Positions 1 through 64,000 of a stretch of 64,000 nt of DNA are shown here, piece after piece. A program made the translations under genes and the position numbers. The notes beneath the pieces were generated by a model. It was not told where the DNA came from, searched no databases, and saw nothing but the letters and a program-made list of their open reading frames with translations. This DNA comes from Trypanosoma brucei. Taxonomy: Eukaryota. How positions within the stretch are numbered: position 1 is the stretch's first letter; the number at the start of each line of letters is the position of its first letter. The DNA is taken from assembly GCA_000002445.1 (NCBI GenBank), contig CM000207.1, forward strand, positions 2,496,001 through 2,560,000, written 5' to 3'.

Positions 1-3000
1 TGTCGCTTCACTTGTTCAAATGCATGTAAGAGAGCGTAATGGACATTAACTTCCCAGTCTAACCGGATGCGGTGCTAAAATGAAAAAATATGCATGAAGA
101 AACGAAAATATAAAGGCATTGGAATGCGGCCAGATGACTATATTGCTATTATCCTTATGCTTTCTCACATGGCTACCGGATATATCGCTTCTTTATCACT
201 TATAATATGAGAAATTGTCCACGGAGTTTGTGAGGGTACTGAAGTGTAGAAAAAGAAACTCATTGAATGATATCAGGAGAATACGAGTTGAAGTCTTCGG
301 GATGTGATAAAAAGTAAAGTGGTGGTAAATGCATGAAACGGAAAGTAGAGAAATAATGTGTAAGACACTTTCAAAAAAAGTGTAAAATACTTCTGATAGA
401 GTAAGAAATCGTACAGCGTATTTTTTACAAGCTCCACGCAGACATAATCCTGAGAGAATAACAACAGCAAATACGAAGAGAAAGAATTTATTTACTTATG
501 AATATGAAATAAGAAATATGAATATTCCATTTATTATTCCTTGAATGTGCAGTCGCCTGACTGAGTGTTGGAAACATGGATTCTAAAGAATACATATAGT
601 ATTTAAATGAAATGTAAGTGCAGTATCCTTCCCAAATGATCCTTAATAATTACACTTACATTATTATCGTTTTTCATTGTCCTCTACTTTACTTATTACT
701 GTCATTATCCCACATTCCATAGGTGTATATATATACACAACATCCCCTTTTATTTGCTTCCCCCATGCCTCACTCTGTTTCTGTTTTCTTTATGCAACTA
801 TTTTGGAGCTGCTTCCGATGTGCCACTGCAGAATGAAAAAATGCTCATTGGAACAAATGCATGAGTTTGCATATAAATATCACACATAATTTATTTTATA
901 TTCCGAGTGTTTGCAATATAATGGAAAACATGGAAAGGAAATGAATCAATGAATATGCGCCGCAGTTGTAAAAGGTTTGTGCTACTATTGTGCTTGCTTG
1001 TCTCAAAAACTCCTTCCCAATTGTTTGGTATGAAGCAAATTGTTGTAGCAGCTTAAATGAGAAAAAAGATACATAGTCCACTCTGTTTGTTCCAACAGCA
1101 ATTTATCCTTTTTCAAAATGCTTCACACCCAATACCAGAGAAAATTTACCTCTTTTTTTCTTGTCAGTACTGACATTCCTTCTTCGCAACGTACTCTGTA
1201 GAATTGGAAGTTTGAAACAATTGAAGGGACCTCCGCACACTCACGGAATGGCATCTGTTTTGCCTTCATAATGATAGTTTCATTCCTCCGCGGGTTGTGG
1301 CGTGATATCCTCCGCTTCTCCTCTTTGTTCCAGTTTTCGCGGTATTGGAGTCCATTCCCCCTCCCTTCATTCTTCCAATTAAATTATAAAGGTATCAAAT
1401 GAAAGGGCTTTGAGGGCACTCGGCATTGACGAAAACACTACGAAGTTATTATTCCCGATAGAATTTATTCGTGAAGTGTAAGATACAAAGGAGGCCAAGT
1501 AGAGAAAATAATACAACCCAAAATGTCAGGGAACACGGGTATTTATTAGGAATAAACGTAGAACCAACATGCGCAGGCATGATACAGCAAAGACAACAAT
1601 TTCGGCTAACATTTGTGTGCATGTTCAACTTTTACAACTGGAGAAATATTCACTACTAAAGTTTTCTCACAGTTGTAATGATAACAATGCGTGAAAACAC
1701 AGATACACGCTTCTCAAATGCATGATACAACCAGAGGTGTAAATAGCTCAAATGGTAGGATTCTCGACACATGTGGAAACGAATTAACTCAACTAGCAAT
1801 ATTTTAGTTATATCGAAGCCTTACCACAATCGGTTCAGCTAAAATACTTCAAACGAGTCCTTCAAAAACCCTGTTTGTTGATGCTTTTATTTATTTTATT
1901 CTGATGCCTGGTGAGCATATTTGGCTGCGATTGATTACTGCTGCACATGTTGGATGTGCGAAATCTTTCTCTAAATTCACAGAAATATATATCGTACCGT
2001 CTTTCATTTTGCTACTCCCTTACATTCTCACCAAACATACATAGATGATACCATAGTCATCATAGCTATTGAGGAAACTGATACCTTGGTCTTACATTGC
2101 CCTGATCGTGGCCGAAACTTGCAACTTGATTTATCGTGCCTTCCGCTATCCATGCTGGAAGTTGTGTTGTGTAATATTTTCCCTCCGAGTTATGAGGTGT
2201 GATAACTGTCAGTCCTTCAGTTGTGCCCTACCAATCGAATCCATCAGCACTATTTTATTGCATCTCCTCATTCACTTCCCCCTTTACACAGACATATTTC
2301 TACCATTAAAAGTTAAAATGTGACTCATAAGCGATGATGAGACCACACCGGGTTGTTTTGCAATTACCTCAGTAGCACCACATGAAAGCGAAGTGTTGGC
2401 TTTGCATTGCCCTTCTGTGCCAATAGTCGAAAACAGAAATATAGCGAGGAATGTTTGTTATTATTTGGAATCCTTTTATTGAGTGTGACTTTGGAATCGT
2501 AACATAATTGAAATAAACAGAGAATGTGCCATCCCTCCCTTCCCATTAATTTTCTAAATGTGCTGAGAGGAGATGAAAAGTGTTTTCAGTGTTTGAAGTT
2601 TTGACATTTCAGTGGCATAATACTTCAAGTTAGTGGAAATAAAATTGCATACCCAATGCCATTATGATGCAAATACATTCAACTGACAGCATTCAATCAT
2701 CTCATTGCCAAACTTTGTTTCAACTCTCAGAAATAATATTTTTAGTAGAAAACGGCTACCAAACATAAGTAATGGGAACTACTACATCAGGAAACCAGGA
2801 ATGAAAGCGACAACGCATCTCAACTCCTGAGCAGTCAGAAGCTTTAAGGGAACCATCAACTACTGAACAAAATAAACTCACCACCGTTACAATCACCGAA
2901 GAGACGCGCGACGCCAGAAATGATGAAACTGTGGTATCATTACTGAATGAGCATGAGAAATTGATTAAACAAACGAAACGGCTGGAAAGCAGTGTGAAGG

Positions 3001-6000
3001 CACTTAAATGTTTCATGAGTAATCTCACAGCTATGAGTGGCGAAAGGCAAGGTGGTGTGTGTGATGGCACCGAATGCATACGTGCGGTAACGTTGTATAA
3101 TGCTGCTGATAATGCCTTCAGTGACGAAGGACTACATGAAGGTGCTCTTTCCTCACTCTGTGGTCGCATTCTAGCTGAGAAATTAACCATCACAATGTCA
3201 GAAGGTGAGAAATTTGACTTACAAGGAGTCAGTGAGCTAAAGCAGTTGGAAGAGTTACGCATTGAATATCCACGTGGGCAAAGGTTCTCTACTAAAACTG
3301 TTTGCATCGTCCAAGCTGATAAAGGAGGTGAAGGTGTTATCAACTGGAGAAACGGTAGTTCGCGAAGAGATTAACTGCGAGAACTTAAAGGTCATATTTA
3401 CTCTAACTCAATAGCTGCTTCCAATGATAAGGCAAATTTTCAACATGGTGAAAGGGGTTCACAATTTCACTACTCTTTGGACCTGAGAAACCAGCTAAAG
3501 ATGTTGAATCATCTGGACTGCCGATGCCAATCAGTACCGTATGCGAACTCTTCGGAAAAACGGCACTTAGGGGAGTCAAAAAACTGTGTGCGAGAGCTGC
3601 GGCAGCTACAATAGTCAGGTTTCCAACCATGAAGACGCAGCTCTAATTCTGTTTTAGAATTTCTGAGTGCTATCGGATCGAAGGAAAACAGTTCCTGAAT
3701 TGCAGCAGTGCTTATAAACTCTTTGATGAGGCTTAATTGGGTTGGTCGCAGCTGCGTTGCTCGAGGGTTGGGGTGGTTCAAAGTAGATATCACATCCAAC
3801 ATGGTGGATAAGCAACTTCCCGCCTCACTGAACAAAAAAGATCATGACAACGACTATAGAGTTCGACGAACGTGGGATTGACGCGTGGGTTTCTTCGGGT
3901 GTCGGCGTTAGGCCGCATCCTATTTAGAGCGATGTAACGTTGAGCACGGAACTAAGTAAGAACAGAGGATCCAACGATAGTTTATTTCCCAGGAATCCGA
4001 TTCTCAAAGCGAAGGATTCGGACGTAAACAAACTGGGAGGTGCGCCGCAGCGGAGAAATAATGCTTGCGCGACAGCCGCTAAGATGCTATACGTAAGCGC
4101 TGGAGAAGACGGGGCACACGGCACTTGGATTGGGCATCTGGAAACCACAAGGCCTTATGTTGACGAGGAAAAATGGCCAACGATGCCAAGACCCAAAAGC
4201 CCCCGGGCCACACTGCACCCATTAAAAGAAGTATTGAAGCATGCTCACCAAACGACAAAATCAGAAAGAACAAGAATAGAGAGGCTTAAAGCAGCAGTTT
4301 TAGCTGAACGGTGCTCCGCGGAAGAAAGCGCCTACAGTCTTCCACCCCGGAATCGTCCACGAAAAGATAAACTACGGTGTCGCTCCTAGGAGATTCTCAT
4401 GTCTCTACCTGAAAGGGGGGAAGACGGAAAGCGCGAAAGCTGAAGCAGTGCAAATCATTGCTGGGGTTTCCTCAGACTCGAACAAACAAGACATGCTCAA
4501 AAAAGCACGACTGATATTTGTTTGAAAAGCGGCAAGCAAGAGGGCGACGGAATATTACATGCAATGAAGCGCCAAAAGGGGGCGCTTTTCAAGCATAATA
4601 AGCCGGCGATAGTCGCGAAACAACCCAATACTTGAATGGCTGAATTCAGTGGAGGGATGGTGCTCCGACACCAAAAATCAAGGTGTACTCCACACTTAAA
4701 GCTCCTTGGACATTGGCTCCAGAGTGTACACAAATTTGCCATACGTGGGTGGGTATAAAAGCAAACGCAAAAGACAAATGGAGGAGGGCTCATACGCCGA
4801 AAAAAATAGGGATATTCAGCAAGAAGGACTGAAACGTTTCAACAAATGAACTGGTGAGTTTAGGCAGTTAGTCCACTGCAGAAACGATAATCATCGGCAA
4901 CATGGAAGAATACAGGATTAAAGGGACACCTGAATATTGGGATGCAGTCATCGTGCAGAAGCAATGCTAATGGAAAAGGTGCTGAATACGCTACTGGAAA
5001 CAATGAAAGACAGAGTTTAGCGGAGGATTGAATCGCGGGCTGTGTATGGAAGGGTGGTTTTCACAGTCAGTAAAAAGAATGCGGTGATTTCTATGCAGCT
5101 TATTTTCTTCCACCACGTTGTTTGGAAAGACAGCGCAATAGCAGATGAGATTGCAGTGGAAGAATCAACTGCAGAAAGACACACCTAATATATAAAGTTG
5201 ATATTTTGGTGGGAGACATAAAGCAGAAGCGCAACAAAAGAACATGCTGTGCTCGAAGCTGGATTGGGGCGAAATACGCACAGGAGAAACTTTCTAGGCC
5301 CCATCGAGTCTCTACTAAAGAAGCGATCGCATGCCGGAATAAAAGAAATCTCGCCCTTTAACAATTTCATATTCACACCCCAGAAACAATTTGGCTAGAC
5401 CGGTGGAACAGCCTCGTTCCCTGATAAGTGTTTCAGCAAATATCGGTTGTACGACAGCCAAATTGATATTGTTGAAAAAAAGAAACAATATCCCGGAGAG
5501 CTTACCAATGAATTAAAAACGCTATTGATAGCCCCCAAGGCTAAGGCAGAGAGAGGTTTGCGATCCAGTGATAGGCACAGAATGTAACTTCATCGTCCAC
5601 TGATAAGGATAGACCATGAGTGACGTAGTTAAGGTACACGAGTGGGCAGAAGTGGCAGACGCATGGGAAGGCTTTAAAAGATGCTGTGAAATCCCTCGTG
5701 TGCGCCACGGATGCTATCAATGTGTTTTGTGTGAGTGTGGCACTCCCCGGAAATGTGAGAAACTTTAAAAAACATATAGACAGACGTGAGAAAGAAAGCA
5801 TAGTATGAAGAAAGAACAGAAAATAGGCCAAGAAAAACAGGTGTCATCGAGGAGAGTGTAACAAAATGCTCACTAAACCAGGAAAAGCGCCAACAACATG
5901 ACTAAACTTCTCTATTTCATTCAGCTACAAACATGAAGAAAGAACTCCGCATGGAAAAAATGTGAGGACGAAATACCAAAGTCATTAGAACGTTCGCAGC

Positions 6001-8097
6001 CAAGTGAAAAAATGAGAGATTCAGCTCAGTGCCATGTTCGTCCGTCATTTCAAAGAAGTATCTTCGGAGGTTTTGGTTTATAAGGAGCATGACGTCGGCG
6101 GGCGTTCTGGAAGGAAGGAAAAAGGGGAAGGAAGTTCCCAACTAAATAAGAAAAGAGACCTAGAAACCGTACATTCGTTTACCTCGGCGTCCTACACCGC
6201 AAACGCTGGGAAGGGAAAGGACACCAACGGGAGCTGCGGAGCAGCGTACAGGCCAATACAAGAAATCACAGCGGCTAGTCCCCAATTTCTAAAACTTCTA
6301 AACCAAATAAAACAGTTCCCATCACCGAAGGCGCCCGCGCATAAGGAAAGAACGAGGCTGCAACAACAAATGACAACCATTCATCACACTATTCTCCATT
6401 TTACCATCCGGAAGAAGTGCAGCACCGCATTCACCATGCTTCAGTATTACCAAACAAAGAATGACATTGCCAATATGCTCACATGATGGCCAAACACAAA
6501 CATTTCCAAAACAGGAAAGCCCAGTAAAAAAAAACCATTTAAAATAAAAAACAAACTGTAACGCAACAACGTCATACTAAAAGGGAAACAATATATTCGA
6601 ATCAATAATTATAATAGTCGAAATAAATAGTTAACACAAACATAAATACAAAAAAATCATTTAAAATAATAGAGCAAACAAACATAATTACGCACCACTA
6701 TGTTATTTTCTTTTTCCAACAGCATTGCAATCAAACTATTTACGGCAACATTCCGCCAATTTTAGATGCTGGTACACAATGTTCCTCACGGCGTATTGTT
6801 GTGCAAAACAGTGTTACCATGCAATTCGCAACCTTTTTGTACTCAAAAAACACGCCTTTCTGTACAACATGCTCCATGCGGGATAATTGATGCACAAAAT
6901 GTGCATTTTGTGCCATAATAGAAAATGCAATAGTAGGCAATAAGGCGTATTTGATGTATGGGCTTCGATTTCGTATCTATTTTTGCTTAAACCACTTTGC
7001 TGTTGTTCGGTGAAAGGTGTCGAGGACAACTGGGGTTACAATTGGTGCCGCTTTTGAGTGGTATAGAGGAGAAAAGCCACCGCTGAATACGCTTGTCTCA
7101 AGTTCTGCTTACCGCAGGTGTTACCGGCCGTGCCCGATTGTTTCCGTTGGCCATCTTCGTGTGCTTTGTTACTAGAAACTTCATATCTGCATCTGTTCAC
7201 AGTTTCTGGCCAAACTTCGTTTTCCATCTACAAAGTTATCCCTATCTTGCCCATGGAGCTTTCTGATAAACTGAAAGCACATATCTTTTCTATGAATTAG
7301 CATCCCTTCGCGAACTTACTACTAAACATTTGGTTTCCGCCATCACATTAAAAACCGCAGTGTCAACCATTTTCGGTGTTACATTTATACATTCTTGAGT
7401 TATTTACGGCAAATAATCTCCTCTCGTGTCATTTTTCTCTTTCTGCTATAATTTCACGCACTCTCTTGTTCTATTCTATATTTCTATTTCTTTAGTTTTA
7501 ATCTTCTGTTTTTATCACTGCAAATATCATCTCGACTTCTTTGGCTTCTGCACTGGATTCTCTCTTTCCCTCATATCATTGCATATAATAATACCAATCA
7601 TCATGTTTGTGCTTGAAGTTGCGCGCATTCCATCTCCCTTTACCTCGATCCTCCTCACTCACTTACTGTCCCACTTACCCACTTTCACTCATTGAACTCT
7701 TTTAACTCTTGTAACTCTTATAACTCTCCTAAGTGTTTTATTTTCCCTATTACTTAGGTCTTTAAAACCTCAATTCTTATAATATTGCTTCTATTGTTAT
7801 AATGCCCTCAACCACTGTTACCATTACTATAGCCATAACCCTTAAATACTCTCAATACTCATAATATCAACAAATAATAAAAATAGACCATATTAGAATA
7901 GCACTCATTTTTCATTCCATATTATTACAGTGCCTTGCTCCTATAGGCCACGATCATAACAAAACTACGTATTTTTCATATTCTCAAAAATTTATAAATC
8001 TTCACATTTTCATGAAAAAGTGTTAAAATATAGTAAAATCTCATAAAATAGGAATTTTCATAAATTTTCATGAAATTGCGTAAAAATCCTTAAAATG

Positions 8098-8470
8098 CTT
8101 ATATTGCTACGAAAAGCACAATGGAAGCAACAGTCAGAGAAAACTTCTTATTGACAAGAAAACTGGAATCTTTGCAAGTGTTTTCAATCCATCCACAAAC
8201 AGCTTTGTCACCTGAATTTACATTCTTGTTTTCCGCTTCGCATTCCTCCTTCTTATTATGCTTGGAGCACCTTGACTCAGTTTTCTCGCCTTTCCCATCT
8301 TATTTCAGTGTCTGGTGTGCCGCTTTTGTTGACTCCCCCTTATCCAATTTGCACTTCTTTTTGCCACCTTCTTCTTCAACTTTGCATGGGGGTTTGCATT
8401 CATCTCCTGTTCCTTTTGCTTCGCAAGTTGCGTCTGTTTCGGTGACTTTTGTTCTCGCTATCTGGGACTT
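8098..8470 (-). pseudogene. Orphan VSG C-terminal domain and GPI-signal fragment on the minus strand, opposite to every other VSG in the window
   Basis: Reverse-complement translation gives ...TCEAKGTGDECKPPCKVEEEGGKKKCKLDKGE... and then CKDSSFLVNKKFSLTVASIVLFVAI-stop. A 16-mer-like TATATTTTAACAC lies downstream on the minus strand (plus-strand gtgttaaaatata near 8021-8034). Confidence 0.6.
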
Positions 8471-9181
8471 GGTTTGAGCGCCGGCTACATTCTTTTGTAG
8501 GTTGGTTTTTTTTTCCCTCGCGCAACCGTCAGGACCATGCAGTTGGTACACACCTGATGGTAAGGAGGAAATGCATTTATGCACACCACACCACGAGGAC
8601 GCGGTGATAGCGTGGAATTCAACGCTGGAGACCGGCGTTCCTACTCACTAAAAGACCCTGTTTTTTTTTTTTGAAGAATTGATACCCACAAGTTGGCGAC
8701 CGCATGTGCGCGTTTCTAGGGAAGCGGTCTCCATTTGACGCCCGTTCGATCCCTCCCACGTTGCGTGAACCATGTTTACCATATCTTTCCGCCTCCCCGG
8801 ATGGAGATTTTATCAGGGATTTTGGTTCCCCACCTGAGCATGGCACTGAACCGTGGTGGAAAACTAAGTAATGGTTCTCTCCCCACGGAGCGGTCGCACC
8901 ATATCCGGTGTTGCGGCCGCTGTTTGGATGGAACATTTGACTTCCCAGTTTATTTCTCTTCTGGTACTGGATCCTGGCGCCATATTGAAGCAGATCTATC
9001 CTTAGTGTAAGCTAAATACTCGCAGCCAGATGGGATAGATCTCGGTATTATCTGCGACGAGCACTCTACTTAACCACTAAACCAAGGTAGACAAGGCTCT
9101 TACCCATCCGAAAACGACCCCCGTGCCTGTGAAGGAGCAGAAATAAAAATATTGTGGGCTCGTAGAATAGGAAAAAAGGAG

Positions 9182-10620
9182 ATGATGATGCGCGCTACAA
9201 CGGTGGCTTCCTTACTAGTTTTAACTTTGCATGCAACAAGGCAAACTGCTGCAAACAAAAAAGCAATCAAAGTACAAGGATTTGTGAAGATGTGCACGCT
9301 TTCCAAAAATCTCAGACCGTGCAGGCGTACGCAACCAATAGACTAAAAAAATGGAAGATGATGATTGCAGATCTCAATGATCTCTGCGAGGACCTAACAA
9401 TTCTAAACAAAAAGTAGCGAAAAGTGCCTGAAGTCGCGACACCAGCTTTAATAAGGCTCTTAAGGCATGAGGCAAAAGCGTTAGAACACAAGTATCAGAC
9501 CCTGGAAGAAACAGCACCACTGGCGGGCTCACTTTCGGCACAGGCAGCAGGGGCAATGGACGAAGCAGCAGCTACTTTCTACGCAGCAACCAAAAACGGC
9601 GGCAGCGGCAAATACTACCTTGACCAGGACGGAACGGCCAACAAACTGGCCACAGCAACAGATCTAGCAGGATTCATGACCGAAGAAAGCGCCCCAGTAG
9701 CAGCAGCAGCAGACACAGCGGCAGTCGAAGTCAAGCCGTCCGATATAACAACCGCAGCGGGCACGGGAAGTGACTGCTTACTCACGCAAACGGACAGCAA
9801 TGGCGGTTATATCAACAGTGACGGCATGACCACGGGCATCAAATGGGCCGGCGGCCTTCTAACGTTCAGCACGAACCAATTAACAAACAATCCCTGGACT
9901 GATACGTCAGCGGCGTTAGCGACAGCACCGGTGCTAGAGCAGGCGGCACGACAGCTGGCAACCATATCAACAAAGTGGAGCCACACGAGCGCCGCAATAG
10001 ATAACCTCCTAAAACTCAAAAAGCCCACCGAACAAACTTTCACTGACATCGAGACCAACGAAAATGTCCTGAACCCTGGAGGCAACGACAAGGCACTAAA
10101 GGTAACAAAGGAACAACTAGAGCAGATCAGGCAAAAAGTAAATAATTACAGAGAACCACTCGCCCGTGACGGGAAACTAGACTCAAGCAGAAATAGTTTT
10201 CACCTCCAAGAACTGACGACAAACACTACAGTTACAATTGAAAAAGTCACCGCAGAATGCAACAAACACACTCAGGGAAAGCAAAGCTACGAGACAAAGG
10301 AAGAAGAATGTAATAAGGCAAAAGACAAAAAAAGTGAATGTGGAAAAAAAACTGGGTGCACTTACGACGGCAGTAAGCCAGCTGGCAAAAAATGAACATT
10401 GAGTGAAGAAACCAAACCAAGCATCGGCAAGAGAAACAGCAAACCAAGAAATAGAAGGAAATGATGAGAAAAAAGGGGAGAAATTTGCAGGGAAAGAACA
10501 AAAATACTGAAAAGATAGCTTCAAATGTAAAGGAAAAAGTGCAGGGATCTCGGTTTTCTCATCAATAAGAATTCTGCTCTGAGTATGGCTGCTGTTTTTG
10601 TGAGCTTTGTAGCATTTTAA
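9182..10620 (+). pseudogene. VSG: VSG pseudogene: signal peptide and N-terminal domain intact in places, frameshifted, degenerate C-terminus and GPI signal
   Basis: A true ATG at 9182 gives MMMRATTVASLLVLTLHATRQTAANKKAIKVQGF (signal peptide). The long ORF 9424-10395 is Ala/Thr-rich and ends in a Cys-rich C-terminal domain (CNKHTQGK...ECNKAKDKKSECGKKTGC). A decayed GPI tail ...GISVFSSIRILL follows, then a degenerate 16-mer near 10692. Confidence 0.7.
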
Positions 10621-10689
10621 GAATTTTAAGGATTACTGCTCAATTTATTGAAATTTATGAAATTTTGCTATATTTCTTTATTTATCTTT

Positions 10690-10800
10690 AAGGGATATAT
10701 TTAATGATTATAATAGTAATAGTAATCATAATAATAACTATAATAAATATATAGAAGAGCGTTGTGAGTGTGTATATACGAATATTATAATGAAAATTGT
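10690..10800 (+). repeat. 70-bp repeat block: (TRR)n triplet tract plus the GAGTGTTGTGAGTGTGTATATACGAATATTATAAT core
   Basis: taatagtaatagtaatcataataataac...agaagagcgttgtgagtgtgtatatacgaatattataatg. The same core recurs upstream of every VSG cassette in the window. Confidence 0.75.
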
Positions 10801-13285
10801 GGTAAAAAGTAAATGAGTGGTGAATATAAAAGATTTTAAACAATATAATGGTCGAAATGGACGTAAGTGAGTAAAAGAGATAACACGATTAATGTTATTA
10901 GAGAAAACACGGAAATACAGAAAGAGAGATGGTATATTGAACAGAAGCAGTTTCAAATATGAATATGGATAGGGGCATCATTATACACAACGAGATGACG
11001 AATGGAAAAATAAGGGAGAGACAAAGTTCAGTGACCAGGTTAACTTCTGGCGCTATGTTATGTGCAAAGTATCGGAAGTTAGCGGAAAGATAGAAACAAA
11101 AATAGAAACCGAAACACATGTATCTGTGACCGCCACTGTTTCAGAGAATTTACAACCTAAAGAATGTATTATTTTCTTCAATATGAGACCGTCACTAGAA
11201 GTAAATTGCATAGAATGTTTTTTACCCAATGAATCAGCTACTGGTTGCAGTTAAATTCTCTTAAACTAGCAAAAACAGCACCAAAGTTTGAAAGACTGGC
11301 AGTAAACGGAAATACGCAATGAAGTATAAACGTTGAGAACAAAAAAAGGTTGCATTGCTTCAAAAGTAGCTAAGACACACTGACACTTAGTATCCCTTTA
11401 CACTCGAGGTAATTGTCAAGATTATTGAATAGAATCAAGTATTTTGTTGTTTTTCTAGAACGAAGACAGGTAGAGACGTGGAAAGTGCATCCCAAATGAC
11501 GGAAGCAGTAAACTGAAAACAAGATGACTTAGTAGAGGTTGATTGAATCTACCTTAGTTTATAGAAACCACAGTAGTCTAGCTGTTTCATACAAGGTTCT
11601 TGTTTCCCTAAAGCTTTCGGTCTCGCTATGTTTAAAAGGAGTCAAAATATAGCACACAAATATAAAAATAAATATCTCAAATGGAAGAAACAGGAGCACT
11701 TAAGTTACGAAGGGAAGTAGTCTCAAGGAAACTAGTAGCACCGACTCTTCTTCAATGTTCATAACGTCCATACGAAAAAAAAGATGAAACACATATAGTA
11801 TGGACCTGAATTGGCTGTACAGTTAGAAGGTGTGACTACAAAGGAAATTAAAAATGATCGGTGCGATCAACCGGCAAGCCTCAAAAAAAACATATTTCAC
11901 TCAAAGCTGGATAGATACAGAAACGGAGATAATGGTGACGATCATGTTTTTAATCCGTTTGGAGTTTCTAATATAAAGTTATAGATACCCAGAAATGTAT
12001 TGGATAATTGTGAGGTGCTATAAAAATTTCTTATGGTATTTAGTAATAATGGAAAACATTGTTGGAAACAATATAATATTATCGGAAGGAGAACTTTACA
12101 TATAGAATTGCTAATGGATGACAGTGGAAAGGAAAAATAAAGCAAAGAAAGTGATTAACACAGGATGTTTATGGAGGAATTATTTATGAATTAGAGGGAA
12201 TTAACAGCAACATTCCTGTAATTTCGTATTGATATACTGGACACGCATTAGGATATTTCAAGGAACAAGTAATCTATATAAAAGCAGTCAATGGTGAACA
12301 AATGACGGTTGCCATTAACAAGTTAATCCAATAAACAAAAGCTCCCAAAGCACAAATGTCCAGTTATTAATAGAAAGAGGAACATCCACGCCTAGGATTT
12401 CGAACAAAAGAAAAAAGCTAACCTTTTTTTTGTAAAAATAAGCAATGTTACATTGTTATTCGACCTGCGGCACCTGGAGCCAATATTGCAGTAAGTAAAA
12501 CAAGCGAACGCCATTGAGGTTAAAAATTTAAGATATAGAGGCTTTTTAGATTATTTGCAAAAACATAAGGGTTTAGTGGTAGAGGAATAAATGAAAAATT
12601 TGATACGCCTGCAGCGGCAGTGGACAAGATTAGTGTAAGTGACTCTAAGTGAGATACAAAGAAACATGACAGAAACTGCCGGCACCAACGTTTAACAGAA
12701 CGCATTTTCCGACCGATTCGGAGGTTCATATCCGCGTTTGAACTTCAACGTCAGAAATCCTACAACAGCAACAGAAACCCATAATTAAACAGCAGAGAAG
12801 CAACAGCCTGTAGTACCTGCGCAGTTTCGAACAAATGTTGCGGCGTGCGCGAACCAGAGTGACATCGAAAACATAAGTTTTCAAAGCGCTATCATCGATC
12901 CACACAAAAGAACAACCAAAATGGAAATTCACAACGGCTTATTCAGAGGCGCTATCCAAAGCCCTGACCACTGCCCGTCGCTGGCAAATGCAGCAATAAC
13001 TGGCTGAGAACCAGCGGTCAAAGGGAAGGAAATGCAATATGAAAAGGGAGCTGTCCACGATCCACGTCATCGCCAACAAACACTTTTCTTTGAACCACAA
13101 AACCGCACAAGACAACGGTAATGCCCTCAGGAAGAGACAGGATAGACCTACAGATCGAATAGCTGTCTCCCTAACCACACAAAAAACCAAGGTGGATACT
13201 CTTAACTTACAAAAATTCACTTTAGGAAAGCGAAACACAGCAAGGTCTAGAGATTCTAAGGGAAAAAGCCCAGAAGTCCGCAGTT

Positions 13286-14699
13286 TTGCTGGCGGAATTT
13301 GTGGCCGCGGTATTCGCACAGGATGAAGACTCCTCAGTCGAAGCAATAAAGAGCACGTGTGATGAAGCGGTGTGGCTTCACACCGTCCAAGATAATTATA
13401 TCAAAAATGTACAAACAGCTGCAGCTCGAAATTCTGACCTACTCACAGAAGCCAGAATCCTAACCCTAGCCGCGGCACAGTTCTCCGACCAAACACAACA
13501 GGTGGTACTAACCTCGTTAGCTGCCATTGCAGACCAGCGAGCAACTGCAGCGGCAGCGATCCTAAATCGAGAAACACCAAGCTTACTAGCAGCGGTAGCC
13601 TTGCTGAACGAACGACGCGGCAACGTCCGAGCACTGGCGCGCATTCTAAGCACGCAAGAATCCGCAACTTTCTCAGGGTCGACGGCAGCCGGTGGCGGCA
13701 ACGTCCTCTTTGCCGCGACAACAGTCAAGTGCTTTCTAATAGCAACACTGGACAAGAAACCCACAGCGGAGTGTACAGTAACGGAACAGAGCGCGACGAA
13801 GCTAGCAGATGCAGGCCACCACCTGGCCAAAATAACGAAAATGAAAGCGATACCGCTAACAAAATTTGGCATTCCTCAACTTGGTGTGGACATAGAAACG
13901 AAAGGTACATTCGCCGCAGGCAGTAACCAAGCAAACGAAAATAACAAATGCGCAGACAAACCCATAAAAAGCAGCGAAACCAACGGTTCCTGTTTAACGA
14001 AACTAGCACTAAATCAACCTACAGCGGCACCAACGGACGTGAAACTGAAAGATAAAGACGCCTTCGTAAACGTATCCAAAGAAAAAGACCACTACATCAC
14101 CACTGGTACCCAGGTAGCAAGCGCCACCTATAACCCAAGAGCCCTAACATCCAAACTTCTAGGAAAGATTGCGGATGAAACGGCCGATTTCCCGAGCGGC
14201 GACCCCGCCATTAAGAACGTAATCTATCTCGCACTTAGCCAAGAGAAAAACATCAAGGACAGCACCGACCAAAAAGCAGAAAATGTAAAACCCTGCTTGG
14301 CGGCGCCGGGAACAAACTACAAGACAAAATTTTTTGACTTTCAACGAAGACAACATAAAGTATACTGTTAGGGAACAAACCGTAACCACGAGTGTAAGGG
14401 AGGCTGCAAGCGATTTAAACTACGGAATAACACTAGCATTTTCGCATAAAAGACAACACGGCAATAGCCAGAGCAAGGAATTCCAGAGAGCAGGTGAAAG
14501 CACCGACAAAATCAAAGAAACTGAATGCAGAAATAGAAAAGACAGAGGCAAATACAAGGAAAAGAATGGGTGTGAATTCAAAGATGAGGATTGCAAAGTT
14601 AAAGTGACCACAGCAACAGAAACAACAGAAAACACCACAGAAAGCAATTCTTATGTCATTAACAAGGCTCCTCTTTTGCTTTTATTTTTGATTTTATAA
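13286..14699 (+). pseudogene. VSG: VSG pseudogene, no recognisable signal peptide; frameshift between the N-terminal domain ORF and the C-terminal ORF
   Basis: ORF 13286-14371 (TTG-initiated in the track) is Ala/Thr-rich. ORF 14334-14699 has a Cys-rich C-terminal domain (ECRNRKDRGKYKEKNGCEFKDEDCKVK) and ends ...ESNSYVINKAPLLLLFLIL-stop, a 17-aa-class GPI signal. Confidence 0.7.
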
Positions 14700-14733
14700 A
14701 ACTTTTTAGATTTCCCCCTCTGTTTTGCTATTC

Positions 14734-14749
14734 GGATATATTTTAACAC
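14734..14749 (+). promoter_or_regulatory. VSG 3'UTR 16-mer stability element
   Basis: GGATATATTTTAACAC, 35 nt downstream of the VSG stop at 14699. Confidence 0.65.
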
Positions 14750-15649
14750 TTGAAAATTCCGCGAAAATAATGTGTGTTTGTGTAAAATTGTGACTTTGTA
14801 AAAAAAAAATTGATCTGATAAAAATTTCTCTTTTTTGTCGCTGATTTTTTTCCAGAAAAACAAGAAGGTAAAAAAATGGCGAGGTTATGGAGGATTGAAA
14901 TTTCTAGCGACCATTGTTAGGGTTAAATTTTGGTTTTTTGACAATTTTTGGTTTTCGATTTTTCTAGTGACTTTTGAATTTTTAAGGTTGAGGTTTTTAG
15001 GATTATTAGAGTTAAGGTTTTTTTGTTAGACATTTTTGAGATTTATAAATTTTTTTGGCATTTTTCACATTTTTTAAAGTTTTTGGAGTTGGATTAATTT
15101 TATAAAAAAATTGGGGTTTTAAACTCTTTTATGCGTTTTATATTAATTTTCGTAACTTCAGATTTACACTGAACCCGGCATCAGTTGTGCTAAAACCAAA
15201 AACAAAAGAAAGGAAGGATAGATAGGGTTATGGCTAGAGTTAGGGTAAGAGTTAGGGTTATTCGGGTAGATGTTTTAATTCTCCTTTTTTGGTTTTTTTT
15301 AAATTTGTCATTTTTTCTTAGTGATGCAGCAGCTCTTTCTGTATGTCACCTCTAGGCCTTTTTCACTCAACACGCATCTTCTTCTTCATATTTTTACATA
15401 TTTATTTCATATCCACATCGTTACGATTTATTTCTAACACTTTTTTGAATTTGAGCTCTGCATTTTTCTCTGCGCGCGGCCTCAAAATTTTTTTTATGCT
15501 GGCGCGTGGCAGTTTTGCCTCACAAAACGATTTGCTTTCAAAGAAGAAATAATATAAAAAGAGACCTATTTGGAAGTAGGAGATTATCATGATCAGTGGT
15601 GAAGCATCATCGGCCCGATCTACCGCTGGCAGGCGACGTCTAATGCCGC

Positions 15650-16043
15650 TCAACTGTCAGTGGCGCGTTTTTAACCCCAAAGGAAAAGACGACAAAGAGT
15701 GCAGATTGATTGAGGAAACCAAACAAAAAGCAGCAGAGCAAGAAAATTGAGAAATACGAGGGAAATATGGCAAACATGACCAGAAAACTCACCACATAAC
15801 CGGAATATGAGGCAGTAAACAAGGATAACAAAAATTATTGTGTATAGAGAAGTGGGAAAGATAACAAGGATGAAAAAGACACAAAAATTCCGTGATTCCA
15901 GTTTTCTCGTCAATAAGAAAATTTCTCTGATGGCTGCTTCTGTTTTAAGTTTGGTAGTATTAAAAGATTTTTCGCTTAGTTTTATTAAATACTTCATTTT
16001 TGAGAGAATCTACAAAAATTTGAAACAATCTGATATATTTTAA
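15650..16043 (+). pseudogene. Orphan VSG C-terminal fragment (C-terminal domain, GPI signal, 3'UTR) with no N-terminal domain
   Basis: ...KGKDDKECRLIEETKQKAAEQE... then DSSFLVNKKISLMAASVLSLVVL. A 16-mer-like TGATATATTTTAATTA sits at 16031-16046, followed immediately by a 70-bp repeat. Confidence 0.6.
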
Positions 16044-16049
16044 TTATTT

Positions 16050-16195
16050 TTTAATAGTTAGAGTTATATAATAATTATGATATTAATAGAAGAGCACTGT
16101 AAGTGTATATATACTAATACTATAATAATAATAATAGGATAGTCTTGTGAGTGTGTTTATAATAATGTTATGATAAGAGTTGTGGTGAAGAATGA
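16050..16195 (+). repeat. 70-bp repeat block, about two units
   Basis: agaagagcactgtaagtgtatatatactaatactataataataataatagg ... cttgtgagtgtgtttataataatgttatgataagagttgtggtg. Confidence 0.7.
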
Positions 16196-17589
16196 ATTTA
16201 ATGACAAAAATGGAAGCACCGAAAACAATGTTATGTGTGCAATTGCAGTAATTGAGTAAGTGTGATAGAACGAGATTTTATATGTGTAGATTTAAGCACA
16301 TATGTAAATATGGGTATCATTATACAAAAAGGTGATGGTTATTGATAGGAAGTGGGGGCAGAATGCGGTGTATAGGTCACATGGAATCGATACATTGTCT
16401 GTCGAAGATAAATTACACAAAAAAGAATAAACGAAAGTATGGAATAAAATAACCTAAGAGAAAATAGCACAGTATGAAAGGAAATTACACCGAAAATAAA
16501 TATGCTCCGTATTTCATGTGGAAATAGATATAATCCACTGCGAAGATAGTGCTTTGGAATGTGGTTGTTAATGTGATGGCGAATCCTATTTTTTAGAATG
16601 TGAAGAAATACAAAAAAGAGAAACTGATAGGAGGAGCGGATTGAGAAACTGTGAAGCAATTTAGAAGTATTCTCATCAAATGTAGTAATAATGACCGATG
16701 TGTGCTGGATATGACATAACATTGTCTTGAAAAGGATTTTAGAACTGGAACTACAAATGAGTTATCGCGGATAACAAAACAGACAAAACGCCGAAGTTTC
16801 TTAGAGTAGAACGTGTGTCAAGCTATGAATTATCTCTATGAAGCGAAGGGAAATAATGACGATATTCTTCCAATCTTGTATTGGTATATTTACCAGTCAT
16901 TAATAATTTTCAAGGATCAAGTAAACCATATAAAAGTGGTTGCCGACACAAAGTGAACGCCGCGTGTTTACAAATCAAAAAAGTGGAAGAAGGCGGTTTT
17001 GTGTCCACTGTTTTCAAGTCTTCAGCGACAGTGTCCGATAAAAAACAAGGATGTAAGGCAGAAAGACACTGCAAACCTTTTCGTGATAAACAACAATGCT
17101 TTCTAGTTATTACGCAGATATTCAATGTAGAATTGAAAGAAAATAGAACCAATAAAAAACATGAGATTTGAATTCCCATGCATAGAAATATTTCTTACTT
17201 TCATCCATCAACCTCAAAGATGAGACTGAACAAATACCATTGGTGAAAACCAAAAATAAACACACAAAGTGTGAGCAGGAAGAGCATTCGTAGTGGGTAT
17301 GCAATTAAACTGCCACCTTCAAGGTTACAACAACACAGAACGTAAATAGGCGATGTGTGATGCATCAAAAACAGCCACAACAGTTTAATGCAATTACTGA
17401 AACAAACACAAATGAAGCATAACCCAACTCACCATTGCAACACCCACCAGCAGCGTGACGAACGACTGCCACACAGCTCTAAACAGCACTTGCACGTCCT
17501 ACATACTTTTCAGCACGCCTTAATGAGGTTCTGCTCTGTGATACCCATAAATTCCTTAACTTTTGTCAATGTAGCTAGAGAAACGGACG

Positions 17590-19057
17590 ATGTTTAAGCC
17601 GACAGCAGTGGTGACGCTAACTCTTGTTTTTATCTGCATCGAACAGCATGCAGATGCCCAAGCACAGGAATCTTTGATTAGCGCTGTCACCACACCGTGT
17701 CATGAACTGCAGTATCTAAAAAAGTTAATAGGCCACTTCGAAGGACAATTACAAGCACCGAGCAACAACCTCAAAGATCTGGCGGCGGACTTCACCCAAC
17801 TGACAATCAGCCATGCGTGCTCAACGTCAACTTCAACGAAACAAGCGGTGGGAGCTTTTCTCGCGAAAAGATCTGAAGCAATGCACTAACAAGAAGCGAT
17901 TATTCAAGCTGGTAGAGGCACAGTAACGAAATTGTTAAGAGCACTTAAAGACAAGAGGATGCAAACACGAACACTAATAAGGTCTGCACTAGACAAACTA
18001 ACTCTAAGCGGCGGATCAAACCCGCAAACGGGACAGGCCGGCCTAAGCAGGGCCACCGACGAGCAGCGCGACGTGCAAGACACAGGCGATGGAAAAGACA
18101 GTAACACTTGCGACACCGAAGTCACAGCCGGAGCGCATAAAGAGGAAACAGTGATCACAGAGATACCCGCATCGAAAATATACAGCTTATCCCCGATGCC
18201 AAATTCAACCCACCGAGCTACAAGCTCAAAATAGCTTCGGCAGTGAGGGCTCAATGAGCACAATGAAACCAGGAGCCTACGCGATGACCCCGACATATGA
18301 CAGCACACCGCTCGGACAACTAACAAAAGCGTTCGGAGTAGTGTCAGCAACGCGTGACACGAGAAATGACCGGCCGACCAAAACAACCTTATTTAAGCCA
18401 GCTGGCAAAAATGCTGGCTGCGAAGATGACAACACAGACGAAAAAAAAAACCTAACAACGACTAAAAGATTAGCAGCCCTGCTTTTCCGGCACCGACACA
18501 TCAACATAAAGACAGTCGCCCGACCTCTTCAAAAGAGAAAAAATGACCTATAAAGTGACTCAACATTACGCAAAATAGCCCAGCTATTCAAACACCGAGA
18601 AACCAATAGTGCCGAAGAGGACAACAAGCAAACTTCAGCTGTCAAGGCGTTGCTCCCCAACGGCGAAGCAACCTTAACTTCAGATCTAAAACCGTTGGAA
18701 AACGAGCACATCAGTTACAAAGCAGACAACGGTATAGCAAAGATAAACTTAAAGGAAGCCAACAGCGCCGGCGAAATTGCGAAAACTCTTGATTTTTGTT
18801 TCGCAAAAGAACACGCCGCCAAAGTAGCGGAAAGAGCACAAAAGACAAACCCAGATACTAAAACAGAAGAAAAATACAAGGAAAACACAGAAGAAAAAAT
18901 GCAAAGAAGACAAAGATTGTGAGCTCAAAGATAGTAAATGCAAACTTAAAGAGGGTGTAAAAGCTGAAAATGATGTGAAAACTACAAACACCACAGGAAG
19001 TAATTCTTTTATCATTAAAAAGGTCCCTCTTTTGCTTGTATTTTTGATTATAGTATA
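17590..19057 (+). pseudogene. VSG: VSG pseudogene: true ATG and signal peptide, multiple frameshifts, GPI signal retained
   Basis: MFKPTAVVTLTLVFICIEQHADAQ starts at ATG 17590. ORFs 17590-17889, 17932-18234, 18254-18553 and 18650-18922 sit in shifting frames. The C-terminus reads ...CKLKEGVKAENDVKTTNTTGSNSFIIKKVPLLLVFLII. A degenerate 16-mer TGACATATTTTAGCAC lies at 19114-19129. Confidence 0.7.
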
Positions 19058-19698
19058 ACACATTTAAGAAATTTGCTCAATTTTTATGAAATATTCTAAC
19101 GTTTACCAATATCTGACATATTTTAGCACCTTTAAATTCCCCGTAAATTGTGTGCTTTTGTTAAATTTTGAGTGTGTACAATTTTTTGTTGCTTAAAATT
19201 TTCTCTTTTTTCTTTTGTTTTCTGTTGATTTTTTTTTGAATTTTTTGGGTTAGTTTTTTTGGTATGTTCGATGTAGTAAAACAGACAAAAAACCTAAAGG
19301 CAAGCTAGAAAATGTTAGGGGTAGGGTCATTCGGGTTGTGGTTACGATTTGTAATTTTTGTTTTAATTTTTTAATGATGCAGCGGCTCTTTCTCGATGAA
19401 ACCCTAACACTTCTTACTCCAGCAGACATCTTTGCTTAAATTCTCTTGATATTCATTTTTACCACGCCGCCGTTACGCTTTTGTTCATTTTGATTTTGTG
19501 AATTTCAGCTCCTCATTTTTGGCTGCGCGCGGCGTTAAACATTTTTTTTCGTTAAAACAAAAGCTGGCGCATGGTCTAAGCTGCTGCACACAGCTTTTAT
19601 TTTTATTTTTTTACAGTGGCGTGTGGCAGTTTCGCTGCGGCCCTCCCTCTGCTTTTAAGGTGAGGTAGAAGCAAGCAAAAGATATTCAGCAGCAACAC

Positions 19699-20085
19699 AT
19701 GAGGCCAATTTGGCAGCAAACTTTAGCGACGTGTGCAGACAGCAAGCGTTACACAACAAACGTGACCTGCAAAGCTAACGACTGCAAATGGGAAGGGGAC
19801 AGCGAAACCACTGCAAACCGAAAGATGGAGAAGCGCAGACAAACACAGCAGCAACAGAGGGAACTGTATCAACACAAGGCCCTAATTGTGACAAGTATAC
19901 TGATCCATAGAAATGTGCCAAGGTGCCACGCAAAGCTAAGGAGGGAAAGAAATCTGTTTGTGATTGGATTGATTTCATGGACGGACAGGAAAATTTTTGA
20001 ACCAAAATTCCGTGATTCAAGTTTCCTTGTAAGTAGAAAATTGGCTCTGATGTCTGCTGCTTTTCTGCGTGTGGTATCATTTTAA
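19699..20085 (+). pseudogene. Orphan VSG C-terminal fragment, paralogous to the fragment at 15650-16043
   Basis: ...CKANDCKWEGDSETTANRKMEK ... FRDSSFLVSRKLALMSAAFLRVVSF-stop, then TTGATATATTTTAATAC at 20167-20183, then a 70-bp repeat at 20285-20345. Confidence 0.6.
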
Positions 20086-20284
20086 AGATTTTTACTCAAT
20101 TAAATCAAATTTATTAAGTTTATGAAATTTTCTATTTTGAGAAAATTTGCTAGGATTAGCTAACAATTGATATATTTTAATACTTTTCGATAAAATATGA
20201 AAATTTAGAAAAATGTGAATGATAATAGCCTATGATTGCGATGTAAAATTGTAATATGATATGAAATGTGAGTTCTTTTCTGAT

Positions 20285-20345
20285 TTTGGTGAAATAGTAA
20301 TAGACTGTTGTGAGTGTGTATATACTAATATTATAATAAATGTCT
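20285..20345 (+). repeat. 70-bp repeat (single degenerate unit)
   Basis: aatagactgttgtgagtgtgtatatactaatattataataaatg. Confidence 0.65.
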
Positions 20346-22077
20346 TGACGAACACATGGACTACAAAAATAGAAGAATTTAAAATCAGAGAGGGTACAAT
20401 GGAAGTGAATGAGTGAAGGAAAGTTCAAGGAATATATTTTATACGGAGAAACAGAAAGACAGAGAGAGTGTGGGGAAGAAATTAACGCAATAACAGACGC
20501 CGAAATAAAGAAGGGACTCTCATATGCCAACGAATGTGGAGGCAGTAATTATGAATAAACAGAGCACAGCGACCGAGAAAATGCAACTCCTACGTTTTAT
20601 ACAGTGATATCAAAGGAGAAACTGCTGGCGAAAGTGAGAGGGTTGGAAACGCCGTGAAAAAAGTCCATATATGAGCCAGTTGTGGCTATTTACGAATTGG
20701 AGGGAATAAACAGCGATACCTTTCTAATCCCGTACCTGTATTACAGGAAAACAGTAATACATTTCAATGAGTGGTTAATTGACACAAGGATTGTGACTGA
20801 GAAAACAAAAGATGACAATTAACAAAGCAAAATTGAAGAAGAAAAAGAAACTTTCAGGACTTTAATTGACAAATCTTAGACGGCGTCGTCAACAGCTGAA
20901 AGCAGGCATAAACAAAAGTTTATGCATGCTCTGGAAGAATAAAAGCCTCATCTTCTTATGACAGCGGAATGTGACAACAGCTATATAGCAGTAAATAGAA
21001 CAAATTAGAAACCACAAGATAAGAATCTTAACTCGTAGAAAGTAGTCTGGTGTTTTATATAGCTATAAGAATGAATTTGGGAACAAATAAAAAATATTCA
21101 AAGGGTAATGGACAGGAAGAAAAGTCTGTTAAACAACAGTTATGTCAAGTTCAATAGAAATAGAGAACGAAAATAACAGATGAGAATTCTTACTTTTTTG
21201 CTTTGTCCTGATTAGTTTGCTCGAAGTATCCAATTCTATCTTTTATTTACACAGGAAATACACGCAATAAAACAAGGCAAATGATTTTAAATGTCCAGAT
21301 CAGAGACGGTTGCCCTCAGTATTTTACAAGTAGAGTCTACGTTACTGTTTTTAAAAAGCAATTGAAGCTGGTGGAGCACAGTCAGGCGGTTTAAGCGGCT
21401 GTAAATGGATAGGGTCTGCTCAGTAGAAACAAAATTTAGGAATGTGAAAAAACGCCCGTCCTCAGAGCTGTCACCCCGGATAAAACAGAAAATCATTACT
21501 TACAGCAGTTTTTATGGGCACTAAATAAAATTGCAAGAACAAAAGTGGTGAATAAAAAGGCAATTCCAATGCAAAAATTAACTGCTATACGGGTTTGGCA
21601 AAACGGTTTCTCAAAAGGGTTCAAAGTCATGCGTACGAGTGAAGAGTCAGTGTTATGTAGTCGCTGATAAATTCATCCACAAAACAGGAATTGGACTACA
21701 ATAGAAGAACACAGCAAACATTAATGAAAGATGCTTTAGATATAGAATGGTATTTATCAAATTTGAAAATCGAGGCTATTTGCCTTAAGTGGGTGCCGTT
21801 TTCCGTTACTAAAGGAAGATGCTGGCCTCTTGAGTTCTTCTTTTTTGTTCCATACGTGTTTCTTAAAAGTAACAGACATCATGAAGCTATAACCACACGT
21901 GCTAGCACGTGACTTACAGAACAAGCAGAAAAATCGGCTCCATCGAGGCAACCCTAATATCGAGAAGGGGCGGAAAACAACATACCTACGTCTCCACCGG
22001 CAACCAATTGGCACAAACTCAACTTCTCTTGATATCCTTCACTCTAGGGACACGAGCTAGCACGAAGACACGAATTC

Positions 22078-23551
22078 ATGTCACTGCCCTTTATATGGAC
22101 GATAGCCGTACTAGCCACCGCAACCGGAACATTAGCGACCATTCATGAACACACAAAACAGGTTGCTACAGCTTGCGCCGCTGCCAGACAGTTTGGAGAA
22201 GCTTTAACGGTCATCAAATCAAAGGCAACGGACCCAATCACAAGCCAGGAAAAGTTACAAAAGGACTACACAAGACTTGTCCTCGCCGCTACGGCCACAC
22301 GCGGAGACCTGCGGATTGCGGCAGCAGCACTACTGCCGGTTGCGGGGAAACTGCTAGACGAAACCGCCGCAGATGTTTCCAGGCTAACAACCCTAGCCCT
22401 ACAGGTCACAGCCAAGATTGGCCGGCACCAAGGCGTAAAGGCTGTCCTAGCCGATATTGAATCACTGTCCGTTCCGACCATGGCAGACAGAACACTCAGT
22501 GAAAACGACTGACCAGGAGCCGACGGAGAGCAAATAAGATATACGCCGTTTTCTCACGCCAAAGGCACGCTTAAACAAGAACCAATAGACCAAACAAAGA
22601 CCATAAACGCCCCAGACATTTCACAAACCGGCACAACCCTGGTGTTTATCCATGCACAGGTGGAAACTCAAAAAAGCGGCTTGTCAAACAGCGTGACGAT
22701 CTGCGGAGAAACGGCCAGCAACCCAGGAGCAGACTACGAATCAGCAGCCCCCAACCAAAACCACCACCTACGCATGTCCGGAAGTGAGCTGTTAGACTTT
22801 AACAAACAAATCTACAAGAAGGGGACAACAACCGACGGAGAATACACAGCAGTAACGCCGACGTCCACCAACATCATACCAACGCAGGACTTTGTAACCG
22901 AAAACCTGGATGGCGTAAAAGCAATTGAAAAGGAGTTAAGCGGGATAGCAACCACCGGCAACGAGCTCGTGCAAGCGGCGATAAAAACCGACGAACACAC
23001 TCAACAAGCAATAAGGAAATTGATCCTCAAACACACAACTGAACAAGCCACTTCCGCGGAGGCAAACAAAATCAAAGACACGGTAAACCTCTTATACGGG
23101 GACGACCAGGAAGCTTTCACAGACATAGTCTGGAACCAAGTGGAGGCAGTAACAATTCCGAAATAGGTGATCGCTAATAGAAAAAAGACAGATGTCAAAT
23201 CTACAGAGAAAATTAGCGACCTTAGCGCAAGTGCAACTTCTTGCTTAATTCAAACTGAAAGCAGCGCAAATTCAGGAAAGGCCAAAGACAGCACACCACA
23301 GGAAGTAAGTAAGAAAACAGAAAACAGCGAGAAAACAGAAATAGACAAAAAACAAGAGTAAATTGCTCTAGCCATTCAACCAAGGAGACATGCGAAGCAG
23401 TGACAGGTACTCCTCCTACAGGCAAGGCCAAAGTTTGTGGATGGATTGAAGGCAAGTTTCAGGATTCCTCTATTCTCTTCAATAAAAATTGGCTCTTATT
23501 GCTGCTGCGTTTGTTATTTTGGTGTAATTTTAGGATTTTTTCAATTATTTG
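22078..23551 (+). pseudogene. VSG: VSG pseudogene: ATG start, frameshifts and in-frame stops, degenerate GPI tail
   Basis: MSLPFIWTIAVLATATGTLA... (ORF 22078-22512). ORF 22642-23166 and ORF 23167-23361 follow. The C-terminus reads ...GKAKVCGWIEGKFQDSSILFNKNWLLLLLRLLF. Confidence 0.65.
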
Positions 23552-23804
23552 AGAGTTATGAAATATGTTATTTTTACCTAATTCGGTTAATTCGCTAAAC
23601 TTTGATATGTTTGATATAATCTGACACTTTTGATGAAATTGTGCAAAGCTGTAAAATTTTGAAAGTTTAGAAATTAGTGAACAATATGGACTTTGAAGAC
23701 ACAAAACTTTGGTATGCTATTGGCATATGGGCGCAAAGTTGTAAGATGATATCGTATGTAAATAATTAATATTCTAATTTGGTTTAGGTTTGTTTATTTT
23801 ATGT

Positions 23805-23900
23805 ATATAAGTGAAGTTTATAATGGTAATAGCAATGATAATGATAGGAGTTTGTTTTGAATGCGTATATTGTAACATTGTTAATATAATAAGAGCAGTT
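23805..23900 (+). repeat. 70-bp repeat block
   Basis: ggtaatagcaatgataatgataggagtttgttttgaatgcgtatattgtaacattgttaatataataagag. Confidence 0.65.
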
Positions 23901-24927
23901 TCGACTACCAAGCGGACTACCAAAATTGGAGCACTTAAACAATGTGAAAATGGAGCGGAAGTGAGAGGGAGTTATAGAGAACGAGAACTATTATTTTTAA
24001 ACTAAATACAGAAATTTAAAGAAGAAAGAAGTGATATACATGGACTTTTTTATCACTGTGCGGATTCACGGCTATCGTGGCTACCTTACACTAGTAATGA
24101 GGAAGAAATGTGTCTATGCACATCATATAACATGGCGTGATAGTGTGAGATTCAGCCTTGGAGAACAAGCCACTATCCACCAAAGCCTCCTCATGTGGAG
24201 ATTATTACCAACCAACTTCGCAAACAGATGGTAAACACAACACGGCCACCGTTCTATATACATGGTCTCCATTGCAGGACGCGGCACCACATATAGCTGG
24301 TGCGGCATCTCACCCTGTAAATTTACCACTTGCTCTACAGCTAATGACACGTATACAACTTCGATGGGTTTCCCTTGGACAGGGTACTTAACCCCAAAGC
24401 ATGAAGTATTCACTTTTTCTCAGATTGAGTTGCGCTTCACACAAATAAATATCTTCAACGTCCAAAAGTGCACTCACTATGGCACCACAGCAATCACTTA
24501 CCCCGGTAGATATACCAGTTTTCACGTCGTAACAGTTAGCCTCCGCAAAAAATTTTTATTCTTCCTCGGTACAAGACCCTGACACCACAATGAGGTTGCT
24601 ACCACTAACGCCAGGGGGTTGACGGTGCTTGGAATAGAAAGGATAAAAGTGATAGACCAGTAATTTGATACTTGGAAGAAGCTAAAAGTATTTAGATTTT
24701 TGCAACACACTCTTAAGGAGGGGTCTAAAGATGAATAAAAACTGACACAGTCCAGAAGCCATGGTGCAGAAACTTTCTCGACCAAAATGCATATCTCGTC
24801 AACGGCAAACCAAGAAATCTTAATACACCAACACCTCTCTAGTACCTAGTCAAGGAAAAGTGGAGCAGACCAACGAGGTGCAAAACTTCGAAACGAAAAC
24901 ACAACCTTCTCTTGGTGCACAGCGGTG

Positions 24928-26394
24928 ATGCAAAATCATGCCGTGTATTCTGCGGCTATGGCATTGTTCCTGGAATTTCAATCTCAGCTCAGCTCAGCAG
25001 GGCAAGTATCAGAGCCAGTCAGAAAAAAAACAGTATCAGTGTGCTCGGAACTGAAGTATCTAAAAATTGCAGCATGGAAGATAGAAGAAACAGCAAAGAG
25101 CGGCGAACCAGAGGCCAGAAAACTTGAAGAGTACGCTGATGCGTGGCTTTTACTGGTAATGCACGAAAGACAGGAGCAGAAAAGGCTAGCGACCGCCGCA
25201 CTCGCAGCATACAAGGTACAAAATGCGAAAGAAGCAGACCGATTAGTGTCCCGGCACAGAGCACTAGCGGAAGCCGCCGCACAAAGATTCTTACAAAGAG
25301 CGGCGTACTCTGAGGCTTTGATGTACTCCGAGCATGCCGTACCGAGCCAAACGCCCGCAGCCGACAACGCCGGGCCTCCAAAAACCTGCACATTCACAGC
25401 CTCATTCGCGCATAAAGTGCCAACCAGCTGCGACACAGACCAACAAGAGTCTGCTTTCCTTGGCGACGCAAGCTTCCACAACAAGGGAATCACGCACTTG
25501 CATATACTCAAAGAAGACAGATTAATCCCCCGTATAGGCAAATTTGTAGCAAAACTGAGAGGAACAGTCGACAGCCTGCAAACAGCCGCAACAGATTACG
25601 GCGGCGACAGCGATACCGACGTAACAGCAAATAACATAAAAGCGACACTGACGCTAAGCCCACTTACGGAAACACCAGACGGCGACGGCTACGCCTTAAC
25701 AGTAGACGGCCAAATCAAAGGGACCTGCAAGAAACCAACAGAAAAGGCAGAACAATCGCTGCGGTCGCGTGAATACGTAGCGGAGCCTTTCTTCGAGTGC
25801 ACGAAACAACCACTGCCTTCTGTCCCAGACCCAGAAAACTTCAGCGGAAGCGAACTCAAAAATAACGCTTTAATCAAAAAGTTATACAGAGAGAGCTGGC
25901 AAGTATACAGCGGCAAAAAAATAGAAGACTCTGACGCCGAAAAACAGCTCGAAAAGATATTTGGCGACAACAGTCAAAAAGTTTAAACCAATTTCGTTAC
26001 GCTACTAACAAGCACCAGGCTGCGAGTGGTGGCCGCAGCAGCTGAAAATGCAGCGGACTTGCTTACAATAGCCAAAAACACTCAGTCGGCACAAGCGATT
26101 ATTTTTATGACATCAGCCAACAAGGCGCCAGGAAAAGAGCAGAAACAAGAAACGTCGCAAGGAGGTGGCAAAAAAGATGCAGCAGAAGACAAAGCAGGAG
26201 AAAATAAAGACGGGGACAATAAAACAAACGCAGATGCATGCAAAGGAACTGAAGAGGGTAAATGTGACACAAAAAAATGCGCTTGGGATAAGGACAATAA
26301 AGAGTGCAAAGCTAAAGAGGGGGCAGCAGTTATTTCTTATCTGATGAAGGTCCCTCTACTGCTTGCATTTTTGCTTCTGCAATTAAGTGTTTAA
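24928..26394 (+). pseudogene. VSG: Near-intact VSG interrupted by a single in-frame TAA (25984-25986) between the N-terminal and C-terminal domains
   Basis: ORF 24925-25986 (353 aa, true ATG at 24928, MQNHAVYSAAMALFLEF signal) and ORF 26026-26394 are in the same frame. The C-terminus reads CKGTEEGKCDTKKCAWDKDNKECKAKEGAAVISYLMKVPLLLAFLLL. A 16-mer CATATATTTTAACAC lies near 26476-26490. Confidence 0.75.
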
Positions 26395-26634
26395 AGATTT
26401 TGATTAATTTCATGAAATTCAAGAAATTTAGTATTTTGATATGTTTTCTAATATTGTCTAAATTTGCTAATATTTCATATATTTTAACACTTTTCCACGA
26501 AATGTAAAATTTTTGAAATTTAAAAAATAGAAAAATGAGTATGATAGTGACCTATGAATGTAAAGTAGTAGGGTTATAGGGTTTAAGAAACGGATTCTGT
26601 CCTTAGAACTTTTATTTTTGTTAATTTTTTATTT

Positions 26635-26745
26635 ATTTTACGTATATCTTTAGGAATATAGTAATGATAATCACAGAGGGTTGTGTTGTGAATGTGTGTA
26701 TATACGAATATTATTATAAGAGTTGTTGTGAAAACTGGATTTGTG
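26635..26745 (+). repeat. 70-bp repeat block
   Basis: tagtaatgataatcacagagggttgtgttgtgaatgtgtgtatatacgaatattattataagagttgttgtg. Confidence 0.7.
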
Positions 26746-27983
26746 GTCAAAATAGTAGCGCTTCAAACAATTAAAAGGCTGCAATAGGGGTAAAGAAGTG
26801 TGAGCAAAGTATGAAGAATATTGTTCAATAAAACAAAGAGAGATATGAAAGAAGATGTAATTTTAACTGTTTCAAACATAAACATGACCATCGGCATCAT
26901 GTAAAAAAGAAATGAAGGAATATAACGTGCAAGCTAAATTGAATGGATTTAACTAACATAACGAAGCGGTAATAGTTGAGAATGACCAAATAAATCATTT
27001 CTAATATGCTTCTAAGAACTCTTCGATAGATGCATTTTTCCTAAAGAAACTTTCATGGATAAACAGCAACATAACAAAGGGAAAGAAGCTTATAAAGTGC
27101 ATATAATTAGTCTATAATTTTTTCTCTAATCAGAACTAACCACGCTTACCAAACAATACCTGAGAAAACAGCTGTTAACTTCATGAAATAATCTGCAAAG
27201 AGCGAAAAACACCACCAAATATAGAAAACCTAACGCAAAGTAGAATAATTAAGCAAAAAGGAAAGGAATTGACGTAATAAAGATATTATTGTATCATAAG
27301 ATAGTGTGGAAGTTCTGACATTTAGTGACCTCTATATTCAGGCTAATTTGAAAGGGTATTAGATAGAACCGAGCTTTTTGTTGTCTTCTAGATTCAAGTA
27401 TGTAAATGTGTCATCAATGAGCTGAAAAGACAGCTGTAGTAGTAGTAGTAGTGTAAAAGTGATGTGAGTTATAAGAGAGAAAAAAATACCGTCACAGAAG
27501 CCAGAAAAATACCACCATCTTGCAAAGAAAATTAACCGACATGGTGAAGCTTCGGTAGTATAGCAGTTACGATAGCTGCACAAGCAAAGGTGTAGCATGT
27601 ACCTTAAAAACATAATAAATGCAATGAAGAAGAAAAGTTCAATACCAAAATGTTACCTGGAAAGACACCTCTGTAATACATAATAAAGCCAGTTATGATT
27701 TTACACAACAGACAAACAGACACAACTGCCAGCAGCTAGATGCAGACGACAAGCGGCAGTGCACAGAAAGCGATCCTCAACTCGGTGCTGAGCACATAAA
27801 AGCCTGGCTAACAGCGGACGTACACGAAAAAGCTGACCAATCAGGCGCAATACAGTGTAAAAGACAGGCTTTCATCTGCTAATGCTACACTGCCTCCTGT
27901 TTCACAAGGTAACAAAACGATAGCACCCTCCAGAAAAACGAAACATCTCTTATAACACGCTAAAGAAAGTGCAATAACTACAC

Positions 27984-29402
27984 ATGCGGAAAGCCCGACG
28001 GCATTTTCTGGCTAAACTAGCGCTGGCGCTCGCATTCACAGCGACCACGGTCGGAGTGGACGGCGCCGCCAATGACAACGCCAAAGCATTCAACGCTCTC
28101 TGCACCATAATCCAGATAATGGGCGGGACACCCATGTTACCCCCAGCGCCGACTACTAGCGAAATAGATACCCTAATGACGGACGTAAGGCAACTAAATC
28201 TATCAGCATCAGAAGACACCCTATATGACTCCAACTTTGAACCACACACAGACGACGACAAAAAGCCTGAAGAGTATAAAACAAACAGGGAAGCATGGAA
28301 AACAGCAAAAAACTTAATCGAAAAGGGAGAAACGGAAATTGAAGGAGTGAAGCTAGCGCGGCCTGGCGCATCGCACGCACGCAAAGTCGCCAGCAATATC
28401 CTAAATCGGACGCTAAAGACAATCGCCGCCCTAAAAAACAAACTTAAAACAACAGTCACGGCAGCAGACATACGCAGCGACTTGGATAAAGCTTTGTTCG
28501 GAAAGACCGGGCAGCACAGCGCCAAGGCAGGTGACACCTACGCGGACTCGGGCGCCAACGGCTGCGGCGACACCAACCCAGCCGGAAAATCCCCAGGAAT
28601 GTCGCTTTATTCAGACTTGTTGTGTCTCTGCTCGGTATCAGGCGGCGCATCGGCCAGCTGCACAGGGAGCGCTCTGTCGGCAGTCACGTACGGCGACGGC
28701 ACACAAACCACACAAGCCGCAGGAACGACGATCGCAGCAAAATGCCCAAAAGCAGGGAAGGTTCAAGTAACGGCCGGGGAACTACGGCATGCCAAAAGCA
28801 TTTTCACAGTAGCTCTCAAGGCGGACAAAGTAGCCGCAGTGCAGGCCGCAAATATTCTGGGTAATCCCTCAGGAAAGCAATGTGATGGCGGAGCAAACGG
28901 CAATTGCGTTTACTACAAAGACACCAGGGCCGACGCCACCCTCGACATACAGTGGCTCACACACATAGACGATGCCATAGCGAAATTTGAAACGGCAGAT
29001 GCGGAGGCGGCAGTCAACAACAGAATCGCAGCGCAAGCAGCGGCGTTAAAAGGGACCGCTCTGGCAGCCTATCTACAAGCTTTAAAAGGCGATGCCAAAA
29101 AGCTGACAACGGCAACAGCGATACCAGTATTAAGCAGCACGACACCGAGCACAAGCGACTGCAACAAACACCGATCAAAAGACGACTGCAAAGACCCCTG
29201 CAAATGGAACGAGAATGCCACTGAAAAAACTAAAAATTTCTCATTAGATCCCGTAAAATCGGCAGAACAACAAGCAAACCAAGCAGTGACAGGAGAGGGA
29301 AAGAAAGAAGAGGTGCAGGGGAAGCACGAAGGAAAGTGAAAATATGTTTGCAACTGGGATGATAACGCTTGCAAACATTTTAGTTTCCTCTTCAATAATT
29401 AA
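27984..29402 (+). pseudogene. VSG: VSG with a complete 451-aa N-terminal/C-domain ORF but a decayed tail: in-frame TGA at 29337-29339 and no hydrophobic GPI signal
   Basis: ATG 27984 gives MRKARRHFLAKLALALAFTATTVGVDGAANDNAKAFNALC... The C-domain reads CNKHRSKDDCKDPCKWNENATEKTKNFSLDPV. After the stop the frame continues KYVCNWDDNACKHFSFLFNN-stop. A perfect 16-mer TGATATATTTTAACAC lies at 29528-29543. Confidence 0.75.
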
Positions 29403-29527
29403 ATGACTATGATGATTATTGATTTTATGAGTTTTGTAGAATTTTAGTGTACCAAAAAACTTTGCTCCATTTTGTAAACATTATGAAATTTTCTATTTTG
29501 AGAGGGTTTTTAAAATTTAAATAATTT

Positions 29528-29543
29528 GATATATTTTAACACT
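29528..29543 (+). promoter_or_regulatory. VSG 3'UTR 16-mer (perfect consensus)
   Basis: TGATATATTTTAACAC. Confidence 0.7.
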
Positions 29544-29694
29544 TTTTGATTTAAAAATTGAAAATTATTAACTTTTTGAGATTTAAAAGATATGATAAAA
29601 ATACAATTTTGGTGTAATATCACCCCATGGGTATAAAGTTGTAAGGCGATATGGCGCCAAAACTGATTGTTATGCTGACTTTGTTTATTTTGCT

Positions 29695-29800
29695 TATTTT
29701 CTGAGTAATAGTTAGAGTTATAATAGTATTAGGAAGATAATAATAATAATTATATAAGTGTAAGTGAGTGTATCTATAATAATATAGTAGGTGTGGTTGT
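29695..29800 (+). repeat. 70-bp repeat block
   Basis: aataataataattatataagtgtaagtgagtgtatctataataatatagtaggtgtggttgtg. Confidence 0.65.
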
Positions 29801-31595
29801 GAAAATAAAATGGATCACCTAAGTAAAATCAATTAAAACAATGGCAAGGTGCGATAGAAATAAGTAAGTGAAAGAGGAAGAGAAATATTATCAAGTTAAA
29901 TGCATAAAGTTAGATGGAAAAGGACAAAAAAAAGAAAAAGAGAAGTATTATGCCTAGTTTCTGAAGCAGCTATGAGGGTGGTAATTGCTAATAAGAAGAA
30001 GATGGATAGATCAATCAGTGAGAAAGCAGAGTCTAATGTACAGGCAAATCAATCCGCTATAACATATGAAGAAATAGTAATTGAAGATGAAACATAAGTC
30101 CCAAAAATACAAAAAAGAATGGAGGAGTGCGAAAAAAATACGGCAGAGCGAAGAGCTATAAAAGGACTATAGATCTCTACATTGTACTCACAAATCGATA
30201 GATTCTACTTCAGAGATGGTGGCCCTGTAGTTTTTTATTTAATAGCAAATGCTAATTTATGGCTCTGACAGAGAAGATAAGGAAGGGGGTATTGAATAGG
30301 TGTAAGGAAAATATCTTAGTTTTCTCGTCAAATGTAATACTAATAGCAAACATTTGTGTTTAGTAATATAATATTACGGGGGAAAAATTAAAACTATGAC
30401 TACCAATGCATTACCATGAATAGAATAATGAAAACACTTGAACTGCTAAAAATAGCGCATGTATAAACTGTTATGGAGCCTTTATGAAGTAGAGAAAAAC
30501 AATGCCACTATTTTTCAAGTTATGTATTTGCATACTGGAGAGATATTAAGAGTTTGAAAGAAACTAGGGCACACCTCCAAAAGTTCTCTGATATTCAGGT
30601 AAAAAAGTGGATTGATAAGACTAAAGTTGTCAAAAAACACTTTACGAACTCAAACTGAAGGGTCTTATGTGGTTCTGACTATATTAAACAACGAGATCTA
30701 AAATAAACAGAAACCAAACCGTGTTCGTCAAAAAATGCCGTTACTTTTATATTCCAGCAGCTGTAAAAGCAAATGAAACTGTAGAAAGCAGAATCCGTTA
30801 AAAACCGTAGAGGAAGATATTAAAGACAAAGAGTATTAAATTATTTTAACCGACAAACGACTTGTATTCCGGAGAATAGATGACAATTTATATATGAGAG
30901 ATGAGAAAAGTTTAGAATCTTTTTAATTATGGTTACATGGAGTTTGGATTACAAGTCATGACACAACTTGAAAAAAATTGATCATACACTAAAAAGGTGT
31001 GATACGTTAAAAGGAGTCGAGCAACGTTCTCACCAACAAAAGCAAGACCATATATACCCAATAATGATAAGAAACAAAAAAATCTATGAACAGCAGCTAG
31101 CTTCGAGATTAGCTCAAACCATAGGGCTTGTACTCCACAAACAAAAGAAAATAAGAACACCAATGCAGCTGACAGGAAAGCAAGGCCGCTTTCGTCAGCG
31201 ATGGGTGAAGTATGCAGCTGAATTAGTTGCCAAACCAGTACTGATACAGTGGTAACTATAAAAAAATTCCAGTTGTGATGTGAGCTGAAGCTGTGTGAAA
31301 TTAAGTGGAATTGTCATAAAGGAAATAGTGAGGATAGAAAGGGTTGATAAATAGAGAGTCAAATGGTTGAATATTGCAACGTAGGTAAGTTTAGAGAGCT
31401 ACTAGAAGTTTCTCGAAAAGTGGTGAATGGTGCTAACGAATATTTAACCTAAACTTACCAGAAAATAATTTAACTTCAAACACTACTGCAGACAATACGA
31501 CTCCAAGGCAACAACTCTCACCTAAAACAGACTCAAGCAGCGACAGGAAACGCAACCAAATTCATCATTAAACACACTCTTAAAATGAGAGGAAG

Positions 31596-33275
31596 AATGC
31601 TGTATCGATTGGAGGGATACAGCTCAGACACTAAAAACAGACACTCGTTTAACTTCTTCTCTAAACTTTATCACAGCTATACAAACAAAGTACGACGAGC
31701 ACGGCAATACAGGCACAAAGACTTCTGTTAGCTTTAGATTTGATAGCTTTTCAGATTGAAGCAGCGAACAAAGACGCAGTAGACGCAACGAAGCTGGCAC
31801 AACTTTGCAAAAAAACTCTAGGGATGAGGAAAACTGCGGCGGAAGTCAAGTCTGACCTAGCAGCAGGAGATGCAAAGCTAGCTCAAACGGAACAGCTCAG
31901 GGACCAAATGACTATATATGGCTTGCTCGGGGAATCGAAAAAATCAAAGGAAATCGCGATGATAGCTGCACAAGCCACGAAAACCATCATTCATTCGTTT
32001 TACACGATGATGCAGCGGCAGGCAAGTGCAGGTATGGTAAAGGCGGCGACGACCGGCATACTCGGCGGGCAGATTATAGAGGCAATGAATTTGCTAGAAC
32101 AGCTGAGGGCAAGCACAGCGACAATCAATGGAGCGTGCTTAACTCAAACAGCGAGTGCAAAGGCGGACGCTCAACTTAGCCGTGAGCTAGCAGGCTGCAG
32201 CAGCACCGACATACCGACCTCAAGCGAACTAGACTCGACAAACAGATTCGATAGCACAGGTCTACAAGGGGCACTAGCATCCGGCAGCGCGACAGGAAAC
32301 GGTGGTTGCGACTTCACCAAATGCAATTTTATAGCACACCCACCATCAGACATAAAGTTTTTCGACGACCAAGAAATGGCAAACCAACTGAGCATAGTGG
32401 CCGGGCTGCTTTCAACGAGCTCTGGCGGTGCGACGTTTAACAACCCAGGAAGTTTAAAACACGATACGGCAGACTCACCAACGATGCCTGCAGTACTAAC
32501 AGCGATCAAAGCAGCCTACAACTACGAAGAAACAGCATTGAAAGAAACAGTTGGCCCCTTTAAGAACCTATATGCCATGCTAGCAGCCGAGGGGAGATTT
32601 TCCCACGTAAACTTCGCAATAAACGGCAGATTCAAAGCACCAGAAGCAGGATCATAACAACAGAACCTAAAACAGCAAATAACAGCAATACTCAGCACCG
32701 ATGCGGGCAAATTAAAAACCGAGTTCGTCGAAAAATTATTAGCGGAGGACTTAGACTTTCCACCGGAACTTCAACTAGAAGTAAAAAAGATAAACCAGAT
32801 ACCAACTGACAGGCTCCATGAAGTCGCAACATTTTTACTTCAGCGACGCGGTTCTCAGGTTCCAGAAGCAAAACCATGTTCAGACCACAATCCACTGCCA
32901 AACCTGCCAAATTCGAAAACAGACACAACTTGCGAAAAGAAAGGGGTAGATAACTGCAAACCCCCATGCAAATTGGTTGAAGATAAAGGTGGCAAAAAGA
33001 AGTGCACATGGGATAAGGATGAAGTACCGAAACATGCAGCAGGAAATCAAGCAGGAACAGGAGAGACAAGTGCCTGGGTAGATTGCAGTAAACGTGACAC
33101 ACTAGAGAAATGTAAGAAGGCCAAAAAAGGCCAAACCACCAAAGTTTGCGGATGTAAGGGAGAAAATAGTGACGGAACTAACAAATCCGGTTACAAATTC
33201 AGCTCTTCCAGTTTTCTTGTTAATAAGAAGTTTGCTCTGAGTAAGGCTACTTTGATGAGTTTCGTGGTATTCTAA
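31596..33275 (+). pseudogene. VSG: VSG pseudogene: degenerate 5' end, no clean signal peptide, intact 23-aa-class GPI signal
   Basis: ORF 31740-32657 (TTG-initiated in the track) is Ala/Thr/Ser-rich N-domain. The C-terminus reads CKPPCKLVEDKGGKKKCTWDKDE...KVCGCKGENSDGTNKSGYKFSSSSFLVNKKFALSKATLMSFVVF-stop. A 16-mer TGCAATATTTTAACAC lies at 33315-33330. Confidence 0.65.
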
Positions 33276-33439
33276 ATGTTTTCTATTTTATGTGTGAAGA
33301 GATTTGCTAAAATTTGCAATATTTTAACACTTTGTGATGAAACTCTGCAAATTAGTCAAATGTGTATGATGGTGGCCCATAGGTAAAACTTATTAGTAAC
33401 ACAGTGTTAAAAATAATTGATATTGTAAAATGTATTCTA

Positions 33440-33570
33440 GTTCAATTTATTTTGATTATATAATAATAATAATTATTATTATTATAACAAATAAAAATAA
33501 ATAGTAATAATAAGATGAAAGTGTTGTAAGTGTGGATATACGAATAGTATAATAAGAGTGGTGGTGAAGG
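33440..33570 (+). repeat. 70-bp repeat block
   Basis: ataataataattattattattataacaaataaaaataaatagtaataataagatgaaagtgttgtaagtgtggatatacgaatagtataataagagtggtggtg. Confidence 0.7.
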
Positions 33571-34599
33571 AATAATGGAGGTGTAAAAGAAGAGTACTTA
33601 AAATAATGGAAAGGGTGAAGTGGGTATAAGTGACTGAATGGAAGTGGATAAGAGGAAGTGGTACAGCTCGTAGGGGGAACATTATTAGAGGAGACACAGA
33701 GAAGAAAATATAATGTACACAGTGATAAACAGTAACATGGCGACGTGCTACATTTTACAAAGGAAAATGATGGAAGGAACAATAAGGGAGAAAGAGAATA
33801 TAGTCTGAAGGAAAAAACTAAGTCAGTGCATGATATGCAGAAGCAGCGAGAGAATACAAAAAAGAAAAGAATATGTAGAATGAGATAAGAGGCCCCGCGA
33901 CAACGAAGCTGAGCACAGGCAAAAAGATTGGAGAGGAGATTGCACCCTGTATTTCACTCAAAGATGCATCGATGTATTAGCTTTTATGGTGAAGACTGTG
34001 TTTTTTAAACAAATAGCGGATACTTATAACCAACAGTGAATAAAAAGCAGTGGAAGTAGAAGATGGAAGGGATTAAGTATGTGTGACGTAACGCCAAAGT
34101 TTTTTCTCATTAGATATAATAATTTTGGCCGACTTATGTGATAAACAATATAATATTATATGGAAGAAAAATTTGAAACGAGGACTATCATTGAATTGCC
34201 GTGGACACCAAATAAAGAATAAATGTGCTGAGACTTCTCGATGTAGCGCATACATCAATATTTAAAAGATATATATATATACATTACCGAAATTTCCAAA
34301 TTATACTCCTCCAACCACTTAGAGGCGCAAAGACAGCCCGTTAAAGCGATTTAAAGTATACATAGTTTATTTAAAAATACACACGGCCGCGGTATTGATA
34401 GGGAGAAACAAGTAAACTCAAAAAGAAAAAGTGTATTCAGGACCGCAATTACAGAATAACAGATAACGACCGACACTTAAGCTTTAATACAGTGGAAAAC
34501 GTCGAGCCCATGCGCACGACAAAGCGTATATGACATAACTTCATTATGGATGAATCTACAAAAGAGGAGTTGGGCACCATTAGCAGCATGTGGAGACCA

Positions 34600-34631
34600 C
34601 AAATAATAGATACATATAAATAAATAAATAA

Positions 34632-34667
<36 letters not shown>

Positions 34668-34692
34668 ATATATCGATATATATCATAAGTAA
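34600..34692. repeat. Compound microsatellite (AAAT)n(AT)n with CGATATATAT duplications
   Basis: aaataaataaataaataaatatatatatatatatatatatatatcgatatatatcgatatatat. Confidence 0.9.
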
Positions 34693-34811
34693 AAATGCAA
34701 ACTTGTTAAAGAATAATATTTAAATCATGCCACAACTGACTTCCTTTTTTTATTTTATACAATAACTTTATGATGTATTCAAGGTTTTCATTAGTATGAA
34801 AGTAATATCTT

Positions 34812-35912
34812 ATGAAGTATTTAGGGAGTATTTATGCAACAGTAGTTTTTTTAGTTTTTATTGTTATGGGGATTAATATACTTTTGTCACTATACAGCGT
34901 TTTTGGTGAAGGAGATTCTATTTCGCTTGAAATTGTTGTGAATGAGTATATGAGGTTCATGTCAACAGATTTAAGGACGATTTGGCAAACTGAAGATTAT
35001 TTGGTCGTTGCTTGAATACCTTCAACAGATGATGATGAGAGATTTAGAAGGAGGAATCTACAGAGAGAAACATGTTGGAGTTACCCTAAAGTGGAAAGAC
35101 GAGCAAATAATTTTGCTGGGAAATTGCTTATAGTATATGCCCTTTCCCCTCATACAAAAAACAATTGCGAGCTCAGAGAAATTGTTGAAGGAGAGGCAGA
35201 GTTAAATCAGGATGTTATTATTTTACTTGTATGCAATGTAAATCCAGGAACAAATAAAAAATTTGGAGATGCAGGTAATTGGGGATGGGAAGCAGAACTC
35301 ATGATTAGTAGAAAAACATATTTGTGGTTCAAATTCGAAGTTGAGACATTAAAGCCAACTAATCCTTATAAAATGAAAGCAGATGATGATATATTTATGA
35401 GGGCGCCATTGTATCTAAAATATCTGGAGGTGCTTCCAAGGGAGAAATTGAATATGGGAAGAGCAATGGGTCATGTTGACGACAGCATCTGGAGGATGAG
35501 ATGGCACGCCGTTGGGTATGCAAACACACTTTCAAGAGATGTCGTGGAAGAAATAGTTGGCTATTCAGGCCTTTGTAAACTATTATTCGAAAGAATCAGC
35601 TTTAGAAACTTTGAAAAATACATAGATTATGGCGCGCTTAACGAGGATATTATGGTTGGAGAAGTTATAAGGAATAAGTTGAAAATTGAAGGATTACTGA
35701 CAGTGGATATGCAAGATTGTCATTATGCGATGAATGTACAAAGGCCACTCGACCCATTTGTAGAAGACAATCCTAACCTTATTGTTTTACACCACATTGC
35801 CAACGATGAATACAGATGGCTCATGTTACACTGTCAAGCCCTAGCGCCACATAACCAGCAGCCACCATCAATATTTCAAATTACAGCGTTTTGGCATGAA
35901 TTTACATGCTAG
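34812..35912 (+). pseudogene. Beta-1,3-glycosyltransferase-family (trypanosome GT67-like, UDP-Gal/UDP-GlcNAc-dependent) gene with a single in-frame TGA at 35013-35015
   Basis: ATG 34812 gives MKYLGSIYATVVFLVFIVMGINILLSLY, a type II signal-anchor. The same frame continues after the TGA through ...DDDERFRRRNLQRETCW (R-R-x-x-x-R-x-T-W-like beta3GT motif) into ORF 35091-35912, which carries the DxD signature KADDDIFMRAPLYLKYL. Confidence 0.6.
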
Positions 35913-36075
35913 CTTCTAAAATTCAGCACAAGCGCAGCAGTTTGAGGTCAAACAAGTCCCAACTCAGTGAAACTCGTTTGCAGTGCGTAATTTTTTTACC
36001 TCTCCAAGTAACCCGACAGTCAAGCAAAAAGAACTCTAGAGTCAAAGGCCACAACATCTGACAGGCGACGATACC

Positions 36076-37620
36076 ATGCGCCTGATATCTTTGGAAGTGG
36101 CTGCATTTATTGTACTACGCTCCACAAAACCTGCCAATATAGCCGACGCAGCAAATAAGGCGGAGCATGCAGCGCTGTGCAATTTTATTTCGATGGCTGG
36201 GAGAGTCATAGCGGTACCAACGGTCCAGCCACTAGACACCGAAAACTACGCCTATATTCAGCAATTAAACTTCGCGCTCGGCGACCAGCAATGGCAAGAA
36301 AAGTTCTACAAAAATTCCGACAGGAAAGGAGTCAAAGATACAGCAGCCGAGGCCGGCATAACAGGTGAGGGAGCAGCCGACATGTGGGCAGACCTAAAAA
36401 AAGCGGCGGAAGCCTTGAAAAGTGATAGCCAAAATCCACTACTCAAGGAATTAGAGGAAATGAAGCTAACAGCAGCGGCCAGGCGACTGGCAAAGGCCGA
36501 GCTGGAGAGTCTGACAAATGAGTCAAGGGAGATAAAAAAGATGTATCCGGATCCACCCAAAAATGTCGACTACGAAAATAACAATCCCAAAAGCAAATTA
36601 CTAGCAGCATTACTGGGCGCAGGCAACGCAGACGTAGGGACAGCGACAGGTCAAAAGGCAGTCGGGGCAGCAGCAACTGCAACACGTCAAGCCACCTGTA
36701 CAGCAGGCGAAAAAACAACGGCGAGGCCTGCAAGTGCTTTGGCAATGTTAGCTTGCGTATGTCAAAGCTCGGGCACGGCAGTGACAAACTTTATTTGCAC
36801 AGAGAAAGCCAAGGATTCAAATGCATGGACGGGCAACGCATACCCACACGACACCGGGCTACGGCATATCGGCAAATCATGCCCAAAAGCGAGAGACGAT
36901 CCAGTCACAACGACGGAGTTAGAAACGGCCCTAAACAATTTGCTAGCACTAATTCACACAGACGGAACGCACGAATACCTTGGAGCATACGTACAGACTG
37001 GCTGCGATGGCACCTCACCAAATGGCATCTGTGTGCAGTTTCCAGACCTAGCGACCAGCGCTCCTGAAGTCGCCACGAGAGACACATGGCTGGCGACCGT
37101 CGCGGAAATAATACAAAATCTAAAGATCCTTGAAAACAACCAGGCAAAGGCAGAATACGTAAACAACCAAATAAAAGACAAAAAACACCGAGCACTCGCA
37201 GCATTAAGGCGAAGCAAAGCTATTGCCGGGGCCATTCAAGTTCCAACACCACAAACCGCACAGAAACCAAAAATTGGCGTAAATACTCGATGCGAGGCAC
37301 ACAACAAGTCGAAAGCAGCATGCTTAGGAGCTAAATGTAAATGGGGAGGGCAAAAGGATGATGACGGCCCATGCAGTCCCAGCGAAGAACAAGCTGCAGA
37401 AGAGGAAAAAGAAACAGCTGGAGAAGCAGTAACAGGAACAGCAACAGAGAAATGCAAAGGGAAACTAGAACCCGAATGCACAAAGGCTCCTGAATTCAAA
37501 TGGGAAAATAGTGCTTGCAAAGATTCCATTTTTCTCGTCAATAAGAAATTTGCTCTGAGTATGGATGCTGCTTTTCTGAGTTTGGTAGTATTTAGGTATT
37601 TTATAATTCTAGCATTTTAA
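36076..37620 (+). CDS. VSG: Apparently intact VSG (514 aa): signal peptide, N-terminal domain, Cys-rich C-terminal domain and 23-aa-class GPI signal
   Basis: ATG 36076 gives MRLISLEVAAFIVLRSTKPANIADAANKAEHAALCNF... The ORF is uninterrupted and ends ...KCKWGGQKDDDGPCSP...CKGKLEPECTKAPEFKWENSACKDSIFLVNKKFALSMDAAFLSLVVF... A 16-mer-like TGATAATTCTTAACAC lies at 37694-37709. Confidence 0.85.
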   Translation: MRLISLEVAAFIVLRSTKPANIADAANKAEHAALCNFISMAGRVIAVPTVQPLDTENYAYIQQLNFALGDQQWQEKFYKNSDRKGVKDTAAEAGITGEGAADMWADLKKAAEALKSDSQNPLLKELEEMKLTAAARRLAKAELESLTNESREIKKMYPDPPKNVDYENNNPKSKLLAALLGAGNADVGTATGQKAVGAAATATRQATCTAGEKTTARPASALAMLACVCQSSGTAVTNFICTEKAKDSNAWTGNAYPHDTGLRHIGKSCPKARDDPVTTTELETALNNLLALIHTDGTHEYLGAYVQTGCDGTSPNGICVQFPDLATSAPEVATRDTWLATVAEIIQNLKILENNQAKAEYVNNQIKDKKHRALAALRRSKAIAGAIQVPTPQTAQKPKIGVNTRCEAHNKSKAACLGAKCKWGGQKDDDGPCSPSEEQAAEEEKETAGEAVTGTATEKCKGKLEPECTKAPEFKWENSACKDSIFLVNKKFALSMDAAFLSLVVFRYFIILAF

Positions 37621-37693
37621 ATATTTCTGCTCAATTTTCATAAAAATTATAAAATTGTTTTCATACAAAGAAATTTTTATATTTCATAAAATG

Positions 37694-37709
37694 TGATAAT
37701 TCTTAACAC
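37694..37709 (+). promoter_or_regulatory. VSG 3'UTR 16-mer variant
   Basis: TGATAATTCTTAACAC (two mismatches to the consensus). Confidence 0.5.
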
Positions 37710-37869
37710 TTTTTGATGAAAATTTAAACTCTTGAAAATTTGAAAAATATGAAAACCTTTTTCATTTAAGTGACATATGAGTTTAAAGTAGTATGGTGAC
37801 AGGATATGAAAAATGTGTGCTATTATAAAATTTTCTAATTTGTTTTTTTTCTGTTTTGTCAATAACGTT

Positions 37870-38000
37870 TAAGGATATATTAACAACGCTAATGCTGATG
37901 ATAACAATAATGATAGGAGAGTGTTGTGTGACTGTGTGTATACGAATATTATAATAATAATAGCAGTAATAGTAATGATAATGATGATAATAATGATAAT
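37870..38000 (+). repeat. 70-bp repeat block
   Basis: gataacaataatgataggagagtgttgtgtgactgtgtgtatacgaatattataataataatagcagtaatagtaatgataatgatgataataatgataatgacagc. Confidence 0.7.
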
Positions 38001-49884: not shown

Positions 49885-50050
49885 ATATTACTTAGGTTAA
49901 TAACAGTAATAAAGATAATAATAATATTAAAAACAGAGCATTTTGTTGTTATGTATATACTGATATTGTAAGAAGAGTAGTAATAACCATAATCATAATG
50001 GTGGGATAGTGTTACGAATGTGTACATACTACTATTATAATATAATTGAT
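49885..50050 (+). repeat. 70-bp repeat block (about 2 units)
   Basis: aataacagtaataaagataataataatattaaaaacagagcattttgttgttatgtatatactgatattgtaagaagagtagtaataaccataatcataatggtgggatagtgttacgaatgtgtacatactactattataat. Confidence 0.7.
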
Positions 50051-53000
50051 AGTGAATGCTAATAGCATGATAAAAATGAAAGAACGTTTAACGACTTCAG
50101 TTGTCACTTGGTGCAACAAATTGAAAAGGACAGTGAGAGAAAGGGACTGTTAGTGCGAGAGTAAGAGAGGAAAATTCAAGTACTTTTTTAAAATTAAAAG
50201 GCCAAAGAAAAAAGTGAAAGAAAGGAAGTAAGAGGTGGAATATGCTTATTTAAAAACAAAAACATAGCAGTGGAAGCATCATAACCGGAGAAATGAAGAA
50301 AACAATGGGAAAGAGGTAGATTCTAGTATACATGAAAAAGGTTTCACAAAGACTAATTTAAAGAAGCATTGAATGTAGAAGGCAACTAAGAGTATAATCA
50401 CCAATATTCAAAAACAAAACCTTCTTGAAAAACGCGTTGTTTCTCCTTTAAATACTATCATGAAACAGAGCAATCAAACGTAAATAATTTATCTTACAAA
50501 TGCCGTGAAACTTGTTTATAAGTGCAGTTCTTACAGCGGTTCAGCATGTATATGCAACAAAGAAGAATCAAACAATGATGGTTGTATACAACCTTGCAGA
50601 AAGTGTAATAAGCAAGAACAAATTTATTAAGACCTACCACAAACAAAAATTACGTCAAGTAGTTAAAAATAAACCACAAATAGAGCTGTTATTCACTCAC
50701 ACAAATGCGTATAACAGTGACCTTCCGTTTCACCTAAATGCAGGCAATTAGAAAAAGGTGTTAGATATAACTCGATATTTTGTTCCTTTTTATAATAAAT
50801 CCGGGTTTTGTGTAAAAATACAACCCAGATTGCCAATTTAATGAATTAAAAACAAGGTGAGTTAGTAAAAACTAATTGAAATTATGTTAACTCATAGAAA
50901 CCGCTGTGTTCTAGCCGTTTCCCATAATGTTTTCCGATCTCCTAAACGTTCTGTATCATTTTATCTAAGAAGAGTCGATAAGCGGCGCAAATGAAAAAAC
51001 AGTGGACTTAATTTTCAAAAGGAAGCTTTTTGGAGGACAACAGCAACAAATCCCCCTCAATACTCAAAATTTTCATGTGAAAACAACCTAATAAAACATA
51101 CAGAGTATGACACTGAATTGGCTGCGGGCGCCAGGAATAGCGATTAAAACCAACTTAGGATCAAACGCTTGGAACAGCCGAAATGACTCAAATAAAAGCC
51201 ATCTTTTATTCAAAAATGAATAGATGCTGCTTTAGAGACGATTGTGGCGACAGTGATTTTAAATTTGCTTGTGTAACATAATATCAAGCACCAAATGTGC
51301 GCGTTAATTGTTCATAGAATATGTAGAGGCTTTAATTTTTACAATGCAGGGCCTTTTGTGGTGATTTTATAAGTGGATGCTAAAGACATATCAGAATTCT
51401 GTAAGAAACCATAAATTGGCCACACTACTCTGACCTTCGGCGAACCTGCAGCCTGCAGACGTGTCTAGAATAAAAAAAAACAGGTAAATCTTCGCGAACG
51501 TAATCGCTTGGAGCGGCGGCATTGAGGTGCAAAAACTCGAAAATCGCTTGATGTAAAGCAAGTTGTAGCCTCTCTGAAAATGTGCTACCAACTCTACCAG
51601 TGCTACCACAAGGCCACACATCTGCGTACAGCTAATCACGGTTTTTTAAATTCATGACATCACGAGCCTCCAGCAGAAGTAACAGAACAAACAACCTTGA
51701 ATTACAGCAAGCATGGTGCAAGAATTTTTTTTCGGCAAGAAAGTCGTAGAAGTTCTCCACAACAAAATAACCGCTGGAGAGCCAAGGCCAACCCAGCTCC
51801 GAAATGACTTCAAAGCTTTCGTGACAGTGCACATAAAGGACGAAACAGCAACCACGAAAGCGGTATATTGTGTCCTAGACACGTGAGCAGGCTTTGCCTT
51901 GCGCCCACAAGCAACAACCCCAGAAACCAACAAACTGTCGAGCAACGTTGAGGCCGTAGCAAACGCTGGAAATCAGTACCTGCTGAGAGCCGCTCCAAAC
52001 AGCCAATGAAGCTGCAAAATCCCGCTACTTCTCAGCGTCGACCCGCGCGCCCACAAGTAAATCAAACACTACACCACCTCAATCAGACAAAGCAGTCTGG
52101 TTAGTACGCGATTCAAACCAGAGTGCCGAGCGTCAAGAAAATATAGCTATTAATATGCGCCATCTTTGTGCTAGTTCGTGCTCATGCTTCAGCGACAAAC
52201 CGTAGCTACTCGATAGTTGAAGACCACAGGCTTGAGTTAGCAGTTCACAGACTGTGACCTTCAAGACCAAAAAATAAAGGAACGTACATCAAACAGAAAT
52301 GACAGCGTTGTCAACCTAAGCCCATCGATAAAATCATGGCCCCTATTGAAACAACGCAAAATAAAACATAATACCCTAGCAAATCCCTATCACTAGAGCT
52401 TTACACTCCTTGACAAGCATAATAATCACCATAAAAATTGGAAGACTGCGAGGAGAAAAGTAGAAAACCAAATAAATCTGCATCCAGGCTATTCTGTTGC
52501 AAGCTTTGACACTCTCGACAAATAAGCCACAGCTGAATTTGGCTGGTGGTAGAAACCATGGTGATCATGTGCACTAAAAGAAACTGCGAAAACCTTATAG
52601 TTGCCAACGGGGTTTAAGCTATAAAACGAATCGACCGCTCTCACTCGCCGGCCAACATCCGCAGACATTGGCGGGCATACGCCTACCGAGCGAAACCAGG
52701 CAAACTTGCGAAACCGCTCTATAGCACTTCAATCAACAGCCAGAGGCGGGCTGAAGTCTACAAGTGCTGGCACAAACCCAAAATATCACAGCCACCAATA
52801 GACCTCCACCCTTTAGCAGTAAACGACAATCAGAATTACGGAAACTATCGCGTTCATGAGGTATGCAAAAGGATGTCCCCACGATCCGGCAACAAGTGAT
52901 AGCTGGATTATCCGGAAAAAACAGACATCGGCTGCTTTAGTACTGCAAACGTCAAGCAGGCCCAACGCTTGCCAGCGCGAGCCAACCAACTTTCTGTAAC

Positions 53001-53080
53001 CTGTGCGAGATTAAAACCATTAATACCAACCATCGCGGCAATCTATCTAACTTGTCAAGGTTTACTGGAATTCAATCGAT

Positions 53081-54598
53081 ATGACAGAAGGAAAACTCAT
53101 CGCAAAGGCGATATACCTAGTGACTCTAAGCACTGTGATCGCGACAGCAGAAGCCGACCCAGCAGCCGAAGCCAATAGTGCGACAACAGATTTCTGCACG
53201 CTATTAGCATATACAAACAGCGTTGTCGACACTCTGAAGTTGTGGCTAACAGCCCCGGCAAAACCGACAAAAGATTTAGAGGAACAGGTCAGACTACTTA
53301 GCCTGGCAGAAGCAAAGCACTACGGCACACCCAGCGGCATCGCGTATTCGACACTGAGGGCTATATCCCAGGACCGGTTAGAAAAACAAATAAAGAAGCA
53401 AGATGCAGCGACAGCGACAATTGCAGCAGCGCTAAAAGTTTTCGCAGCCAAAGCAGCAGAAACCAAAGTGCTAGGGGCAGCCACGGAGCAAGCTGAGCTC
53501 AAGAGCTGGACGCATGCAACAGACGGCGGCAGCGGCAAAGTGCTGACCACCGGCAGCGGCACCAGCACAAAAATCTGCAAAGCTACCAAGCAGGCGCCAG
53601 TCACTTACACCAAAGAATGCAAAAACAGCGGCGGGGACTTGCAAAAAGCGCAGCAGATAGGAGGAGCTCTAAAGACAGCAAAAAAACTCAAAATCTACAG
53701 CGACACAGCACTGTCACTCGGCTCAATAGAAATACAGTTCGAGGCCGTGGGCAACCTAGGCACCAGCAATTCGTGGACCGCGGGGACGGGGAACACTCAC
53801 TGCCAGCAACACAGCGGTGCGGCAAGCGCAGCGGAGTCGGCAGCGGCAGGAACCGCGCTCTTTTCGGTAAAAGTAACCAACAAGATAACACCGGCAGAAA
53901 TAACGCTGGCACAAGCAGCAAGCGCCCCCTTAAACAGAAACCTAGAAGCCTCAGGCGACAACAAGAAACTGCTGACAGCGGACAAAGACATAGCGGAAGC
54001 ATTAGTAGCAGCTCAAGCGGTGGTGTTTGAAAGCGAACGGCCTCTAAAGGACGAGAAACTAGCAACACTAACAGGAACATCTGCGGCCCAAGCCATGTAC
54101 GCTGCATTAGCAGCCAAACAAGGGAAAACATCGACAACAGGGCCAACTAGCGACGAGGTATCCAAACTACTGTTCAACAAGGGAGATACGGCCAGCGTAT
54201 CCGACTTTTTAACAACACTAAACTCAGACACCAACAGCATCGCCGACGGAGACAAGCCAATAACGGGAAGCACGCAATCAATTGCAGCAGGGGCTAACTT
54301 TCGGAAGGCAATGACTTACTTTTATGCAATGAACCTTAAAAAGTCAACAAAAGCATCAGGAAGCGAGAAACCAGAAGGAGACGCCAAAAAAAATGCAGCA
54401 GACAAAAAAGAAGAAAAGAAAGACGGGGATAATAAAACAACTGCAGCTGATTTCACAGGAACTGAGGAGGATAAATGTGACAAGACAAAGTGTGATTGGA
54501 ACAAGGAAAAGAATGAGTGCAAAGTTAAGGAGGGAGCAGTTGTTATTTCTGCTGTGATTAATGCCCCTCTTTTGCTTGCATTTTTGATTCTAGCTTAA
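53081..54598 (+). CDS. VSG: Apparently intact VSG (505 aa) with 17-aa-class GPI signal
   Basis: ATG 53081 gives MTEGKLIAKAIYLVTLSTVIATAEADPAAEANSATTDFCTLLAY... The ORF is uninterrupted and ends ...FTGTEEDKCDKTKCDWNKEKNECKVKEGAVVISAVINAPLLLAFLILA-stop. A 16-mer AACATATTTTAACAC lies at 54693-54707. Confidence 0.85.
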   Translation: MTEGKLIAKAIYLVTLSTVIATAEADPAAEANSATTDFCTLLAYTNSVVDTLKLWLTAPAKPTKDLEEQVRLLSLAEAKHYGTPSGIAYSTLRAISQDRLEKQIKKQDAATATIAAALKVFAAKAAETKVLGAATEQAELKSWTHATDGGSGKVLTTGSGTSTKICKATKQAPVTYTKECKNSGGDLQKAQQIGGALKTAKKLKIYSDTALSLGSIEIQFEAVGNLGTSNSWTAGTGNTHCQQHSGAASAAESAAAGTALFSVKVTNKITPAEITLAQAASAPLNRNLEASGDNKKLLTADKDIAEALVAAQAVVFESERPLKDEKLATLTGTSAAQAMYAALAAKQGKTSTTGPTSDEVSKLLFNKGDTASVSDFLTTLNSDTNSIADGDKPITGSTQSIAAGANFRKAMTYFYAMNLKKSTKASGSEKPEGDAKKNAADKKEEKKDGDNKTTAADFTGTEEDKCDKTKCDWNKEKNECKVKEGAVVISAVINAPLLLAFLILA

Positions 54599-54692
54599 CA
54601 CTTTTAAGAATTATTGGCAAATTCTTTTTTCTAAATTTTACAAAATTACAAAATTTTTTATTTTGAGAGTGATTTTTAAATCGTTAAAATTT

Positions 54693-54707
54693 AACATATT
54701 TTAACAC
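54693..54707 (+). promoter_or_regulatory. VSG 3'UTR 16-mer
   Basis: AACATATTTTAACAC. Confidence 0.65.
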
Positions 54708-54839
54708 TTTGTGATAGAAATGTAAAAATTCGAAAAATTATACTCAATTTTAACATCTTTGTGTAAAGTAAAATTGAGATATAGTACGGAGAATGAATGG
54801 TATTATGAAGTTTTATAGTTAGATTTATTTTCTTTATTT

Positions 54840-55025
54840 GTGAAAAGTAGTAATAATAATAGTAATATGAGAGTGTTGTAAGTGCGTGTGTAATAAATAA
54901 TAATAATTATAATAATGATAATTATAATAATAGAAGAGTGTTATGAGTGTGAGTATATACGAATATTATGATCAGAGCAGTAATAATAATAATAATAATG
55001 ATAATAATGATAGTGATATGAAAGT
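54840..55025 (+). repeat. 70-bp repeat block (2-3 units)
   Basis: gtaataataatagtaatatgagagtgttgtaagtgcgtgtg...ataataatagaagagtgttatgagtgtgagtatatacgaatattatgatcagagcagtaataataataataataatgataataatgatagtgatatg. Confidence 0.8.
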
Positions 55026-56728
55026 GGTGTTGTCTAAATTGTACCAAAAGTTTTGTAGACCGTAATAAAAAGACGTATACAACAATAACAATATTAGTGG
55101 TTCATAAAGTTATGATGGCGGAACGAACTTGATAATAGCGAAAGGTTATAGTTATCTATCACGAGATAGTGATAATATTATTAGCATATCTTCACCATCA
55201 GTGTAACTAACTACTGTAACCCCCATCACAAAGCATAAACACGAATAAACAATGAAAGAAACGGCGGAATTCAAGGACGGGGCACAGACTCATGTGGCTA
55301 ATTCTAACTTCTATGACAGAATCTATACCTGTATACTGAAATATAAGCTGATTATACTAAACAATCACGCTGTAAAAGATATATCACAACATTACAGATG
55401 CATTAATTATATAGCTAAACACCTTAGTGTCGCAACCGACTTTTCTTTGTAACGTTTTCGATGTCTTATTATAACCCTCGAAAATTTATTCGTGTATTAG
55501 AGAATAAAATTTTGTATCTTTTTAACTTTACTGCTGCTGTTGATACTACATTTAGTGTGTTAAGCTAAATATCTGAATAATAGGCCACAACGTGAAATAT
55601 AACAAAGAATAATACTAAGAAACCAAGAGTCTTTGTGGTTGCAGTTGAAACTCATGCAACTAAAAGATGGTGTGGGCTCATATTGAGTGCAAAACTAAGC
55701 AATGTTGAAATTATTACAATTGAAATGGGAGTTTTCTATATCCATGTTAAAAGGCCTAGATGGTTTATGGAAATTTTAGAGAAACAGAATGCAAGTGATG
55801 AGGATATTGTAATTCATTCGGATGGGTCTGATGTTATTGTTTCTGACGGAGAAAAATATGAAAATGCTGTGGAATCTTTATACATAATACTTCTTAAAAA
55901 GAATAGATGTTTGGTGAATAGGATATAGTAAAGGAGCATCTGGAGATATGTGCATAGTTTTTTAATGTTAGGCGAAGAAAGAAAGAGGATAAGAAGTTAC
56001 CTCATTTACTTGAATCGCCTCCTAGTGGAACACCCTATCTAAGTGTTGGAGGTTTTATAGCCAGAGTTTGGGCATTTAGAAAATTTGAATATGCTTTTGG
56101 AGAGTTACTAAAGGGAAGTAAGGAATGGCGACCAGATCAGAGTATTTACAAACCTTTACTAATTTGGAGTGTTTCAGAGGAAGAAGATATTGGGTGGATA
56201 TTTGTTTTCGGGAGTGGAATGATTGGGTCAGATGATAAGAAGAGAGACTCTTCTCCATACCAAATAGCGGAGGTTTGTAGAAGGTCTATTTATTCATTTT
56301 TCTGGACAACCAATTGCATGGGAGTAGAAAGCTGAAGTGATTGTGAAAAATATCTGTTGATGTAAAGAATTGGATGGAAGGCAACTTTGTATAAAAAACT
56401 TTGTTGGAATCAAAAATTATTTAATACATAGAGAGAAATTGGATTTTGTATATCGGGGGTGTTGAGGATATACGTTTACATAAGTGGATTTGTTCAAGGT
56501 TAAGAAAGTTTGAGATAACATATGCAGAGTATCCTGGAATTGGCCTTTTAAAAGGCTATAGAAACCTCCATACGTGCCCGTGTCAAACATAAAGCGACTT
56601 AATGTTAACTTTACGGGGCAAAATGTGTACTGTTGTTATTTTAAAAATAGAAGGAACTCTGATAACAACAACCATTGCTAAACCTTTTCTATCACGTTTC
56701 TTTGTGCCAAAGCTGAGGTAAAATAAAT

Positions 56729-58170
56729 ATGCATATTGTAGCACGTCTGGTTGCGCTTCTGCTCTGTTTATCTACAGTTGCCGACGCCAACGACAAAACT
56801 TCCCACGCATTCAAGGCACTTTGCCTAAACTTTAACGTTGCTAGAGCTACAGTCACAGATACAGATTACAACGGTGAACAGCAAACGGTAGCGGTTCCAC
56901 ACGACGTCCTTTACCTGTACATGAGCTCGATGAAATCCAAGGACTACCTAAACCAGACGTCAGCACTAGTGGACGACACAGAAGCTGGCTGGAAGACAAA
57001 GAAGGAGGCCCTAGAATCACTCAAAGACGCCGCCAGCAACCGTCTTTACCCATTTATACCAGATAGCACAACAAAACAGGCGGTGCACGACGCCTTGGAA
57101 AAGATTTTTAATGAGTCCACGGCGCTCGCCAATTCTATAGAACAAATAAAAGGTGAGATAATAACAGCGGCAAAAGAAGTAAGAGAGGCTTTATCTACAG
57201 CAGCTTACGGTGGTAAAGGCTTGACTGCCGTGCCACAGACCCAATTTGGAGGACGGAGCACGACATGTTCCGGCAACACTGCTTGCACAATGCCAGGCAT
57301 CTCGATTGCACACGACATGGTGTGCGTTTGCAGCGGCGGAACCGACGGCACCGGCATCTGCGGCAATGGGATAGGAACGACCACCTACGACGAGACCAAA
57401 ACAAGCTTAGACGCAGTGGAGATCCAGAAACTTTTCGCAGACATCAAAACTGCATGCAATAAGCAGCAGACAGCAAACAAAGCAACACCGGCGGCCATCC
57501 ATGCGGCGCTAGTGGCCTTCGAACGACAGTTAGGCAAAGAAGTCGCCGACGGCAGTGACGTGCAGCTAAAATTAGGAAACGGTGCAGCAGGCGATTGCAA
57601 CGGCGTCGGCAGCGCAACCACATGCGTAAATTATGGCGGCGTAGCAACTAACGGCAGCATTCTCAACATTAACTGGGTTTCTCAAATGGAAAAGGCAGCA
57701 AACAAGTTAGCAGAGGCAACAAGCAAGCGAGCGGCTCTAGAGGCTGCGAGAGTAGAAATGAGACAGAAGCAGACAGCAGCGTGGGCAGCAGCGGCATTGC
57801 TAAAATTAAAGCTTCTGGACATGCCAGAAACAGTACAAACGGTAACTAAGGCACAAACTTCAGAAACTGATTACAACAAACATACAAAAAGCGAGGACTG
57901 CAAAGACCCATGCAATTGGGAAGAGAATGCTACTGACAAAACTAACAAATGCTCATTAGACCCAGTAGAAGCAACATAGAAAACTAGACAAACATGGGCA
58001 GAAACAGGAGAGGGAAAGAAAGAAGAGAAGTGCAAGGGAAAGAAGCAAGGGGATTTTGAGGAGTTTACTGGCTGCAAATGCAAAACTGAAATATAAAAGG
58101 ATTCCACCTTTCTTGCAAGTAAAAAATTTACTCTTATTTCTGCTGTCTTTATTAGTTTGTCATCATTTTA
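56729..58170 (+). pseudogene. VSG: VSG with complete 416-aa N-domain ORF, then in-frame TAG (57977-57979) and TAA in the C-terminal tail. The GPI-like tail is retained out of context
   Basis: ATG 56729 gives MHIVARLVALLLCLSTVADANDKTSHAFKALC...DYNKHTKSEDCKDPCNWEENATDKTNKCSLDPVEAT-stop. The same frame continues KTRQTWAETGEGKKEEKCKGKKQGDFEEFTGCKCKTEI-stop, then KDSTFLASKKFTLISAVFISLSSF. Confidence 0.75.
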
Positions 58171-58429
58171 GTATTCTGGTAATTTAAGGGTTTTTATGAA
58201 ATTTGCTTTATAGAGAGAGTTTGCCATTTTATAAGAATTTGCTGATATTTACTATAATTTTATATTTTTTAATATTTTTGATGAAAATTTTAAACTTTTG
58301 AAGGTTTAAAATTTTTACCAAGCTGAGTATGATAGCGGCTTAATAGTGTAAAGTAATAGGTGGCAGGGTATGGAAAATAAGTTATATTATAATTTTCTTT
58401 ATTTTGTTTATTTTATGAATATTAATTAG

Positions 58430-58645
58430 AGCGATAATACAAATAATAATGATGACAGCAATAAAATAGCTAAAAATCAATAACTAATAATAAATAAACA
58501 AATATAAAAATGAAACAACATGAATGCGGAAAAGAAATACGATAGAAAATATAAATATAATGATAATGATAATAATGATAGAAGAGTTTCGTTAGTGTGT
58601 ATATACTAATGTTATAGTAAGAGAGGTAACGATAATAATAAATGA
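58430..58645 (+). repeat. 70-bp repeat block with a long AT-rich triplet tract
   Basis: ...aatgataatgataataatgatagaagagtttcgttagtgtgtatatactaatgttatagtaagagaggtaacgataataataaatg. Confidence 0.65.
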
Positions 58646-60214
58646 ACCGCAAAAATAGAAGAGATTAAAACAATGGCGACTGTGTAATGGGAGTAAGTAA
58701 ATAAGGTGGAAAGTTAGTAAAAGAAATAGAAATATGGAAAGAAAAAGAGAGATGGAAAAGGATATGATATATGCGCGAGTCAATATACAAGGGGATGATG
58801 GGGTGAAGGATTAGATAAAAAAGTAAATACAGTGTGCAGGCCACATGGAGTTGCTACATCATCTGAAGAAGCAGTAAGCAAAACATTCGAAAAATACAGA
58901 ATGAAATGCCAGAATATGTGACAATAAAGTAGATGATAGTTGAATATTGTGCATAAATTTTCTATGTATAAATGCTAGTGAGAGATAGAGTCGATTATAG
59001 TTTTTATTCTGATGGTCGATCCCAACATCCATCTGTGAAAATGAAGAAGCATGGGGAATAAGAAGGAAGGTTTTGGATGAGTATGAGGCAAAATAAAAGT
59101 ATTCTTCTCATCAGATGTAGAAATAATTGCTAATATTTCTGTGAAAAAATGTAATATTTTTGAGAGGATATTTTTAAAGCTTTAACTACAGTTTAATTAC
59201 GGTGGATAGCGCATTAAAAACAAAGAAGCAGAAACTGCTTAAATTTAAGTGTATTTTACCTGTTTGAGGGGATTTATGCGTTGCAGAAAGTTTTTAATGA
59301 TACTCATTCCATTCCGTATTGTTATACACGCCAGAAACCAAGACCTTTAAAGGAACGAGCAATTCATATAATAGTTGTCGCAGAGGCGCAGATGACGGCA
59401 CGAATTACCAGAACAATAAAAAGGAGCCAGGTGCTTTTGGAGCCCAAAAATACCAGTTTCAACCTCCGTTTCCACAAAACAAAGTCAGATAGTCAAAATA
59501 AAAAACAATAAGCCAATCTTATTAACGAGAGGAAGCGACGGTTTTAAGTTATTTCGTGTTAAAAGGGAAGCATTGAAATTAGAAGATGATAGAAGGGAAG
59601 GAGAAACATAAATTTTAATTGGTTTACATATGGATACAAGTGGTATAGGTTAGATTTGATAAGAATGAGGCCCTTTGGTTAAGCGGTATGCTTTTTCACG
59701 AGCACGTCACAGCGAACGGAGCACCACCCACAAAGTCTGGCAAAAGGTAGCTGAAAGTAAATCAAGAAAAATTGCTCAATCACTAGTATAGTTTCAATAG
59801 ATTGGGAATTCACACATTCAGCTTAAAATAAAAGGGAGTAGACCGATAAAGCCTTTCGGTGAGGCAGTTTTCGTTACAGTGCACCCCTTGATTAGTAGTT
59901 ATAGAATATTTGCGGAAGGCAGAAGGTTAGAAACTGAAAAATCCATCGCAGTACGCGCGTGTCAACTGGGCGATATCACCTCTTCGTTTTTCTCACACTT
60001 TAGCGGAATCCGGCACCAAGACACAGGAAGCCAAATCAGCTAAGCATCTTACCCTGCTTCCCAATCCTACTTGCACTATATACACAGGTCACGGCAGCTA
60101 AGGAGAAAAAGCCAAAACTACAGCTTCACGGCGCAAGCTCCGTAAAGGATTTTAACACCGGAACTACGGTTCAAGAACGGCACCCTGACGACAGCGCAGC
60201 ATTTAGCCACAACA

Positions 60215-61608
60215 ATGCGCAAAGTAAACGCGGCTTTTACAGGAATAGCGCTGTTTCTGGCAGTAACAATACTCGCACGCAGAGCCGAGACGGAGTCGTC
60301 CAAGCAGTCGACAGCATGTAAGTCAGCTAACTACCTACAAAGCCTACAGAAAACAATTCGACAGCAACCATTGCTGTTCCTTAGAGAAATAAAAAACCTC
60401 CAAACGACACGGCAAATACTCGAATTAGCACGATCATAAACAATTGAAGCGACCGCGCGGGGCGCAGCTGCGCTTCTAGAAGCAGTAACCAAGCACACAG
60501 ACACACTACTTGACTAGGCGAAACAGTGCTCAGCAAAAGCACCCAAAGCGGCCGCGCTCCTCAGCACACAGGCTGAAAGGCACTGTGCTATAGCCAAAGC
60601 CGACAAGATAGCGGCAGCCACAAGCACTGGCGAGAGCCTCTCCGATGGTGGCGCCGCAACTGACAAGTACGCAGAGTTAACAGTAGAAAAAGCGGACGAC
60701 ACAACCTTCATGGAAATGCTAGCAAGTGAACTTAAAGTACAGGAAGCCAGCATAAACTTACAAGGTCTAGGGAACCTAAACTTCTTTGGCCTAGAACAAA
60801 CGGCAGATGGGGGCCACACGGACAGAAAAATATGCCACGGAGCTTGCACAAGCACGTGCAGCACGATAGGCAACTGGCAGCTCAAGATAGTAAGCAAACA
60901 GCTGCTGAAATAAAAGGCGGCAAAAAAACTCGAAGTGAGAGCAAAAGGAAAAACGCCTAATGAGGAGCCGACCAAAGACACGAAAAGCAAAACATCTCTG
61001 ACCCGGCACGACAACGACCTCGAATGGGGAATACATGAGTTTCTCAAGAACAAATACTGCGATTTCGATAAACTTGATTTTGGGAGGACCGCAGCGAGCA
61101 AAACCGACGACACAATCAGACGAATAATGCTAGCGGCAACTTAATGAGCGACAACCAAATATGACCCCGCAAACAGCGCCCAAAAAGCAGCAATTGACAG
61201 TTTGAAAAAACAAACATTTGGATATGACAAAAGTGCATTTGAAAACGTATTTTGGAAAACCATTAAAGACCATACGATAGACTTAACGATTGGCGGCAAA
61301 GAGCTGAAAAAAAGTTAGATAATCTCGCGACATCATACAGTCCACTGCCAGCAACAGCTTCAAGGCGATTTTAAGAAGCAAAAGCAAAAAGGTGCGACAA
61401 TATAGCCGCAGTCACAAAGTCTGACATAAAATGCGAGGGAAGCGAGAAAGCTAAGTGCGACAATAAAAAGTGTAAATTCAAAGACGGAAAAAACAAACTT
61501 AAAGAGTATTTGAAAATGGGGAATAAAGGAAAAACTGCAAACACCGCTGGGAGAAACTTTTTTGTCATTAAAAATGCGCCTCTTTGGCTTGCATTTTTGC
61601 TTATATAA
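60215..61608 (+). pseudogene. VSG: Heavily degenerate VSG pseudogene: signal peptide and GPI signal recognisable, middle frameshifted
   Basis: ATG 60215 gives MRKVNAAFTGIALFLAVTILARRAE... The C-terminus reads ...KCDNKKCKFKDGKNKLKEYLKMGNKGKTANTAGRNFFVIKNAPLWLAFLLI-stop. A 16-mer AATATTTTAACAC lies at 61688-61700, and a 70-bp repeat at about 61855-61955. Confidence 0.65.
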
Positions 61609-61854
61609 TTAACTATCTCAAAGACGTTTTGCTCAATTGTATGAAATTTTCCATTTTGAGAGAATTTTGTTAAATTACTAAAAATTAAAATATTTTAACA
61701 CTTTATGATGAGAATGTACAATTTAATGAAGCAGTGAAAATATGAAGGAAATGAAATTTTTTCATGATAGAGGCCTATGGATTCACATTAGTATGTTGGT
61801 AGGGTATGCATAATGAGTGGTATTCTGATTATTTCTAATTTTGCCTAATTTTAT

Positions 61855-61955
61855 GAATATTAGTTGAGATTATAATACGGAGAATAATAGAAACAATAAT
61901 AATAATGGTAATTTGTTGTGAGTTTATTTATACTAATACTAAAAAATTTTCGGAA
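61855..61955 (+). repeat. 70-bp repeat
   Basis: ataatacggagaataatagaaacaataataataatggtaatttgttgtgagtttatttatactaatactaaaaaa. Confidence 0.6.
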
Positions 61956-63333
61956 CGGAATGGCTGGTCGTAAAAAAATTGAACTATTGAGACAATTGAA
62001 AAGGAAAAGTGTGAATGAGTGAGATAGTGGGTAAGAGAATGAGATGAAGAGTAAGGAGGAGATAAAATATACAAAGTTTCAGTCATAATTATGACTATGG
62101 GTTTCATTCACATCGAGAAAAAGGAGCCAATAACTGAGAAATAGTCCATTCCACAGATGAAATGGAACCGCTCTAACTAACAAAAAGGAACGGTGGATGT
62201 GGAGGCACCTAACTGTACCATTGTCAACAAGCTCCAAAGAACTCATTGAAGAATGAATTATTTTCACTTAAGGCACTATGACGTATACACAGCGATCTTA
62301 CACAAAAATTCAGTTCACAAACAACGTCTGATTTGTCTGAAGATGCGTTTCTTACAAGAATTTAACCAATCATAGTAAGAAATGAAAAAACAGTCAGTTG
62401 ATTTTTGGAGTGAAACCTATAACAACAATGAAAAACTCCACTAAAGTTAGAAATACTAACAGCAAGCGGAAGAACACCTTAACACAAGAAACAAAAAGCA
62501 TAAATAAGTATAAAATTGCATCGAAAACTAGTGCAGAAACAGTGAGTTTTTAGTGGTCCCTGCACGTACTCTAATTGGCCAATATATTATGTAGAAGCAA
62601 GAACCTAGCTCTTTTTCAAGTGTGAAGCTTTTAAAGATTTGGAAAATGAGTTTAAGTGTCACCTTTAGAAGAAAAGAAGCGAGAAGACTTACAAGTGTGC
62701 AATTGGATCTATTTATAAAGGTGAAAAGCAAAAAAGCCAATTTTTAACAACATTTCAAATATCTTAAGCTTAGTCCATTGTTAACATTAGGAAAAACTAT
62801 AGGAAATTTTTTACTCCAAAGGATGCTTGTTTAAATACAAAATTTAAGGTGAATTTTACCTGTTTTAATGACCATGGAATTCTGTGGTGAAACTAGGGTT
62901 TTAGAAAGTTGAAAATGTTTACAACACTGCTATTCAGAATGATGATCTATATATTTAATCAAGCAGACACATATCTCAGTTTACAGAGAACAAAATCGGA
63001 TATGCTGTTACTTGAAATTTTTTTAGAACTCACCAATTTTATGTAAGTCACTTTACAAAAGTAACATTCAATTGAATAATATATATTTTTAAAACAGTGA
63101 AGAAGTGAGGAATGATTTTTGATGCAGGTAGTGTTACCTTTATTATTATTATTTTGTGATGATTTGTATGAAGAAACGCTAATTATATATTCTAAAGATA
63201 ATCAGATACTGACCTGTAGCACAGACAGGAACTGGAGGAAAAAACTCCTTTCCGCATTGTTGTGGCTTTTTCATTAAAACGATGACGATAAAGAAGGAAC
63301 AAACCAACGAATGTAAGCCTTTTCTGCGTTATT

Positions 63334-63518
63334 TTGGGGGCATCCGCACTAATCACGGCAATTTTTGCATACGGGACGGTAACCAAAGGAAAAAACGCAG
63401 AGGACTTTGCGGCACTGTGTGGCTTAGTACAATTTGCTAAATCAAAAGTAACGGACGCTACGAAGCCTCAGGAAATAGAGAAAGTCATCAACACGTTGGC
63501 TGCTATAAATTTCGCATT
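63334..63518 (+). pseudogene. VSG: VSG N-terminal fragment (signal peptide and start of N-domain) truncated by ingi insertion
   Basis: ...ALITAIFAYGTVTKGKNAEDFAALCGLVQFAKSKVTDATKPQEIEKVINTLAAINFAF, then the ingi 5' sequence in the same reading frame (ORF 63334-63837). Confidence 0.6.
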
Positions 63519-64000
63519 CCCTAGCGATGCCGGCCACCTCAACGTGGTGCCAGGGTCCATTACCCCGTATCATCGGGGGAAGCCAAGAGCCAGCAGAGTT
63601 CCTTTCATGGGGAACACTGCTGTGCTCCGGCTACGGCATCATACAGCACAGGGATCAGCAGCGTCTTGCTGGGACACCGTTTTTCATTTGTCGGTCCCTG
63701 GGCACGTGGCTAGCGTGCCATCAGCAGTATCATCCGCACTAAGATGCTGCTGTCCGGTGATGTGGAAGAGAATCCCGGCCCGTCGTTGCGCGGGATGCAG
63801 TGGAACTGCGCCGGGCTATCTCAAGGAAAGAGATTAGCACTCCACAAAACCCTTGTTGATGAGCGGATCGCCTTTTGTCTGTTGAGCGAGACAAGGATGA
63901 CGCTTGGAGAGGCGGCTTTCTTTAGCGTTGCTGACTACCAACATCATGGAATAGCTCGTAACTGCAAAGGAGGTGGTGTATCAATACTAGTGAGGGAGGA
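63519..64000 (+). mobile_element. ingi: Second ingi copy (5' end, + strand) running off the end of the window
   Basis: From 63526 the sequence GATGCCGGCCACCTCAACGTGGTGCCAGGG... is the reverse complement of 48591-48620. From about 63742 it encodes MLLSGDVEENPGPSLRGMQWNCAGLSQGKRLALHKTLVDERIAFCLLSETRMTLGEAAFFSVADYQHHGIARNCKGGGVSILVRE. Confidence 0.9.

What the first reader, a model, noticed from the sequence alone, without database searches (positions are those of the whole stretch)
7590..9150. Array boundary and orientation switch with an unexplained GC-richer structured segment
A minus-strand VSG 3' fragment lies at 8098-8470 with a minus-strand 16-mer at 8021-8034. Inverted 70-bp-like and telomere-like sequence lies at 7740-7870, and inverted post-70-bp purine block at 7590-7700. 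Together these show a leftward-pointing cassette remnant meeting the rightward array at about 8.5-9.1 kb. The intervening 8480-9150 is compositionally distinct (GC-richer, no VSG similarity). It contains T9 (8508-8516) and T12 (8655-8666) tracts on the + strand and a B-box-like GTTCGATCC (8748-8756). It could be a retroposon relic with a poly(A) on the minus strand, a Pol III-type small RNA with an oligo-T terminator, or a strand-switch-region element.
Basis: partly seen in the sequence, partly recalled or inferred. Interest (0 to 1): 0.5.

Follow-up and report, generated by a model that had tools for sequence, protein, structure and literature searches.

The report
Dead TbSIDER2 retroposon beside VSG array
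The "unexplained" GC-richer segment is a full-length but long-dead copy of TbSIDER2, a short retroposon family of Trypanosoma brucei described in 2007; it lies backwards between an inverted scrap of a surface-coat (VSG) gene and the first gene of a VSG array, so the finding is ordinary.

Summary
Window 8506-9087, read on the minus strand, is a complete 582-bp TbSIDER2 element. TbSIDER2 is a short interspersed degenerate retroposon of the ingi clade (Bringaud 2007).

- **Match to the family:** it aligns end to end with seven published TbSIDER2 copies. Identity is 80-86% to each and 89.5% to their consensus. A profile built from those copies hits it at E = 2e-175.
the T9 tract (really 8506-8514) is the element's poly(A) tail. 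The T12 tract (really 8661-8672) is an internal A-run conserved across the family. The "B-box" GTTCGATCC (really 8744-8752) is a family-conserved stretch read antisense.
- **Rejected readings:** no tRNA, no Rfam family and no coding remnant is present. The Pol III small-RNA idea is rejected.
- **Surroundings:** the leftward VSG cassette remnant (about 7330-8505, minus strand) and the rightward array starting at ATG 9182 are real. The "telomere-like" sequence is not.
- **Activity:** the element has no target-site duplication, and its second 5' hallmark has lost the CGTG promoter motif. It is best read as an inert relic.
- **Junction:** its two flanks were not originally contiguous, so a later rearrangement ended at or near it.
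- **Origin of the window:** T. brucei TREU927 chromosome 9 (v4) 2,496,001-2,560,000.

Already known; low interest.

The parts
8506..9087 (-). Full-length TbSIDER2 retroposon (582 bp, GC 49.7%)
   Evidence: Aligns end to end with 7 published TbSIDER2 copies: 80-86% identity to each and 89.5% to their consensus. A profile of the published copies hits 9086-8505(-) at E = 2.4e-175, covering model positions 2-572.
9008..9087 (-). First Pr77 / '79-bp signature' hallmark (CCTTGGTTTAGTGGTTAAGTAGAG...)
   Evidence: Aligns with the first hallmark of the published TbSIDER2 copies. PMC4035085 states that TbSIDER2 carries two hallmarks in tandem. The boundary with the second hallmark is approximate.
8926..9007 (-). 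Second Pr77 hallmark (CACTAAGGATAGATCTGCTTCAATATGGCGCCAGGATCCAGTAC...); the DPE motif CGTG is mutated to TATG
   Evidence: The pattern TGGYGCCAGGRTCCAGTAC gives 4 hits in the window against 0 expected; two of the others are ingi 5' ends and one is the TbSIDER1 hallmark at 24.5 kb. A profile built only from Leishmania LmSIDER2 hits 8988-8964 at E = 0.046, the fourth-best hit in the window, with noise starting at E = 5.7. DPE comparison.
8661..8672 (-).
   Evidence: All 7 published copies have an A-rich run at this alignment position. Exact coordinates.
8506..8514 (-).
   Evidence: Aligns with the A-rich 3' ends of the published copies, after the conserved GCGCGAGGG. Coordinates.
8744..8752 (+). 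B-box-like GTTCGATCC, which is the antisense reading of the family-conserved GGGATCGAAC
   Evidence: The stretch is conserved, with substitutions, across the published copies (GGAATCGAAC, GGGATCGAAT and similar). There is no tRNA and no Rfam family.
8101..8505 (-). VSG C-terminal-domain pseudogene fragment (about 135 codons, one internal stop, GPI signal ...SSFLVNKKFSLTVASIVLFVAI*), abutting the retroposon's poly(A) end
   Evidence: tblastn. nhmmer to 10 other VSG 3' ends. Translation.
8020..8035 (-). VSG 3'UTR 16-mer (TACTATATTTTAACAC, 2 mismatches)
7330..8019 (-). Remainder of the leftward cassette: post-VSG region, 70-bp-like repeat (about 7730-7870), purine-rich block (about 7590-7700) and downstream flank homology (about 7330-7580)
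   Evidence: Inverted nhmmer matches to the equivalent regions of plus-strand cassettes. GC skew.
9088..9181 (+). 94-bp spacer between the retroposon's 5' end and the VSG start codon; unique in the window
   Evidence: The nhmmer query 9008-9182, which includes this spacer, finds only itself.
9182..10626 (+). First VSG of the rightward array: an A-type pseudogene with a frameshift near 9300
   Evidence: tblastn with P0002 and P0003. Pfam Trypan_glycop. Homologues.

Best explanation
Window 8506-9087 is a complete copy of TbSIDER2 on the minus strand. TbSIDER2 is an extinct, non-coding, non-autonomous retroposon of the trypanosomatid ingi clade.

Origin (inferred from the literature on the family): an RNA was transcribed from the internal Pr77 promoter at the element's 5' end. 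The endonuclease and reverse transcriptase of an autonomous ingi4-type element (Tbingi or a now-dead DIRE) then copied it into DNA by target-primed reverse transcription. This left the two tandem 5' hallmarks at one end and a poly(A) tail at the other.

Shown here: family membership, orientation, completeness, the identity of the T tracts as A tracts, about 10.5% divergence from the family consensus, no target-site duplication, and loss of the CGTG core-promoter motif in the second hallmark.

Inferred: the copy is inert today. Its 3' flank is a truncated minus-strand VSG 3' end and its 5' flank is the upstream region of a plus-strand VSG. These were not one continuous target, so a later recombination, gene conversion or inversion in this VSG-array border had an endpoint at or next to the element.
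For: - **Alignment to the family:** end-to-end alignment to 7 TbSIDER2 sequences printed in Additional file 1 of PMC4035085. Identity is 80-86% to each and 89.5% to their consensus. The published range of divergence from the consensus is 8-13.7% (PMC2323293).
- **Profile search:** a profile of the published copies gives E = 2.4e-175 and is full length.
- **Length:** 582 bp, against the published 558-587 bp.
- **Hallmarks:** two tandem hallmarks, as described for TbSIDER2. The signature is also recovered independently by a Leishmania-only profile and by a pattern search.
- **Composition:** GC 49.7% against 41.1% for the window, as reported for trypanosome retroposons.
- **No other identity:** no coding remnant, no protein homologue, no Pfam family, no tRNA or Rfam family.
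- **Location:** outside the directional gene clusters at a VSG-array border, as for 95.5% of TbSIDERs.
- **Source genome:** the window is TREU927 chr9, shown by a 615/615 exact match to a printed TbSIDER1 locus. TREU927 is the genome in which the family was defined.
Against: - No 12-bp target-site duplication is recognisable; the best match is 5/12 (flank sequences, compared by eye).
- The ingi4 upstream motif scores only 6/10, which random positions reach 23% of the time.
- This copy is not one of the seven printed ones. I could not check whether it is among the 12 counted in 2007.
- Inertness is inferred from sequence decay and from published in-vitro data on another TbSIDER2 copy, not measured at this locus.
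Confidence: 0.96

Rival explanations
1. A Pol III-transcribed small RNA gene on the plus strand, using the B-box-like GTTCGATCC as an internal promoter and the T9 or T12 tract as a terminator.
For: GTTCGATCC is present at 8744-8752, and T9 and T12 tracts are present on the plus strand. Folding 8520-8654 on the plus strand gives a mildly low energy, z = -2.66.
Against: ARAGORN finds no tRNA. Rfam finds nothing better than a chance miRNA hit at E = 0.62. Both T tracts lie upstream of the B-box-like motif on the plus strand, so they cannot terminate a transcript it would drive. All three features are conserved positions of a minus-strand retroposon family.
Confidence: 0.01
2. A RIME element or a fragment of an ingi or DIRE element.
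For: It shares the 5' signature core with the two ingi 5' ends in the window and has a poly(A) end.
Against: Outside a 25-nt signature core there is no similarity to the complete ingi at 43.4-48.6 kb. There is no blastx similarity to the ingi ORF. The segment matches TbSIDER2 over its whole length.
Confidence: 0.01
3. An ordinary, shared part of VSG upstream regions (cassette flank) rather than a mobile-element copy.
For: A related element, TbSIDER1, sits in the same orientation a few hundred bases upstream of another plus-strand VSG, at 24046-24616. The printed TbSIDER1-beta copies on chr9 and chr11 share their flanks, so SIDERs can travel by segmental duplication along with cassette flanks.
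Against: 8480-9150 matches nothing else in the 64-kb window except the 3' part of that TbSIDER1. The seven published TbSIDER2 copies have unrelated flanks, and six of them lie on four other chromosomes.
Confidence: 0.02
4. A retroposon relic that has acquired a function at the array border. Examples would be a residual Pr77 promoter driving leftward transcription through the inverted cassette, a source of siRNAs, or a preferred recombination substrate.
For: Pr77 hallmarks activate Pol II transcription in T. cruzi, and retroposons accumulate at strand-switch regions (PMC4748587). The element lies exactly at the junction of oppositely oriented VSG sequences, and its two flanks are non-contiguous.
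Against: The CGTG DPE, which is essential for L1Tc Pr77 activity, is TATG in this copy's second hallmark. The tested TbSIDER2 ribozyme was inactive in vitro. The copy is about 10.5% diverged from the family consensus. The hallmark region shows no fold stability. No expression data are available here.
Confidence: 0.08

Closest known systems
TbSIDER2 (T. brucei short interspersed degenerate retroposon 2; Bringaud et al. 2007, PMC2323293; sequences in Sanchez-Luque et al. 2014, PMC4035085)
   Same: Two tandem Pr77 hallmarks, an internal A-run, the conserved 3' module, an A-rich tail, length, GC content and non-coding nature. Divergence from the consensus is 10.5%. Location is outside the directional gene clusters.
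   Different: It is not identical to any of the seven printed copies (at most 86%). It has no recognisable TSD. The internal A-run is longer (A12). The CGTG motif of the second hallmark is lost.
TbSIDER1 / TSIDER1 (Bringaud et al. 2011, PMC3820030)
   Same: A short non-coding ingi-clade retroposon of the same size. The copy at window 24046-24616 has the same orientation and a similar position upstream of a VSG. The 3' region is homologous: window 8554-8738 against 24091-24276 gives E of about 1e-6, and the TbSIDER2 profile hits TbSIDER1-alpha at 2.4e-14.
   Different: It has a single hallmark, a different central body, and a different upstream insertion motif (ingi6 type).
RIME / ingi (Tbingi)
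   Same: The 5' signature core, the poly(A) tail, and the presumed use of the ingi4-type retrotransposition machinery.
   Different: No other sequence similarity. RIME copies are young, with about 4% divergence, and are flanked by 12-bp TSDs.
Leishmania SIDER2
   Same: Two tandem 5' hallmarks, a length of about 550-600 bp and an A-rich end.
   Different: The Leishmania elements are massively expanded and sit in 3'UTRs, where they destabilise mRNAs. The T. brucei family has about 12 copies with no known role.

Membership tests
TbSIDER2 | Nucleotide similarity over the whole length to published members, within the family's range of divergence from its consensus (8-13.7%) | tested here: met
   80-86% identity to each of 7 printed copies over about 570 aligned bases, and 89.5% to their consensus. 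Profile E = 2.4e-175, model positions 2-572.
TbSIDER2 | Two tandem Pr77 / 79-bp signatures at the 5' end (first ~161 nt) | tested here: met
   9087-8926(-) aligns with both hallmarks of the published copies. The second hallmark is also found by a Leishmania-only profile at E = 0.046 and by a pattern search with 0 hits expected.
TbSIDER2 | Adenosine-rich 3' end | tested here: met
   A9 at 8514-8506 follows the conserved GCGCGAGGG.
TbSIDER2 | Length 558-587 bp, with no coding capacity | tested here: met
   582 bp. Stop codons in all frames and no blastx hit to the ingi ORF. The 105-aa ORF has no homologue and no Pfam family.
TbSIDER2 | Upstream ingi4 insertion motif AxxxxxxxTxxxGTxGGxTxxx^xTxTxxTxxxxx (PMC3820030) | tested here: inconclusive
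   The best score is 6 of 10 specified positions, allowing shifts of up to 3 nt. Random window positions reach 6 or more 23% of the time.
TbSIDER2 | Flanking 12-bp target-site duplication. This is a mark of an undisturbed insertion, not a family-defining feature: only one published TbSIDER2 retains a degenerate one. | tested here: not met
   The 5' flank GAGCCTTGTCTA against the 3' flank CCAACCTACAAA/CAACCTACAAAA gives at best 5/12 (flanks, compared by eye). The flanks belong to different, oppositely oriented VSG units.
TbSIDER2 | GC content above the genome background; location outside directional gene clusters | tested here: met
   GC 49.7% against 41.1%. The element lies at the border of a VSG array on TREU927 chr9.
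RIME / ingi | Body identical to the 5' and 3' ends of ingi | tested here: not met
   Only a 25-nt signature core aligns with the window's complete ingi.
tRNA or other Pol III small RNA gene | A cloverleaf or other recognised covariance model, with internal A and B boxes upstream of an oligo-T terminator | tested here: not met
   ARAGORN finds 0 genes. Rfam has no hit at E <= 0.6. Both T tracts lie upstream of the B-box-like motif on the plus strand.
HDV-like ribozyme (L1TcRz type) within Pr77 | A stable nested double-pseudoknot fold and self-cleavage | not testable with these tools
   The MFE of 9007-8929(-) is no better than shuffled sequence, z = +0.8, and there is no Rfam ribozyme hit. The published TbSIDER2(162)Rz construct was inactive in vitro. 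Cleavage by this copy was not assayed.

The most novel reading that the evidence does not exclude
The TbSIDER2 copy is the physical breakpoint of the rearrangement that placed an inverted VSG 3' cassette against the first gene of the chr9 array. On this reading, old retroposon relics act as recombination endpoints that shape VSG-array borders, and the copy may still provide a weak Pr77-driven leftward transcription start.
Probability: 0.15. Interest if true: 0.3.

Novelty: already known. Interest (0 to 1): 0.08.

Why it matters
It matters little beyond correct annotation. The segment is a member of a retroposon family described in 2007, and it sits in the reference genome in which that family was defined. 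Identifying it removes a false lead (a Pol III small RNA or a novel strand-switch element). It also shows that the T tracts and the B-box-like motif are by-products of reading a retroposon backwards. The one point of modest interest is that the element's flanks are non-contiguous. That marks a rearrangement endpoint at the border between non-VSG subtelomeric DNA and a VSG array.

Tried and rejected
- **My first reading (RIME):** rejected. blastn of 8480-9150 against the window found only itself, and the complete ingi in the window shares only the signature core.
- **My second estimate of the 5' end (9007, a single hallmark, 500 bp):** wrong. Alignment with the published copies moved it to 9087, with two hallmarks.
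- **Protein searches:** these led nowhere for the element. The 105-aa ORF has no homologue and no Pfam family.
- **Fetching orthologous T. brucei loci:** this failed. Exact look-ups for the 323-aa, 325-aa (P0001), 150-aa and 514-aa products are not on record. The only locus obtained, L001 from T. b. equiperdum chr1, is a paralogous LRRP region sharing 512 bp with the window. It carries an unrelated signature-bearing element.
- **Supplements of PMC2323293:** they contain only Leishmania data, although their first 50 alignment columns served as an independent signature profile.
- **TSD and ingi4-motif searches:** negative or non-significant.
at most a marginal signal.

Full report
**The observation**

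I read 7200-9800 directly and profiled its composition.

- The minus-strand VSG 3' fragment is real. tblastn with VSG proteins places C-terminal-domain similarity at 8063-8476 on the minus strand.
- nhmmer matches 8101-8459, inverted, to the 3' ends of ten plus-strand VSG cassettes in the window, with E down to 2.5e-23.
- One reading frame runs from 8505 to a typical GPI-signal end (...SSFLVNKKFSLTVASIVLFVAI*) with a single internal stop.
- The 16-mer is at 8020-8035 on the minus strand with 2 mismatches. Twelve of the other 13 hits are on the plus strand from 14.7 kb onwards; the 13th (11639-11654) is a weak 3-mismatch hit on the minus strand.
- 7590-8100 matches, inverted, the post-VSG regions of eight plus-strand cassettes. 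7330-7580 matches the flanks beyond them.
- The T tracts are at 8506-8514 (T9) and 8661-8672 (T12), and GTTCGATCC is at 8744-8752. These are 2-6 bases from the stated positions.
- There is no telomere hexamer in 7700-7900, so "telomere-like" is not supported.
- The segment is GC-richer: 0.48-0.55, against 0.41 for the window.

**What the segment is**

Read on the minus strand, 9007-8964 carries the core of the "79-bp signature" (Pr77 hallmark) that begins all ingi-clade retroposons of trypanosomatids.

- The degenerate 19-mer TGGYGCCAGGRTCCAGTAC occurs four times in the window against zero expected. One occurrence is at the 5' end of a complete ingi (its APE-RT-RNase H-zinc finger ORF is 43821-48401). 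Another is at a second ingi cut off by the window end. A third is at 24.5 kb.
- A profile built only from the first 50 alignment columns of 79 Leishmania major SIDER2 copies (PMC2323293 supplement) ranks the same four sites first. Their E-values are 3e-9, 2e-5, 6e-4 and 0.046, and noise begins at 5.7.
- I first took the element for RIME. That is wrong: apart from 25 nt of signature it does not resemble the window's ingi.

The literature then gave the answer.

- Bringaud et al. 2007 (PMC2323293) described 22 short degenerate retroposons in T. brucei: ten TbSIDER1 and twelve TbSIDER2. They are 558-587 bp long, with the signature at the 5' end and an A-rich 3' end. They are GC-richer than the genome, extinct, and 95.5% of them lie outside the directional gene clusters.
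- Sanchez-Luque et al. 2014 (PMC4035085) print full sequences in their Additional file 1.
- Aligned with the seven printed TbSIDER2 copies, the window sequence matches from its first base to its poly(A). The element is 9087 to 8506 on the minus strand, 582 bp.
- It is 80-86% identical to each copy and 89.5% identical to their consensus. That is as close as the printed copies are to one another (78-94% pairwise). It also falls inside the published 8-13.7% divergence range.
- A profile HMM of the seven printed copies hits 9086-8505(-) at E = 2.4e-175 over model positions 2-572.
- The element has two tandem hallmarks, at about 9087-9008 and 9007-8926, exactly as reported for TbSIDER2.

All three are properties of this family read backwards.

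- T9 is the poly(A) tail.
- T12 is an internal A-run present in every published copy.
- GTTCGATCC is the antisense of the conserved GGGATCGAAC block.

There is no tRNA and no Rfam family; the best hit is a chance miRNA match at E = 0.62. There is no coding remnant, no homologue of the 105-aa ORF and no Pfam family. On the plus strand both T tracts lie upstream of the B-box-like motif, so they could not terminate a transcript driven by it. Folding of 8520-8654 is marginal: z = -2.66 on the plus strand and -1.53 on the sense strand. The hallmark region has no special stability, z = +0.8.

**Where the window comes from**

The second SIDER in the window (24046-24616, minus strand) is a TbSIDER1. 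Together with its printed flanks it matches 615 of 615 bases of "Tb927_09_v4:2,520,024..2,520,638". The offset is exactly 2,496,000. The window is therefore T. brucei TREU927 chromosome 9 (v4) 2,496,001-2,560,000, and the TbSIDER2 is at 2,504,506-2,505,087 on the complementary strand. This is the genome in which the family was defined. I could not check whether this copy is one of the twelve counted in 2007; it is not one of the seven printed in 2014.

**Surroundings and history**

- Tiling the first 13 kb against the whole window shows that 1-7.3 kb is unique, non-VSG sequence.
- That left region contains a plus-strand fragment of a leucine-rich-repeat-protein pseudogene at 2771-3282. The ORF within it is 85% identical at the protein level to a T. 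b. equiperdum protein, and the stretch is 91% identical at the DNA level to that protein's locus L001.
- From 9182 rightwards the window is a plus-strand VSG array.
- Between the two lies an inverted cassette remnant of about 1.2 kb (7330-8505). Its truncated VSG coding sequence runs straight into the retroposon's poly(A).
- On the other side, only 94 unique bases separate the retroposon's 5' end from the ATG of the first plus-strand VSG, a frameshifted A-type pseudogene.
- No 12-bp target-site duplication is recognisable; the best match is 5/12. The ingi4 upstream motif reported for TbSIDER2 scores 6/10, which 23% of random positions reach.
- The two flanks belong to oppositely oriented units. 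They therefore cannot be the two halves of one target site. Some later recombination, gene conversion or inversion ended at or next to the element. Which event it was cannot be decided without other strains.

**How it works, or rather worked**

By the established model for this clade (PMC3820030, PMC4035085, PMC4748587), an RNA starting at the Pr77 internal promoter was reverse-transcribed at a nicked target by the machinery of an ingi4-type autonomous element. This copy is now about 10.5% diverged from the family consensus. The CGTG downstream promoter element that is essential in L1Tc Pr77, and retained in four of the seven printed copies, is TATG here. The tested TbSIDER2 ribozyme construct was inactive in vitro. 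I conclude that it is an inert relic. That conclusion is inferred, not measured.

**Comparison, novelty and score**

This is a member of a known family in a reference genome, so it is already known. The most novel reading not excluded is that the relic served as the recombination endpoint that built this array border, or that it keeps weak promoter activity. I give that about 0.15 probability and modest interest.

Noticed in passing
window 24046-24616 (minus strand): A TbSIDER1 retroposon lies between the 70-bp/purine block of one plus-strand VSG cassette and the next VSG (ORF from 24925). With its flanks it is identical to the published Tb927_09_v4:2,520,024..2,520,638 copy, which fixes the origin of the window.
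   Followed up: yes
window 8554-8738 vs 24091-24276; published SIDER sequences (PMC4035085 Additional file 1): TbSIDER2 and SIDER1 elements share clear homology well beyond the 5' signature. A TbSIDER2 profile hits T. vivax SIDER1 at E = 3.6e-27 (model 218-574) and TbSIDER1-alpha at 2.4e-14. Bringaud et al. 2011 state that TSIDER1 has no similarity to other trypanosomatid transposable elements apart from the signature. The best-conserved block (GAGTCCCACACTACCA...TGGCGTGGTGTGCGTAAATGCATTTCCTCC) can form a hairpin that is kept across both families, with one compensatory pair. It may be a shared 3' recognition module.
   Followed up: partly
published flanks of TbSIDER1-beta copies, including window 24024-24045 and 24617-24638: TbSIDER1 copies on chr9 (2.52 Mb and 3.01 Mb) and chr11 (4.59 Mb), in both TREU927 and Lister 427, share nearly identical 5' and 3' flanking sequence. 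These copies therefore spread by segmental duplication together with VSG-cassette flanks, not by independent retrotransposition.
   Followed up: partly
window 43370-48627 (minus strand): A complete ingi element with an uninterrupted 1526-aa ORF (endonuclease, reverse transcriptase, RNase H, C2H2 zinc finger) lies inside the VSG array. It could be a retrotransposition-competent copy.
   Followed up: partly
window 63519-64000 (plus strand): The 5' end of a second ingi element, cut off by the window end. It has the signature at 63545-63563, and 85 codons from 63744 are 96% identical to the other ingi ORF. Because the hit lies about 200 nt past the signature, RIME is unlikely.
   Followed up: partly
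window 2771-3282 (plus strand): A fragment of a leucine-rich repeat protein (LRRP) pseudogene. It is 91% identical in DNA to a T. b. equiperdum chr1 gene (DPX39_010006400). The rest of 1-7.3 kb has no long ORF and no repeat elsewhere in the window.
   Followed up: partly
L001 19670-20200 (T. b. equiperdum CM010672.1, about 43.1 kb): Another Pr77-type signature (E = 0.0019 with the Leishmania profile) is followed about 520 bp later by an A-rich stretch. It is unrelated in its body to either SIDER in the window. It may be a DIRE 5' end or a further short degenerate retroposon.
   Followed up: no
window 9087-9020 (minus strand) and the TbSIDER2 consensus: The first hallmark of TbSIDER2 carries, in sense orientation, an A-box-like TTTAGTGGTTAAG and, about 30 nt downstream in the consensus, a B-box-like GGATCGATCCCC (degenerate in this copy). 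This resembles tRNA spacing. ARAGORN finds no tRNA, and I did not pursue whether the resemblance means anything.
   Followed up: no

What the first reader, a model, noticed from the sequence alone, without database searches (positions are those of the whole stretch)
9100..63520. Window is a unidirectional silent VSG array (13+ cassettes) of an African trypanosome, not a prokaryotic locus
One module recurs 13 times on the + strand: a 70-bp repeat with TRR triplets and the GAGTGTTGTGAGTGTGTATATACGAATATTATAAT core, a 1.3-3 kb upstream region, an Ala/Thr/Lys-rich ORF with signal peptide and Cys-rich C-domain ending in a hydrophobic GPI signal, and a 3'UTR with TGATATATTTTAACAC. ingi elements and TTAGGG-like relics place it in Trypanosoma brucei or a close relative. 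Any prokaryote-style interpretation (operons, CRISPR, defence islands) is inappropriate here.
Basis: partly seen in the sequence, partly recalled or inferred. Interest (0 to 1): 0.5.

Follow-up and report, generated by a model that had tools for sequence, protein, structure and literature searches.

The report
Trypanosoma brucei silent VSG gene array

Summary
Two intact ORFs (36076-37620 and 53081-54598) are residue-for-residue identical to consecutive annotated proteins of T. brucei brucei TREU927 (XP_827741.1 and XP_827742.1, "VSG, atypical, putative") on a 3.06-Mb chromosome record. Between 9.19 and 63.52 kb I count 14 VSG genes or gene remnants, all on the + strand: 2 intact but atypical, 10 near-full-length pseudogenes, and 2 cut by ingi retrotransposons. 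There are also 2 extra C-terminal relics. Thirteen 70-bp-repeat sites lie 1.0-3.2 kb upstream of the VSGs, and twelve copies of the VSG 3'UTR 16-mer lie 35-127 nt after VSG ends. Only a profile or relaxed matching recovers the full set. Most "ORFs" are pseudogenes. The left 9 kb of the window is not part of the unidirectional array: it holds an inverted VSG C-terminal relic, an LRRP gene relic and about 5 kb I could not identify. This is textbook subtelomeric VSG archive from a genome published in 2005, so it is already known and of low interest. Minor extras are an intact-ORF ingi with no target-site duplication at a VSG truncation junction, and two paralogous modules with telomere-repeat relics.

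The parts
2775..3281 (+). Relic of a leucine-rich repeat protein (LRRP) gene, N-terminal residues 53-221 only. It lies outside the array proper.
   Evidence: phmmer hit at 86% identity to a 1448-aa protein, named LRRP of T. brucei TREU927, XP_846402.1. That protein has LRR Pfam domains. tblastn maps 2775-3281 at 85% identity.
8020..8584 (-). Inverted VSG C-terminal-domain relic (8063-8584) with a 16-mer-like site (8020-8035), head-to-head with V1.
   Evidence: Local B-type HMM hit at 8102-8299 (-), 7.6e-11. Inverted blastn matches to the C-terminal regions of four + strand VSGs. 16-mer with 2 mismatches on the - strand. Weak Trypan_glycop_C hit.
9188..10617 (+). V1: A-type VSG pseudogene (frameshifted). 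No 70-bp repeat upstream within the window.
   Evidence: Pfam Trypan_glycop 2e-10 for 9424-10395 and a weak hit for 9074-9343. GPI-tail HMM hit at 10531-10617. Signal-peptide-like MMMRATTVASLLVLTL.
10751..10802 (+). 70-bp repeat site, preceded by TAA/TGA triplets at 10702-10746.
   Evidence: nhmmer 1.2e-14. 35-mer with 1 mismatch. TRF. Alignment.
13286..14749 (+). V2: class-A1-like VSG pseudogene plus 16-mer (14734-14749).
   Evidence: Local HMM 4.3e-34 for 13226-14368. tblastn with named VSGs. 16-mer with 1 mismatch.
14750..16046 (+). Telomere-relic module: T-rich 28-nt repeats, a degenerate TTAGGG run (15222-15257), a VSG C-terminal relic (15819-16040) and a second 16-mer (16031-16046).
   Evidence: TRF. 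TTAGGG-dimer search. HMM hit 2.5e-6. 16-mer with 3 mismatches. About 70% paralogy to 18986-20187. Sequence read directly.
16084..16186 (+). Two adjacent 70-bp repeat copies.
   Evidence: nhmmer 2.7e-6 and 1.6e-12.
17590..19129 (+). V3: heavily damaged VSG pseudogene plus 16-mer (19114-19129).
   Evidence: Local HMM 2.5e-5 at the N-terminus. Signal-peptide-like N-terminus and a Cys-rich, hydrophobic C-terminus in shifted frames. 16-mer with 2 mismatches.
19130..20183 (+). Second telomere-relic module: TTAGGGGTAGGG (19315-19326), a VSG C-terminal relic (19669-20082) and a 16-mer (20168-20183).
   Evidence: Pfam Trypan_glycop_C 1.9e-7. 16-mer with 1 mismatch. Paralogy. Sequence.
20295..20350 (+). 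70-bp repeat site.
   Evidence: nhmmer 2.7e-13. 35-mer with 2 mismatches.
22078..23627 (+). V4: A-type VSG pseudogene plus 16-mer-like site (23612-23627).
   Evidence: Local HMM. Pfam Trypan_glycop 2.2e-4 for 22513-23163. tblastn. 16-mer with 3 mismatches.
23844..23899 (+). Decayed 70-bp repeat site.
   Evidence: nhmmer E 0.051. It lies 216 nt after a 16-mer, like the strong sites. Alignment.
24925..26490 (+). V5: class-A1-like VSG pseudogene (in-frame stop at 25984) plus 16-mer (26475-26490).
   Evidence: Local HMM 3e-9 and 3e-37. 38 tblastn probes. 16-mer with 1 mismatch.
26673..26729 (+). 70-bp repeat site.
   Evidence: nhmmer 1.7e-12.
27984..29542 (+). V6: B-type VSG with a premature stop inside the C-terminal domain, plus the only exact 16-mer (29527-29542).
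   Evidence: Pfam VSG_B 4.2e-59. C-terminus continues after the stop. 16-mer with 0 mismatches.
29764..29785 (+). Strongly decayed 70-bp repeat site.
   Evidence: nhmmer E 1.2. Position 221 nt after a 16-mer. Aligns with the others.
31740..33330 (+). V7: A-type VSG pseudogene plus 16-mer (33315-33330).
   Evidence: Pfam Trypan_glycop 4.5e-20. CTD HMM hit at 32658-33272. 96% identical to a T. brucei VSG fragment. 16-mer with 2 mismatches.
33511..33565 (+). 70-bp repeat site, preceded by (ATA)n at 33460-33513.
   Evidence: nhmmer 9.4e-13. TRF.
35091..35912 (+). 273-aa ORF in the V8 upstream region, probably a glycosyltransferase gene relic.
   Evidence: Weak Pfam Galactosyl_T hit, E 0.027. DDD and EDI motifs seen in the translation. 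Inference only.
36076..37709 (+). V8: intact 514-aa B-type VSG ORF, annotated atypical, plus 16-mer-like site (37694-37709).
   Evidence: Exact match to XP_827741.1 / EAN77411.1. Pfam VSG_B 1.3e-67 and Trypan_glycop_C 1.4e-23. PDB VSG3 6elc 1.3e-31. 7 Cys in the last 130 residues and an over-long hydrophobic tail.
37913..37961 (+). 70-bp repeat site followed by (ATA)n.
   Evidence: nhmmer 2.7e-9. TRF.
41190..42722 (+). V9: B-type VSG pseudogene with several frameshifts.
   Evidence: Pfam VSG_B 5.9e-10 and 5.4e-29 on two fragments. HMM hits in four frames' fragments, including the GPI tail.
42774..42822 (+). 70-bp repeat site whose VSG is missing or truncated.
   Evidence: nhmmer 9.4e-11.
43372..48627 (-). 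ingi1: complete 5256-bp ingi-type non-LTR retrotransposon with an uninterrupted 1526-aa ORF (48401-43821) and a 9-nt A-tail. No target-site duplication.
   Evidence: Pfam Exo_endo_phos, RVT_1 (3.8e-43), RNase_H and zf-C2H2. Boundaries from the sequence and the match to ingi2. Target-site duplication test negative. Size and ORF length fall within the published ingi range (PMC3820030).
48628..49741 (+). V10: 3' two-thirds of an A-type VSG, truncated at its 5' side by ingi1, plus 16-mer-like site (49726-49741).
   Evidence: Pfam Trypan_glycop 5e-5 at profile positions 170-245 for 48629-48910, and positions 302-363 for 49046-49306. GPI-tail HMM hit at 49582-49668.
49934..50042 (+). Two decayed 70-bp repeat copies.
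   Evidence: nhmmer E 0.11 and 2.3e-5.
53081..54707 (+). V11: intact 505-aa class-A1 VSG ORF, annotated atypical, plus 16-mer (54692-54707).
   Evidence: Exact match to XP_827742.1 / EAN77412.1 / Q38CQ8. 37 VSG relatives. Family profile hits VSG397 8b3e 9.5e-30 and VSGsur 6z79 8.4e-24. Q38CQ8 is listed as class A1a in PMC10501684. Phe at the conserved Cys458.
54864..54982 (+). Two 70-bp repeat copies separated and followed by (TAA)n.
   Evidence: nhmmer 1e-3 and 1.4e-13. TRF.
56729..58174 (+). V12: B-type VSG pseudogene with two in-frame stops in the C-terminal domain.
   Evidence: Pfam VSG_B 9.8e-45. C-terminal reading continues after the stops.
58578..58630 (+). 70-bp repeat site.
   Evidence: nhmmer 2.8e-8.
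60182..61701 (+). V13: damaged, probably A-type, VSG pseudogene plus 16-mer (61686-61701).
   Evidence: Signal-peptide-like N-terminus and a Cys-rich, hydrophobic C-terminus in shifted frames. Weak Pfam Trypan_glycop hit for 61148-61315. tblastn at 61429-61695. CTD DNA similar to that of V3. 16-mer with 2 mismatches.
61914..61941 (+). Decayed 70-bp repeat site.
   Evidence: nhmmer E 0.082. It lies 212 nt after a 16-mer. Alignment.
63334..63517 (+). V14: first ~60 codons of a B-type VSG, cut by ingi2.
   Evidence: Pfam VSG_B 1.4e-10 at profile positions 5-59. Local HMM.
63518..64000 (+). ingi2: 5' end of a second ingi element, running off the window.
   Evidence: 97.7% identity over 483 nt, inverted, to 48145-48627. 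tblastn 96% to ingi1 ORF residues 1-85.

Best explanation
The window is a piece of a megabase chromosome of Trypanosoma brucei brucei TREU927, the reference genome strain. From about 9.2 kb to its right end it is a head-to-tail, same-strand subtelomeric array of silent variant surface glycoprotein (VSG) genes.

Shown here:
- There are 14 VSG units. Two are intact but 'atypical', ten are near-full-length pseudogenes, and two are truncated by ingi retrotransposons.
- All but the first are preceded at 1.0-3.2 kb by one or two 70-bp repeats. V10 is the exception in distance: its repeat lies 5.8 kb away, across the inserted ingi1.
- Most are followed within 35-127 nt by the VSG 3'UTR 16-mer.

Inferred from established knowledge of the system (VSGdb paper PMC1868767; Hovel-Miner 2016 PMC4858185; Hall 2013 PMC3708902; 16-mer papers such as PMC5698767 and PMC9044945):
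- The genes are not expressed where they sit.
- A VSG is activated when it is copied by duplicative gene conversion into the single active telomeric bloodstream expression site. The upstream 70-bp repeat supplies the 5' homology. The conserved C-terminal coding region and 3'UTR supply the 3' homology.
- Pseudogenes and fragments contribute through segmental gene conversion that assembles mosaic VSGs.
- Once in the expression site, the 16-mer stabilises the very abundant VSG mRNA.
- The ingi insertions, the telomere-repeat relics and the inverted relic at 8 kb are scars of the recombination and retrotransposition that reshape these subtelomeres.
For: Identity: two ORF products are exact matches to consecutive TREU927 accessions on one 3,057,547-bp record. 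In the window only pseudogenes and an ingi lie between them, which fits the consecutive numbering.

VSG membership: Pfam, solved structures, named relatives, and the listing of Q38CQ8 as class A1a in the literature.

Repeat and 16-mer anatomy and strand.

Array rather than expression site: only 1-2 repeat copies per site, against 39+3 in a BES (PMC4858185). No domain hits in the inter-VSG intervals. No terminal telomere tract.

The mix of atypical genes, pseudogenes and fragments matches the published make-up of the TREU927 archive, in which 4.5% of genes are intact (PMC1868767).
Against: No direct nucleotide comparison with the TREU927 assembly was possible. No trypanosome DNA collection was available, and the look-up of encoding contigs had no record. 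Identity therefore rests on two exact proteins, plus a 96%-identical T. brucei VSG fragment for a third unit. Transcriptional silence and donor function are taken from the literature, not from this sequence. The chromosome assignment (probably chromosome 9) is my recollection only. V1 has no 70-bp repeat upstream, and V1, V9 and V12 have no recognisable 16-mer.
Confidence: 0.97

Rival explanations
1. The locus is a telomeric VSG expression site (bloodstream or metacyclic) or a minichromosomal VSG locus, not an internal silent array.
For: 70-bp repeats, VSGs, 16-mers and degenerate TTAGGG runs (15222-15257, 19315-19326) are also features of telomeric VSG loci.
Against: Fourteen tandem VSG units, mostly pseudogenes, do not fit. 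Each repeat site holds only 1-2 copies, not the tens of copies seen in a BES. No ESAG-type domains were found in the intervals scanned. The TTAGGG runs are short, degenerate and internal, and are followed by more cassettes. The host record is 3.06 Mb.
Confidence: 0.01
2. The window comes from a different Trypanozoon genome (T. b. gambiense, T. evansi, T. equiperdum, or strain Lister 427) and not from TREU927.
For: Close relatives of individual VSGs exist in other strains. VSG-463 of Lister 427 falls in the same 90% cluster as V11. A T. equiperdum VSG is 84% identical to V8.
Against: V8 and V11 are 100% identical over 514 and 505 residues to TREU927 entries with consecutive accession numbers. 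VSG archives differ widely between strains (PMC1868767). The best non-TREU927 relative of V8 is only 84-95% identical.
Confidence: 0.02
3. It is a prokaryotic or viral locus whose repeats and ORFs only mimic a VSG array (CRISPR-like array, defence island, phage).
For: None beyond the regular spacing of a short repeat.
Against: All homologues found are trypanosomal. A eukaryotic non-LTR retrotransposon is present. No tRNA or Rfam hits. Repeat spacing of 3-7 kb is incompatible with CRISPR.
Confidence: 0.002

Closest known systems
Subtelomeric silent VSG arrays of T. brucei TREU927 (genome project annotation; VSGdb, PMC1868767)
   Same: It is one of them. It has exact annotated proteins, tandem same-strand cassettes, 1-2 upstream 70-bp repeats, a conserved 3' end with the 16-mer, a predominance of pseudogenes, atypical genes and fragments, and interspersed ingi elements.
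   Different: Nothing of substance. This window happens to contain no VSG annotated as fully functional. It also includes a boundary at about 8.6-9.2 kb where an inverted VSG relic and non-VSG relics begin.
Bloodstream VSG expression sites (BES) of T. brucei
   Same: The same building blocks are present: 70-bp repeats upstream of a VSG, the 16-mer in the 3'UTR, and TTAGGG repeats downstream. The array cassettes are the donors copied into a BES.
   Different: A BES has a Pol I promoter, a series of ESAGs, tens of 70-bp repeats (39+3 in BES1, PMC4858185), usually one functional VSG, and a real telomere. None of these is present here.
ingi / RIME non-LTR retrotransposons of T. brucei (PMC3820030)
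   Same: ingi1 is 5256 bp with a single 1526-aa ORF carrying endonuclease, RT, RNase H and zinc-finger domains, a conserved 5' end shared with ingi2, and an A-tail. All of this lies within the published range (4736-5419 bp; 1500-1760 aa).
   Different: ingi1 lacks the usual 12-bp target-site duplication, and I did not find the full published upstream insertion signature. This suggests its flanks were rearranged after insertion.
Silent-cassette antigenic variation archives in other pathogens (Borrelia vlsE silent cassettes, Neisseria pilS, Anaplasma msp2 pseudogenes, Babesia ves) - from my own knowledge
   Same: It works like them: unexpressed, often incomplete donor copies are moved by gene conversion into one expression locus.
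   Different: They have unrelated proteins, unrelated recombination signals and a far smaller scale. There is no family relationship.

Membership tests
Variant surface glycoprotein (VSG) genes of Trypanosoma brucei | N-terminal domain of class A or class B | tested here: met
   Pfam VSG_B or Trypan_glycop above the gathering score for V1, V6, V7, V8, V9, V10, V12 and V14. Sub-threshold Trypan_glycop hits for V4 and V13. V2, V5 and V11 are met through a family profile that hits VSG397 and VSGsur structures at 1e-30 and 1e-24. V3 is supported only by a 2.5e-5 local HMM hit plus its terminal signals.
Variant surface glycoprotein (VSG) genes of Trypanosoma brucei | Cys-containing C-terminal domain followed by a hydrophobic GPI-anchor signal; N-terminal signal peptide | tested here: met
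   Trypan_glycop_C hits in V8 (1.4e-23) and the relic at 19699-20082 (1.9e-7). Hydrophobic last 17 residues in V8 and V11 (Kyte-Doolittle +2.3 and +2.4) and hydrophobic N-termini. GPI-tail HMM hits at nine + strand sites. V8 and V11 deviate in Cys count (7 and 3), which matches their 'atypical' annotation. No dedicated signal-peptide or GPI predictor was run.
Variant surface glycoprotein (VSG) genes of Trypanosoma brucei | Conserved 16-mer TGATATATTTTAACAC in the 3'UTR | tested here: met
   12 + strand sites at up to 3 mismatches, 35-127 nt after a VSG end or CTD relic, against about 1 expected in the window on both strands. Absent at this stringency after V1, V9 and V12. The sequence is the one printed in the literature.
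70-bp repeat (VSG recombination element) | AT-rich unit of about 76 bp with a (TRR)n part and the GT-rich core GAGTGTTGTGAGTGTG...ATATTATAAT, upstream of a VSG | tested here: met
   13 loci, all on the + strand, 1.0-3.2 kb upstream of the next VSG start (5.8 kb for V10, across ingi1), with triplet runs detected by TRF. Published properties are in PMC4858185. The sites at 23844, 29764 and 61914, and the copy at 49934, are decayed.
Silent subtelomeric VSG array (as opposed to an expression site) | Many tandem VSGs on one strand, mostly pseudogenes; short 70-bp tracts; no ESAGs, promoter or telomere | tested here: met
   14 units on the + strand, 12 of them damaged. 1-2 repeat copies per site. 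No Pfam domains in the intervals tested. No telomere tract. Promoter absence was not tested.
Silent subtelomeric VSG array (as opposed to an expression site) | Not transcribed in situ | not testable with these tools
   This needs RNA-seq, nascent-RNA or chromatin data. It is taken from the literature (PMC1868767, PMC4858185).
Genome of T. brucei brucei TREU927 | Nucleotide identity and collinearity with the reference assembly | tested here: inconclusive
   Protein level only: two exact matches of 514 and 505 aa with consecutive accessions on one 3,057,547-bp record. No trypanosome DNA collection was available, and the contig look-ups returned nothing.
ingi non-LTR retrotransposon | About 5.2-kb element with a single long ORF (APE endonuclease, RT, RNase H, zinc finger), a conserved 5' signature and a poly(A) tail | tested here: met
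   The published ranges are in PMC3820030.
ingi non-LTR retrotransposon | 12-bp target-site duplication and conserved upstream insertion motif | tested here: not met
   For ingi1 the 12 nt upstream are GTATATTGTAGT and the 12 nt after the A-tail are TCTGCTGAACTA. The regular expression for the full published signature did not match either copy. This is a property of an undisturbed insertion rather than of the element, so it argues for later rearrangement, not against membership. The 3' end of ingi2 lies outside the window.

The most novel reading that the evidence does not exclude
The ingi1 copy, which has an uninterrupted 1526-aa ORF but no target-site duplication, sits exactly where a VSG loses its first ~500 nt and its upstream region. 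This would mark an ingi-mediated ectopic recombination or deletion that remodelled the archive. In the same spirit, the two paralogous 'VSG 3' end - telomere-repeat relic - VSG C-terminal relic' modules (14.6-16.05 kb and 19.0-20.2 kb) would record the capture of formerly telomeric VSG copies into an internal array, followed by duplication. Together they would give a dated, sequence-level example of how retroelements and telomere healing build VSG arrays.
Probability: 0.35. Interest if true: 0.2.

Novelty: already known. Interest (0 to 1): 0.05.

Why it matters
It matters mainly as a triage result. The window is eukaryotic, comes from a reference genome annotated since 2005, and should be removed from any search for new prokaryotic systems. 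Biologically it is a clean textbook example of the VSG archive that underlies antigenic variation in African trypanosomes. Nothing in it changes what is known about that system.

Tried and rejected
- Literal motif searches: the 35-mer gives 2 hits and the exact 16-mer gives 1. On their own they undercount the module, so I replaced them with a profile and relaxed matching.
I used stop-free fragments and local HMMs instead.
- The look-up of encoding contigs for both exact proteins had no record, so no flanking DNA or annotation could be fetched.
- Pfam found nothing for V2, V5 and V11, and phmmer of V11 against the PDB found nothing. I considered that they might not be VSGs. I rejected this after 37 named VSG relatives, profile hits to VSG397 and VSGsur, and the class A1a listing.
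- Left region 3.3-8.0 kb: ten fragments gave no credible Pfam hit. The only lead is two weak collinear tblastn hits to the ingi ORF. A degenerate ingi-related element is possible but unproven.
- An ingi DNA search at word size 7 found no further ingi or RIME pieces.
- The published ingi insertion signature and the target-site duplication were not found.
- Rfam and tRNA scans found nothing.
- Long antisense ORFs (for example 41281-42168 and 60514-61113 on the - strand) gave no domain hits. I take them as chance ORFs opposite biased coding sequence.
- Marcello & Barry 2007 (Genome Res) could not be read in the library. Archive statistics are cited from the VSGdb paper instead.

Full report
**Observation**

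The literal strings are much rarer than that. The 35-nt 70-bp-repeat core matches only at 10757 and 20303, even with 3 mismatches. The 16-mer TGATATATTTTAACAC is exact once and matches four times at up to 1 mismatch. The module is nevertheless real.

A 13-nt core gives 11 hits against 1.8 expected. An nhmmer profile built from seven clear copies finds repeat sites at 13 loci, every one on the + strand. All 13 align to a consensus containing the quoted core, preceded by TAA/TGA-type triplets.

With up to 3 mismatches the 16-mer gives 14 hits against 1.0 expected. Twelve are on the + strand, each 35-127 nt downstream of a VSG end or C-terminal relic.

The geometry is regular:
- VSG bodies are 1.41-1.55 kb.
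- The distance from 70-bp repeat to VSG start is 1.0-3.2 kb.
- The distance from 16-mer to the next repeat is 111-221 nt in nine cases, 37 nt in one, and over 1.1 kb in the two units that carry an inserted telomere-relic module.

The sole weak repeat sites (E 0.05-1.2) fall 212-221 nt after a 16-mer. I therefore accept them as decayed copies.

**What the ORFs are**

Pfam assigns VSG_B to 27984-29339, 36076-37620 (with Trypan_glycop_C) and 56729-57979, and A-type Trypan_glycop to 9424-10395 and 31740-32657. Stop-free fragments of the damaged units give:
- VSG_B for 41046-41387, 41762-42283 and 63292-63528;
- Trypan_glycop for 48629-48910, with weaker hits for 9074-9343, 22513-23163, 49046-49306 and 61148-61315;
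- Trypan_glycop_C for 19699-20082.

Three bodies (13.2-14.4, 24.9-26.4 and 53.1-54.6 kb) had no Pfam hit. The 505-aa ORF has 37 relatives, almost all named VSGs of T. brucei or T. equiperdum. A local HMM of that family hits the other two bodies. Its profile matches the solved structures VSG397 (9.5e-30) and VSGsur (8.4e-24) over the whole N-terminal domain. UniProt Q38CQ8, which is this ORF, is listed as structural class A1a (PMC10501684). The 514-aa ORF matches VSG3 (6elc, 1.3e-31) end to end. In the first probe run, 111 of 112 tblastn HSPs were on the + strand.

**Identity**

The products of 36076-37620 and 53081-54598 are exact matches to EAN77411.1/XP_827741.1 and EAN77412.1/XP_827742.1. 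Both are annotated 'variant surface glycoprotein (VSG, atypical), putative' of T. brucei brucei TREU927, on a record of 3,057,547 bp. The consecutive numbering fits the window, where only pseudogenes and an ingi lie between the two genes.

I could not retrieve the DNA record. The nucleotide-level match therefore remains to be done, and 'chromosome 9' is only my recollection.

**Anatomy**

I count 14 VSG units on the + strand.

| Unit | Coordinates | Type | State |
|---|---|---|---|
| V1 | 9188-10617 | A | pseudogene |
| V2 | 13286-14699 | A1-like | pseudogene |
| V3 | 17590-19055 | not assigned (weak A1-like HMM hit) | pseudogene |
| V4 | 22078-23549 | A | pseudogene |
| V5 | 24925-26391 | A1-like | pseudogene |
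| V6 | 27984-29400 | B | stop in the C-terminal domain |
| V7 | 31740-33272 | A | pseudogene |
| V8 | 36076-37620 | B | intact |
| V9 | 41190-42722 | B | frameshifts |
| V10 | 48628-49668 | A | 3' part only |
| V11 | 53081-54598 | A1 | intact |
| V12 | 56729-58174 | B | in-frame stops |
| V13 | 60182-61605 | probably A | pseudogene |
| V14 | 63334-63517 | B | first ~60 codons only |

These rest. Two further C-terminal relics lie at 15819-16040 and 19669-20082.

Only V8 and V11 are uninterrupted ORFs. Both deviate from the norm in the C-terminal domain. V8 has 7 cysteines in its last 130 residues and an over-long hydrophobic tail. V11 has Phe where at least 90% of its relatives have Cys (position 458), leaving 3 cysteines. 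That is what VSGdb calls 'atypical' (PMC1868767). The mix of atypical genes, pseudogenes and fragments matches the published make-up of the TREU927 archive, in which 4.5% of genes are intact.

**Retrotransposons**

The 1526-aa minus-strand ORF (48401-43821) has endonuclease, RT, RNase H and zinc-finger domains. The element runs from a 9-nt A-tail at 43372 to 48627, a length of 5256 bp. That is within the published ingi range (PMC3820030).

Positions 63518-64000 are a 97.7% identical inverted copy of its 5' end. A second ingi therefore starts there on the + strand and cuts V14.

ingi1 cuts V10 at about A-type profile position 170. The other flank of ingi1 is non-coding sequence only 550 nt from a 70-bp repeat, and there is no 12-bp target-site duplication. 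The element therefore sits at a rearrangement or deletion junction, not at a simple insertion.

**Telomere-like relics**

After the 16-mers at 14734 and 19114 come T-rich short repeats, then degenerate TTAGGG runs (15222-15257 and 19315-19326). A shared segment follows, then a VSG C-terminal relic with a second 16-mer, and then the next 70-bp repeat. The two modules are about 70% identical in three blocks. TTAGGG-like repeats 3' of telomere-proximal VSGs are mentioned in PMC3708902. I read these modules as scars of once-telomeric copies. That is an inference.

**Outside the finding**

The left 9 kb is different from the array:
- A VSG C-terminal relic lies on the minus strand at 8063-8584, with a 16-mer-like site at 8020-8035 (-). 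It is head-to-head with V1.
- 2775-3281 (+) is an 85%-identical relic of the N-terminus of a TREU927 leucine-rich repeat protein.
- 3.3-8.0 kb gave no credible domain hits. Two weak collinear tblastn hits to the ingi ORF are the only lead.

**Mechanism**

Shown here: the cassettes, their flanking homology elements, their decay, and the absence of expression-site features. Each repeat site holds 1-2 copies, against 39+3 in BES1 (PMC4858185). No domains were found in the inter-VSG intervals. There is no telomere tract.

Inferred from the literature:
- The units are silent donors, copied into the active telomeric expression site by duplicative gene conversion. The conversion is bounded upstream by the 70-bp repeat and downstream by the conserved C-terminal region and 3'UTR (PMC4858185).
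- Pseudogenes contribute segments to mosaic VSGs (PMC3708902).
- The 16-mer controls VSG mRNA stability once the gene is expressed (PMC5698767, PMC9044945, bioRxiv 10.1101/2020.01.30.925776).

**Verdict**

The locus is part of a published, annotated reference genome, so it is already known and of low interest. The only mildly interesting residues are the ingi junction without a target-site duplication and the duplicated telomere-relic modules.

Noticed in passing
window 8020-8584 (- strand): An inverted VSG C-terminal-domain relic with its own 16-mer-like site sits head-to-head with the first + strand VSG (V1, 9188 onward). The array orientation therefore breaks at about 8.6-9.2 kb, just left of the finding.
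   Followed up: partly
window 2775-3281 (+): Relic of the N-terminal region (residues 53-221 of 1448) of a T. brucei leucine-rich repeat protein (LRRP), 85% identical to XP_846402.1. The LRR part is missing.
   Followed up: yes
window 3300-8000: About 4.7 kb with no recognisable gene. There are only two weak, collinear tblastn hits to the ingi RT/RNase H region (4313-4582 at E 0.037; 4937-5155 at E 9.3). This may be a degenerate ingi-related element (DIRE), but that is unproven.
   Followed up: partly
window 43372-48627 (- strand): The ingi copy has an uninterrupted 1526-aa ORF but no 12-bp target-site duplication (GTATATTGTAGT against TCTGCTGAACTA). Its 3' flank is non-VSG sequence, while its 5' flank is the middle of a VSG. 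It therefore marks a rearrangement or deletion junction, not a simple insertion.
   Followed up: partly
window 48363-48401 (- strand) and 63744-63782 (+): Both ingi ORFs begin MLLSGDVEENPGP, a 2A-like 'NPGP' ribosome-skipping motif. Such a motif is described at the 5' end of the related L1Tc element (PMC5814959).
   Followed up: partly
window 14630-16050 and 18986-20187 (+): Two paralogous modules, about 70% identical. Each has a VSG 3' end with 16-mer, T-rich 28-nt repeats, a degenerate TTAGGG run, a shared segment, and a second VSG C-terminal relic with 16-mer. They look like duplicated scars of formerly telomeric VSG copies.
   Followed up: partly
window 35091-35912 (+): A 273-aa ORF in the upstream region of V8 with DDD and EDI motifs and a weak Galactosyl_T hit (E 0.027). 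It is probably a relic of a glycosyltransferase gene.
   Followed up: partly
window 53081-54598 and 36076-37620 (+): The reasons for the 'atypical' annotation are visible in the sequence. V11 has Phe at a Cys conserved in at least 90% of relatives (position 458; 3 Cys in the C-terminal domain). V8 has 7 Cys in its last 130 residues and a hydrophobic tail extended by about 8 residues.
   Followed up: yes
window 13226-14368, 24850-26391, 53081-54598 (+): Pfam's two VSG N-terminal models (PF00913, PF13206) miss this class-A1 subfamily entirely. Without a family profile these would have been scored as 'no VSG domain'.
   Followed up: yes
window 41281-42168 and 60514-61113 (- strand): Long ORFs (295 and 199 aa) lie antisense to the VSG pseudogenes V9 and V13 with no domain hits. 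They are most likely chance ORFs opposite compositionally biased coding sequence.
   Followed up: partly
window 34606-34683: A pure (AT)n microsatellite of about 78 nt lies in the V8 upstream region.
   Followed up: no

What the first reader, a model, noticed from the sequence alone, without database searches (positions are those of the whole stretch)
14700..15330. Conserved post-VSG block carrying degenerate telomere-like (TTAGGG/CCCTAA) repeats in internal array positions
A partly conserved block follows several VSG 3'UTRs (...aaattt.tcttttttg...gagtatgatagtg.cctatgaatgtaaagtagtagggttatagggtt). Degenerate TTAGGG-like runs occur at 14930-15020 (gttagggttaaa, ggtttttagg), 15225-15270 (gggttatggctagagttagggtaagagttagggttattcggg), 19318-19345 (gttaggggtagggtcattcggg), 26565-26590 (gtagggttatagggtttaag) and, inverted, near 7830-7860. 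A C-strand aaccctaacac lies at 19392-19404. This looks like a relic of telomere-proximal origin of these cassettes (formerly telomeric VSGs internalised), or an interstitial telomeric seed.
Basis: seen in the sequence. Interest (0 to 1): 0.55.

Follow-up and report, generated by a model that had tools for sequence, protein, structure and literature searches.

The report
Decayed telomere-repeat scar behind internal VSGs
Two neighbouring silent surface-antigen (VSG) pseudogenes in a Trypanosoma brucei internal gene array are followed by a short, decayed run of the telomere repeat TTAGGG, most likely a scar showing this flank once lay next to a chromosome end; it is a modest evolutionary footnote, and most of the other "telomere-like" spots listed are chance or belong to a different conserved motif.

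Summary
The window is a T. brucei TREU927 subtelomeric VSG array. One tract, 15223-15260, is a real degenerate telomere tract. It has seven in-phase hexamers whose consensus is exactly TTAGGG. It scores 25.5 against a maximum of 13.5 in 200 shuffles. It is the best non-AT hexamer-periodic locus in the window.

A shorter tract at 19314-19344 lies at the homologous position of a second copy of the same roughly 0.7-0.9 kb flank, which I call block X. Block X follows only these two cassettes. The other 11 cassettes carry a different, well conserved flank.

The sites at 26565, 7830 and 19392 are at chance level as telomere matches. Exact TTAGGG is not enriched in the window: 21 observed against 22.5 expected. 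The tract reads as G-strand in VSG sense. It lies 523 nt (A) and 251 nt (B) after the stop codon, inside the 200-1590 nt VSG-to-telomere range published for expression sites.

A telomere-derived relic is the best reading (about 0.55). It is untested against real telomeric flanks, which I could not obtain.

Separately, most cassette junctions carry a conserved TTAGGGTTA-centred motif at the 5' edge of the 70-bp repeat.

The parts
13286..14699 (+). VSG pseudogene A. Two overlapping ORFs, 13286-14371 and 14334-14699, are separated by a frameshift. It ends ...NSYVINKAPLLLLFLIL, which I read from my own knowledge as the short 17-residue type of GPI-signal C-terminus.
   Evidence: a 99% identical 153-aa database ORF. 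The 3' end is 70% identical to that of VSG B from 14630 onward.
14700..14836 (+). 3'UTR region of VSG A. It has a perfect conserved VSG 16-mer core (GATATATTTTAACAC, 14735-14749) and a pyrimidine tract AAAATTTCTCTTTTTTG (14820-14836).
   Evidence: It aligns to 18986-19211 of copy B at 68-70%.
14837..15222 (+). Block X, left part (copy A). It is T/G-rich and C-poor. It carries weak TTAGGG-like runs (GTTAGGGTTA at 14916-14925, 182 nt after the 16-mer; TTAGAGTTAAGGTT at 15006-15019), a 28-bp periodic stretch (15031-15086) and a degenerate 3'UTR-like insert that copy B lacks.
15223..15260 (+). Main degenerate telomere-repeat tract. In-phase units are (A)TAGGG TTATGG CTAGAG TTAGGG TAAGAG TTAGGG TTA(TTC). 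It reads as G-strand in VSG sense and contains a perfect 12-bp duplication, AGAGTTAGGGTA x1.9.
15261..15530 (+). Block X, right part (copy A). It is non-coding and about 72% identical to copy B. Nearly invariant islands: TAGGGTyATTCGGGT (the junction), TGATGCAGCrGCTCTTTCT, CTGCGCGCGGC and TGGCGyGTGGCAGTTT. Its origin is unknown.
   Evidence: No match to VSG proteins, Rfam or the ingi 5' end.
15652..16045 (+). 5'-truncated VSG C-terminal-domain remnant with its own 3'UTR and a 16-mer-like TGATATATTTTAAT (about 16031).
   Evidence: tblastn hits to VSG C-termini are weak from 15652 and clear from about 15809.
16058..16189 (+). Two 70-bp repeats that open the next cassette, preceded by the junction motif TAGTTAGAGTTATATAAT (16055-16072).
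18986..19211 (+). 3' end of VSG pseudogene B (...NSFIIKKVPLLLVFLIIV), its 3'UTR (degenerate 16-mer at 19115-19129) and its pyrimidine tract. This is homologous to 14630-14836.
19212..19313 (+). Block X, left part (copy B, the short version). It includes TTTGGGTTAG at 19244-19253.
19314..19344 (+). Copy-B telomere-like tract: GTTAGGGGTAGGGTCATTCGGGTTGTGGTTA. It sits at the homologous position and has the same GGGTyATTCGGGT junction as copy A.
19345..19640 (+). Block X, right part (copy B).
19699..20085 (+). 5'-truncated VSG C-terminal-domain fragment (Pfam PF10659, E=1.9e-7). It is followed by a 16-mer at 20169 and a 70-bp repeat at 20298-20381.
26567..26587 (+). Motif M1 of the common (type-1) array flank, here reading GTAGGGTTATAGGGTTTAAG. 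It is a copy-specific telomere-like variant of a motif whose consensus is only weakly telomere-like.
   Evidence: It is identical in the T. equiperdum copy, L001 465-479.
7826..7850 (-). Junction motif M2 of the inverted cassette (TTTAAGGGTTATGGCTATAGTAATGG), at the 5' edge of its degenerate 70-bp repeat.

Best explanation
The tract at 15223-15260 and its shorter homologue at 19314-19344 are a decayed interstitial telomere-repeat tract. It is embedded in a distinct VSG 3' flank (block X). That flank most likely derives from a telomere-proximal VSG locus.

Proposed history:
1. A telomeric VSG, its 3' flank and the first few degenerate or true TTAGGG units became joined, once, to internal DNA. 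That internal DNA is X-right, with 5'-truncated VSG C-terminal remnants, then a 70-bp repeat, lying beyond it in both copies.
2. The composite flank was later duplicated within the array and diverged to about 70% identity.
3. The upstream VSG bodies were replaced by gene conversion, so the N-terminal domains of A and B are now unrelated.
4. In copy A the tract was re-lengthened by a 12-bp slippage duplication.

No present function is required; it is a recombination scar.

Shown here:
- The tract is real and non-random, and its unit consensus is TTAGGG.
- It reads as G-strand in VSG sense.
- Two copies share one junction.
- The flank differs from the common array flank.
- A truncated VSG remnant lies downstream.

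Inferred, not shown: the telomeric origin and the order of events.
For: - Tract statistics.
- Unit consensus and orientation.
- Shared junction GCTAGA...TAGGGTyATTCGGGT, with about 70% identity across the 3'UTR, X-left and X-right, while the N-terminal domains show no similarity.
- Block X is not the common array flank. The type-1 profile hits 11 cassettes but not A or B.
- The tract is not part of a 70-bp repeat. The junction/70-bp profile hits 14 cassettes but not the X tracts.
- Weak TTAGGG-like runs cluster upstream of the main tract within X-left. [quoted passage not shown]
- The tract starts 523 nt (A) and 251 nt (B) after the stop codon. The VSG-to-telomere distance measured in 17 expression-site clones is 200-1590 nt (PMC2567434).
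- A pyrimidine tract follows the 16-mer in A and B but not in the common flank. A flank that once served an expressed telomeric gene would be expected to have one; this last step is inference.
- 5'-truncated VSG C-terminal fragments lie downstream of X-right. This is what a recombination scar would leave.
Against: - No bona fide telomeric VSG flank could be retrieved, so homology of X-left to telomeric flanks is untested. The TREU927 records could not be retrieved. Only three T. equiperdum contigs were obtained, and they contain neither block X nor telomere repeats.
- X-right is conserved in both copies and its origin is unknown. The tract may therefore be an internal component of a longer flank, not the old chromosome terminus itself.
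- Part of copy A's score comes from a recent 12-bp duplication.
- Copy B alone is only marginally above the null (13.0 against 12.0).
- The tract starts with a string resembling the junction motif M2 that is common to ordinary cassettes (ATAGaTAGGGTTAT against ATAGTTAGGGTTAT; B's TGTTAGGGGTA equals the M2 copy in L003). It could therefore have grown out of that motif.
- Two copies amount to one evolutionary event, so n=1.
Confidence: 0.55

Rival explanations
1. The tract arose locally. It is a small G/T-rich hexamer microsatellite that expanded by replication slippage from the TTAGGGTTA-centred junction motif (M2) found at ordinary cassette boundaries, or from any GGGTTA-like seed in a T/G-rich flank. 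It has no telomeric ancestry.
For: - A perfect 12-bp tandem duplication inside the tract shows ongoing slippage.
- The first 14 nt of the A tract match the M2 consensus at 13 of 14 positions. B's TGTTAGGGGTA is identical to an M2 copy in T. equiperdum.
- A's first GTTAGGGTTA (14916) lies 182 nt after the 16-mer. The usual 16-mer-to-M2 distance is 176-188 nt (distances worked out by hand).
- The whole flank is T/G-rich and internally repetitive.
Against: - A profile of M2 plus the 70-bp repeat does not detect either X tract.
- The common-flank profile does not detect A or B at all, so there is no colinearity beyond the short motif.
- The seven units differ from one another by scattered substitutions around a TTAGGG consensus. 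That is the pattern of a decayed array, not of a recently amplified variant unit.
- The tract is also present, in a different register and length, in the 70%-diverged copy B. It therefore predates the 12-bp duplication.
Confidence: 0.28
2. The tract is a functional interstitial telomere-like element. Possible roles: a binding site for telomere-duplex proteins (TbTRF and its partners) that helps silence or tether the array; a recombination landmark pairing array donors with the telomere side of an expression site; or a seed for new telomere addition after breakage.
For: - The junction island TAGGGTyATTCGGGT is identical at 14 of 15 positions, in a flank that is about 70% identical overall.
- A TTAGGGTTA-centred motif recurs in sense orientation at many cassette junctions. 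It matches at least 8 of 9 positions in 9 of 21 junctions, against 3.6% in shuffles and 0 of 21 antisense.
Against: - Only two sequences are available, so the apparent conservation is not statistically meaningful.
- The tract is heavily degenerate: at most two perfect TTAGGG units in A (non-adjacent) and one in B.
- Both host genes are pseudogenes.
- Tract length differs three-fold between the copies.
- No binding or chromatin data can be consulted with these tools.
Confidence: 0.1
3. It is pure chance resemblance in AT/G-rich sequence.
For: - Exact TTAGGG occurs at the expected rate in the window (21 against 22.5).
- Several of the listed sites (26569, 7830, 19400, 14916, 15006) individually score within the shuffle range.
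Against: - The 15223-15260 tract scores 25.5 against a shuffle maximum of 13.5.
- It is the top complex hexamer-periodic locus in the window, and its best-fitting unit is exactly the telomere repeat.
- A second tract sits at the homologous position in copy B.
Confidence: 0.03

Closest known systems
'TTAGGG-like' degenerate repeats 3' of telomere-proximal T. brucei VSGs (Aline & Stuart 1989, as cited by Hall et al. 2013, PMC3708902)
   Same: Degenerate TTAGGG units lie a few hundred bases 3' of a VSG, on the sense strand, after the conserved 3'UTR. The distance falls inside the 200-1590 nt VSG-to-telomere range of expression-site clones.
   Different: Here the tract is chromosome-internal. It is followed not by (TTAGGG)n but by about 270 bp of unknown conserved sequence, then a truncated VSG remnant and the next cassette's 70-bp repeat. 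Sequence homology to the published flanks could not be tested because the 1989 paper is not held.
Interstitial telomeric sequences as rearrangement scars, for example the short TG1-3 tracts between tandem Y' elements in yeast subtelomeres and the vertebrate fusion-site ITS (from my own knowledge)
   Same: A short, decayed, correctly oriented telomere-repeat tract sits at the junction between tandem subtelomeric repeat units. It is interpreted as a trace of a former chromosome end.
   Different: It is only about 40 nt long and highly degenerate. It is present at 2 of about 14 junctions in this window. No head-to-head arrangement was seen, and no functional data exist.
T. brucei 70-bp repeat, the 5' boundary of the VSG cassette
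   Same: It lies between VSG genes and is purine/T-rich. The junction motif M2 (..TAGTTAGGGTTATAATAGTAAT..) directly abuts the TAA-rich start of the first 70-bp repeat. M2 resembles the first units of the A tract.
   Different: The X tracts are not detected by a profile of M2 plus the 70-bp repeat. They lack the GTGTTGTGAGTGTG...ATACGAATATTATAATAAGAG core.
Telomere-derived 29-bp subtelomeric repeats of T. brucei (Van der Ploeg et al. 1984; Weiden et al. 1991; recalled from memory, not checked)
   Same: These are degenerate derivatives of the hexamer lying proximal to true telomere repeats.
   Different: No 29-bp periodicity was found in the tract. TRF reports period 12 for the tract, and a 28-bp period only in the unrelated T-rich stretch 15031-15086.

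Membership tests
Interstitial telomeric sequence (telomere relic) | Tandem units whose consensus equals the species' telomere repeat, beyond chance | tested here: met
   Seven in-phase units have consensus TTAGGG. The score is 25.5 against a shuffle maximum of 13.5, and the class ranks 7th of 366 hexamer classes.
Interstitial telomeric sequence (telomere relic) | Orientation consistent with a former chromosome end (G-strand 5'->3' pointing away from the telomere-proximal gene) | tested here: met
   Both tracts read TTAGGG-like on the VSG sense strand, 3' of the gene.
Interstitial telomeric sequence (telomere relic) | Proximal flank homologous to sequence that adjoins true telomeres elsewhere in the genome | not testable with these tools
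   No T. brucei telomeric contig could be retrieved. The three T. equiperdum loci hold no run of two or more perfect TTAGGG units.
Interstitial telomeric sequence (telomere relic) | Breakpoint immediately distal to the tract (unrelated DNA joined there) | tested here: inconclusive
   X-right follows in both copies and matches nothing else here. A 5'-truncated VSG remnant lies 0.4 kb further on. With one ancestral junction, the breakpoint cannot be shown.
Telomere-proximal VSG 3' flank (Aline & Stuart type) | TTAGGG-like repeats a few hundred bases 3' of the VSG | tested here: met
   The tract starts 523 nt (A) and 251 nt (B) after the stop codon, with weaker runs upstream in X-left. The published range is 200-1590 nt.
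Telomere-proximal VSG 3' flank (Aline & Stuart type) | The flank runs into the terminal (TTAGGG)n array | tested here: not met
   The locus is internal. The tract is followed by X-right, a VSG remnant and 70-bp repeats.
Common (type-1) array VSG 3' flank | Profile match from the 16-mer through TGATAGTGGCCTATG, M1, a T-run and M2 to the 70-bp repeat | tested here: not met
   nhmmer with the 11-sequence profile hits 11 cassettes (E from 1e-14 to 1e-41) but not 14735 or 19115. The 26.5 kb and 7.8 kb sites are members.
70-bp repeat | Match to a profile of the repeat's 5' edge (M2), TAA-rich region and GT-rich core | tested here: not met
   The profile hits 14 cassettes, with no hit at 15223 or 19314 at E<=10.

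The most novel reading that the evidence does not exclude
The telomere-like tract of block X may be only the best-preserved example of a general rule. Most array cassette junctions in this window and in three T. equiperdum contigs carry a conserved sense-strand motif centred on TTAGGGTTA (M2). It usually lies about 176-188 nt after the 3'UTR 16-mer and directly abuts the first 70-bp repeat.

If M2 marks the point where telomere repeats begin at telomeric VSGs, internal VSG arrays would be stacks of former chromosome-end units (70-bp repeat, then VSG, then the start of a telomere). Alternatively, M2 could be a working landmark for telomere-binding proteins or for recombination with expression-site telomeres.
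Probability: 0.2. Interest if true: 0.6.

Novelty: new member of a known kind. Interest (0 to 1): 0.3.

Why it matters
If the relic reading holds, it is direct sequence evidence that at least some cassettes of the internal silent VSG archive passed through a telomeric location. That bears on how the archive grows and exchanges with expression sites and minichromosomes.

It also gives a marker, block X, for tracing such movements across strains.

The practical consequence is small. Both host genes are pseudogenes, the tract is short and decayed, and degenerate TTAGGG-like repeats next to telomeric VSGs have been known since 1989.

The wider junction motif (TTAGGGTTA at the 70-bp repeat edge) is the more interesting lead. 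It is cheap to test against complete assemblies.

Tried and rejected
1. Retrieving telomeric VSG loci.
- TREU927 proteins are not retrievable by the contig look-up.
- Only three T. equiperdum OVI contigs were obtained (L001-L003). None has block X or telomere repeats.

2. Two metagenome pattern scans, one for the block-X junction and one for a 70-bp repeat core, found no trypanosome DNA.

3. Literature.
- None of the ten searches turned up a paper describing internal telomere-like tracts behind array VSGs.
- Aline & Stuart 1989 and Marcello & Barry 2007 are not held.

4. Tract as a degenerate 70-bp repeat edge: rejected at profile level.

5. Block X as a variant of the common flank: rejected.

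6. X-right as VSG coding remnant, ingi/RIME end, or known RNA: no support. There is no convincing conserved fold.

7. A and B as a recent tandem duplication: rejected. The N-terminal domains are unrelated and the flank is only about 70% identical.

Full report
**Context.** The window is a subtelomeric VSG array of Trypanosoma brucei brucei TREU927. The intact VSG at 36076-37620 is 100% identical to a TREU927 protein on a 3.06-Mb record. Pfam finds A-type and B-type VSG domains in many ORFs and an ingi-type retrotransposon ORF at 43821-48401 on the minus strand. The conserved VSG 3'UTR 16-mer occurs 9 times against 0.2 expected. 70-bp repeat cores mark about 14 cassette boundaries.

**Checking the observation.** They are not equally meaningful.

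- Exact TTAGGG is not enriched: 21 observed against 22.5 expected.
- A double repeat with up to two mismatches is enriched: 10 against 3.1 expected, with no shuffle of 100 reaching 10. The excess is one cluster at 15222-15257.
- With a phase-locked score (+1 match, -1.5 mismatch), 15223-15260 scores 25.5. In 200 shuffles (dinucleotide-preserving within 500-nt blocks) the window-wide maximum averaged 9.6 and never exceeded 13.5.
- Its seven in-phase units are ATAGGG, TTATGG, CTAGAG, TTAGGG, TAAGAG, TTAGGG and TTATTC. Their column consensus is exactly TTAGGG.
- TRF shows a perfect 12-bp duplication inside the tract (AGAGTTAGGGTA x1.9). I estimate by hand that collapsing it still leaves about 18.5.
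- Every hexamer class was scored in the same way. TTAGGG ranks 7th of 366. The six above it are AT or TAA microsatellites at two other loci. For this locus the telomere unit fits better than any other hexamer.
- The run at 19314-19344 scores 11.5 ungapped and 13.0 gapped, against a null maximum of 12.0. That is marginal alone, but it sits at the homologous position of a second copy of the same flank (see below).
- The runs at 14916, 15006, 26569, 7830(-) and 19400(-) score 8-10.5, within the shuffle range.
- The C-strand run at 19400 is not conserved in the other copy.
- By my count, seven of the 35 segments scoring at least 7 lie in roughly 0.75 kb of the two X blocks.

**Two different flanks, not one conserved block.** Aligning the sequence from the 16-mer to the first 70-bp repeat shows a well conserved common flank, which I call type 1. 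Its order is:

1. the 16-mer;
2. TGATAGTGGCCTATG;
3. motif M1 (GTAaGG.gATAtGG..aaaaatgagtgcTATTCT);
4. a T-run;
5. motif M2 (aTAGTTAGGGTTATAATAGTAAT);
6. a TAA-rich stretch;
7. the 70-bp core.

A profile of this flank finds 11 cassettes in the window (E from 1e-14 to 1e-41) but not the cassettes ending at 14735 (A) or 19115 (B).

A and B carry a different flank, block X, found nowhere else in the window or in 44 kb of T. equiperdum sequence. The consensus string in the finding splices pieces of the two types.

**Anatomy of block X.** Similarity between A and B starts in the last codons of the VSG (14630 ~ 18986). It runs at 68-72% identity through the following parts:

- the 3'UTR and a pyrimidine tract (to 14836 ~ 19211);
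- a T/G-rich left part, which is long in A (with an extra degenerate 3'UTR-like insert) and short in B;
- the telomere-like tract;
- a shared junction, TAGGGTyATTCGGGT;
- about 270 bp of non-coding right part, containing the nearly invariant islands TGATGCAGCrGCTCTTTCT, CTGCGCGCGGC and TGGCGyGTGGCAGTTT.

The N-terminal domains of A and B show no DNA similarity. Downstream of X-right, both copies have a 5'-truncated VSG C-terminal domain with its own 3'UTR (about 15652-16045; 19699-20185, Pfam PF10659). The next cassette's 70-bp repeats follow. X-right matches no VSG protein, no Rfam family and not the ingi 5' end, and it has no convincing conserved fold.

**Interpretation.** Several independent features fit a telomere-type origin.

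- The tract reads as G-strand on the VSG sense strand, which is how a telomere lies behind a telomeric VSG.
- It starts 523 nt (A) and 251 nt (B) after the stop codon. The measured VSG-to-telomere distance in 17 Lister 427 expression-site clones is 200-1590 nt (PMC2567434).
- Weaker TTAGGG-like runs precede it. [quoted passage not shown]
- The flank differs from the ordinary array flank. It has a pyrimidine tract after the 16-mer that the ordinary flank lacks.
- A truncated VSG remnant lies about 0.4 kb downstream, beyond X-right, as a recombination scar would leave.
- The shared junction and 70% divergence mean one old joining event, later duplicated. The VSG bodies were replaced by conversion afterwards.

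I put this reading at about 0.55.

**What weakens it.**

- I could not obtain a single true telomeric VSG flank. The TREU927 records could not be retrieved. Two of the three homologue searches returned almost nothing usable. The metagenome collection holds no trypanosome DNA.
- X-right is conserved and unexplained. The tract may be an internal part of a longer flank, not an old terminus.
- The start of the tract resembles junction motif M2: ATAGaTAGGGTTAT against the consensus ATAGTTAGGGTTAT. B's TGTTAGGGGTA is identical to an M2 copy in L003.
- A's first GTTAGGGTTA lies 182 nt after the 16-mer. The usual 16-mer-to-M2 distance is 176-188 nt.
- A local-expansion origin from such a seed therefore remains a serious rival (about 0.28). 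Against it, neither profile detects the X tracts or flanks, and the tract predates the 12-bp duplication because the diverged copy B also has it.
- A functional role (about 0.1) has no support beyond one conserved 15-nt island in a two-sequence comparison.

**A wider pattern seen on the way.** Within 120 nt 5' of the first 70-bp core, a sense-strand match of at least 8 of 9 positions to TTAGGGTTA occurs at 9 of 21 cassette junctions (window plus T. equiperdum). Three of those matches are perfect. In shuffles the rates are 3.6% and 0.12%. No junction has an antisense match of at least 8 of 9. Most of these matches are M2. A further copy is in L003. These are homologous copies of one motif, so this is conservation, not independent recurrence. 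Three window/L001 pairs are orthologous.

It does mean that the conserved cassette boundary contains one and a half telomere repeats. Whether that is an older relic of the same kind or a coincidence within a conserved motif cannot be decided here. I give the general 'stacked chromosome ends' reading about 0.2.

**Novelty and verdict.** Degenerate telomere repeats beside telomeric VSGs, and interstitial telomeric scars in other eukaryotes, are both known. An internal example behind array VSGs did not turn up in my searches of the searchable library. Two key papers could not be read.

I class the finding as a new member of a known kind, of modest interest (0.3). It is a real, non-random, oriented telomere-repeat relic shared by two pseudogene cassettes. 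It is probably a scar of exchange between a telomere and the array. Most of the other listed sites are either chance or part of a different conserved junction motif.

Noticed in passing
window 29709-29733, 16055-16072, 61860-61880, 7826-7850(-), 10686-10706, 37867-37888, 26647-26666, 49890-49910; L001 3597, 11753, 15363; L002 60, 3494; L003 13088: A conserved junction motif (M2, consensus ~aTAGTTAGGGTTATAATAGTAAT) sits at the 5' edge of the first 70-bp repeat. It usually lies 176-188 nt after the 3'UTR 16-mer. Its core is one and a half telomere repeats in VSG-sense orientation. It matches at least 8 of 9 positions at 9 of 21 junctions, against 3.6% in shuffles, and never in antisense.
   Followed up: partly
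window 15261-15530 and 19345-19640: The right part of block X is AT-rich and non-coding, but it carries GC-rich islands that are almost invariant between copies only about 72% identical overall: TGATGCAGCrGCTCTTTCT, CTGCGCGCGGC and TGGCGyGTGGCAGTTT. The last is tandemly duplicated in copy B. It matches no VSG, ingi end or Rfam family, and its origin is unknown.
   Followed up: partly
window 43821-48401 (-), element about 43.3-48.63 kb: An ingi-type non-LTR retrotransposon has an uninterrupted 1526-aa ORF (endonuclease, reverse transcriptase, RNase H, zinc finger). It is inserted in the VSG array. Its 5' end, CCCTGGTGATGCCGGCCACC..., lies near 48626.
   Followed up: partly
window ~8.1-9.4 kb: Cassette orientation switches here. 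The cassette ending at 8034 (and probably those before it) is on the minus strand, and all cassettes from 9.4 kb onward are on the plus strand. This is a divergent junction inside the array.
   Followed up: no
window 15652-16045, 19699-20185: Two cassettes have stacked VSG 3' ends: a complete VSG 3' end plus a second, 5'-truncated C-terminal domain with its own 3'UTR before the 70-bp repeat. This is the kind of leftover expected from partial gene conversions that end inside the C-terminal domain.
   Followed up: partly
L001 1-11505 vs window 26106-37583: T. equiperdum OVI contig CZPT02001055.1 is colinear with this part of the window, at only 95.7% identity falling to 89%. Colinearity ends just inside the 3' end of the VSG at 36076-37620 (last aligned base about 37583). 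That is far more divergence than I would expect in core regions between these taxa (expectation from my own knowledge), so the copies may be paralogous or the subtelomeres may evolve fast.
   Followed up: partly
window 34606-34683: An (AT)n/(AAAT)n microsatellite is the highest-scoring simple repeat in the window.
   Followed up: no
window 15031-15086: A 28-bp periodic T-rich stretch (2 copies, 78% matches) lies inside the left part of block X in copy A. Its period is close to the 29-bp subtelomeric repeats described for T. brucei, which I recall from memory, but its sequence is not visibly derived from TTAGGG.
   Followed up: no

What the first reader, a model, noticed from the sequence alone, without database searches (positions are those of the whole stretch)
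34812..35912. Glycosyltransferase (beta3GT/GT67-like) pseudogene nested in the upstream region of an intact VSG
A type II membrane-anchor start (MKYLGSIYATVVFLVFIVMGINILLSLY), an RRxxxRxTW-like motif and a K-x-DDD-x-F DxD signature identify a beta-1,3-glycosyltransferase-family gene. It is broken only by one in-frame TGA (35013-35015), and it ends just 160 bp before the VSG ATG at 36076. Non-VSG genes inside array cassettes are uncommon. One stop may indicate recent inactivation.
Basis: partly seen in the sequence, partly recalled or inferred. Interest (0 to 1): 0.55.

Follow-up and report, generated by a model that had tools for sequence, protein, structure and literature searches.

The report
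Dead glycosyltransferase gene beside a VSG
This is a trypanosome Golgi-type sugar-transferase gene (GT67 family) switched off by a single premature stop codon, sitting just upstream of a surface-coat (VSG) gene in Trypanosoma brucei; the reference genome already annotates it and such remnants are a known minor part of these regions, so it is ordinary.

Summary
Window 34812-35912 (+) reads as 366 codons with one internal TGA at 35013-35015. The other five frames carry 14-32 stops.

The TGA replaces a nearly invariant Gly (VVA-G-IPS) found in every homologue. [quoted passage not shown]
- It is 60-74% identical to four T. brucei TREU927 paralogues (E 1e-108 to 4e-152) and about 35% identical to full-length 377-aa T. 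cruzi enzymes.
- It has an N-terminal membrane anchor and the WG, KADDD and EDIMVG motifs.
- The predicted structure is a GT-A fold closest to human B3GNT2 and B3GalT5.

It lies inside a VSG cassette, between a 70-bp repeat (about 33.5 kb) and the VSG ATG (36076).

It is not new. The 3' 203 codons are 100% identical to XP_827740.1, annotated on TREU927 chromosome 9. Published genome papers list glycosyltransferases and their pseudogenes as about 1% of subtelomeric genes.

Most likely it is a non-functional gene that was inactivated recently. A sequencing error or a strain polymorphism at codon 68 could not be excluded with these tools. Interest is low.

The parts
34812..35912 (+). GT67 (UDP-Gal/UDP-GlcNAc-dependent, beta3GT-superfamily) glycosyltransferase pseudogene: 366 codons, colinear with full-length homologues, one internal stop
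34830..34895 (+). Type II signal-anchor (residues 7-28, IYATVVFLVFIVMGINILLSLY)
   Evidence: KD19 max 2.6 at residue 7. It aligns with the anchor of P0005 and of the T. cruzi enzymes
35013..35015 (+). In-frame TGA (codon 68) replacing a nearly invariant Gly in the motif YLVVA-G-IPS. GGA to TGA is the inferred single-base change
   Evidence: G68 nearly invariant
35040..35078 (+). RFRRRNLQRETCW, the conserved basic / R-x-T-C-W block at the start of the catalytic domain
   Evidence: (R80, L83, Q84, R85, C88, W89 invariant)
35277..35291 (+). NWGWE, the GT67 'WG' motif
   Evidence: motif definition from PMC9472816
35367..35396 (+). YKMKADDDIF, the GT67 Y(I/V/F)xKxDDD motif (DxD, 35382-35390). The second position is K instead of I/V/F
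   Evidence: Pfam PF01762 partial hit at residues 166-215
35640..35660 (+). NEDIMVG, the GT67 ED(A/V/I/L/M)(M/L)x(G/A) motif
   Evidence: PMC9472816
35301..35912 (+). The part annotated in the public reference: 203-aa ORF, 100% identical to XP_827740.1 / EAN77410.1 / Q38CR0 (T. b. brucei TREU927, 3,057,547-bp contig)
34740..34783 (+). Polypyrimidine tract (34740-34751) and first downstream AG (34782-34783), 30 nt before the ATG. A possible trans-splice acceptor, inferred only
   Evidence: sequence
33455..33570 (+). 70-bp-repeat-like element, (TAA)n run plus GTGTTGTAAGTGTGGATATACGAATAGTATAATAAGAG, marking the 5' side of the VSG cassette that contains the pseudogene
   Evidence: Related elements lie upstream of other VSGs at about 10.7, 16.1, 20.3, 26.7, 37.9 and 54.9 kb
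36076..37620 (+). Downstream VSG ORF (514 aa; VSG_B N-terminal domain plus VSG C-terminal domain) of the same cassette

Best explanation
A copy of a kinetoplastid GT67-family Golgi glycosyltransferase gene lies inside a silent subtelomeric VSG cassette on T. brucei TREU927 chromosome 9. The family uses UDP-Gal or UDP-GlcNAc, has type II membrane topology, and has a GT-A fold with a DxD metal and nucleotide-sugar site. The gene has been inactivated by a nonsense mutation at codon 68 (Gly to stop). Translation from the authentic ATG would stop after the membrane anchor and stem, before the catalytic domain, so no enzyme is made. The locus is a passenger of subtelomeric duplication and recombination and has no role in the neighbouring VSG. 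Because the remaining 298 codons are still open and colinear with active-type homologues, the inactivation is recent relative to the age of the paralogue. SHOWN: the frame, the stop, family membership, the motifs, the predicted fold, the position in the cassette, and the existing annotation. INFERRED: the GGA to TGA change, the lack of function, and the recency.
For: Family membership:
- E about 1e-44 to 1e-47 to 377-aa T. cruzi and 388-aa T. rangeli proteins.
- A profile search gives 155 family hits, all trypanosome GT67-type.

Lesion: the alignment is colinear from the anchor to the C-terminal Cys with no frameshift, and the stop falls on nearly invariant G68.

Motifs and fold:
- WG, KxDDD and EDIMVG are present (definitions in PMC9472816).
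- The AlphaFold2 model of residues 69-366 has pLDDT 85.1 and pTM 0.86.
- Top Foldseek PDB hits are human B3GNT2 (E 3e-9, TM 0.58-0.62), B3GalT5, B3GalT6 and C1GalT1.

Decay beyond the stop:
- This copy has 11 departures at 64 positions that are >=90% conserved, including A176E and F180L beside the DxD.
- Its PF01762 score is 17.2 bits against a 23-bit cut-off, whereas paralogues score 28-32 bits.
- Its terminal NJ branch is 0.142, against 0.08-0.09 for P0001 and P0002.

Recency: 5.3% of possible substitutions would be nonsense. P(<=1 nonsense) falls to 0.02 at 10% neutral divergence, yet the copy differs by 26% at the protein level from its nearest paralogues.

Context: the 3' element of the preceding VSG is at 33315, the 70-bp repeat at about 33.5 kb, the VSG at 36076-37620, and its 3' element at 37694.

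Literature:
- Glycosyltransferases make up 1.1-1.5% of subtelomeric genes (PMC2854126).
- Glycosyltransferase pseudogenes are frequent in subtelomeres and variable between strains (PMC4288722).
- UGT lineages 1 and 7 have expanded in subtelomeres (PMC5853035).
- The count of 19 GT67 genes is given 'excluding predicted pseudogenes' (PMC8477195).
Against: - The lesion is a single base. Without reads or other strains, a sequencing error or a TREU927-specific allele cannot be excluded.
- The whole sub-clade (P0001, P0002, P0004, P0005) departs from family-conserved positions at a similar rate, 10-22%. Part of the apparent decay is therefore clade divergence, not post-inactivation drift.
- No expression data were available here.
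- dN/dS could not be computed, because no paralogue DNA was retrievable.
Confidence: 0.86

Rival explanations
1. The gene is actually intact. The TGA would be a sequencing or assembly error in the reference, or an allele private to this haplotype or strain, and the locus would encode a functional 366-aa type II GT67 enzyme.
For: There is only one lesion. All catalytic motifs are retained and 298 downstream codons are open. A plausible splice acceptor lies 30 nt upstream of the ATG.
Against: - The reference annotators also did not call a full-length ORF here, only the 203-aa 3' ORF.
- This copy alone falls below the Pfam threshold because of substitutions next to the DxD.
- Its branch is longer than those of P0001 and P0002.
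- None of the four sister copies has a complete gene model either.
Confidence: 0.07
2. A truncated protein made from an internal ATG has a function. One candidate is the annotated 203-aa product starting at 35301.
For: That ORF is what the database annotates as a putative glycosyltransferase.
Against: - It would lack the membrane anchor, the RRxxxRxTCW block and the WG motif. These are the N-terminal half of the nucleotide-binding GT-A domain, strands and helices 1-110 of the model.
- No family member with that architecture appears among the full-length homologues. The short hits are flagged 'partial'.
Confidence: 0.02
3. The TGA is decoded, by readthrough or selenocysteine, so that a full-length enzyme is produced.
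For: None beyond the otherwise intact frame.
Against: All homologues have Gly, not Cys or Sec, at this column. The stop is followed by A (TGA ATA), which from general knowledge is not a context known to favour readthrough. No SECIS-like feature was sought or seen.
Confidence: 0.01
4. The dead copy is retained as raw material. It would act as a donor for segmental gene conversion among subtelomeric GT67 paralogues, analogous to VSG pseudogenes, or as cargo co-transposed with the VSG.
For: It lies between the 70-bp repeat and the VSG, the segment normally copied during duplicative VSG activation (general knowledge of VSG switching). Subtelomeric UGT lineages show expansion by transposition (PMC5853035).
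Against: Pereira and Jackson report that these T. brucei genes 'rarely recombine' and found no gene-conversion signal. Nothing in this window tests the idea.
Confidence: 0.04

Closest known systems
[quoted passage not shown]
   Same: It is this very locus: 100% identity over 35301-35909.
   Different: The public model covers only the 3' 55% of the gene. The 5' 163 codons, including the anchor, the stop at codon 68 and the first two motifs, are not part of it.
Sister copies in TREU927: XP_803396.1 (P0001, chr 9, 345 aa), XP_844696.1 (P0002, 1.59-Mb chromosome, 289 aa), CAJ16295.1 (P0004, 327 aa), CAJ16899.1 / Tb10.v4.0188 (P0005, 254 aa)
   Same: 60-74% identical, the same sub-clade in an NJ tree, and the same motifs.
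   Different: Each has a different defect in its gene model. The P0001 N-terminus is an out-of-frame reading of the stem region. P0002 and P0004 start at internal Met47. P0004 and P0005 diverge or stop early at the C-terminus. The window copy is the only one colinear over the full length.
Characterised GT67 enzymes of T. brucei (TbGT3, TbGT8, TbGT10, TbGT11, TbGT15) and other full-length members (e.g. V5NBQ4 / P0104, 377 aa)
   Same: Type II topology, the WG / KxDDD / ED-x-M-x-G motifs, and a length of about 370-390 aa (PMC9472816, PMC8477195). P0104 is 39-42% identical, depending on the alignment columns compared.
   Different: Those are intact, expressed enzymes with defined linkages. This copy has a premature stop, and its sub-clade has no characterised member, so donor and linkage specificity cannot be inferred.
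Human GT31 beta-1,3 transferases (B3GNT2 PDB 7JHL/6WMM; B3GalT5 8ZWP; B3GalT6 9SP7)
   Same: The predicted GT-A fold superposes with Foldseek E 3e-9 to 1e-7 and TM about 0.55-0.62. The DxD region aligns.
   Different: Only 14-18% sequence identity. Sequence-only search of the PDB is not significant (E 0.2). CAZy places the trypanosome proteins in a separate family, GT67 (PMC9472816).

Membership tests
GT67 (kinetoplastid UDP-Gal/UDP-GlcNAc-dependent glycosyltransferases, beta3GT superfamily) | Significant full-length sequence similarity to family members | tested here: met
   E 4e-152 to 6e-44. The alignment is colinear over 77-90% of the query with 377-aa T. cruzi proteins.
GT67 | Motif 1 'WG' | tested here: met
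   GNWGWE at residues 155-160 (35277-35291 covers NWGWE). W157 and G158 are nearly invariant. Motif definition from PMC9472816.
GT67 | Motif 2 Y(I/V/F)xKxDDD (the DxD) | tested here: met
   YKMKADDD: Y186, K189 and D191-193 are invariant columns and are present. The second position is K instead of I/V/F, a substitution unique to this copy.
GT67 | Motif 3 ED(A/V/I/L/M)(M/L)x(G/A) | tested here: met
   EDIMVG at residues 278-283.
GT67 | Type II membrane topology (short cytoplasmic N-terminus plus a single signal-anchor) | tested here: met
   Hydrophobic segment at residues 7-28, KD19 2.6. It aligns with the anchors of P0005 and the T. cruzi proteins. This is a sequence-level prediction only.
GT67 | GT-A fold related to the beta3GT (GT31) enzymes | tested here: met
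   AF2 model pLDDT 85.1 / pTM 0.86. Foldseek gives B3GNT2 at E 3e-9, with B3GalT5/6 and C1GalT1 also hit.
GT67 | Uninterrupted ORF / transferase activity | tested here: not met
   In-frame TGA at codon 68. It is therefore filed as a pseudogene of the family, not as an enzyme. Activity itself is not testable here.
Pfam PF01762 Galactosyl_T (GT31-type domain) | Score at or above the 23-bit gathering threshold | tested here: not met
   17.2 bits, E 0.0047, residues 166-215 only. Paralogues P0001, P0002 and P0005 score 28-32 bits and T. cruzi P0006 scores 36.8.
Pseudogene | Disabling lesion at a position conserved in functional homologues | tested here: met
   The stop replaces nearly invariant Gly68, upstream of the whole catalytic domain.
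Pseudogene | Lesion real in the organism (not a sequencing error), and no protein product | not testable with these tools
   No trypanosome reads, other-strain assemblies or expression data are reachable. The look-up of encoding contigs returned nothing.
Silent VSG array cassette | 70-bp repeat upstream, a VSG ORF, and a conserved 3' 16-mer downstream | tested here: met
   70-bp-repeat-like element at 33455-33570. VSG_B plus C-terminal domain ORF at 36076-37620. 16-mer-like element at 37694, with 3 mismatches.

The most novel reading that the evidence does not exclude
The glycosyltransferase lies between the 70-bp repeat and the VSG, so it would be copied into the active expression site whenever this VSG is activated by duplicative gene conversion. 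If the syntenic copy is intact in other strains, or the TGA is an error, this would be a VSG-linked glycosyltransferase expressed only together with one particular coat protein. That would couple glycan processing to antigenic variation.
Probability: 0.03. Interest if true: 0.6.

Novelty: already known. Interest (0 to 1): 0.12.

Why it matters
It matters little.

There is modest value for curators of the T. brucei GT67 repertoire. None of the five TREU927 members of this sub-clade has a gene model covering the full-length architecture, which bears on counts of 'functional' GT67 genes. It also gives one more example of non-VSG cargo inside a VSG cassette.

Tried and rejected
- Direct PDB sequence search with the single protein gave nothing. 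With the profile it gave only E 0.2 to B3GNT2, so fold comparison was needed.
- The look-up of encoding contigs for P0003, P0001 and P0002 returned no records. No paralogue DNA was obtained, so no dN/dS, no synteny and no other-strain comparison could be done.
- The DNA collections available (phages, plasmids, E. coli, prokaryotic genomes, metagenomes) do not cover trypanosomes and were not queried.
- blastn of the 2.8-kb inter-VSG region against the rest of the window found only 70-bp-repeat and 3'-element similarities. The GT-bearing spacer is not duplicated locally, and tblastn found no second GT copy.
- The supplements of PMC5853035 and PMC8477195 did not hold gene tables. The TriTrypDB gene ID and the Pereira-Jackson lineage of this copy could not be assigned.
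- Chance ORF was rejected.
- Selenocysteine or readthrough was rejected because the column is Gly in all homologues.

Full report
**Observation**

The interval 34812-35912 on the + strand starts with ATG and ends with TAG. It reads as 366 codons with one internal stop, TGA at 35013-35015, which is codon 68. The other five frames of the same interval contain 14-32 stops. For this base composition the probability of at most one stop in 366 codons is about 3e-12, so the frame is real coding sequence or was until recently.
- the hydrophobic N-terminus, residues 7-28, 34830-34895;
- RFRRRNLQRETCW, 35040-35078;
- YKMKADDDIF, 35367-35396.

The ORF stop is 163 nt upstream of the ATG of a 514-aa VSG ORF at 36076-37620. 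That ORF carries a VSG_B domain (E 1.3e-67) and the VSG C-terminal domain (E 1.4e-23).

**Identity of the sequence**

- Four paralogues from T. brucei brucei TREU927 are 60-74% identical (E 9e-108 to 4e-152).
- 377-aa T. cruzi and 388-aa T. rangeli proteins are about 35% identical (E about 1e-44 to 1e-47).
- A fifth hit, P0003 (203 aa, XP_827740.1 / EAN77410.1 / Q38CR0), is 100% identical to 35301-35909. It is recorded on a 3,057,547-bp TREU927 contig.

The window therefore appears to come from T. b. brucei TREU927 chromosome 9. The chromosome number is my inference from contig size and accession block. The 3' part of this very locus is already annotated. A profile search gave 155 hits, all trypanosome proteins of this family. 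Only one copy is present in the window.

**Anatomy**

In alignments with paralogues and full-length T. cruzi, T. rangeli and other T. brucei members (A1, A2), the sequence is colinear from the membrane anchor to the C-terminal Cys, with no frameshift. The TGA falls on a nearly invariant Gly (YLVVA-G-IPS), so a single GGA to TGA change is the simplest inference.

The three motifs that the literature gives for GT67 are WG, Y(I/V/F)xKxDDD and ED(A/V/I/L/M)(M/L)x(G/A) (PMC9472816). All three are present: GNWGWE, YKMKADDD and EDIMVG. One deviation is K instead of I/V/F after the Tyr.

An AlphaFold2 model of residues 69-366 built on 45 sequences is confident (pLDDT 85.1, pTM 0.86). Its best PDB matches are the GT31 beta-1,3 transferases B3GNT2 (E 3e-9, TM 0.58-0.62), B3GalT5, B3GalT6 and C1GalT1. 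This is a GT-A fold of the beta3GT kind. Sequence-only comparison with the PDB was not significant.

**Evidence that it is a pseudogene, and how old the lesion is**

A stop at codon 68 would terminate translation after the anchor and stem, before any catalytic element.

There is further mild decay.
- At 64 alignment columns that are >=90% conserved, this copy departs 11 times, including A176E and F180L right beside the DxD.
- Its PF01762 score is 17.2 bits, below the 23-bit cut-off. Paralogues P0001, P0002 and P0005 score 28-32 bits and a T. cruzi enzyme scores 36.8.
- Its terminal branch in an NJ tree is 0.142, against 0.08-0.09 for P0001 and P0002.

However, the sister copies also depart from conserved positions at 10-22%, so part of this is sub-clade divergence.

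On timing, 5.3% of all possible single-base changes in the ORF would create stops. The chance of seeing at most one nonsense falls to 0.21 at 5% neutral divergence and to 0.02 at 10%. No frameshift is present either. This copy differs by 26% at the protein level from its nearest paralogues. Most of that divergence must therefore have accumulated while the frame was being maintained, and the inactivation is recent relative to the duplication. This is an inference. A proper dN/dS test needs paralogue DNA, which I could not obtain.

**Context**

The window is a head-to-tail silent VSG array. Twelve VSG 3' 16-mer-like elements lie on the + strand. Several VSG ORFs and fragments are present, and 70-bp-repeat-like elements precede the VSGs.

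The cassette in question runs as follows:
- the 3' element of the preceding VSG pseudogene at 33315;
- a 70-bp-repeat-like element at 33455-33570;
- a purine-rich spacer;
- an (ATAA)n/(TA)n microsatellite at 34606-34683;
- the GT pseudogene;
- the VSG, with its 3' element at 37694.

This cassette is about 4.4 kb, against 3.0-3.8 kb for its two upstream neighbours. That is consistent with about 1.1 kb of extra GT sequence. The GT thus sits in the segment that would be co-copied with the VSG. The spacer has no other copy in the window.

**Comparison with what is known**

GT67 is a well-described, kinetoplastid-specific family derived from a beta3GT ancestor. It has 19-20 genes in T. brucei 'excluding predicted pseudogenes' (PMC8477195; PMC9472816). 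Its lineages 1 and 7 have expanded in subtelomeres (PMC5853035). Glycosyltransferases make up 1.1-1.5% of subtelomeric genes in T. b. brucei and T. b. gambiense (PMC2854126). Glycosyltransferase pseudogenes are reported as frequent in subtelomeres and variable between strains (PMC4288722).

A GT67 pseudogene in a VSG array is therefore an expected, already catalogued kind of object, and this particular one already has a database entry. What this analysis adds is that the entry is the tail of a full-length gene with one nonsense codon.

**Side observation on the sub-clade**

The annotated N-terminus of paralogue P0001 (MYFCLYTACLVRVTLFHLKLLKMS) matches the +2-frame translation of the window copy's stem region at 16 of 24 positions (IYFCHYTAFLVKEILFRLKLL*MS). 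That gene model is therefore frameshifted relative to the ancestral frame and lacks the anchor. P0002 and P0004 begin at the internal Met47. P0004 and P0005 diverge or stop early at the C-terminus. None of the five TREU927 members of this sub-clade has a gene model for the full 366-377-aa architecture, and the window copy is the most complete. The sub-clade may be decaying as a whole, but that rests on protein models only.

**Rivals**

- A sequencing error or a strain-specific allele at one base cannot be excluded here (about 7%).
- A functional 203-aa fragment is unlikely because it lacks half of the nucleotide-binding domain.
- Recoding of the TGA is unlikely because the column is Gly in all homologues.
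- A role as recombination donor or as cargo co-transposed with the VSG is speculative and untested.

**Verdict**

The object is ordinary and already known, so interest is low.

Noticed in passing
window 43821-48401 (-): An intact 1526-aa ORF with AP-endonuclease, reverse transcriptase (RVT_1, E 4e-43), RNase H and C2H2 zinc-finger domains. It is a non-LTR retrotransposon of the ingi type, inserted in the VSG array on the opposite strand.
   Followed up: partly
window 37525-37620 (C-terminus of the VSG ORF 36076-37620) and 37694-37709: The 'intact' VSG has an unusual tail after CKD, SIFLVNKKFALSMDAAFLSLVVFRYFIILAF (31 aa, with an Asp in the hydrophobic stretch). The upstream pseudogene ends with the shorter ...SSSFLVNKKFALSKATLMSFVVF. 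The VSG's 3' 16-mer has 3 mismatches. It may be an 'atypical' VSG with a compromised GPI signal.
   Followed up: no
window 34876-35022 (+2 frame) compared with protein P0001 (XP_803396.1): The annotated N-terminus of the chromosome 9 paralogue P0001 is the out-of-frame translation of the homologous stem region (16/24 identical). That gene model is frameshifted and lacks the membrane anchor. P0002, P0004 and P0005 are also incomplete, so no TREU927 member of this GT67 sub-clade has a full-length model.
   Followed up: partly
window 34606-34683: An (ATAA)n followed by a (TA)n microsatellite, 78 bp (sequence), about 130 nt upstream of the GT start codon. It could mark the 5' edge of the GT-derived segment within the cassette.
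   Followed up: no
window 53081-54598 (+): A 505-aa open ORF in VSG-array position, followed by a 16-mer-like element at 54692. It has no significant Pfam N-terminal VSG domain and only a weak C-terminal domain hit (E 0.018, 15.9 bits). It is possibly a divergent VSG.
   Followed up: partly
window 8020-8035 and 11639-11654 (-): Two VSG 3' 16-mer-like elements lie on the minus strand, while twelve lie on the plus strand. This suggests a local inversion or oppositely oriented cassettes near the start of the window.
   Followed up: no

What the first reader, a model, noticed from the sequence alone, without database searches (positions are those of the whole stretch)
63334..63837. VSG signal-peptide/N-terminus fused in frame to the ingi 5' end (chimeric 167-aa ORF). 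Both ingi copies share the same 5' junction context
Copy 2 begins at exactly the same element nucleotide as copy 1 (GATGCCGGCC...). In both cases the adjacent flank reads CCCT[A/G]G[C/T]. Two explanations fit. These 7 nt could belong to the element itself. Alternatively they reflect the known sequence-specific target preference of the ingi/L1Tc endonuclease. Both junctions fall inside VSG coding sequence, which suggests VSG N-domains may present preferred target motifs. The two VSG pieces (N-terminus here, body at 48628) both flank ingi 5' ends, so they cannot be halves of one simple insertion.
Basis: partly seen in the sequence, partly recalled or inferred. Interest (0 to 1): 0.6.

Follow-up and report, generated by a model that had tools for sequence, protein, structure and literature searches.

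The report
ingi retrotransposon ends beside VSG pseudogenes
The shared 7 bases are the first 7 bases of the well-known trypanosome ingi retrotransposon, not a target-site motif, and the 167-codon "VSG-ingi fusion" is an accidental open frame across the junction of a broken VSG gene and the element's leader, so the finding is ordinary.

Summary
The window is a Trypanosoma brucei-type silent VSG array that carries two ingi non-LTR retrotransposons. Copy 1 is full length on the minus strand (43371-48626). Copy 2 is on the plus strand from 63519 to the window end.

The sequence facts hold. Both copies read GATGCCGGCC..., preceded by CCCTGGT (copy 1) or CCCTAGC (copy 2), and an open frame spans 63334-63837.

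- **The 7 bases are element sequence.** Eight other ingi copies from T. b. equiperdum and T. b. gambiense have unrelated flanks, yet all carry CCCTGGC (7 of 8) or CCCTGGA at this position. L1Tc nt 1-11 is CCCTGGCTGAG. CCCTGGC also pairs with GCCAGGG at nt 31-37, the P1 helix of the published HDV-like ribozyme that cleaves 5' of nt +1.
A separate, weaker flank signature lies further upstream (-23..-13), as the literature describes.
- **The ORF is incidental.** It has no in-frame ATG in its VSG part (TTG start under the bacterial code). The VSG ATG is frameshifted. The ORF lies in neither ingi coding frame.
- **The two VSG pieces are unrelated.** One is B-type (profile 5-59) and the other A-type (profile 170-363).

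Verdict: already known biology, low interest.

The parts
63282..63518 (+). N-terminal fragment of a B-type VSG pseudogene. ATG at 63282; the signal peptide and first helix are read in another frame from about 63310. It stops at about residue 70 of a full VSG.
   Evidence: Pfam VSG_B PF13206 profile 5-59/352, 41.4 bits. 51% identity to residues 27-69 of the B-type VSG P0030. Frameshift relative to the ATG.
63334..63837 (+). The reported 167-codon stop-to-stop frame: VSG codons (to 63518) followed by 106 codons of the ingi leader in a non-coding frame.
   Evidence: the ORF listing gives a TTG start. Frame analysis. The same leader frame is also captured by an RHS-derived ORF and other spurious ORFs in the protein database (P0018-P0020).
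63519..64000 (+). ingi copy 2, 5' part, cut by the window end. True first base is 63519 (CCCTAGC..., a G5A variant).
   Evidence: Alignment to 8 external ingi copies and to copy 1.
63519..63596 (+). Pr77 / 79-bp signature = HDV-like ribozyme region of copy 2. P1 is 63519-63525 with 63549-63555 (one A.C mismatch), P3 is 63534-63537 with 63544-63547, P4 is 63563-63567 with 63574-63578.
   Evidence: Complementarity counted on 10 copies. Published L1TcRz/Pr77 (PMC3185411; PMC4035085). No Rfam family matches.
63744..64000 (+). Start of the ingi main ORF of copy 2, with the 2A-like peptide MLLSGDVEENPGP and the beginning of the AP-endonuclease region.
   Evidence: Translation. Identical N-terminus in the copy 1 ORF and in annotated T. 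brucei endonuclease-reverse transcriptase proteins.
63494..63504 (+). Target-site-like motif CGTTGGCTGCT upstream of copy 2, 2 nt further from the element than in the other copies.
   Evidence: A PWM built from 8 external flanks scores it 11.0, higher than any of about 128,000 window positions. Nine registers were tried, so treat as suggestive.
43371..48626 (-). ingi copy 1, full length (5256 bp). 5' end at 48626 (CCCTGGT..., a C7T variant); A9 tail at 43371-43379.
   Evidence: No target-site duplication.
43821..48401 (-). ingi copy 1 ORF, 1526 aa: 2A peptide, AP endonuclease, reverse transcriptase, RNase H, C2H2 zinc finger.
   Evidence: Pfam RVT_1 148 bits, Exo_endo_phos_2 46.5 bits, RNase_H 35.9 bits, zf-C2H2_4 26 bits. 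Translation.
48549..48626 (-). Pr77 / ribozyme region of copy 1. P1 is 48620-48626 with 48590-48596 (7 pairs including one G.U). P4 has 3 of 5 pairs broken.
   Evidence: The MFE fold contains P1 and P3. Pair counts.
48639..48649 (-). Target-site-like motif TGTCGTTGTTT at -23..-13 upstream of copy 1.
   Evidence: PWM score including -4/-3 is in the top 1.4% of window positions; with -23..-13 alone, the top 5.9%.
48627..49671 (+). A-type VSG pseudogene body (N-domain from profile position ~170, then C-terminal domain and GPI signal). It has several frameshifts and stops, and is antisense to ingi copy 1.
   Evidence: Pfam PF00913 profile 170-363/367, 52.2 bits. The 94-aa single-frame piece at the junction gives 23.1 bits. 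PF10659 C-terminal domain. 3'-UTR 16-mer at 49726.

Best explanation
Two ingi (Tbingi) non-LTR retrotransposons sit in a silent subtelomeric VSG array of a T. brucei-group genome. Each has its 5' end against a truncated VSG pseudogene.

The shared CCCTGGY is nt 1-7 of the element itself. It is the first strand of helix P1 of the Pr77/HDV-like ribozyme and pairs with GCCAGGG at nt 31-37. By analogy with the published L1Tc ribozyme, this ribozyme cuts read-through transcripts immediately 5' of nt 1. Full-length copies therefore all start at the same base whatever the flank (inferred for ingi). Copy 1 (C7T) and copy 2 (G5A) carry single transitions, which is what made these bases look like flank.

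The 167-codon ORF is an accident. A frameshifted B-type VSG N-terminus happens to run into a stop-poor, GC-rich frame of the ingi leader, and that frame is not an ingi coding frame.

The two VSG fragments come from two independent events, in a B-type VSG (sense, ~residue 70) and an A-type VSG (antisense, ~profile 168). Copy 1 later lost its original 3' partner flank, through ingi-ingi recombination or a deletion (inferred from the absent TSD and the missing VSG 5' half).
For: - **Consensus at nt 1-7.** 8 of 8 external ingi copies from two other genomes have unrelated sequence up to position -1 and then CCCTGGC (7) or CCCTGGA (1). In the 10-copy alignment, nt 1-7 are as conserved as the rest of the leader.
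- **Literature.** L1Tc nt 1-11 = CCCTGGCTGAG (primer 5'R77, PMC1874656). Ribozyme cleavage and mRNA 5' ends map to +1 (PMC3185411). Pr77 is shared by ingi/RIME (PMC4035085).
- **P1 pairing.** 95.7% of cells are paired in P1, falling to 35-54% when partners are slid. The MFE fold of copy 1 contains P1.
- **Subfamily variant.** A database protein (P0018) reads ...NVLN-PSDAGH... It carries the same Gly-to-Ser change (consistent with G5A) and the same leader variant as copy 2, but behind a different flank. The variant therefore travels with the element.
- **Frames.**
- **VSG classes.**
- **Known analogue.** An RHS_N protein (P0019) runs into the ingi leader in the same frame, the known RHS-type chimera.
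- **Element identity.** Copy 1 has APE, RT, RNase H, zinc finger, 2A and an A-tail.
- **Rearrangement.** No TSD for copy 1.
Against: - No target-site duplication could be used to fix the boundary independently. Copy 1 and all 5 external full-length copies lack one.
- There is no covariation in P1, because the copies are too similar.
- Rfam has no model for this ribozyme, so the structure rests on complementarity and the literature.
- Ribozyme activity of ingi itself is cited in the literature only as 'manuscript in preparation'.
- The sample of external junctions is small (8).
Confidence: 0.93

Rival explanations
1. The 7 nt CCCTGGY are flanking target DNA. They reflect a strict sequence preference of the ingi endonuclease, and the element proper starts at GATGCC.
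For: The two window junctions share 5 of 7 bases. Retroposons of the ingi clade are known to have site preference (PMC3820030).
Against: - 8 of 8 external copies have CCCTGG at 100% while everything upstream is unrelated. That is far stricter than the degenerate flank pattern seen at -23..-13.
- The homologous L1Tc is numbered from this C, and both its mRNA 5' end and its ribozyme cut map there.
- The 7 nt pair with element nt 31-37.
- The published preference motifs lie upstream of a 12-bp TSD, not adjacent to the element.
Confidence: 0.02
2. The 167-aa ORF is a genuine expressed VSG-ingi fusion protein, in which a VSG signal peptide directs an ingi-derived polypeptide.
For: An uninterrupted 167-codon frame exists. 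Host-ORF/ingi-leader chimeras are annotated elsewhere (P0019, P0020).
Against: - There is no in-frame ATG before the ingi part, and the VSG ATG is frameshifted.
- The ingi part is read in neither ingi coding frame and matches no Pfam domain beyond VSG_B 5-60.
- The same frame is open in 4 of 10 ingi copies whatever the flank.
- The locus is a silent array VSG pseudogene.
- Database matches to the ingi-leader part are other read-through or spurious ORFs, each with a different N-terminus or none.
Confidence: 0.01
3. The VSG N-terminus at 63.3 kb and the VSG body at 48.6 kb are two parts of one VSG, split by ingi-mediated rearrangement (for example an inversion between the inverted copies).
For: Both abut ingi 5' ends, and the two ingi copies are inverted and 14.9 kb apart with 307 identical bases.
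Against: - The N-terminal piece is B-type (PF13206 5-59, with no A-type hit even at E<=10). The body is A-type (PF00913 170-363).
- The closest full-length relatives of the N-terminal piece are all VSG_B and do not align to the body (E=0.59).
- About 110 profile positions would be missing between the two pieces.
- Recombination within inverted elements cannot place one gene's two halves against two 5' ends (geometric argument).
Confidence: 0.02

Closest known systems
Tbingi / RIME non-LTR retrotransposons of Trypanosoma brucei (ingi4 subclade)
   Same: - 5.25-kb element with the 5' Pr77/79-bp signature starting CCCTGGC.
- 2A peptide, APE-RT-RNase H-zinc finger ORF, A-rich tail.
- 91-94% protein identity to annotated T. 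brucei copies.
- Location among subtelomeric VSGs.

   Different: Nothing essential. Copy 1 has C7T and a degraded P4. Copy 2 has G5A. Both carry a 1-nt leader insertion (also in L001) that uncouples the upstream ATG from the main ORF. Copy 1 has no 12-bp TSD.
L1Tc Pr77 promoter / L1TcRz HDV-like ribozyme (T. cruzi)
   Same: The first ~77 nt are homologous. The P1 strand CCCUGGC is at nt 1-7. Cleavage and the transcript 5' end map to +1, which explains the invariant 5' boundary.
   Different: A different species and element. Activity of the ingi version is only cited as unpublished. These two copies carry mutations in P1 or P4 and may be inactive.
RHS (retrotransposon hot spot) pseudogenes with in-frame RIME/ingi insertions
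   Same: A host ORF reads straight into the ingi/RIME leader. P0019 (RHS_N domain) continues ...FTSF-PGDAGHLNVVPGS..., the same leader frame as the window ORF.
   Different: Here the host ORF is a VSG N-terminus, not RHS. It lacks an in-frame start codon. There is no evidence of a recurrent insertion position in VSGs.

Membership tests
Tbingi non-LTR retrotransposon | 5' Pr77 / 79-bp signature beginning CCCTGGC | tested here: met
   Both copies align from nt 1 with 8 external copies. There are single transitions at nt 7 (copy 1) and nt 5 (copy 2).
Tbingi non-LTR retrotransposon | [quoted passage not shown] | tested here: met
   Copy 1: Pfam hits and DVEENPGP. Copy 2: only the first 85 codons lie in the window, and they are nearly identical.
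Tbingi non-LTR retrotransposon | A-rich 3' tail | tested here: met
   Copy 1 has A9 at 43371-43379. The 3' end of copy 2 lies outside the window.
Tbingi non-LTR retrotransposon | 12-bp target-site duplication | tested here: not met
   Copy 1: best match 6/12, no better than random. The same holds for 5 external full-length copies. The literature reports many TSD-less copies in the related L1Tc/NARTc (PMC5814959). This is a property of an undisturbed insertion rather than of the element. Copy 2 is not testable.
Tbingi non-LTR retrotransposon | Conserved flank pattern upstream of the TSD (endonuclease recognition) | tested here: inconclusive
   With a PWM from 8 flanks, 6 of 8 leave-one-out scores fall in the top 2.5%. 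Copy 1 falls in the top 1.4%. Copy 2 fits only with a 2-nt shift, though then very well. The published ingi4 consensus itself could not be retrieved.
HDV-like ribozyme (L1TcRz type) | Nested P1/P3/P4 helices with cleavage 5' of the first P1 nucleotide | tested here: inconclusive
   Helices are 86-100% paired across 10 copies but show no covariation. No Rfam model matches. P2, P1.1 and the catalytic C were not modelled. Activity is not testable here.
VSG type B (N-terminal piece, 63310-63518) | Match to the PF13206 VSG_B N-terminal domain | tested here: met
   41.4 bits against a cut-off of 25, profile 5-59. The nearest full-length relatives are all VSG_B.
VSG type A (body, 48627-49671) | Match to PF00913 Trypan_glycop plus the PF10659 C-terminal domain | tested here: met
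   52.2 bits, profile 170-363. PF10659 at 40.7 bits. Caveat: the PF00913 hit is not reported when the C-terminal part is attached.
Translatable fusion gene | In-frame ATG start, and continuity with a coding frame of the partner | tested here: not met
   There is no ATG in the VSG part. The ORF is frame 0, against ingi frames +1 and +2.

The most novel reading that the evidence does not exclude
The most novel reading still open is that VSG coding sequences are recurrent, motif-driven ingi targets. Three of the 10 junctions examined lie inside VSG N-domain codons, and both window junctions carry the upstream [T/C]GTxGGxTxxT-like signature. On this reading, ingi insertion would contribute systematically to VSG pseudogenisation and to generating truncated donors for mosaic VSG formation. 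The 2-nt offset at copy 2 would indicate flexible spacing (14 rather than 12 nt) between recognition and second-strand cleavage.
Probability: 0.05. Interest if true: 0.3.

Novelty: already known. Interest (0 to 1): 0.07.

Why it matters
It matters little beyond correct annotation.

- The true 5' ends of the two ingi copies are 48626 and 63519, not 48619 and 63526.
- The 167-aa ORF should not be annotated as a gene.
- The two VSG fragments are separate pseudogenes, one A-type and one B-type.

The case is a useful caution. A point-mutated terminal heptamer of a repeat can look like a conserved target site when only two copies are compared.

Tried and rejected
- **Rfam.** At gathering and at E<=10 it found nothing at the Pr77 region. 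There is no curated family for L1Tc/ingi ribozymes.
- **TSD-based boundary mapping.** It failed because copy 1 and all 5 external full-length copies lack TSDs.
- **The search for homologous proteins on the two VSG pieces.** It returned nothing. Classification rests instead on Pfam and on the HMMER representative search.
- **Local tblastn.** Searching the VSG pieces against the window and loci gave no informative relatives.
- **Provenance and extension beyond 64000.** Exact-protein look-ups of two intact window VSGs and of P0018 were not on record. The 3' flank of copy 2 therefore could not be examined.
- **Literature.** The primary ingi target-site papers (Bringaud 2004 MBE; Bringaud 2009 Eukaryot Cell) are not held. 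A full-text search for the ingi 5' sequence string found nothing. The statement that an 11-bp pattern precedes the 12-bp repeat comes from my memory of the 2004 abstract. It is only partly corroborated by PMC3820030.
- **Inversion between the two inverted ingi copies.** I considered this as the source of the arrangement and rejected it on geometry, and because all VSGs inside and outside the interval are on the + strand.

Full report
**What the window is.** The window carries VSG genes and pseudogenes on the + strand every 4-5 kb. Each is followed by the conserved 3'-UTR 16-mer, and the units are separated by 70-bp-repeat cores. This is a silent subtelomeric VSG array of a Trypanosoma brucei-group genome. 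Two copies of the ingi non-LTR retrotransposon are present.

Copy 1 is on the minus strand. It has an A9 tail at 43371-43379 and a 1526-aa ORF (48401..43821). [quoted passage not shown] Its N-terminus is 91-94% identical to annotated 'endonuclease-reverse transcriptase' proteins of T. b. equiperdum and T. b. gambiense. Copy 2 is on the plus strand and runs off the window end.

**Checking the observation.** The 30-mer GATGCCGGCCACCTCAACGTGGTGCCAGGG occurs exactly twice, with 0 expected by chance. The 7 nt before it are CCCTGGT (copy 1) and CCCTAGC (copy 2). A stop-to-stop frame at 63334..63837 of 167 codons exists. So the sequence facts are correct. Two descriptive claims are not: that the element 'begins at GATGCC', and that a VSG N-terminus is 'fused in frame' to ingi.

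**The 7 bases are the first 7 bases of ingi.** I fetched eight other ingi 5' ends through annotated ingi proteins. They come from two other genomes, GCA_003543875.1 and GCA_000210295.1, on seven different contigs. In all eight, the sequence upstream of position -1 is unrelated between loci. The next 7 nt are CCCTGGC (7 of 8) or CCCTGGA (1 of 8), followed by GATGCC.

In a 10-copy alignment, nt 1-4 and 6 are invariant. Position 5 varies only in window copy 2 (G to A). Position 7 varies only in window copy 1 (C to T) and in L003. This is the same level of scattered point mutation seen through the rest of the leader.

The literature agrees:
- The homologous T. cruzi element L1Tc is numbered from this C. 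Primer 5'R77 is described as 'L1Tc 1-11' = CCCTGGCTGAG (PMC1874656).
- L1Tc mRNA 5' ends, and the cut made by its HDV-like ribozyme, both map to +1 (PMC3185411).
- The 77-79-nt 'Pr77 hallmark' is stated to be shared by ingi and RIME (PMC4035085; PMC2323293).

The sequence also explains why these bases must belong to the element. CCCTGGC is the exact reverse complement of GCCAGGG at nt 31-37, the position of ribozyme helix P1. Across the 10 copies, P1 is 95.7% paired, P3 100% and P4 86%. These figures fall to 35-54% when partners are slid by 1-3 columns. For copy 1, the minimum-free-energy fold contains P1 and P3.

The copies are too similar to show covariation, and Rfam has no model for this ribozyme. 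The structural argument therefore rests on complementarity plus published work, not on an independent statistical test.

One further piece of evidence is a database protein, P0018. It reads ...GKNVLN-PSDAGHINVV..., with the same Gly-to-Ser change that G5A causes in copy 2. It also has the same downstream leader variant (...VPGHVASVPSAVSSALRCCCPVM), but behind a different flank. The 'A' variant therefore travels with an ingi subfamily. The true 5' ends are 48626 (copy 1) and 63519 (copy 2).

[quoted passage not shown] That motif is specific to the Tbingi/TbRIME subclade (PMC3820030). For L1Tc the motif lies upstream of the 12-nt duplicated stretch (PMC5814959). I could not retrieve the primary ingi papers.

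With the corrected boundary, the 10 flanks show enrichment at -23..-13, roughly [T/C]GTxGGxTTxT, and TA at -4/-3. I built a weight matrix from the 8 external flanks. In leave-one-out scoring, 6 of 8 flanks fall in the top 2.5% of all window positions.

- The copy 1 flank is in the top 1.4% when -4/-3 are included. With -23..-13 alone it is in the top 5.9%.
- The copy 2 flank does not fit in the standard register. Shifted by 2 nt, CGTTGGCTGCT (63494-63504) scores higher than any of about 128,000 window positions. Nine registers were tried and the matrix rests on 8 sequences, so this is suggestive only.

Both junctions therefore look like genuine primary insertion sites.

**The 167-codon ORF.** Codons 1-62 are the true reading frame of a VSG N-terminus (signal peptide, then ...NAEDFAALCGLVQFAK...). 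They match Pfam VSG_B positions 5-60. Several facts argue against a real gene:
- The 'start' is a TTG, permitted only by the bacterial table.
- No ATG is in frame before the ingi part.
- The VSG's own ATG (63282) is in a different frame, so the fragment is already a frameshifted pseudogene.
- The ingi part is read in frame 0. The ingi upstream ATG (63527, MPATSTW...) is in frame +1, and the 2A/main ORF ATG (63744) is in frame +2.
- The 106 'ingi' codons are therefore not ingi protein. They match no domain.

That leader frame is open for 105 codons in 4 of the 10 ingi copies (the window copies, L001 and L007). Any upstream frame that reads into it is simply extended. The HMMER search of 1.84 billion representative proteins makes the same point:
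- The ingi-leader half matches other read-through or spurious ORFs that each have a different N-terminus or none. One is an RHS_N-domain protein (P0019), the classical retrotransposon-hot-spot chimera.
- The VSG half separately matches ordinary full-length B-type VSGs.

**The two VSG pieces.** The N-terminal piece is B-type. It scores 41.4 bits against PF13206 (profile 5-59) and gives no A-type hit even at E<=10. It is 51% identical to residues 27-69 of the 512-aa B-type VSG P0030. Its three full-length relatives are all VSG_B.

The body at 48627-49671 is a multiply frameshifted A-type VSG:
- PF00913 profile 170-363 at 52.2 bits for the stitched N-domain part.
- 23.1 bits for the 94-aa single-frame stretch that abuts ingi.
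- A PF10659 C-terminal domain and a GPI signal.

The body does not align to P0030 (E = 0.59). The pieces therefore belong to different VSG classes, would be about 110 profile positions apart, and lie in opposite orientation relative to their ingi copies. They are two independent VSG pseudogenes.

Among the external junctions, one (L003) also lies inside a VSG_B N-domain, in antisense at profile ~106. One lies about 300 nt downstream of a VSG. One lies about 380 nt upstream of the start of an A-type VSG N-terminus on the opposite strand. Two lie in chromosome-core gene neighbourhoods. Three VSG-internal junctions sit at three different positions, classes and orientations. In addition, about 1.4% of all window positions score at least as well as the copy 1 site. 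Together these give no support to a VSG-specific target motif. Ingi lands in VSGs because arrays are made of VSGs.

**History of copy 1 (inferred).** Copy 1 has no TSD: the best match is 6/12, no better than random. Its 3' flank is non-coding DNA about 590 bp downstream of a 70-bp-repeat core at 42779. It is not the missing 5' half of the A-type VSG. The element therefore occupies the place of the VSG's upstream region plus about 168 profile positions.

The simplest explanations are recombination between two co-oriented ingi copies, which would delete the interval, or a deletion at insertion. I cannot tell these apart. The two window copies are identical for about 307 nt but differ at 8 of the first 85 nt, which suggests patchy conversion between copies.

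**Verdict.** It resolves into textbook features of Tbingi in a VSG array: the element's own Pr77/ribozyme 5' terminus with single point mutations, two unrelated truncated VSG pseudogenes, and an incidental open frame. It is already known biology and of low interest.

Noticed in passing
window 43371-48626 (-); loci L001, L002, L003, L004, L006: None of the six full-length ingi copies examined has a detectable 12-bp target-site duplication (best 5-8 of 12, all within random expectation). This suggests frequent flank exchange or deletion among subtelomeric copies.
   Followed up: partly
window 63494-63504 (+) relative to 63519: The upstream target-like motif of copy 2 sits 2 nt further from the element than in the other copies. 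This could reflect a 14-nt spacing, two untemplated bases (TT) at the 5' junction, or a later 2-nt insertion.
   Followed up: partly
window ~63708 (+) and ~48437 (-); L001 ~2675: Both window ingi copies and L001 share a 1-nt insertion variant (GTGGCTAGCG or GTGTCTAGCG, against consensus GTGCCAGCG). It puts the upstream ATG at element nt 9 (MPATSTW...) out of frame with the 2A/main ORF, and it marks a subfamily.
   Followed up: partly
window 63604-63905 vs 48233-48541: The two inverted ingi copies are identical over about 307 nt but differ at 8 of the first 85 nt, and again further in. This pattern is suggestive of gene conversion between copies.
   Followed up: no
window 48567-48582 (-) and 63523 (+): Copy 1 has 3 of 5 pairs broken in the putative ribozyme helix P4. 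Copy 2 has an A.C mismatch in P1. Both ribozymes may be impaired.
   Followed up: partly
L003 ~9560-9992 (T. b. gambiense FN554965.1): Another ingi 5' end abuts a B-type VSG N-domain (profile 108-246) in antisense orientation. This is a third VSG-internal junction, at yet another position.
   Followed up: partly
L002 and L004, 570 nt upstream of the ingi 5' ends: Reverse-frame translations of these flanks resemble ingi protein (SKTGLTLHQRKMHGMKVE; ALYAWNKANWRYLEKSV). Each ingi is therefore preceded by another ingi or DIRE in inverted orientation.
   Followed up: no
window 48629-49671 (+): Pfam reports the A-type PF00913 match for the N-domain part alone (52 bits) and for a 94-aa piece (23 bits). 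It does not report the match when the Lys/Glu-rich C-terminal part is attached to the same sequence. This is probably a HMMER bias-filter effect.
   Followed up: partly
window 35091-35912 (+): A 273-aa ORF between two VSG units is not VSG-like and has no Pfam match. It begins with GTG under the bacterial table. Its identity is unknown.
   Followed up: partly
window 42779 and 43371: A 70-bp-repeat core lies only about 590 bp from the 3' end of ingi copy 1. The element replaces the rest of the cassette upstream region and the first ~168 profile positions of the A-type VSG.
   Followed up: partly
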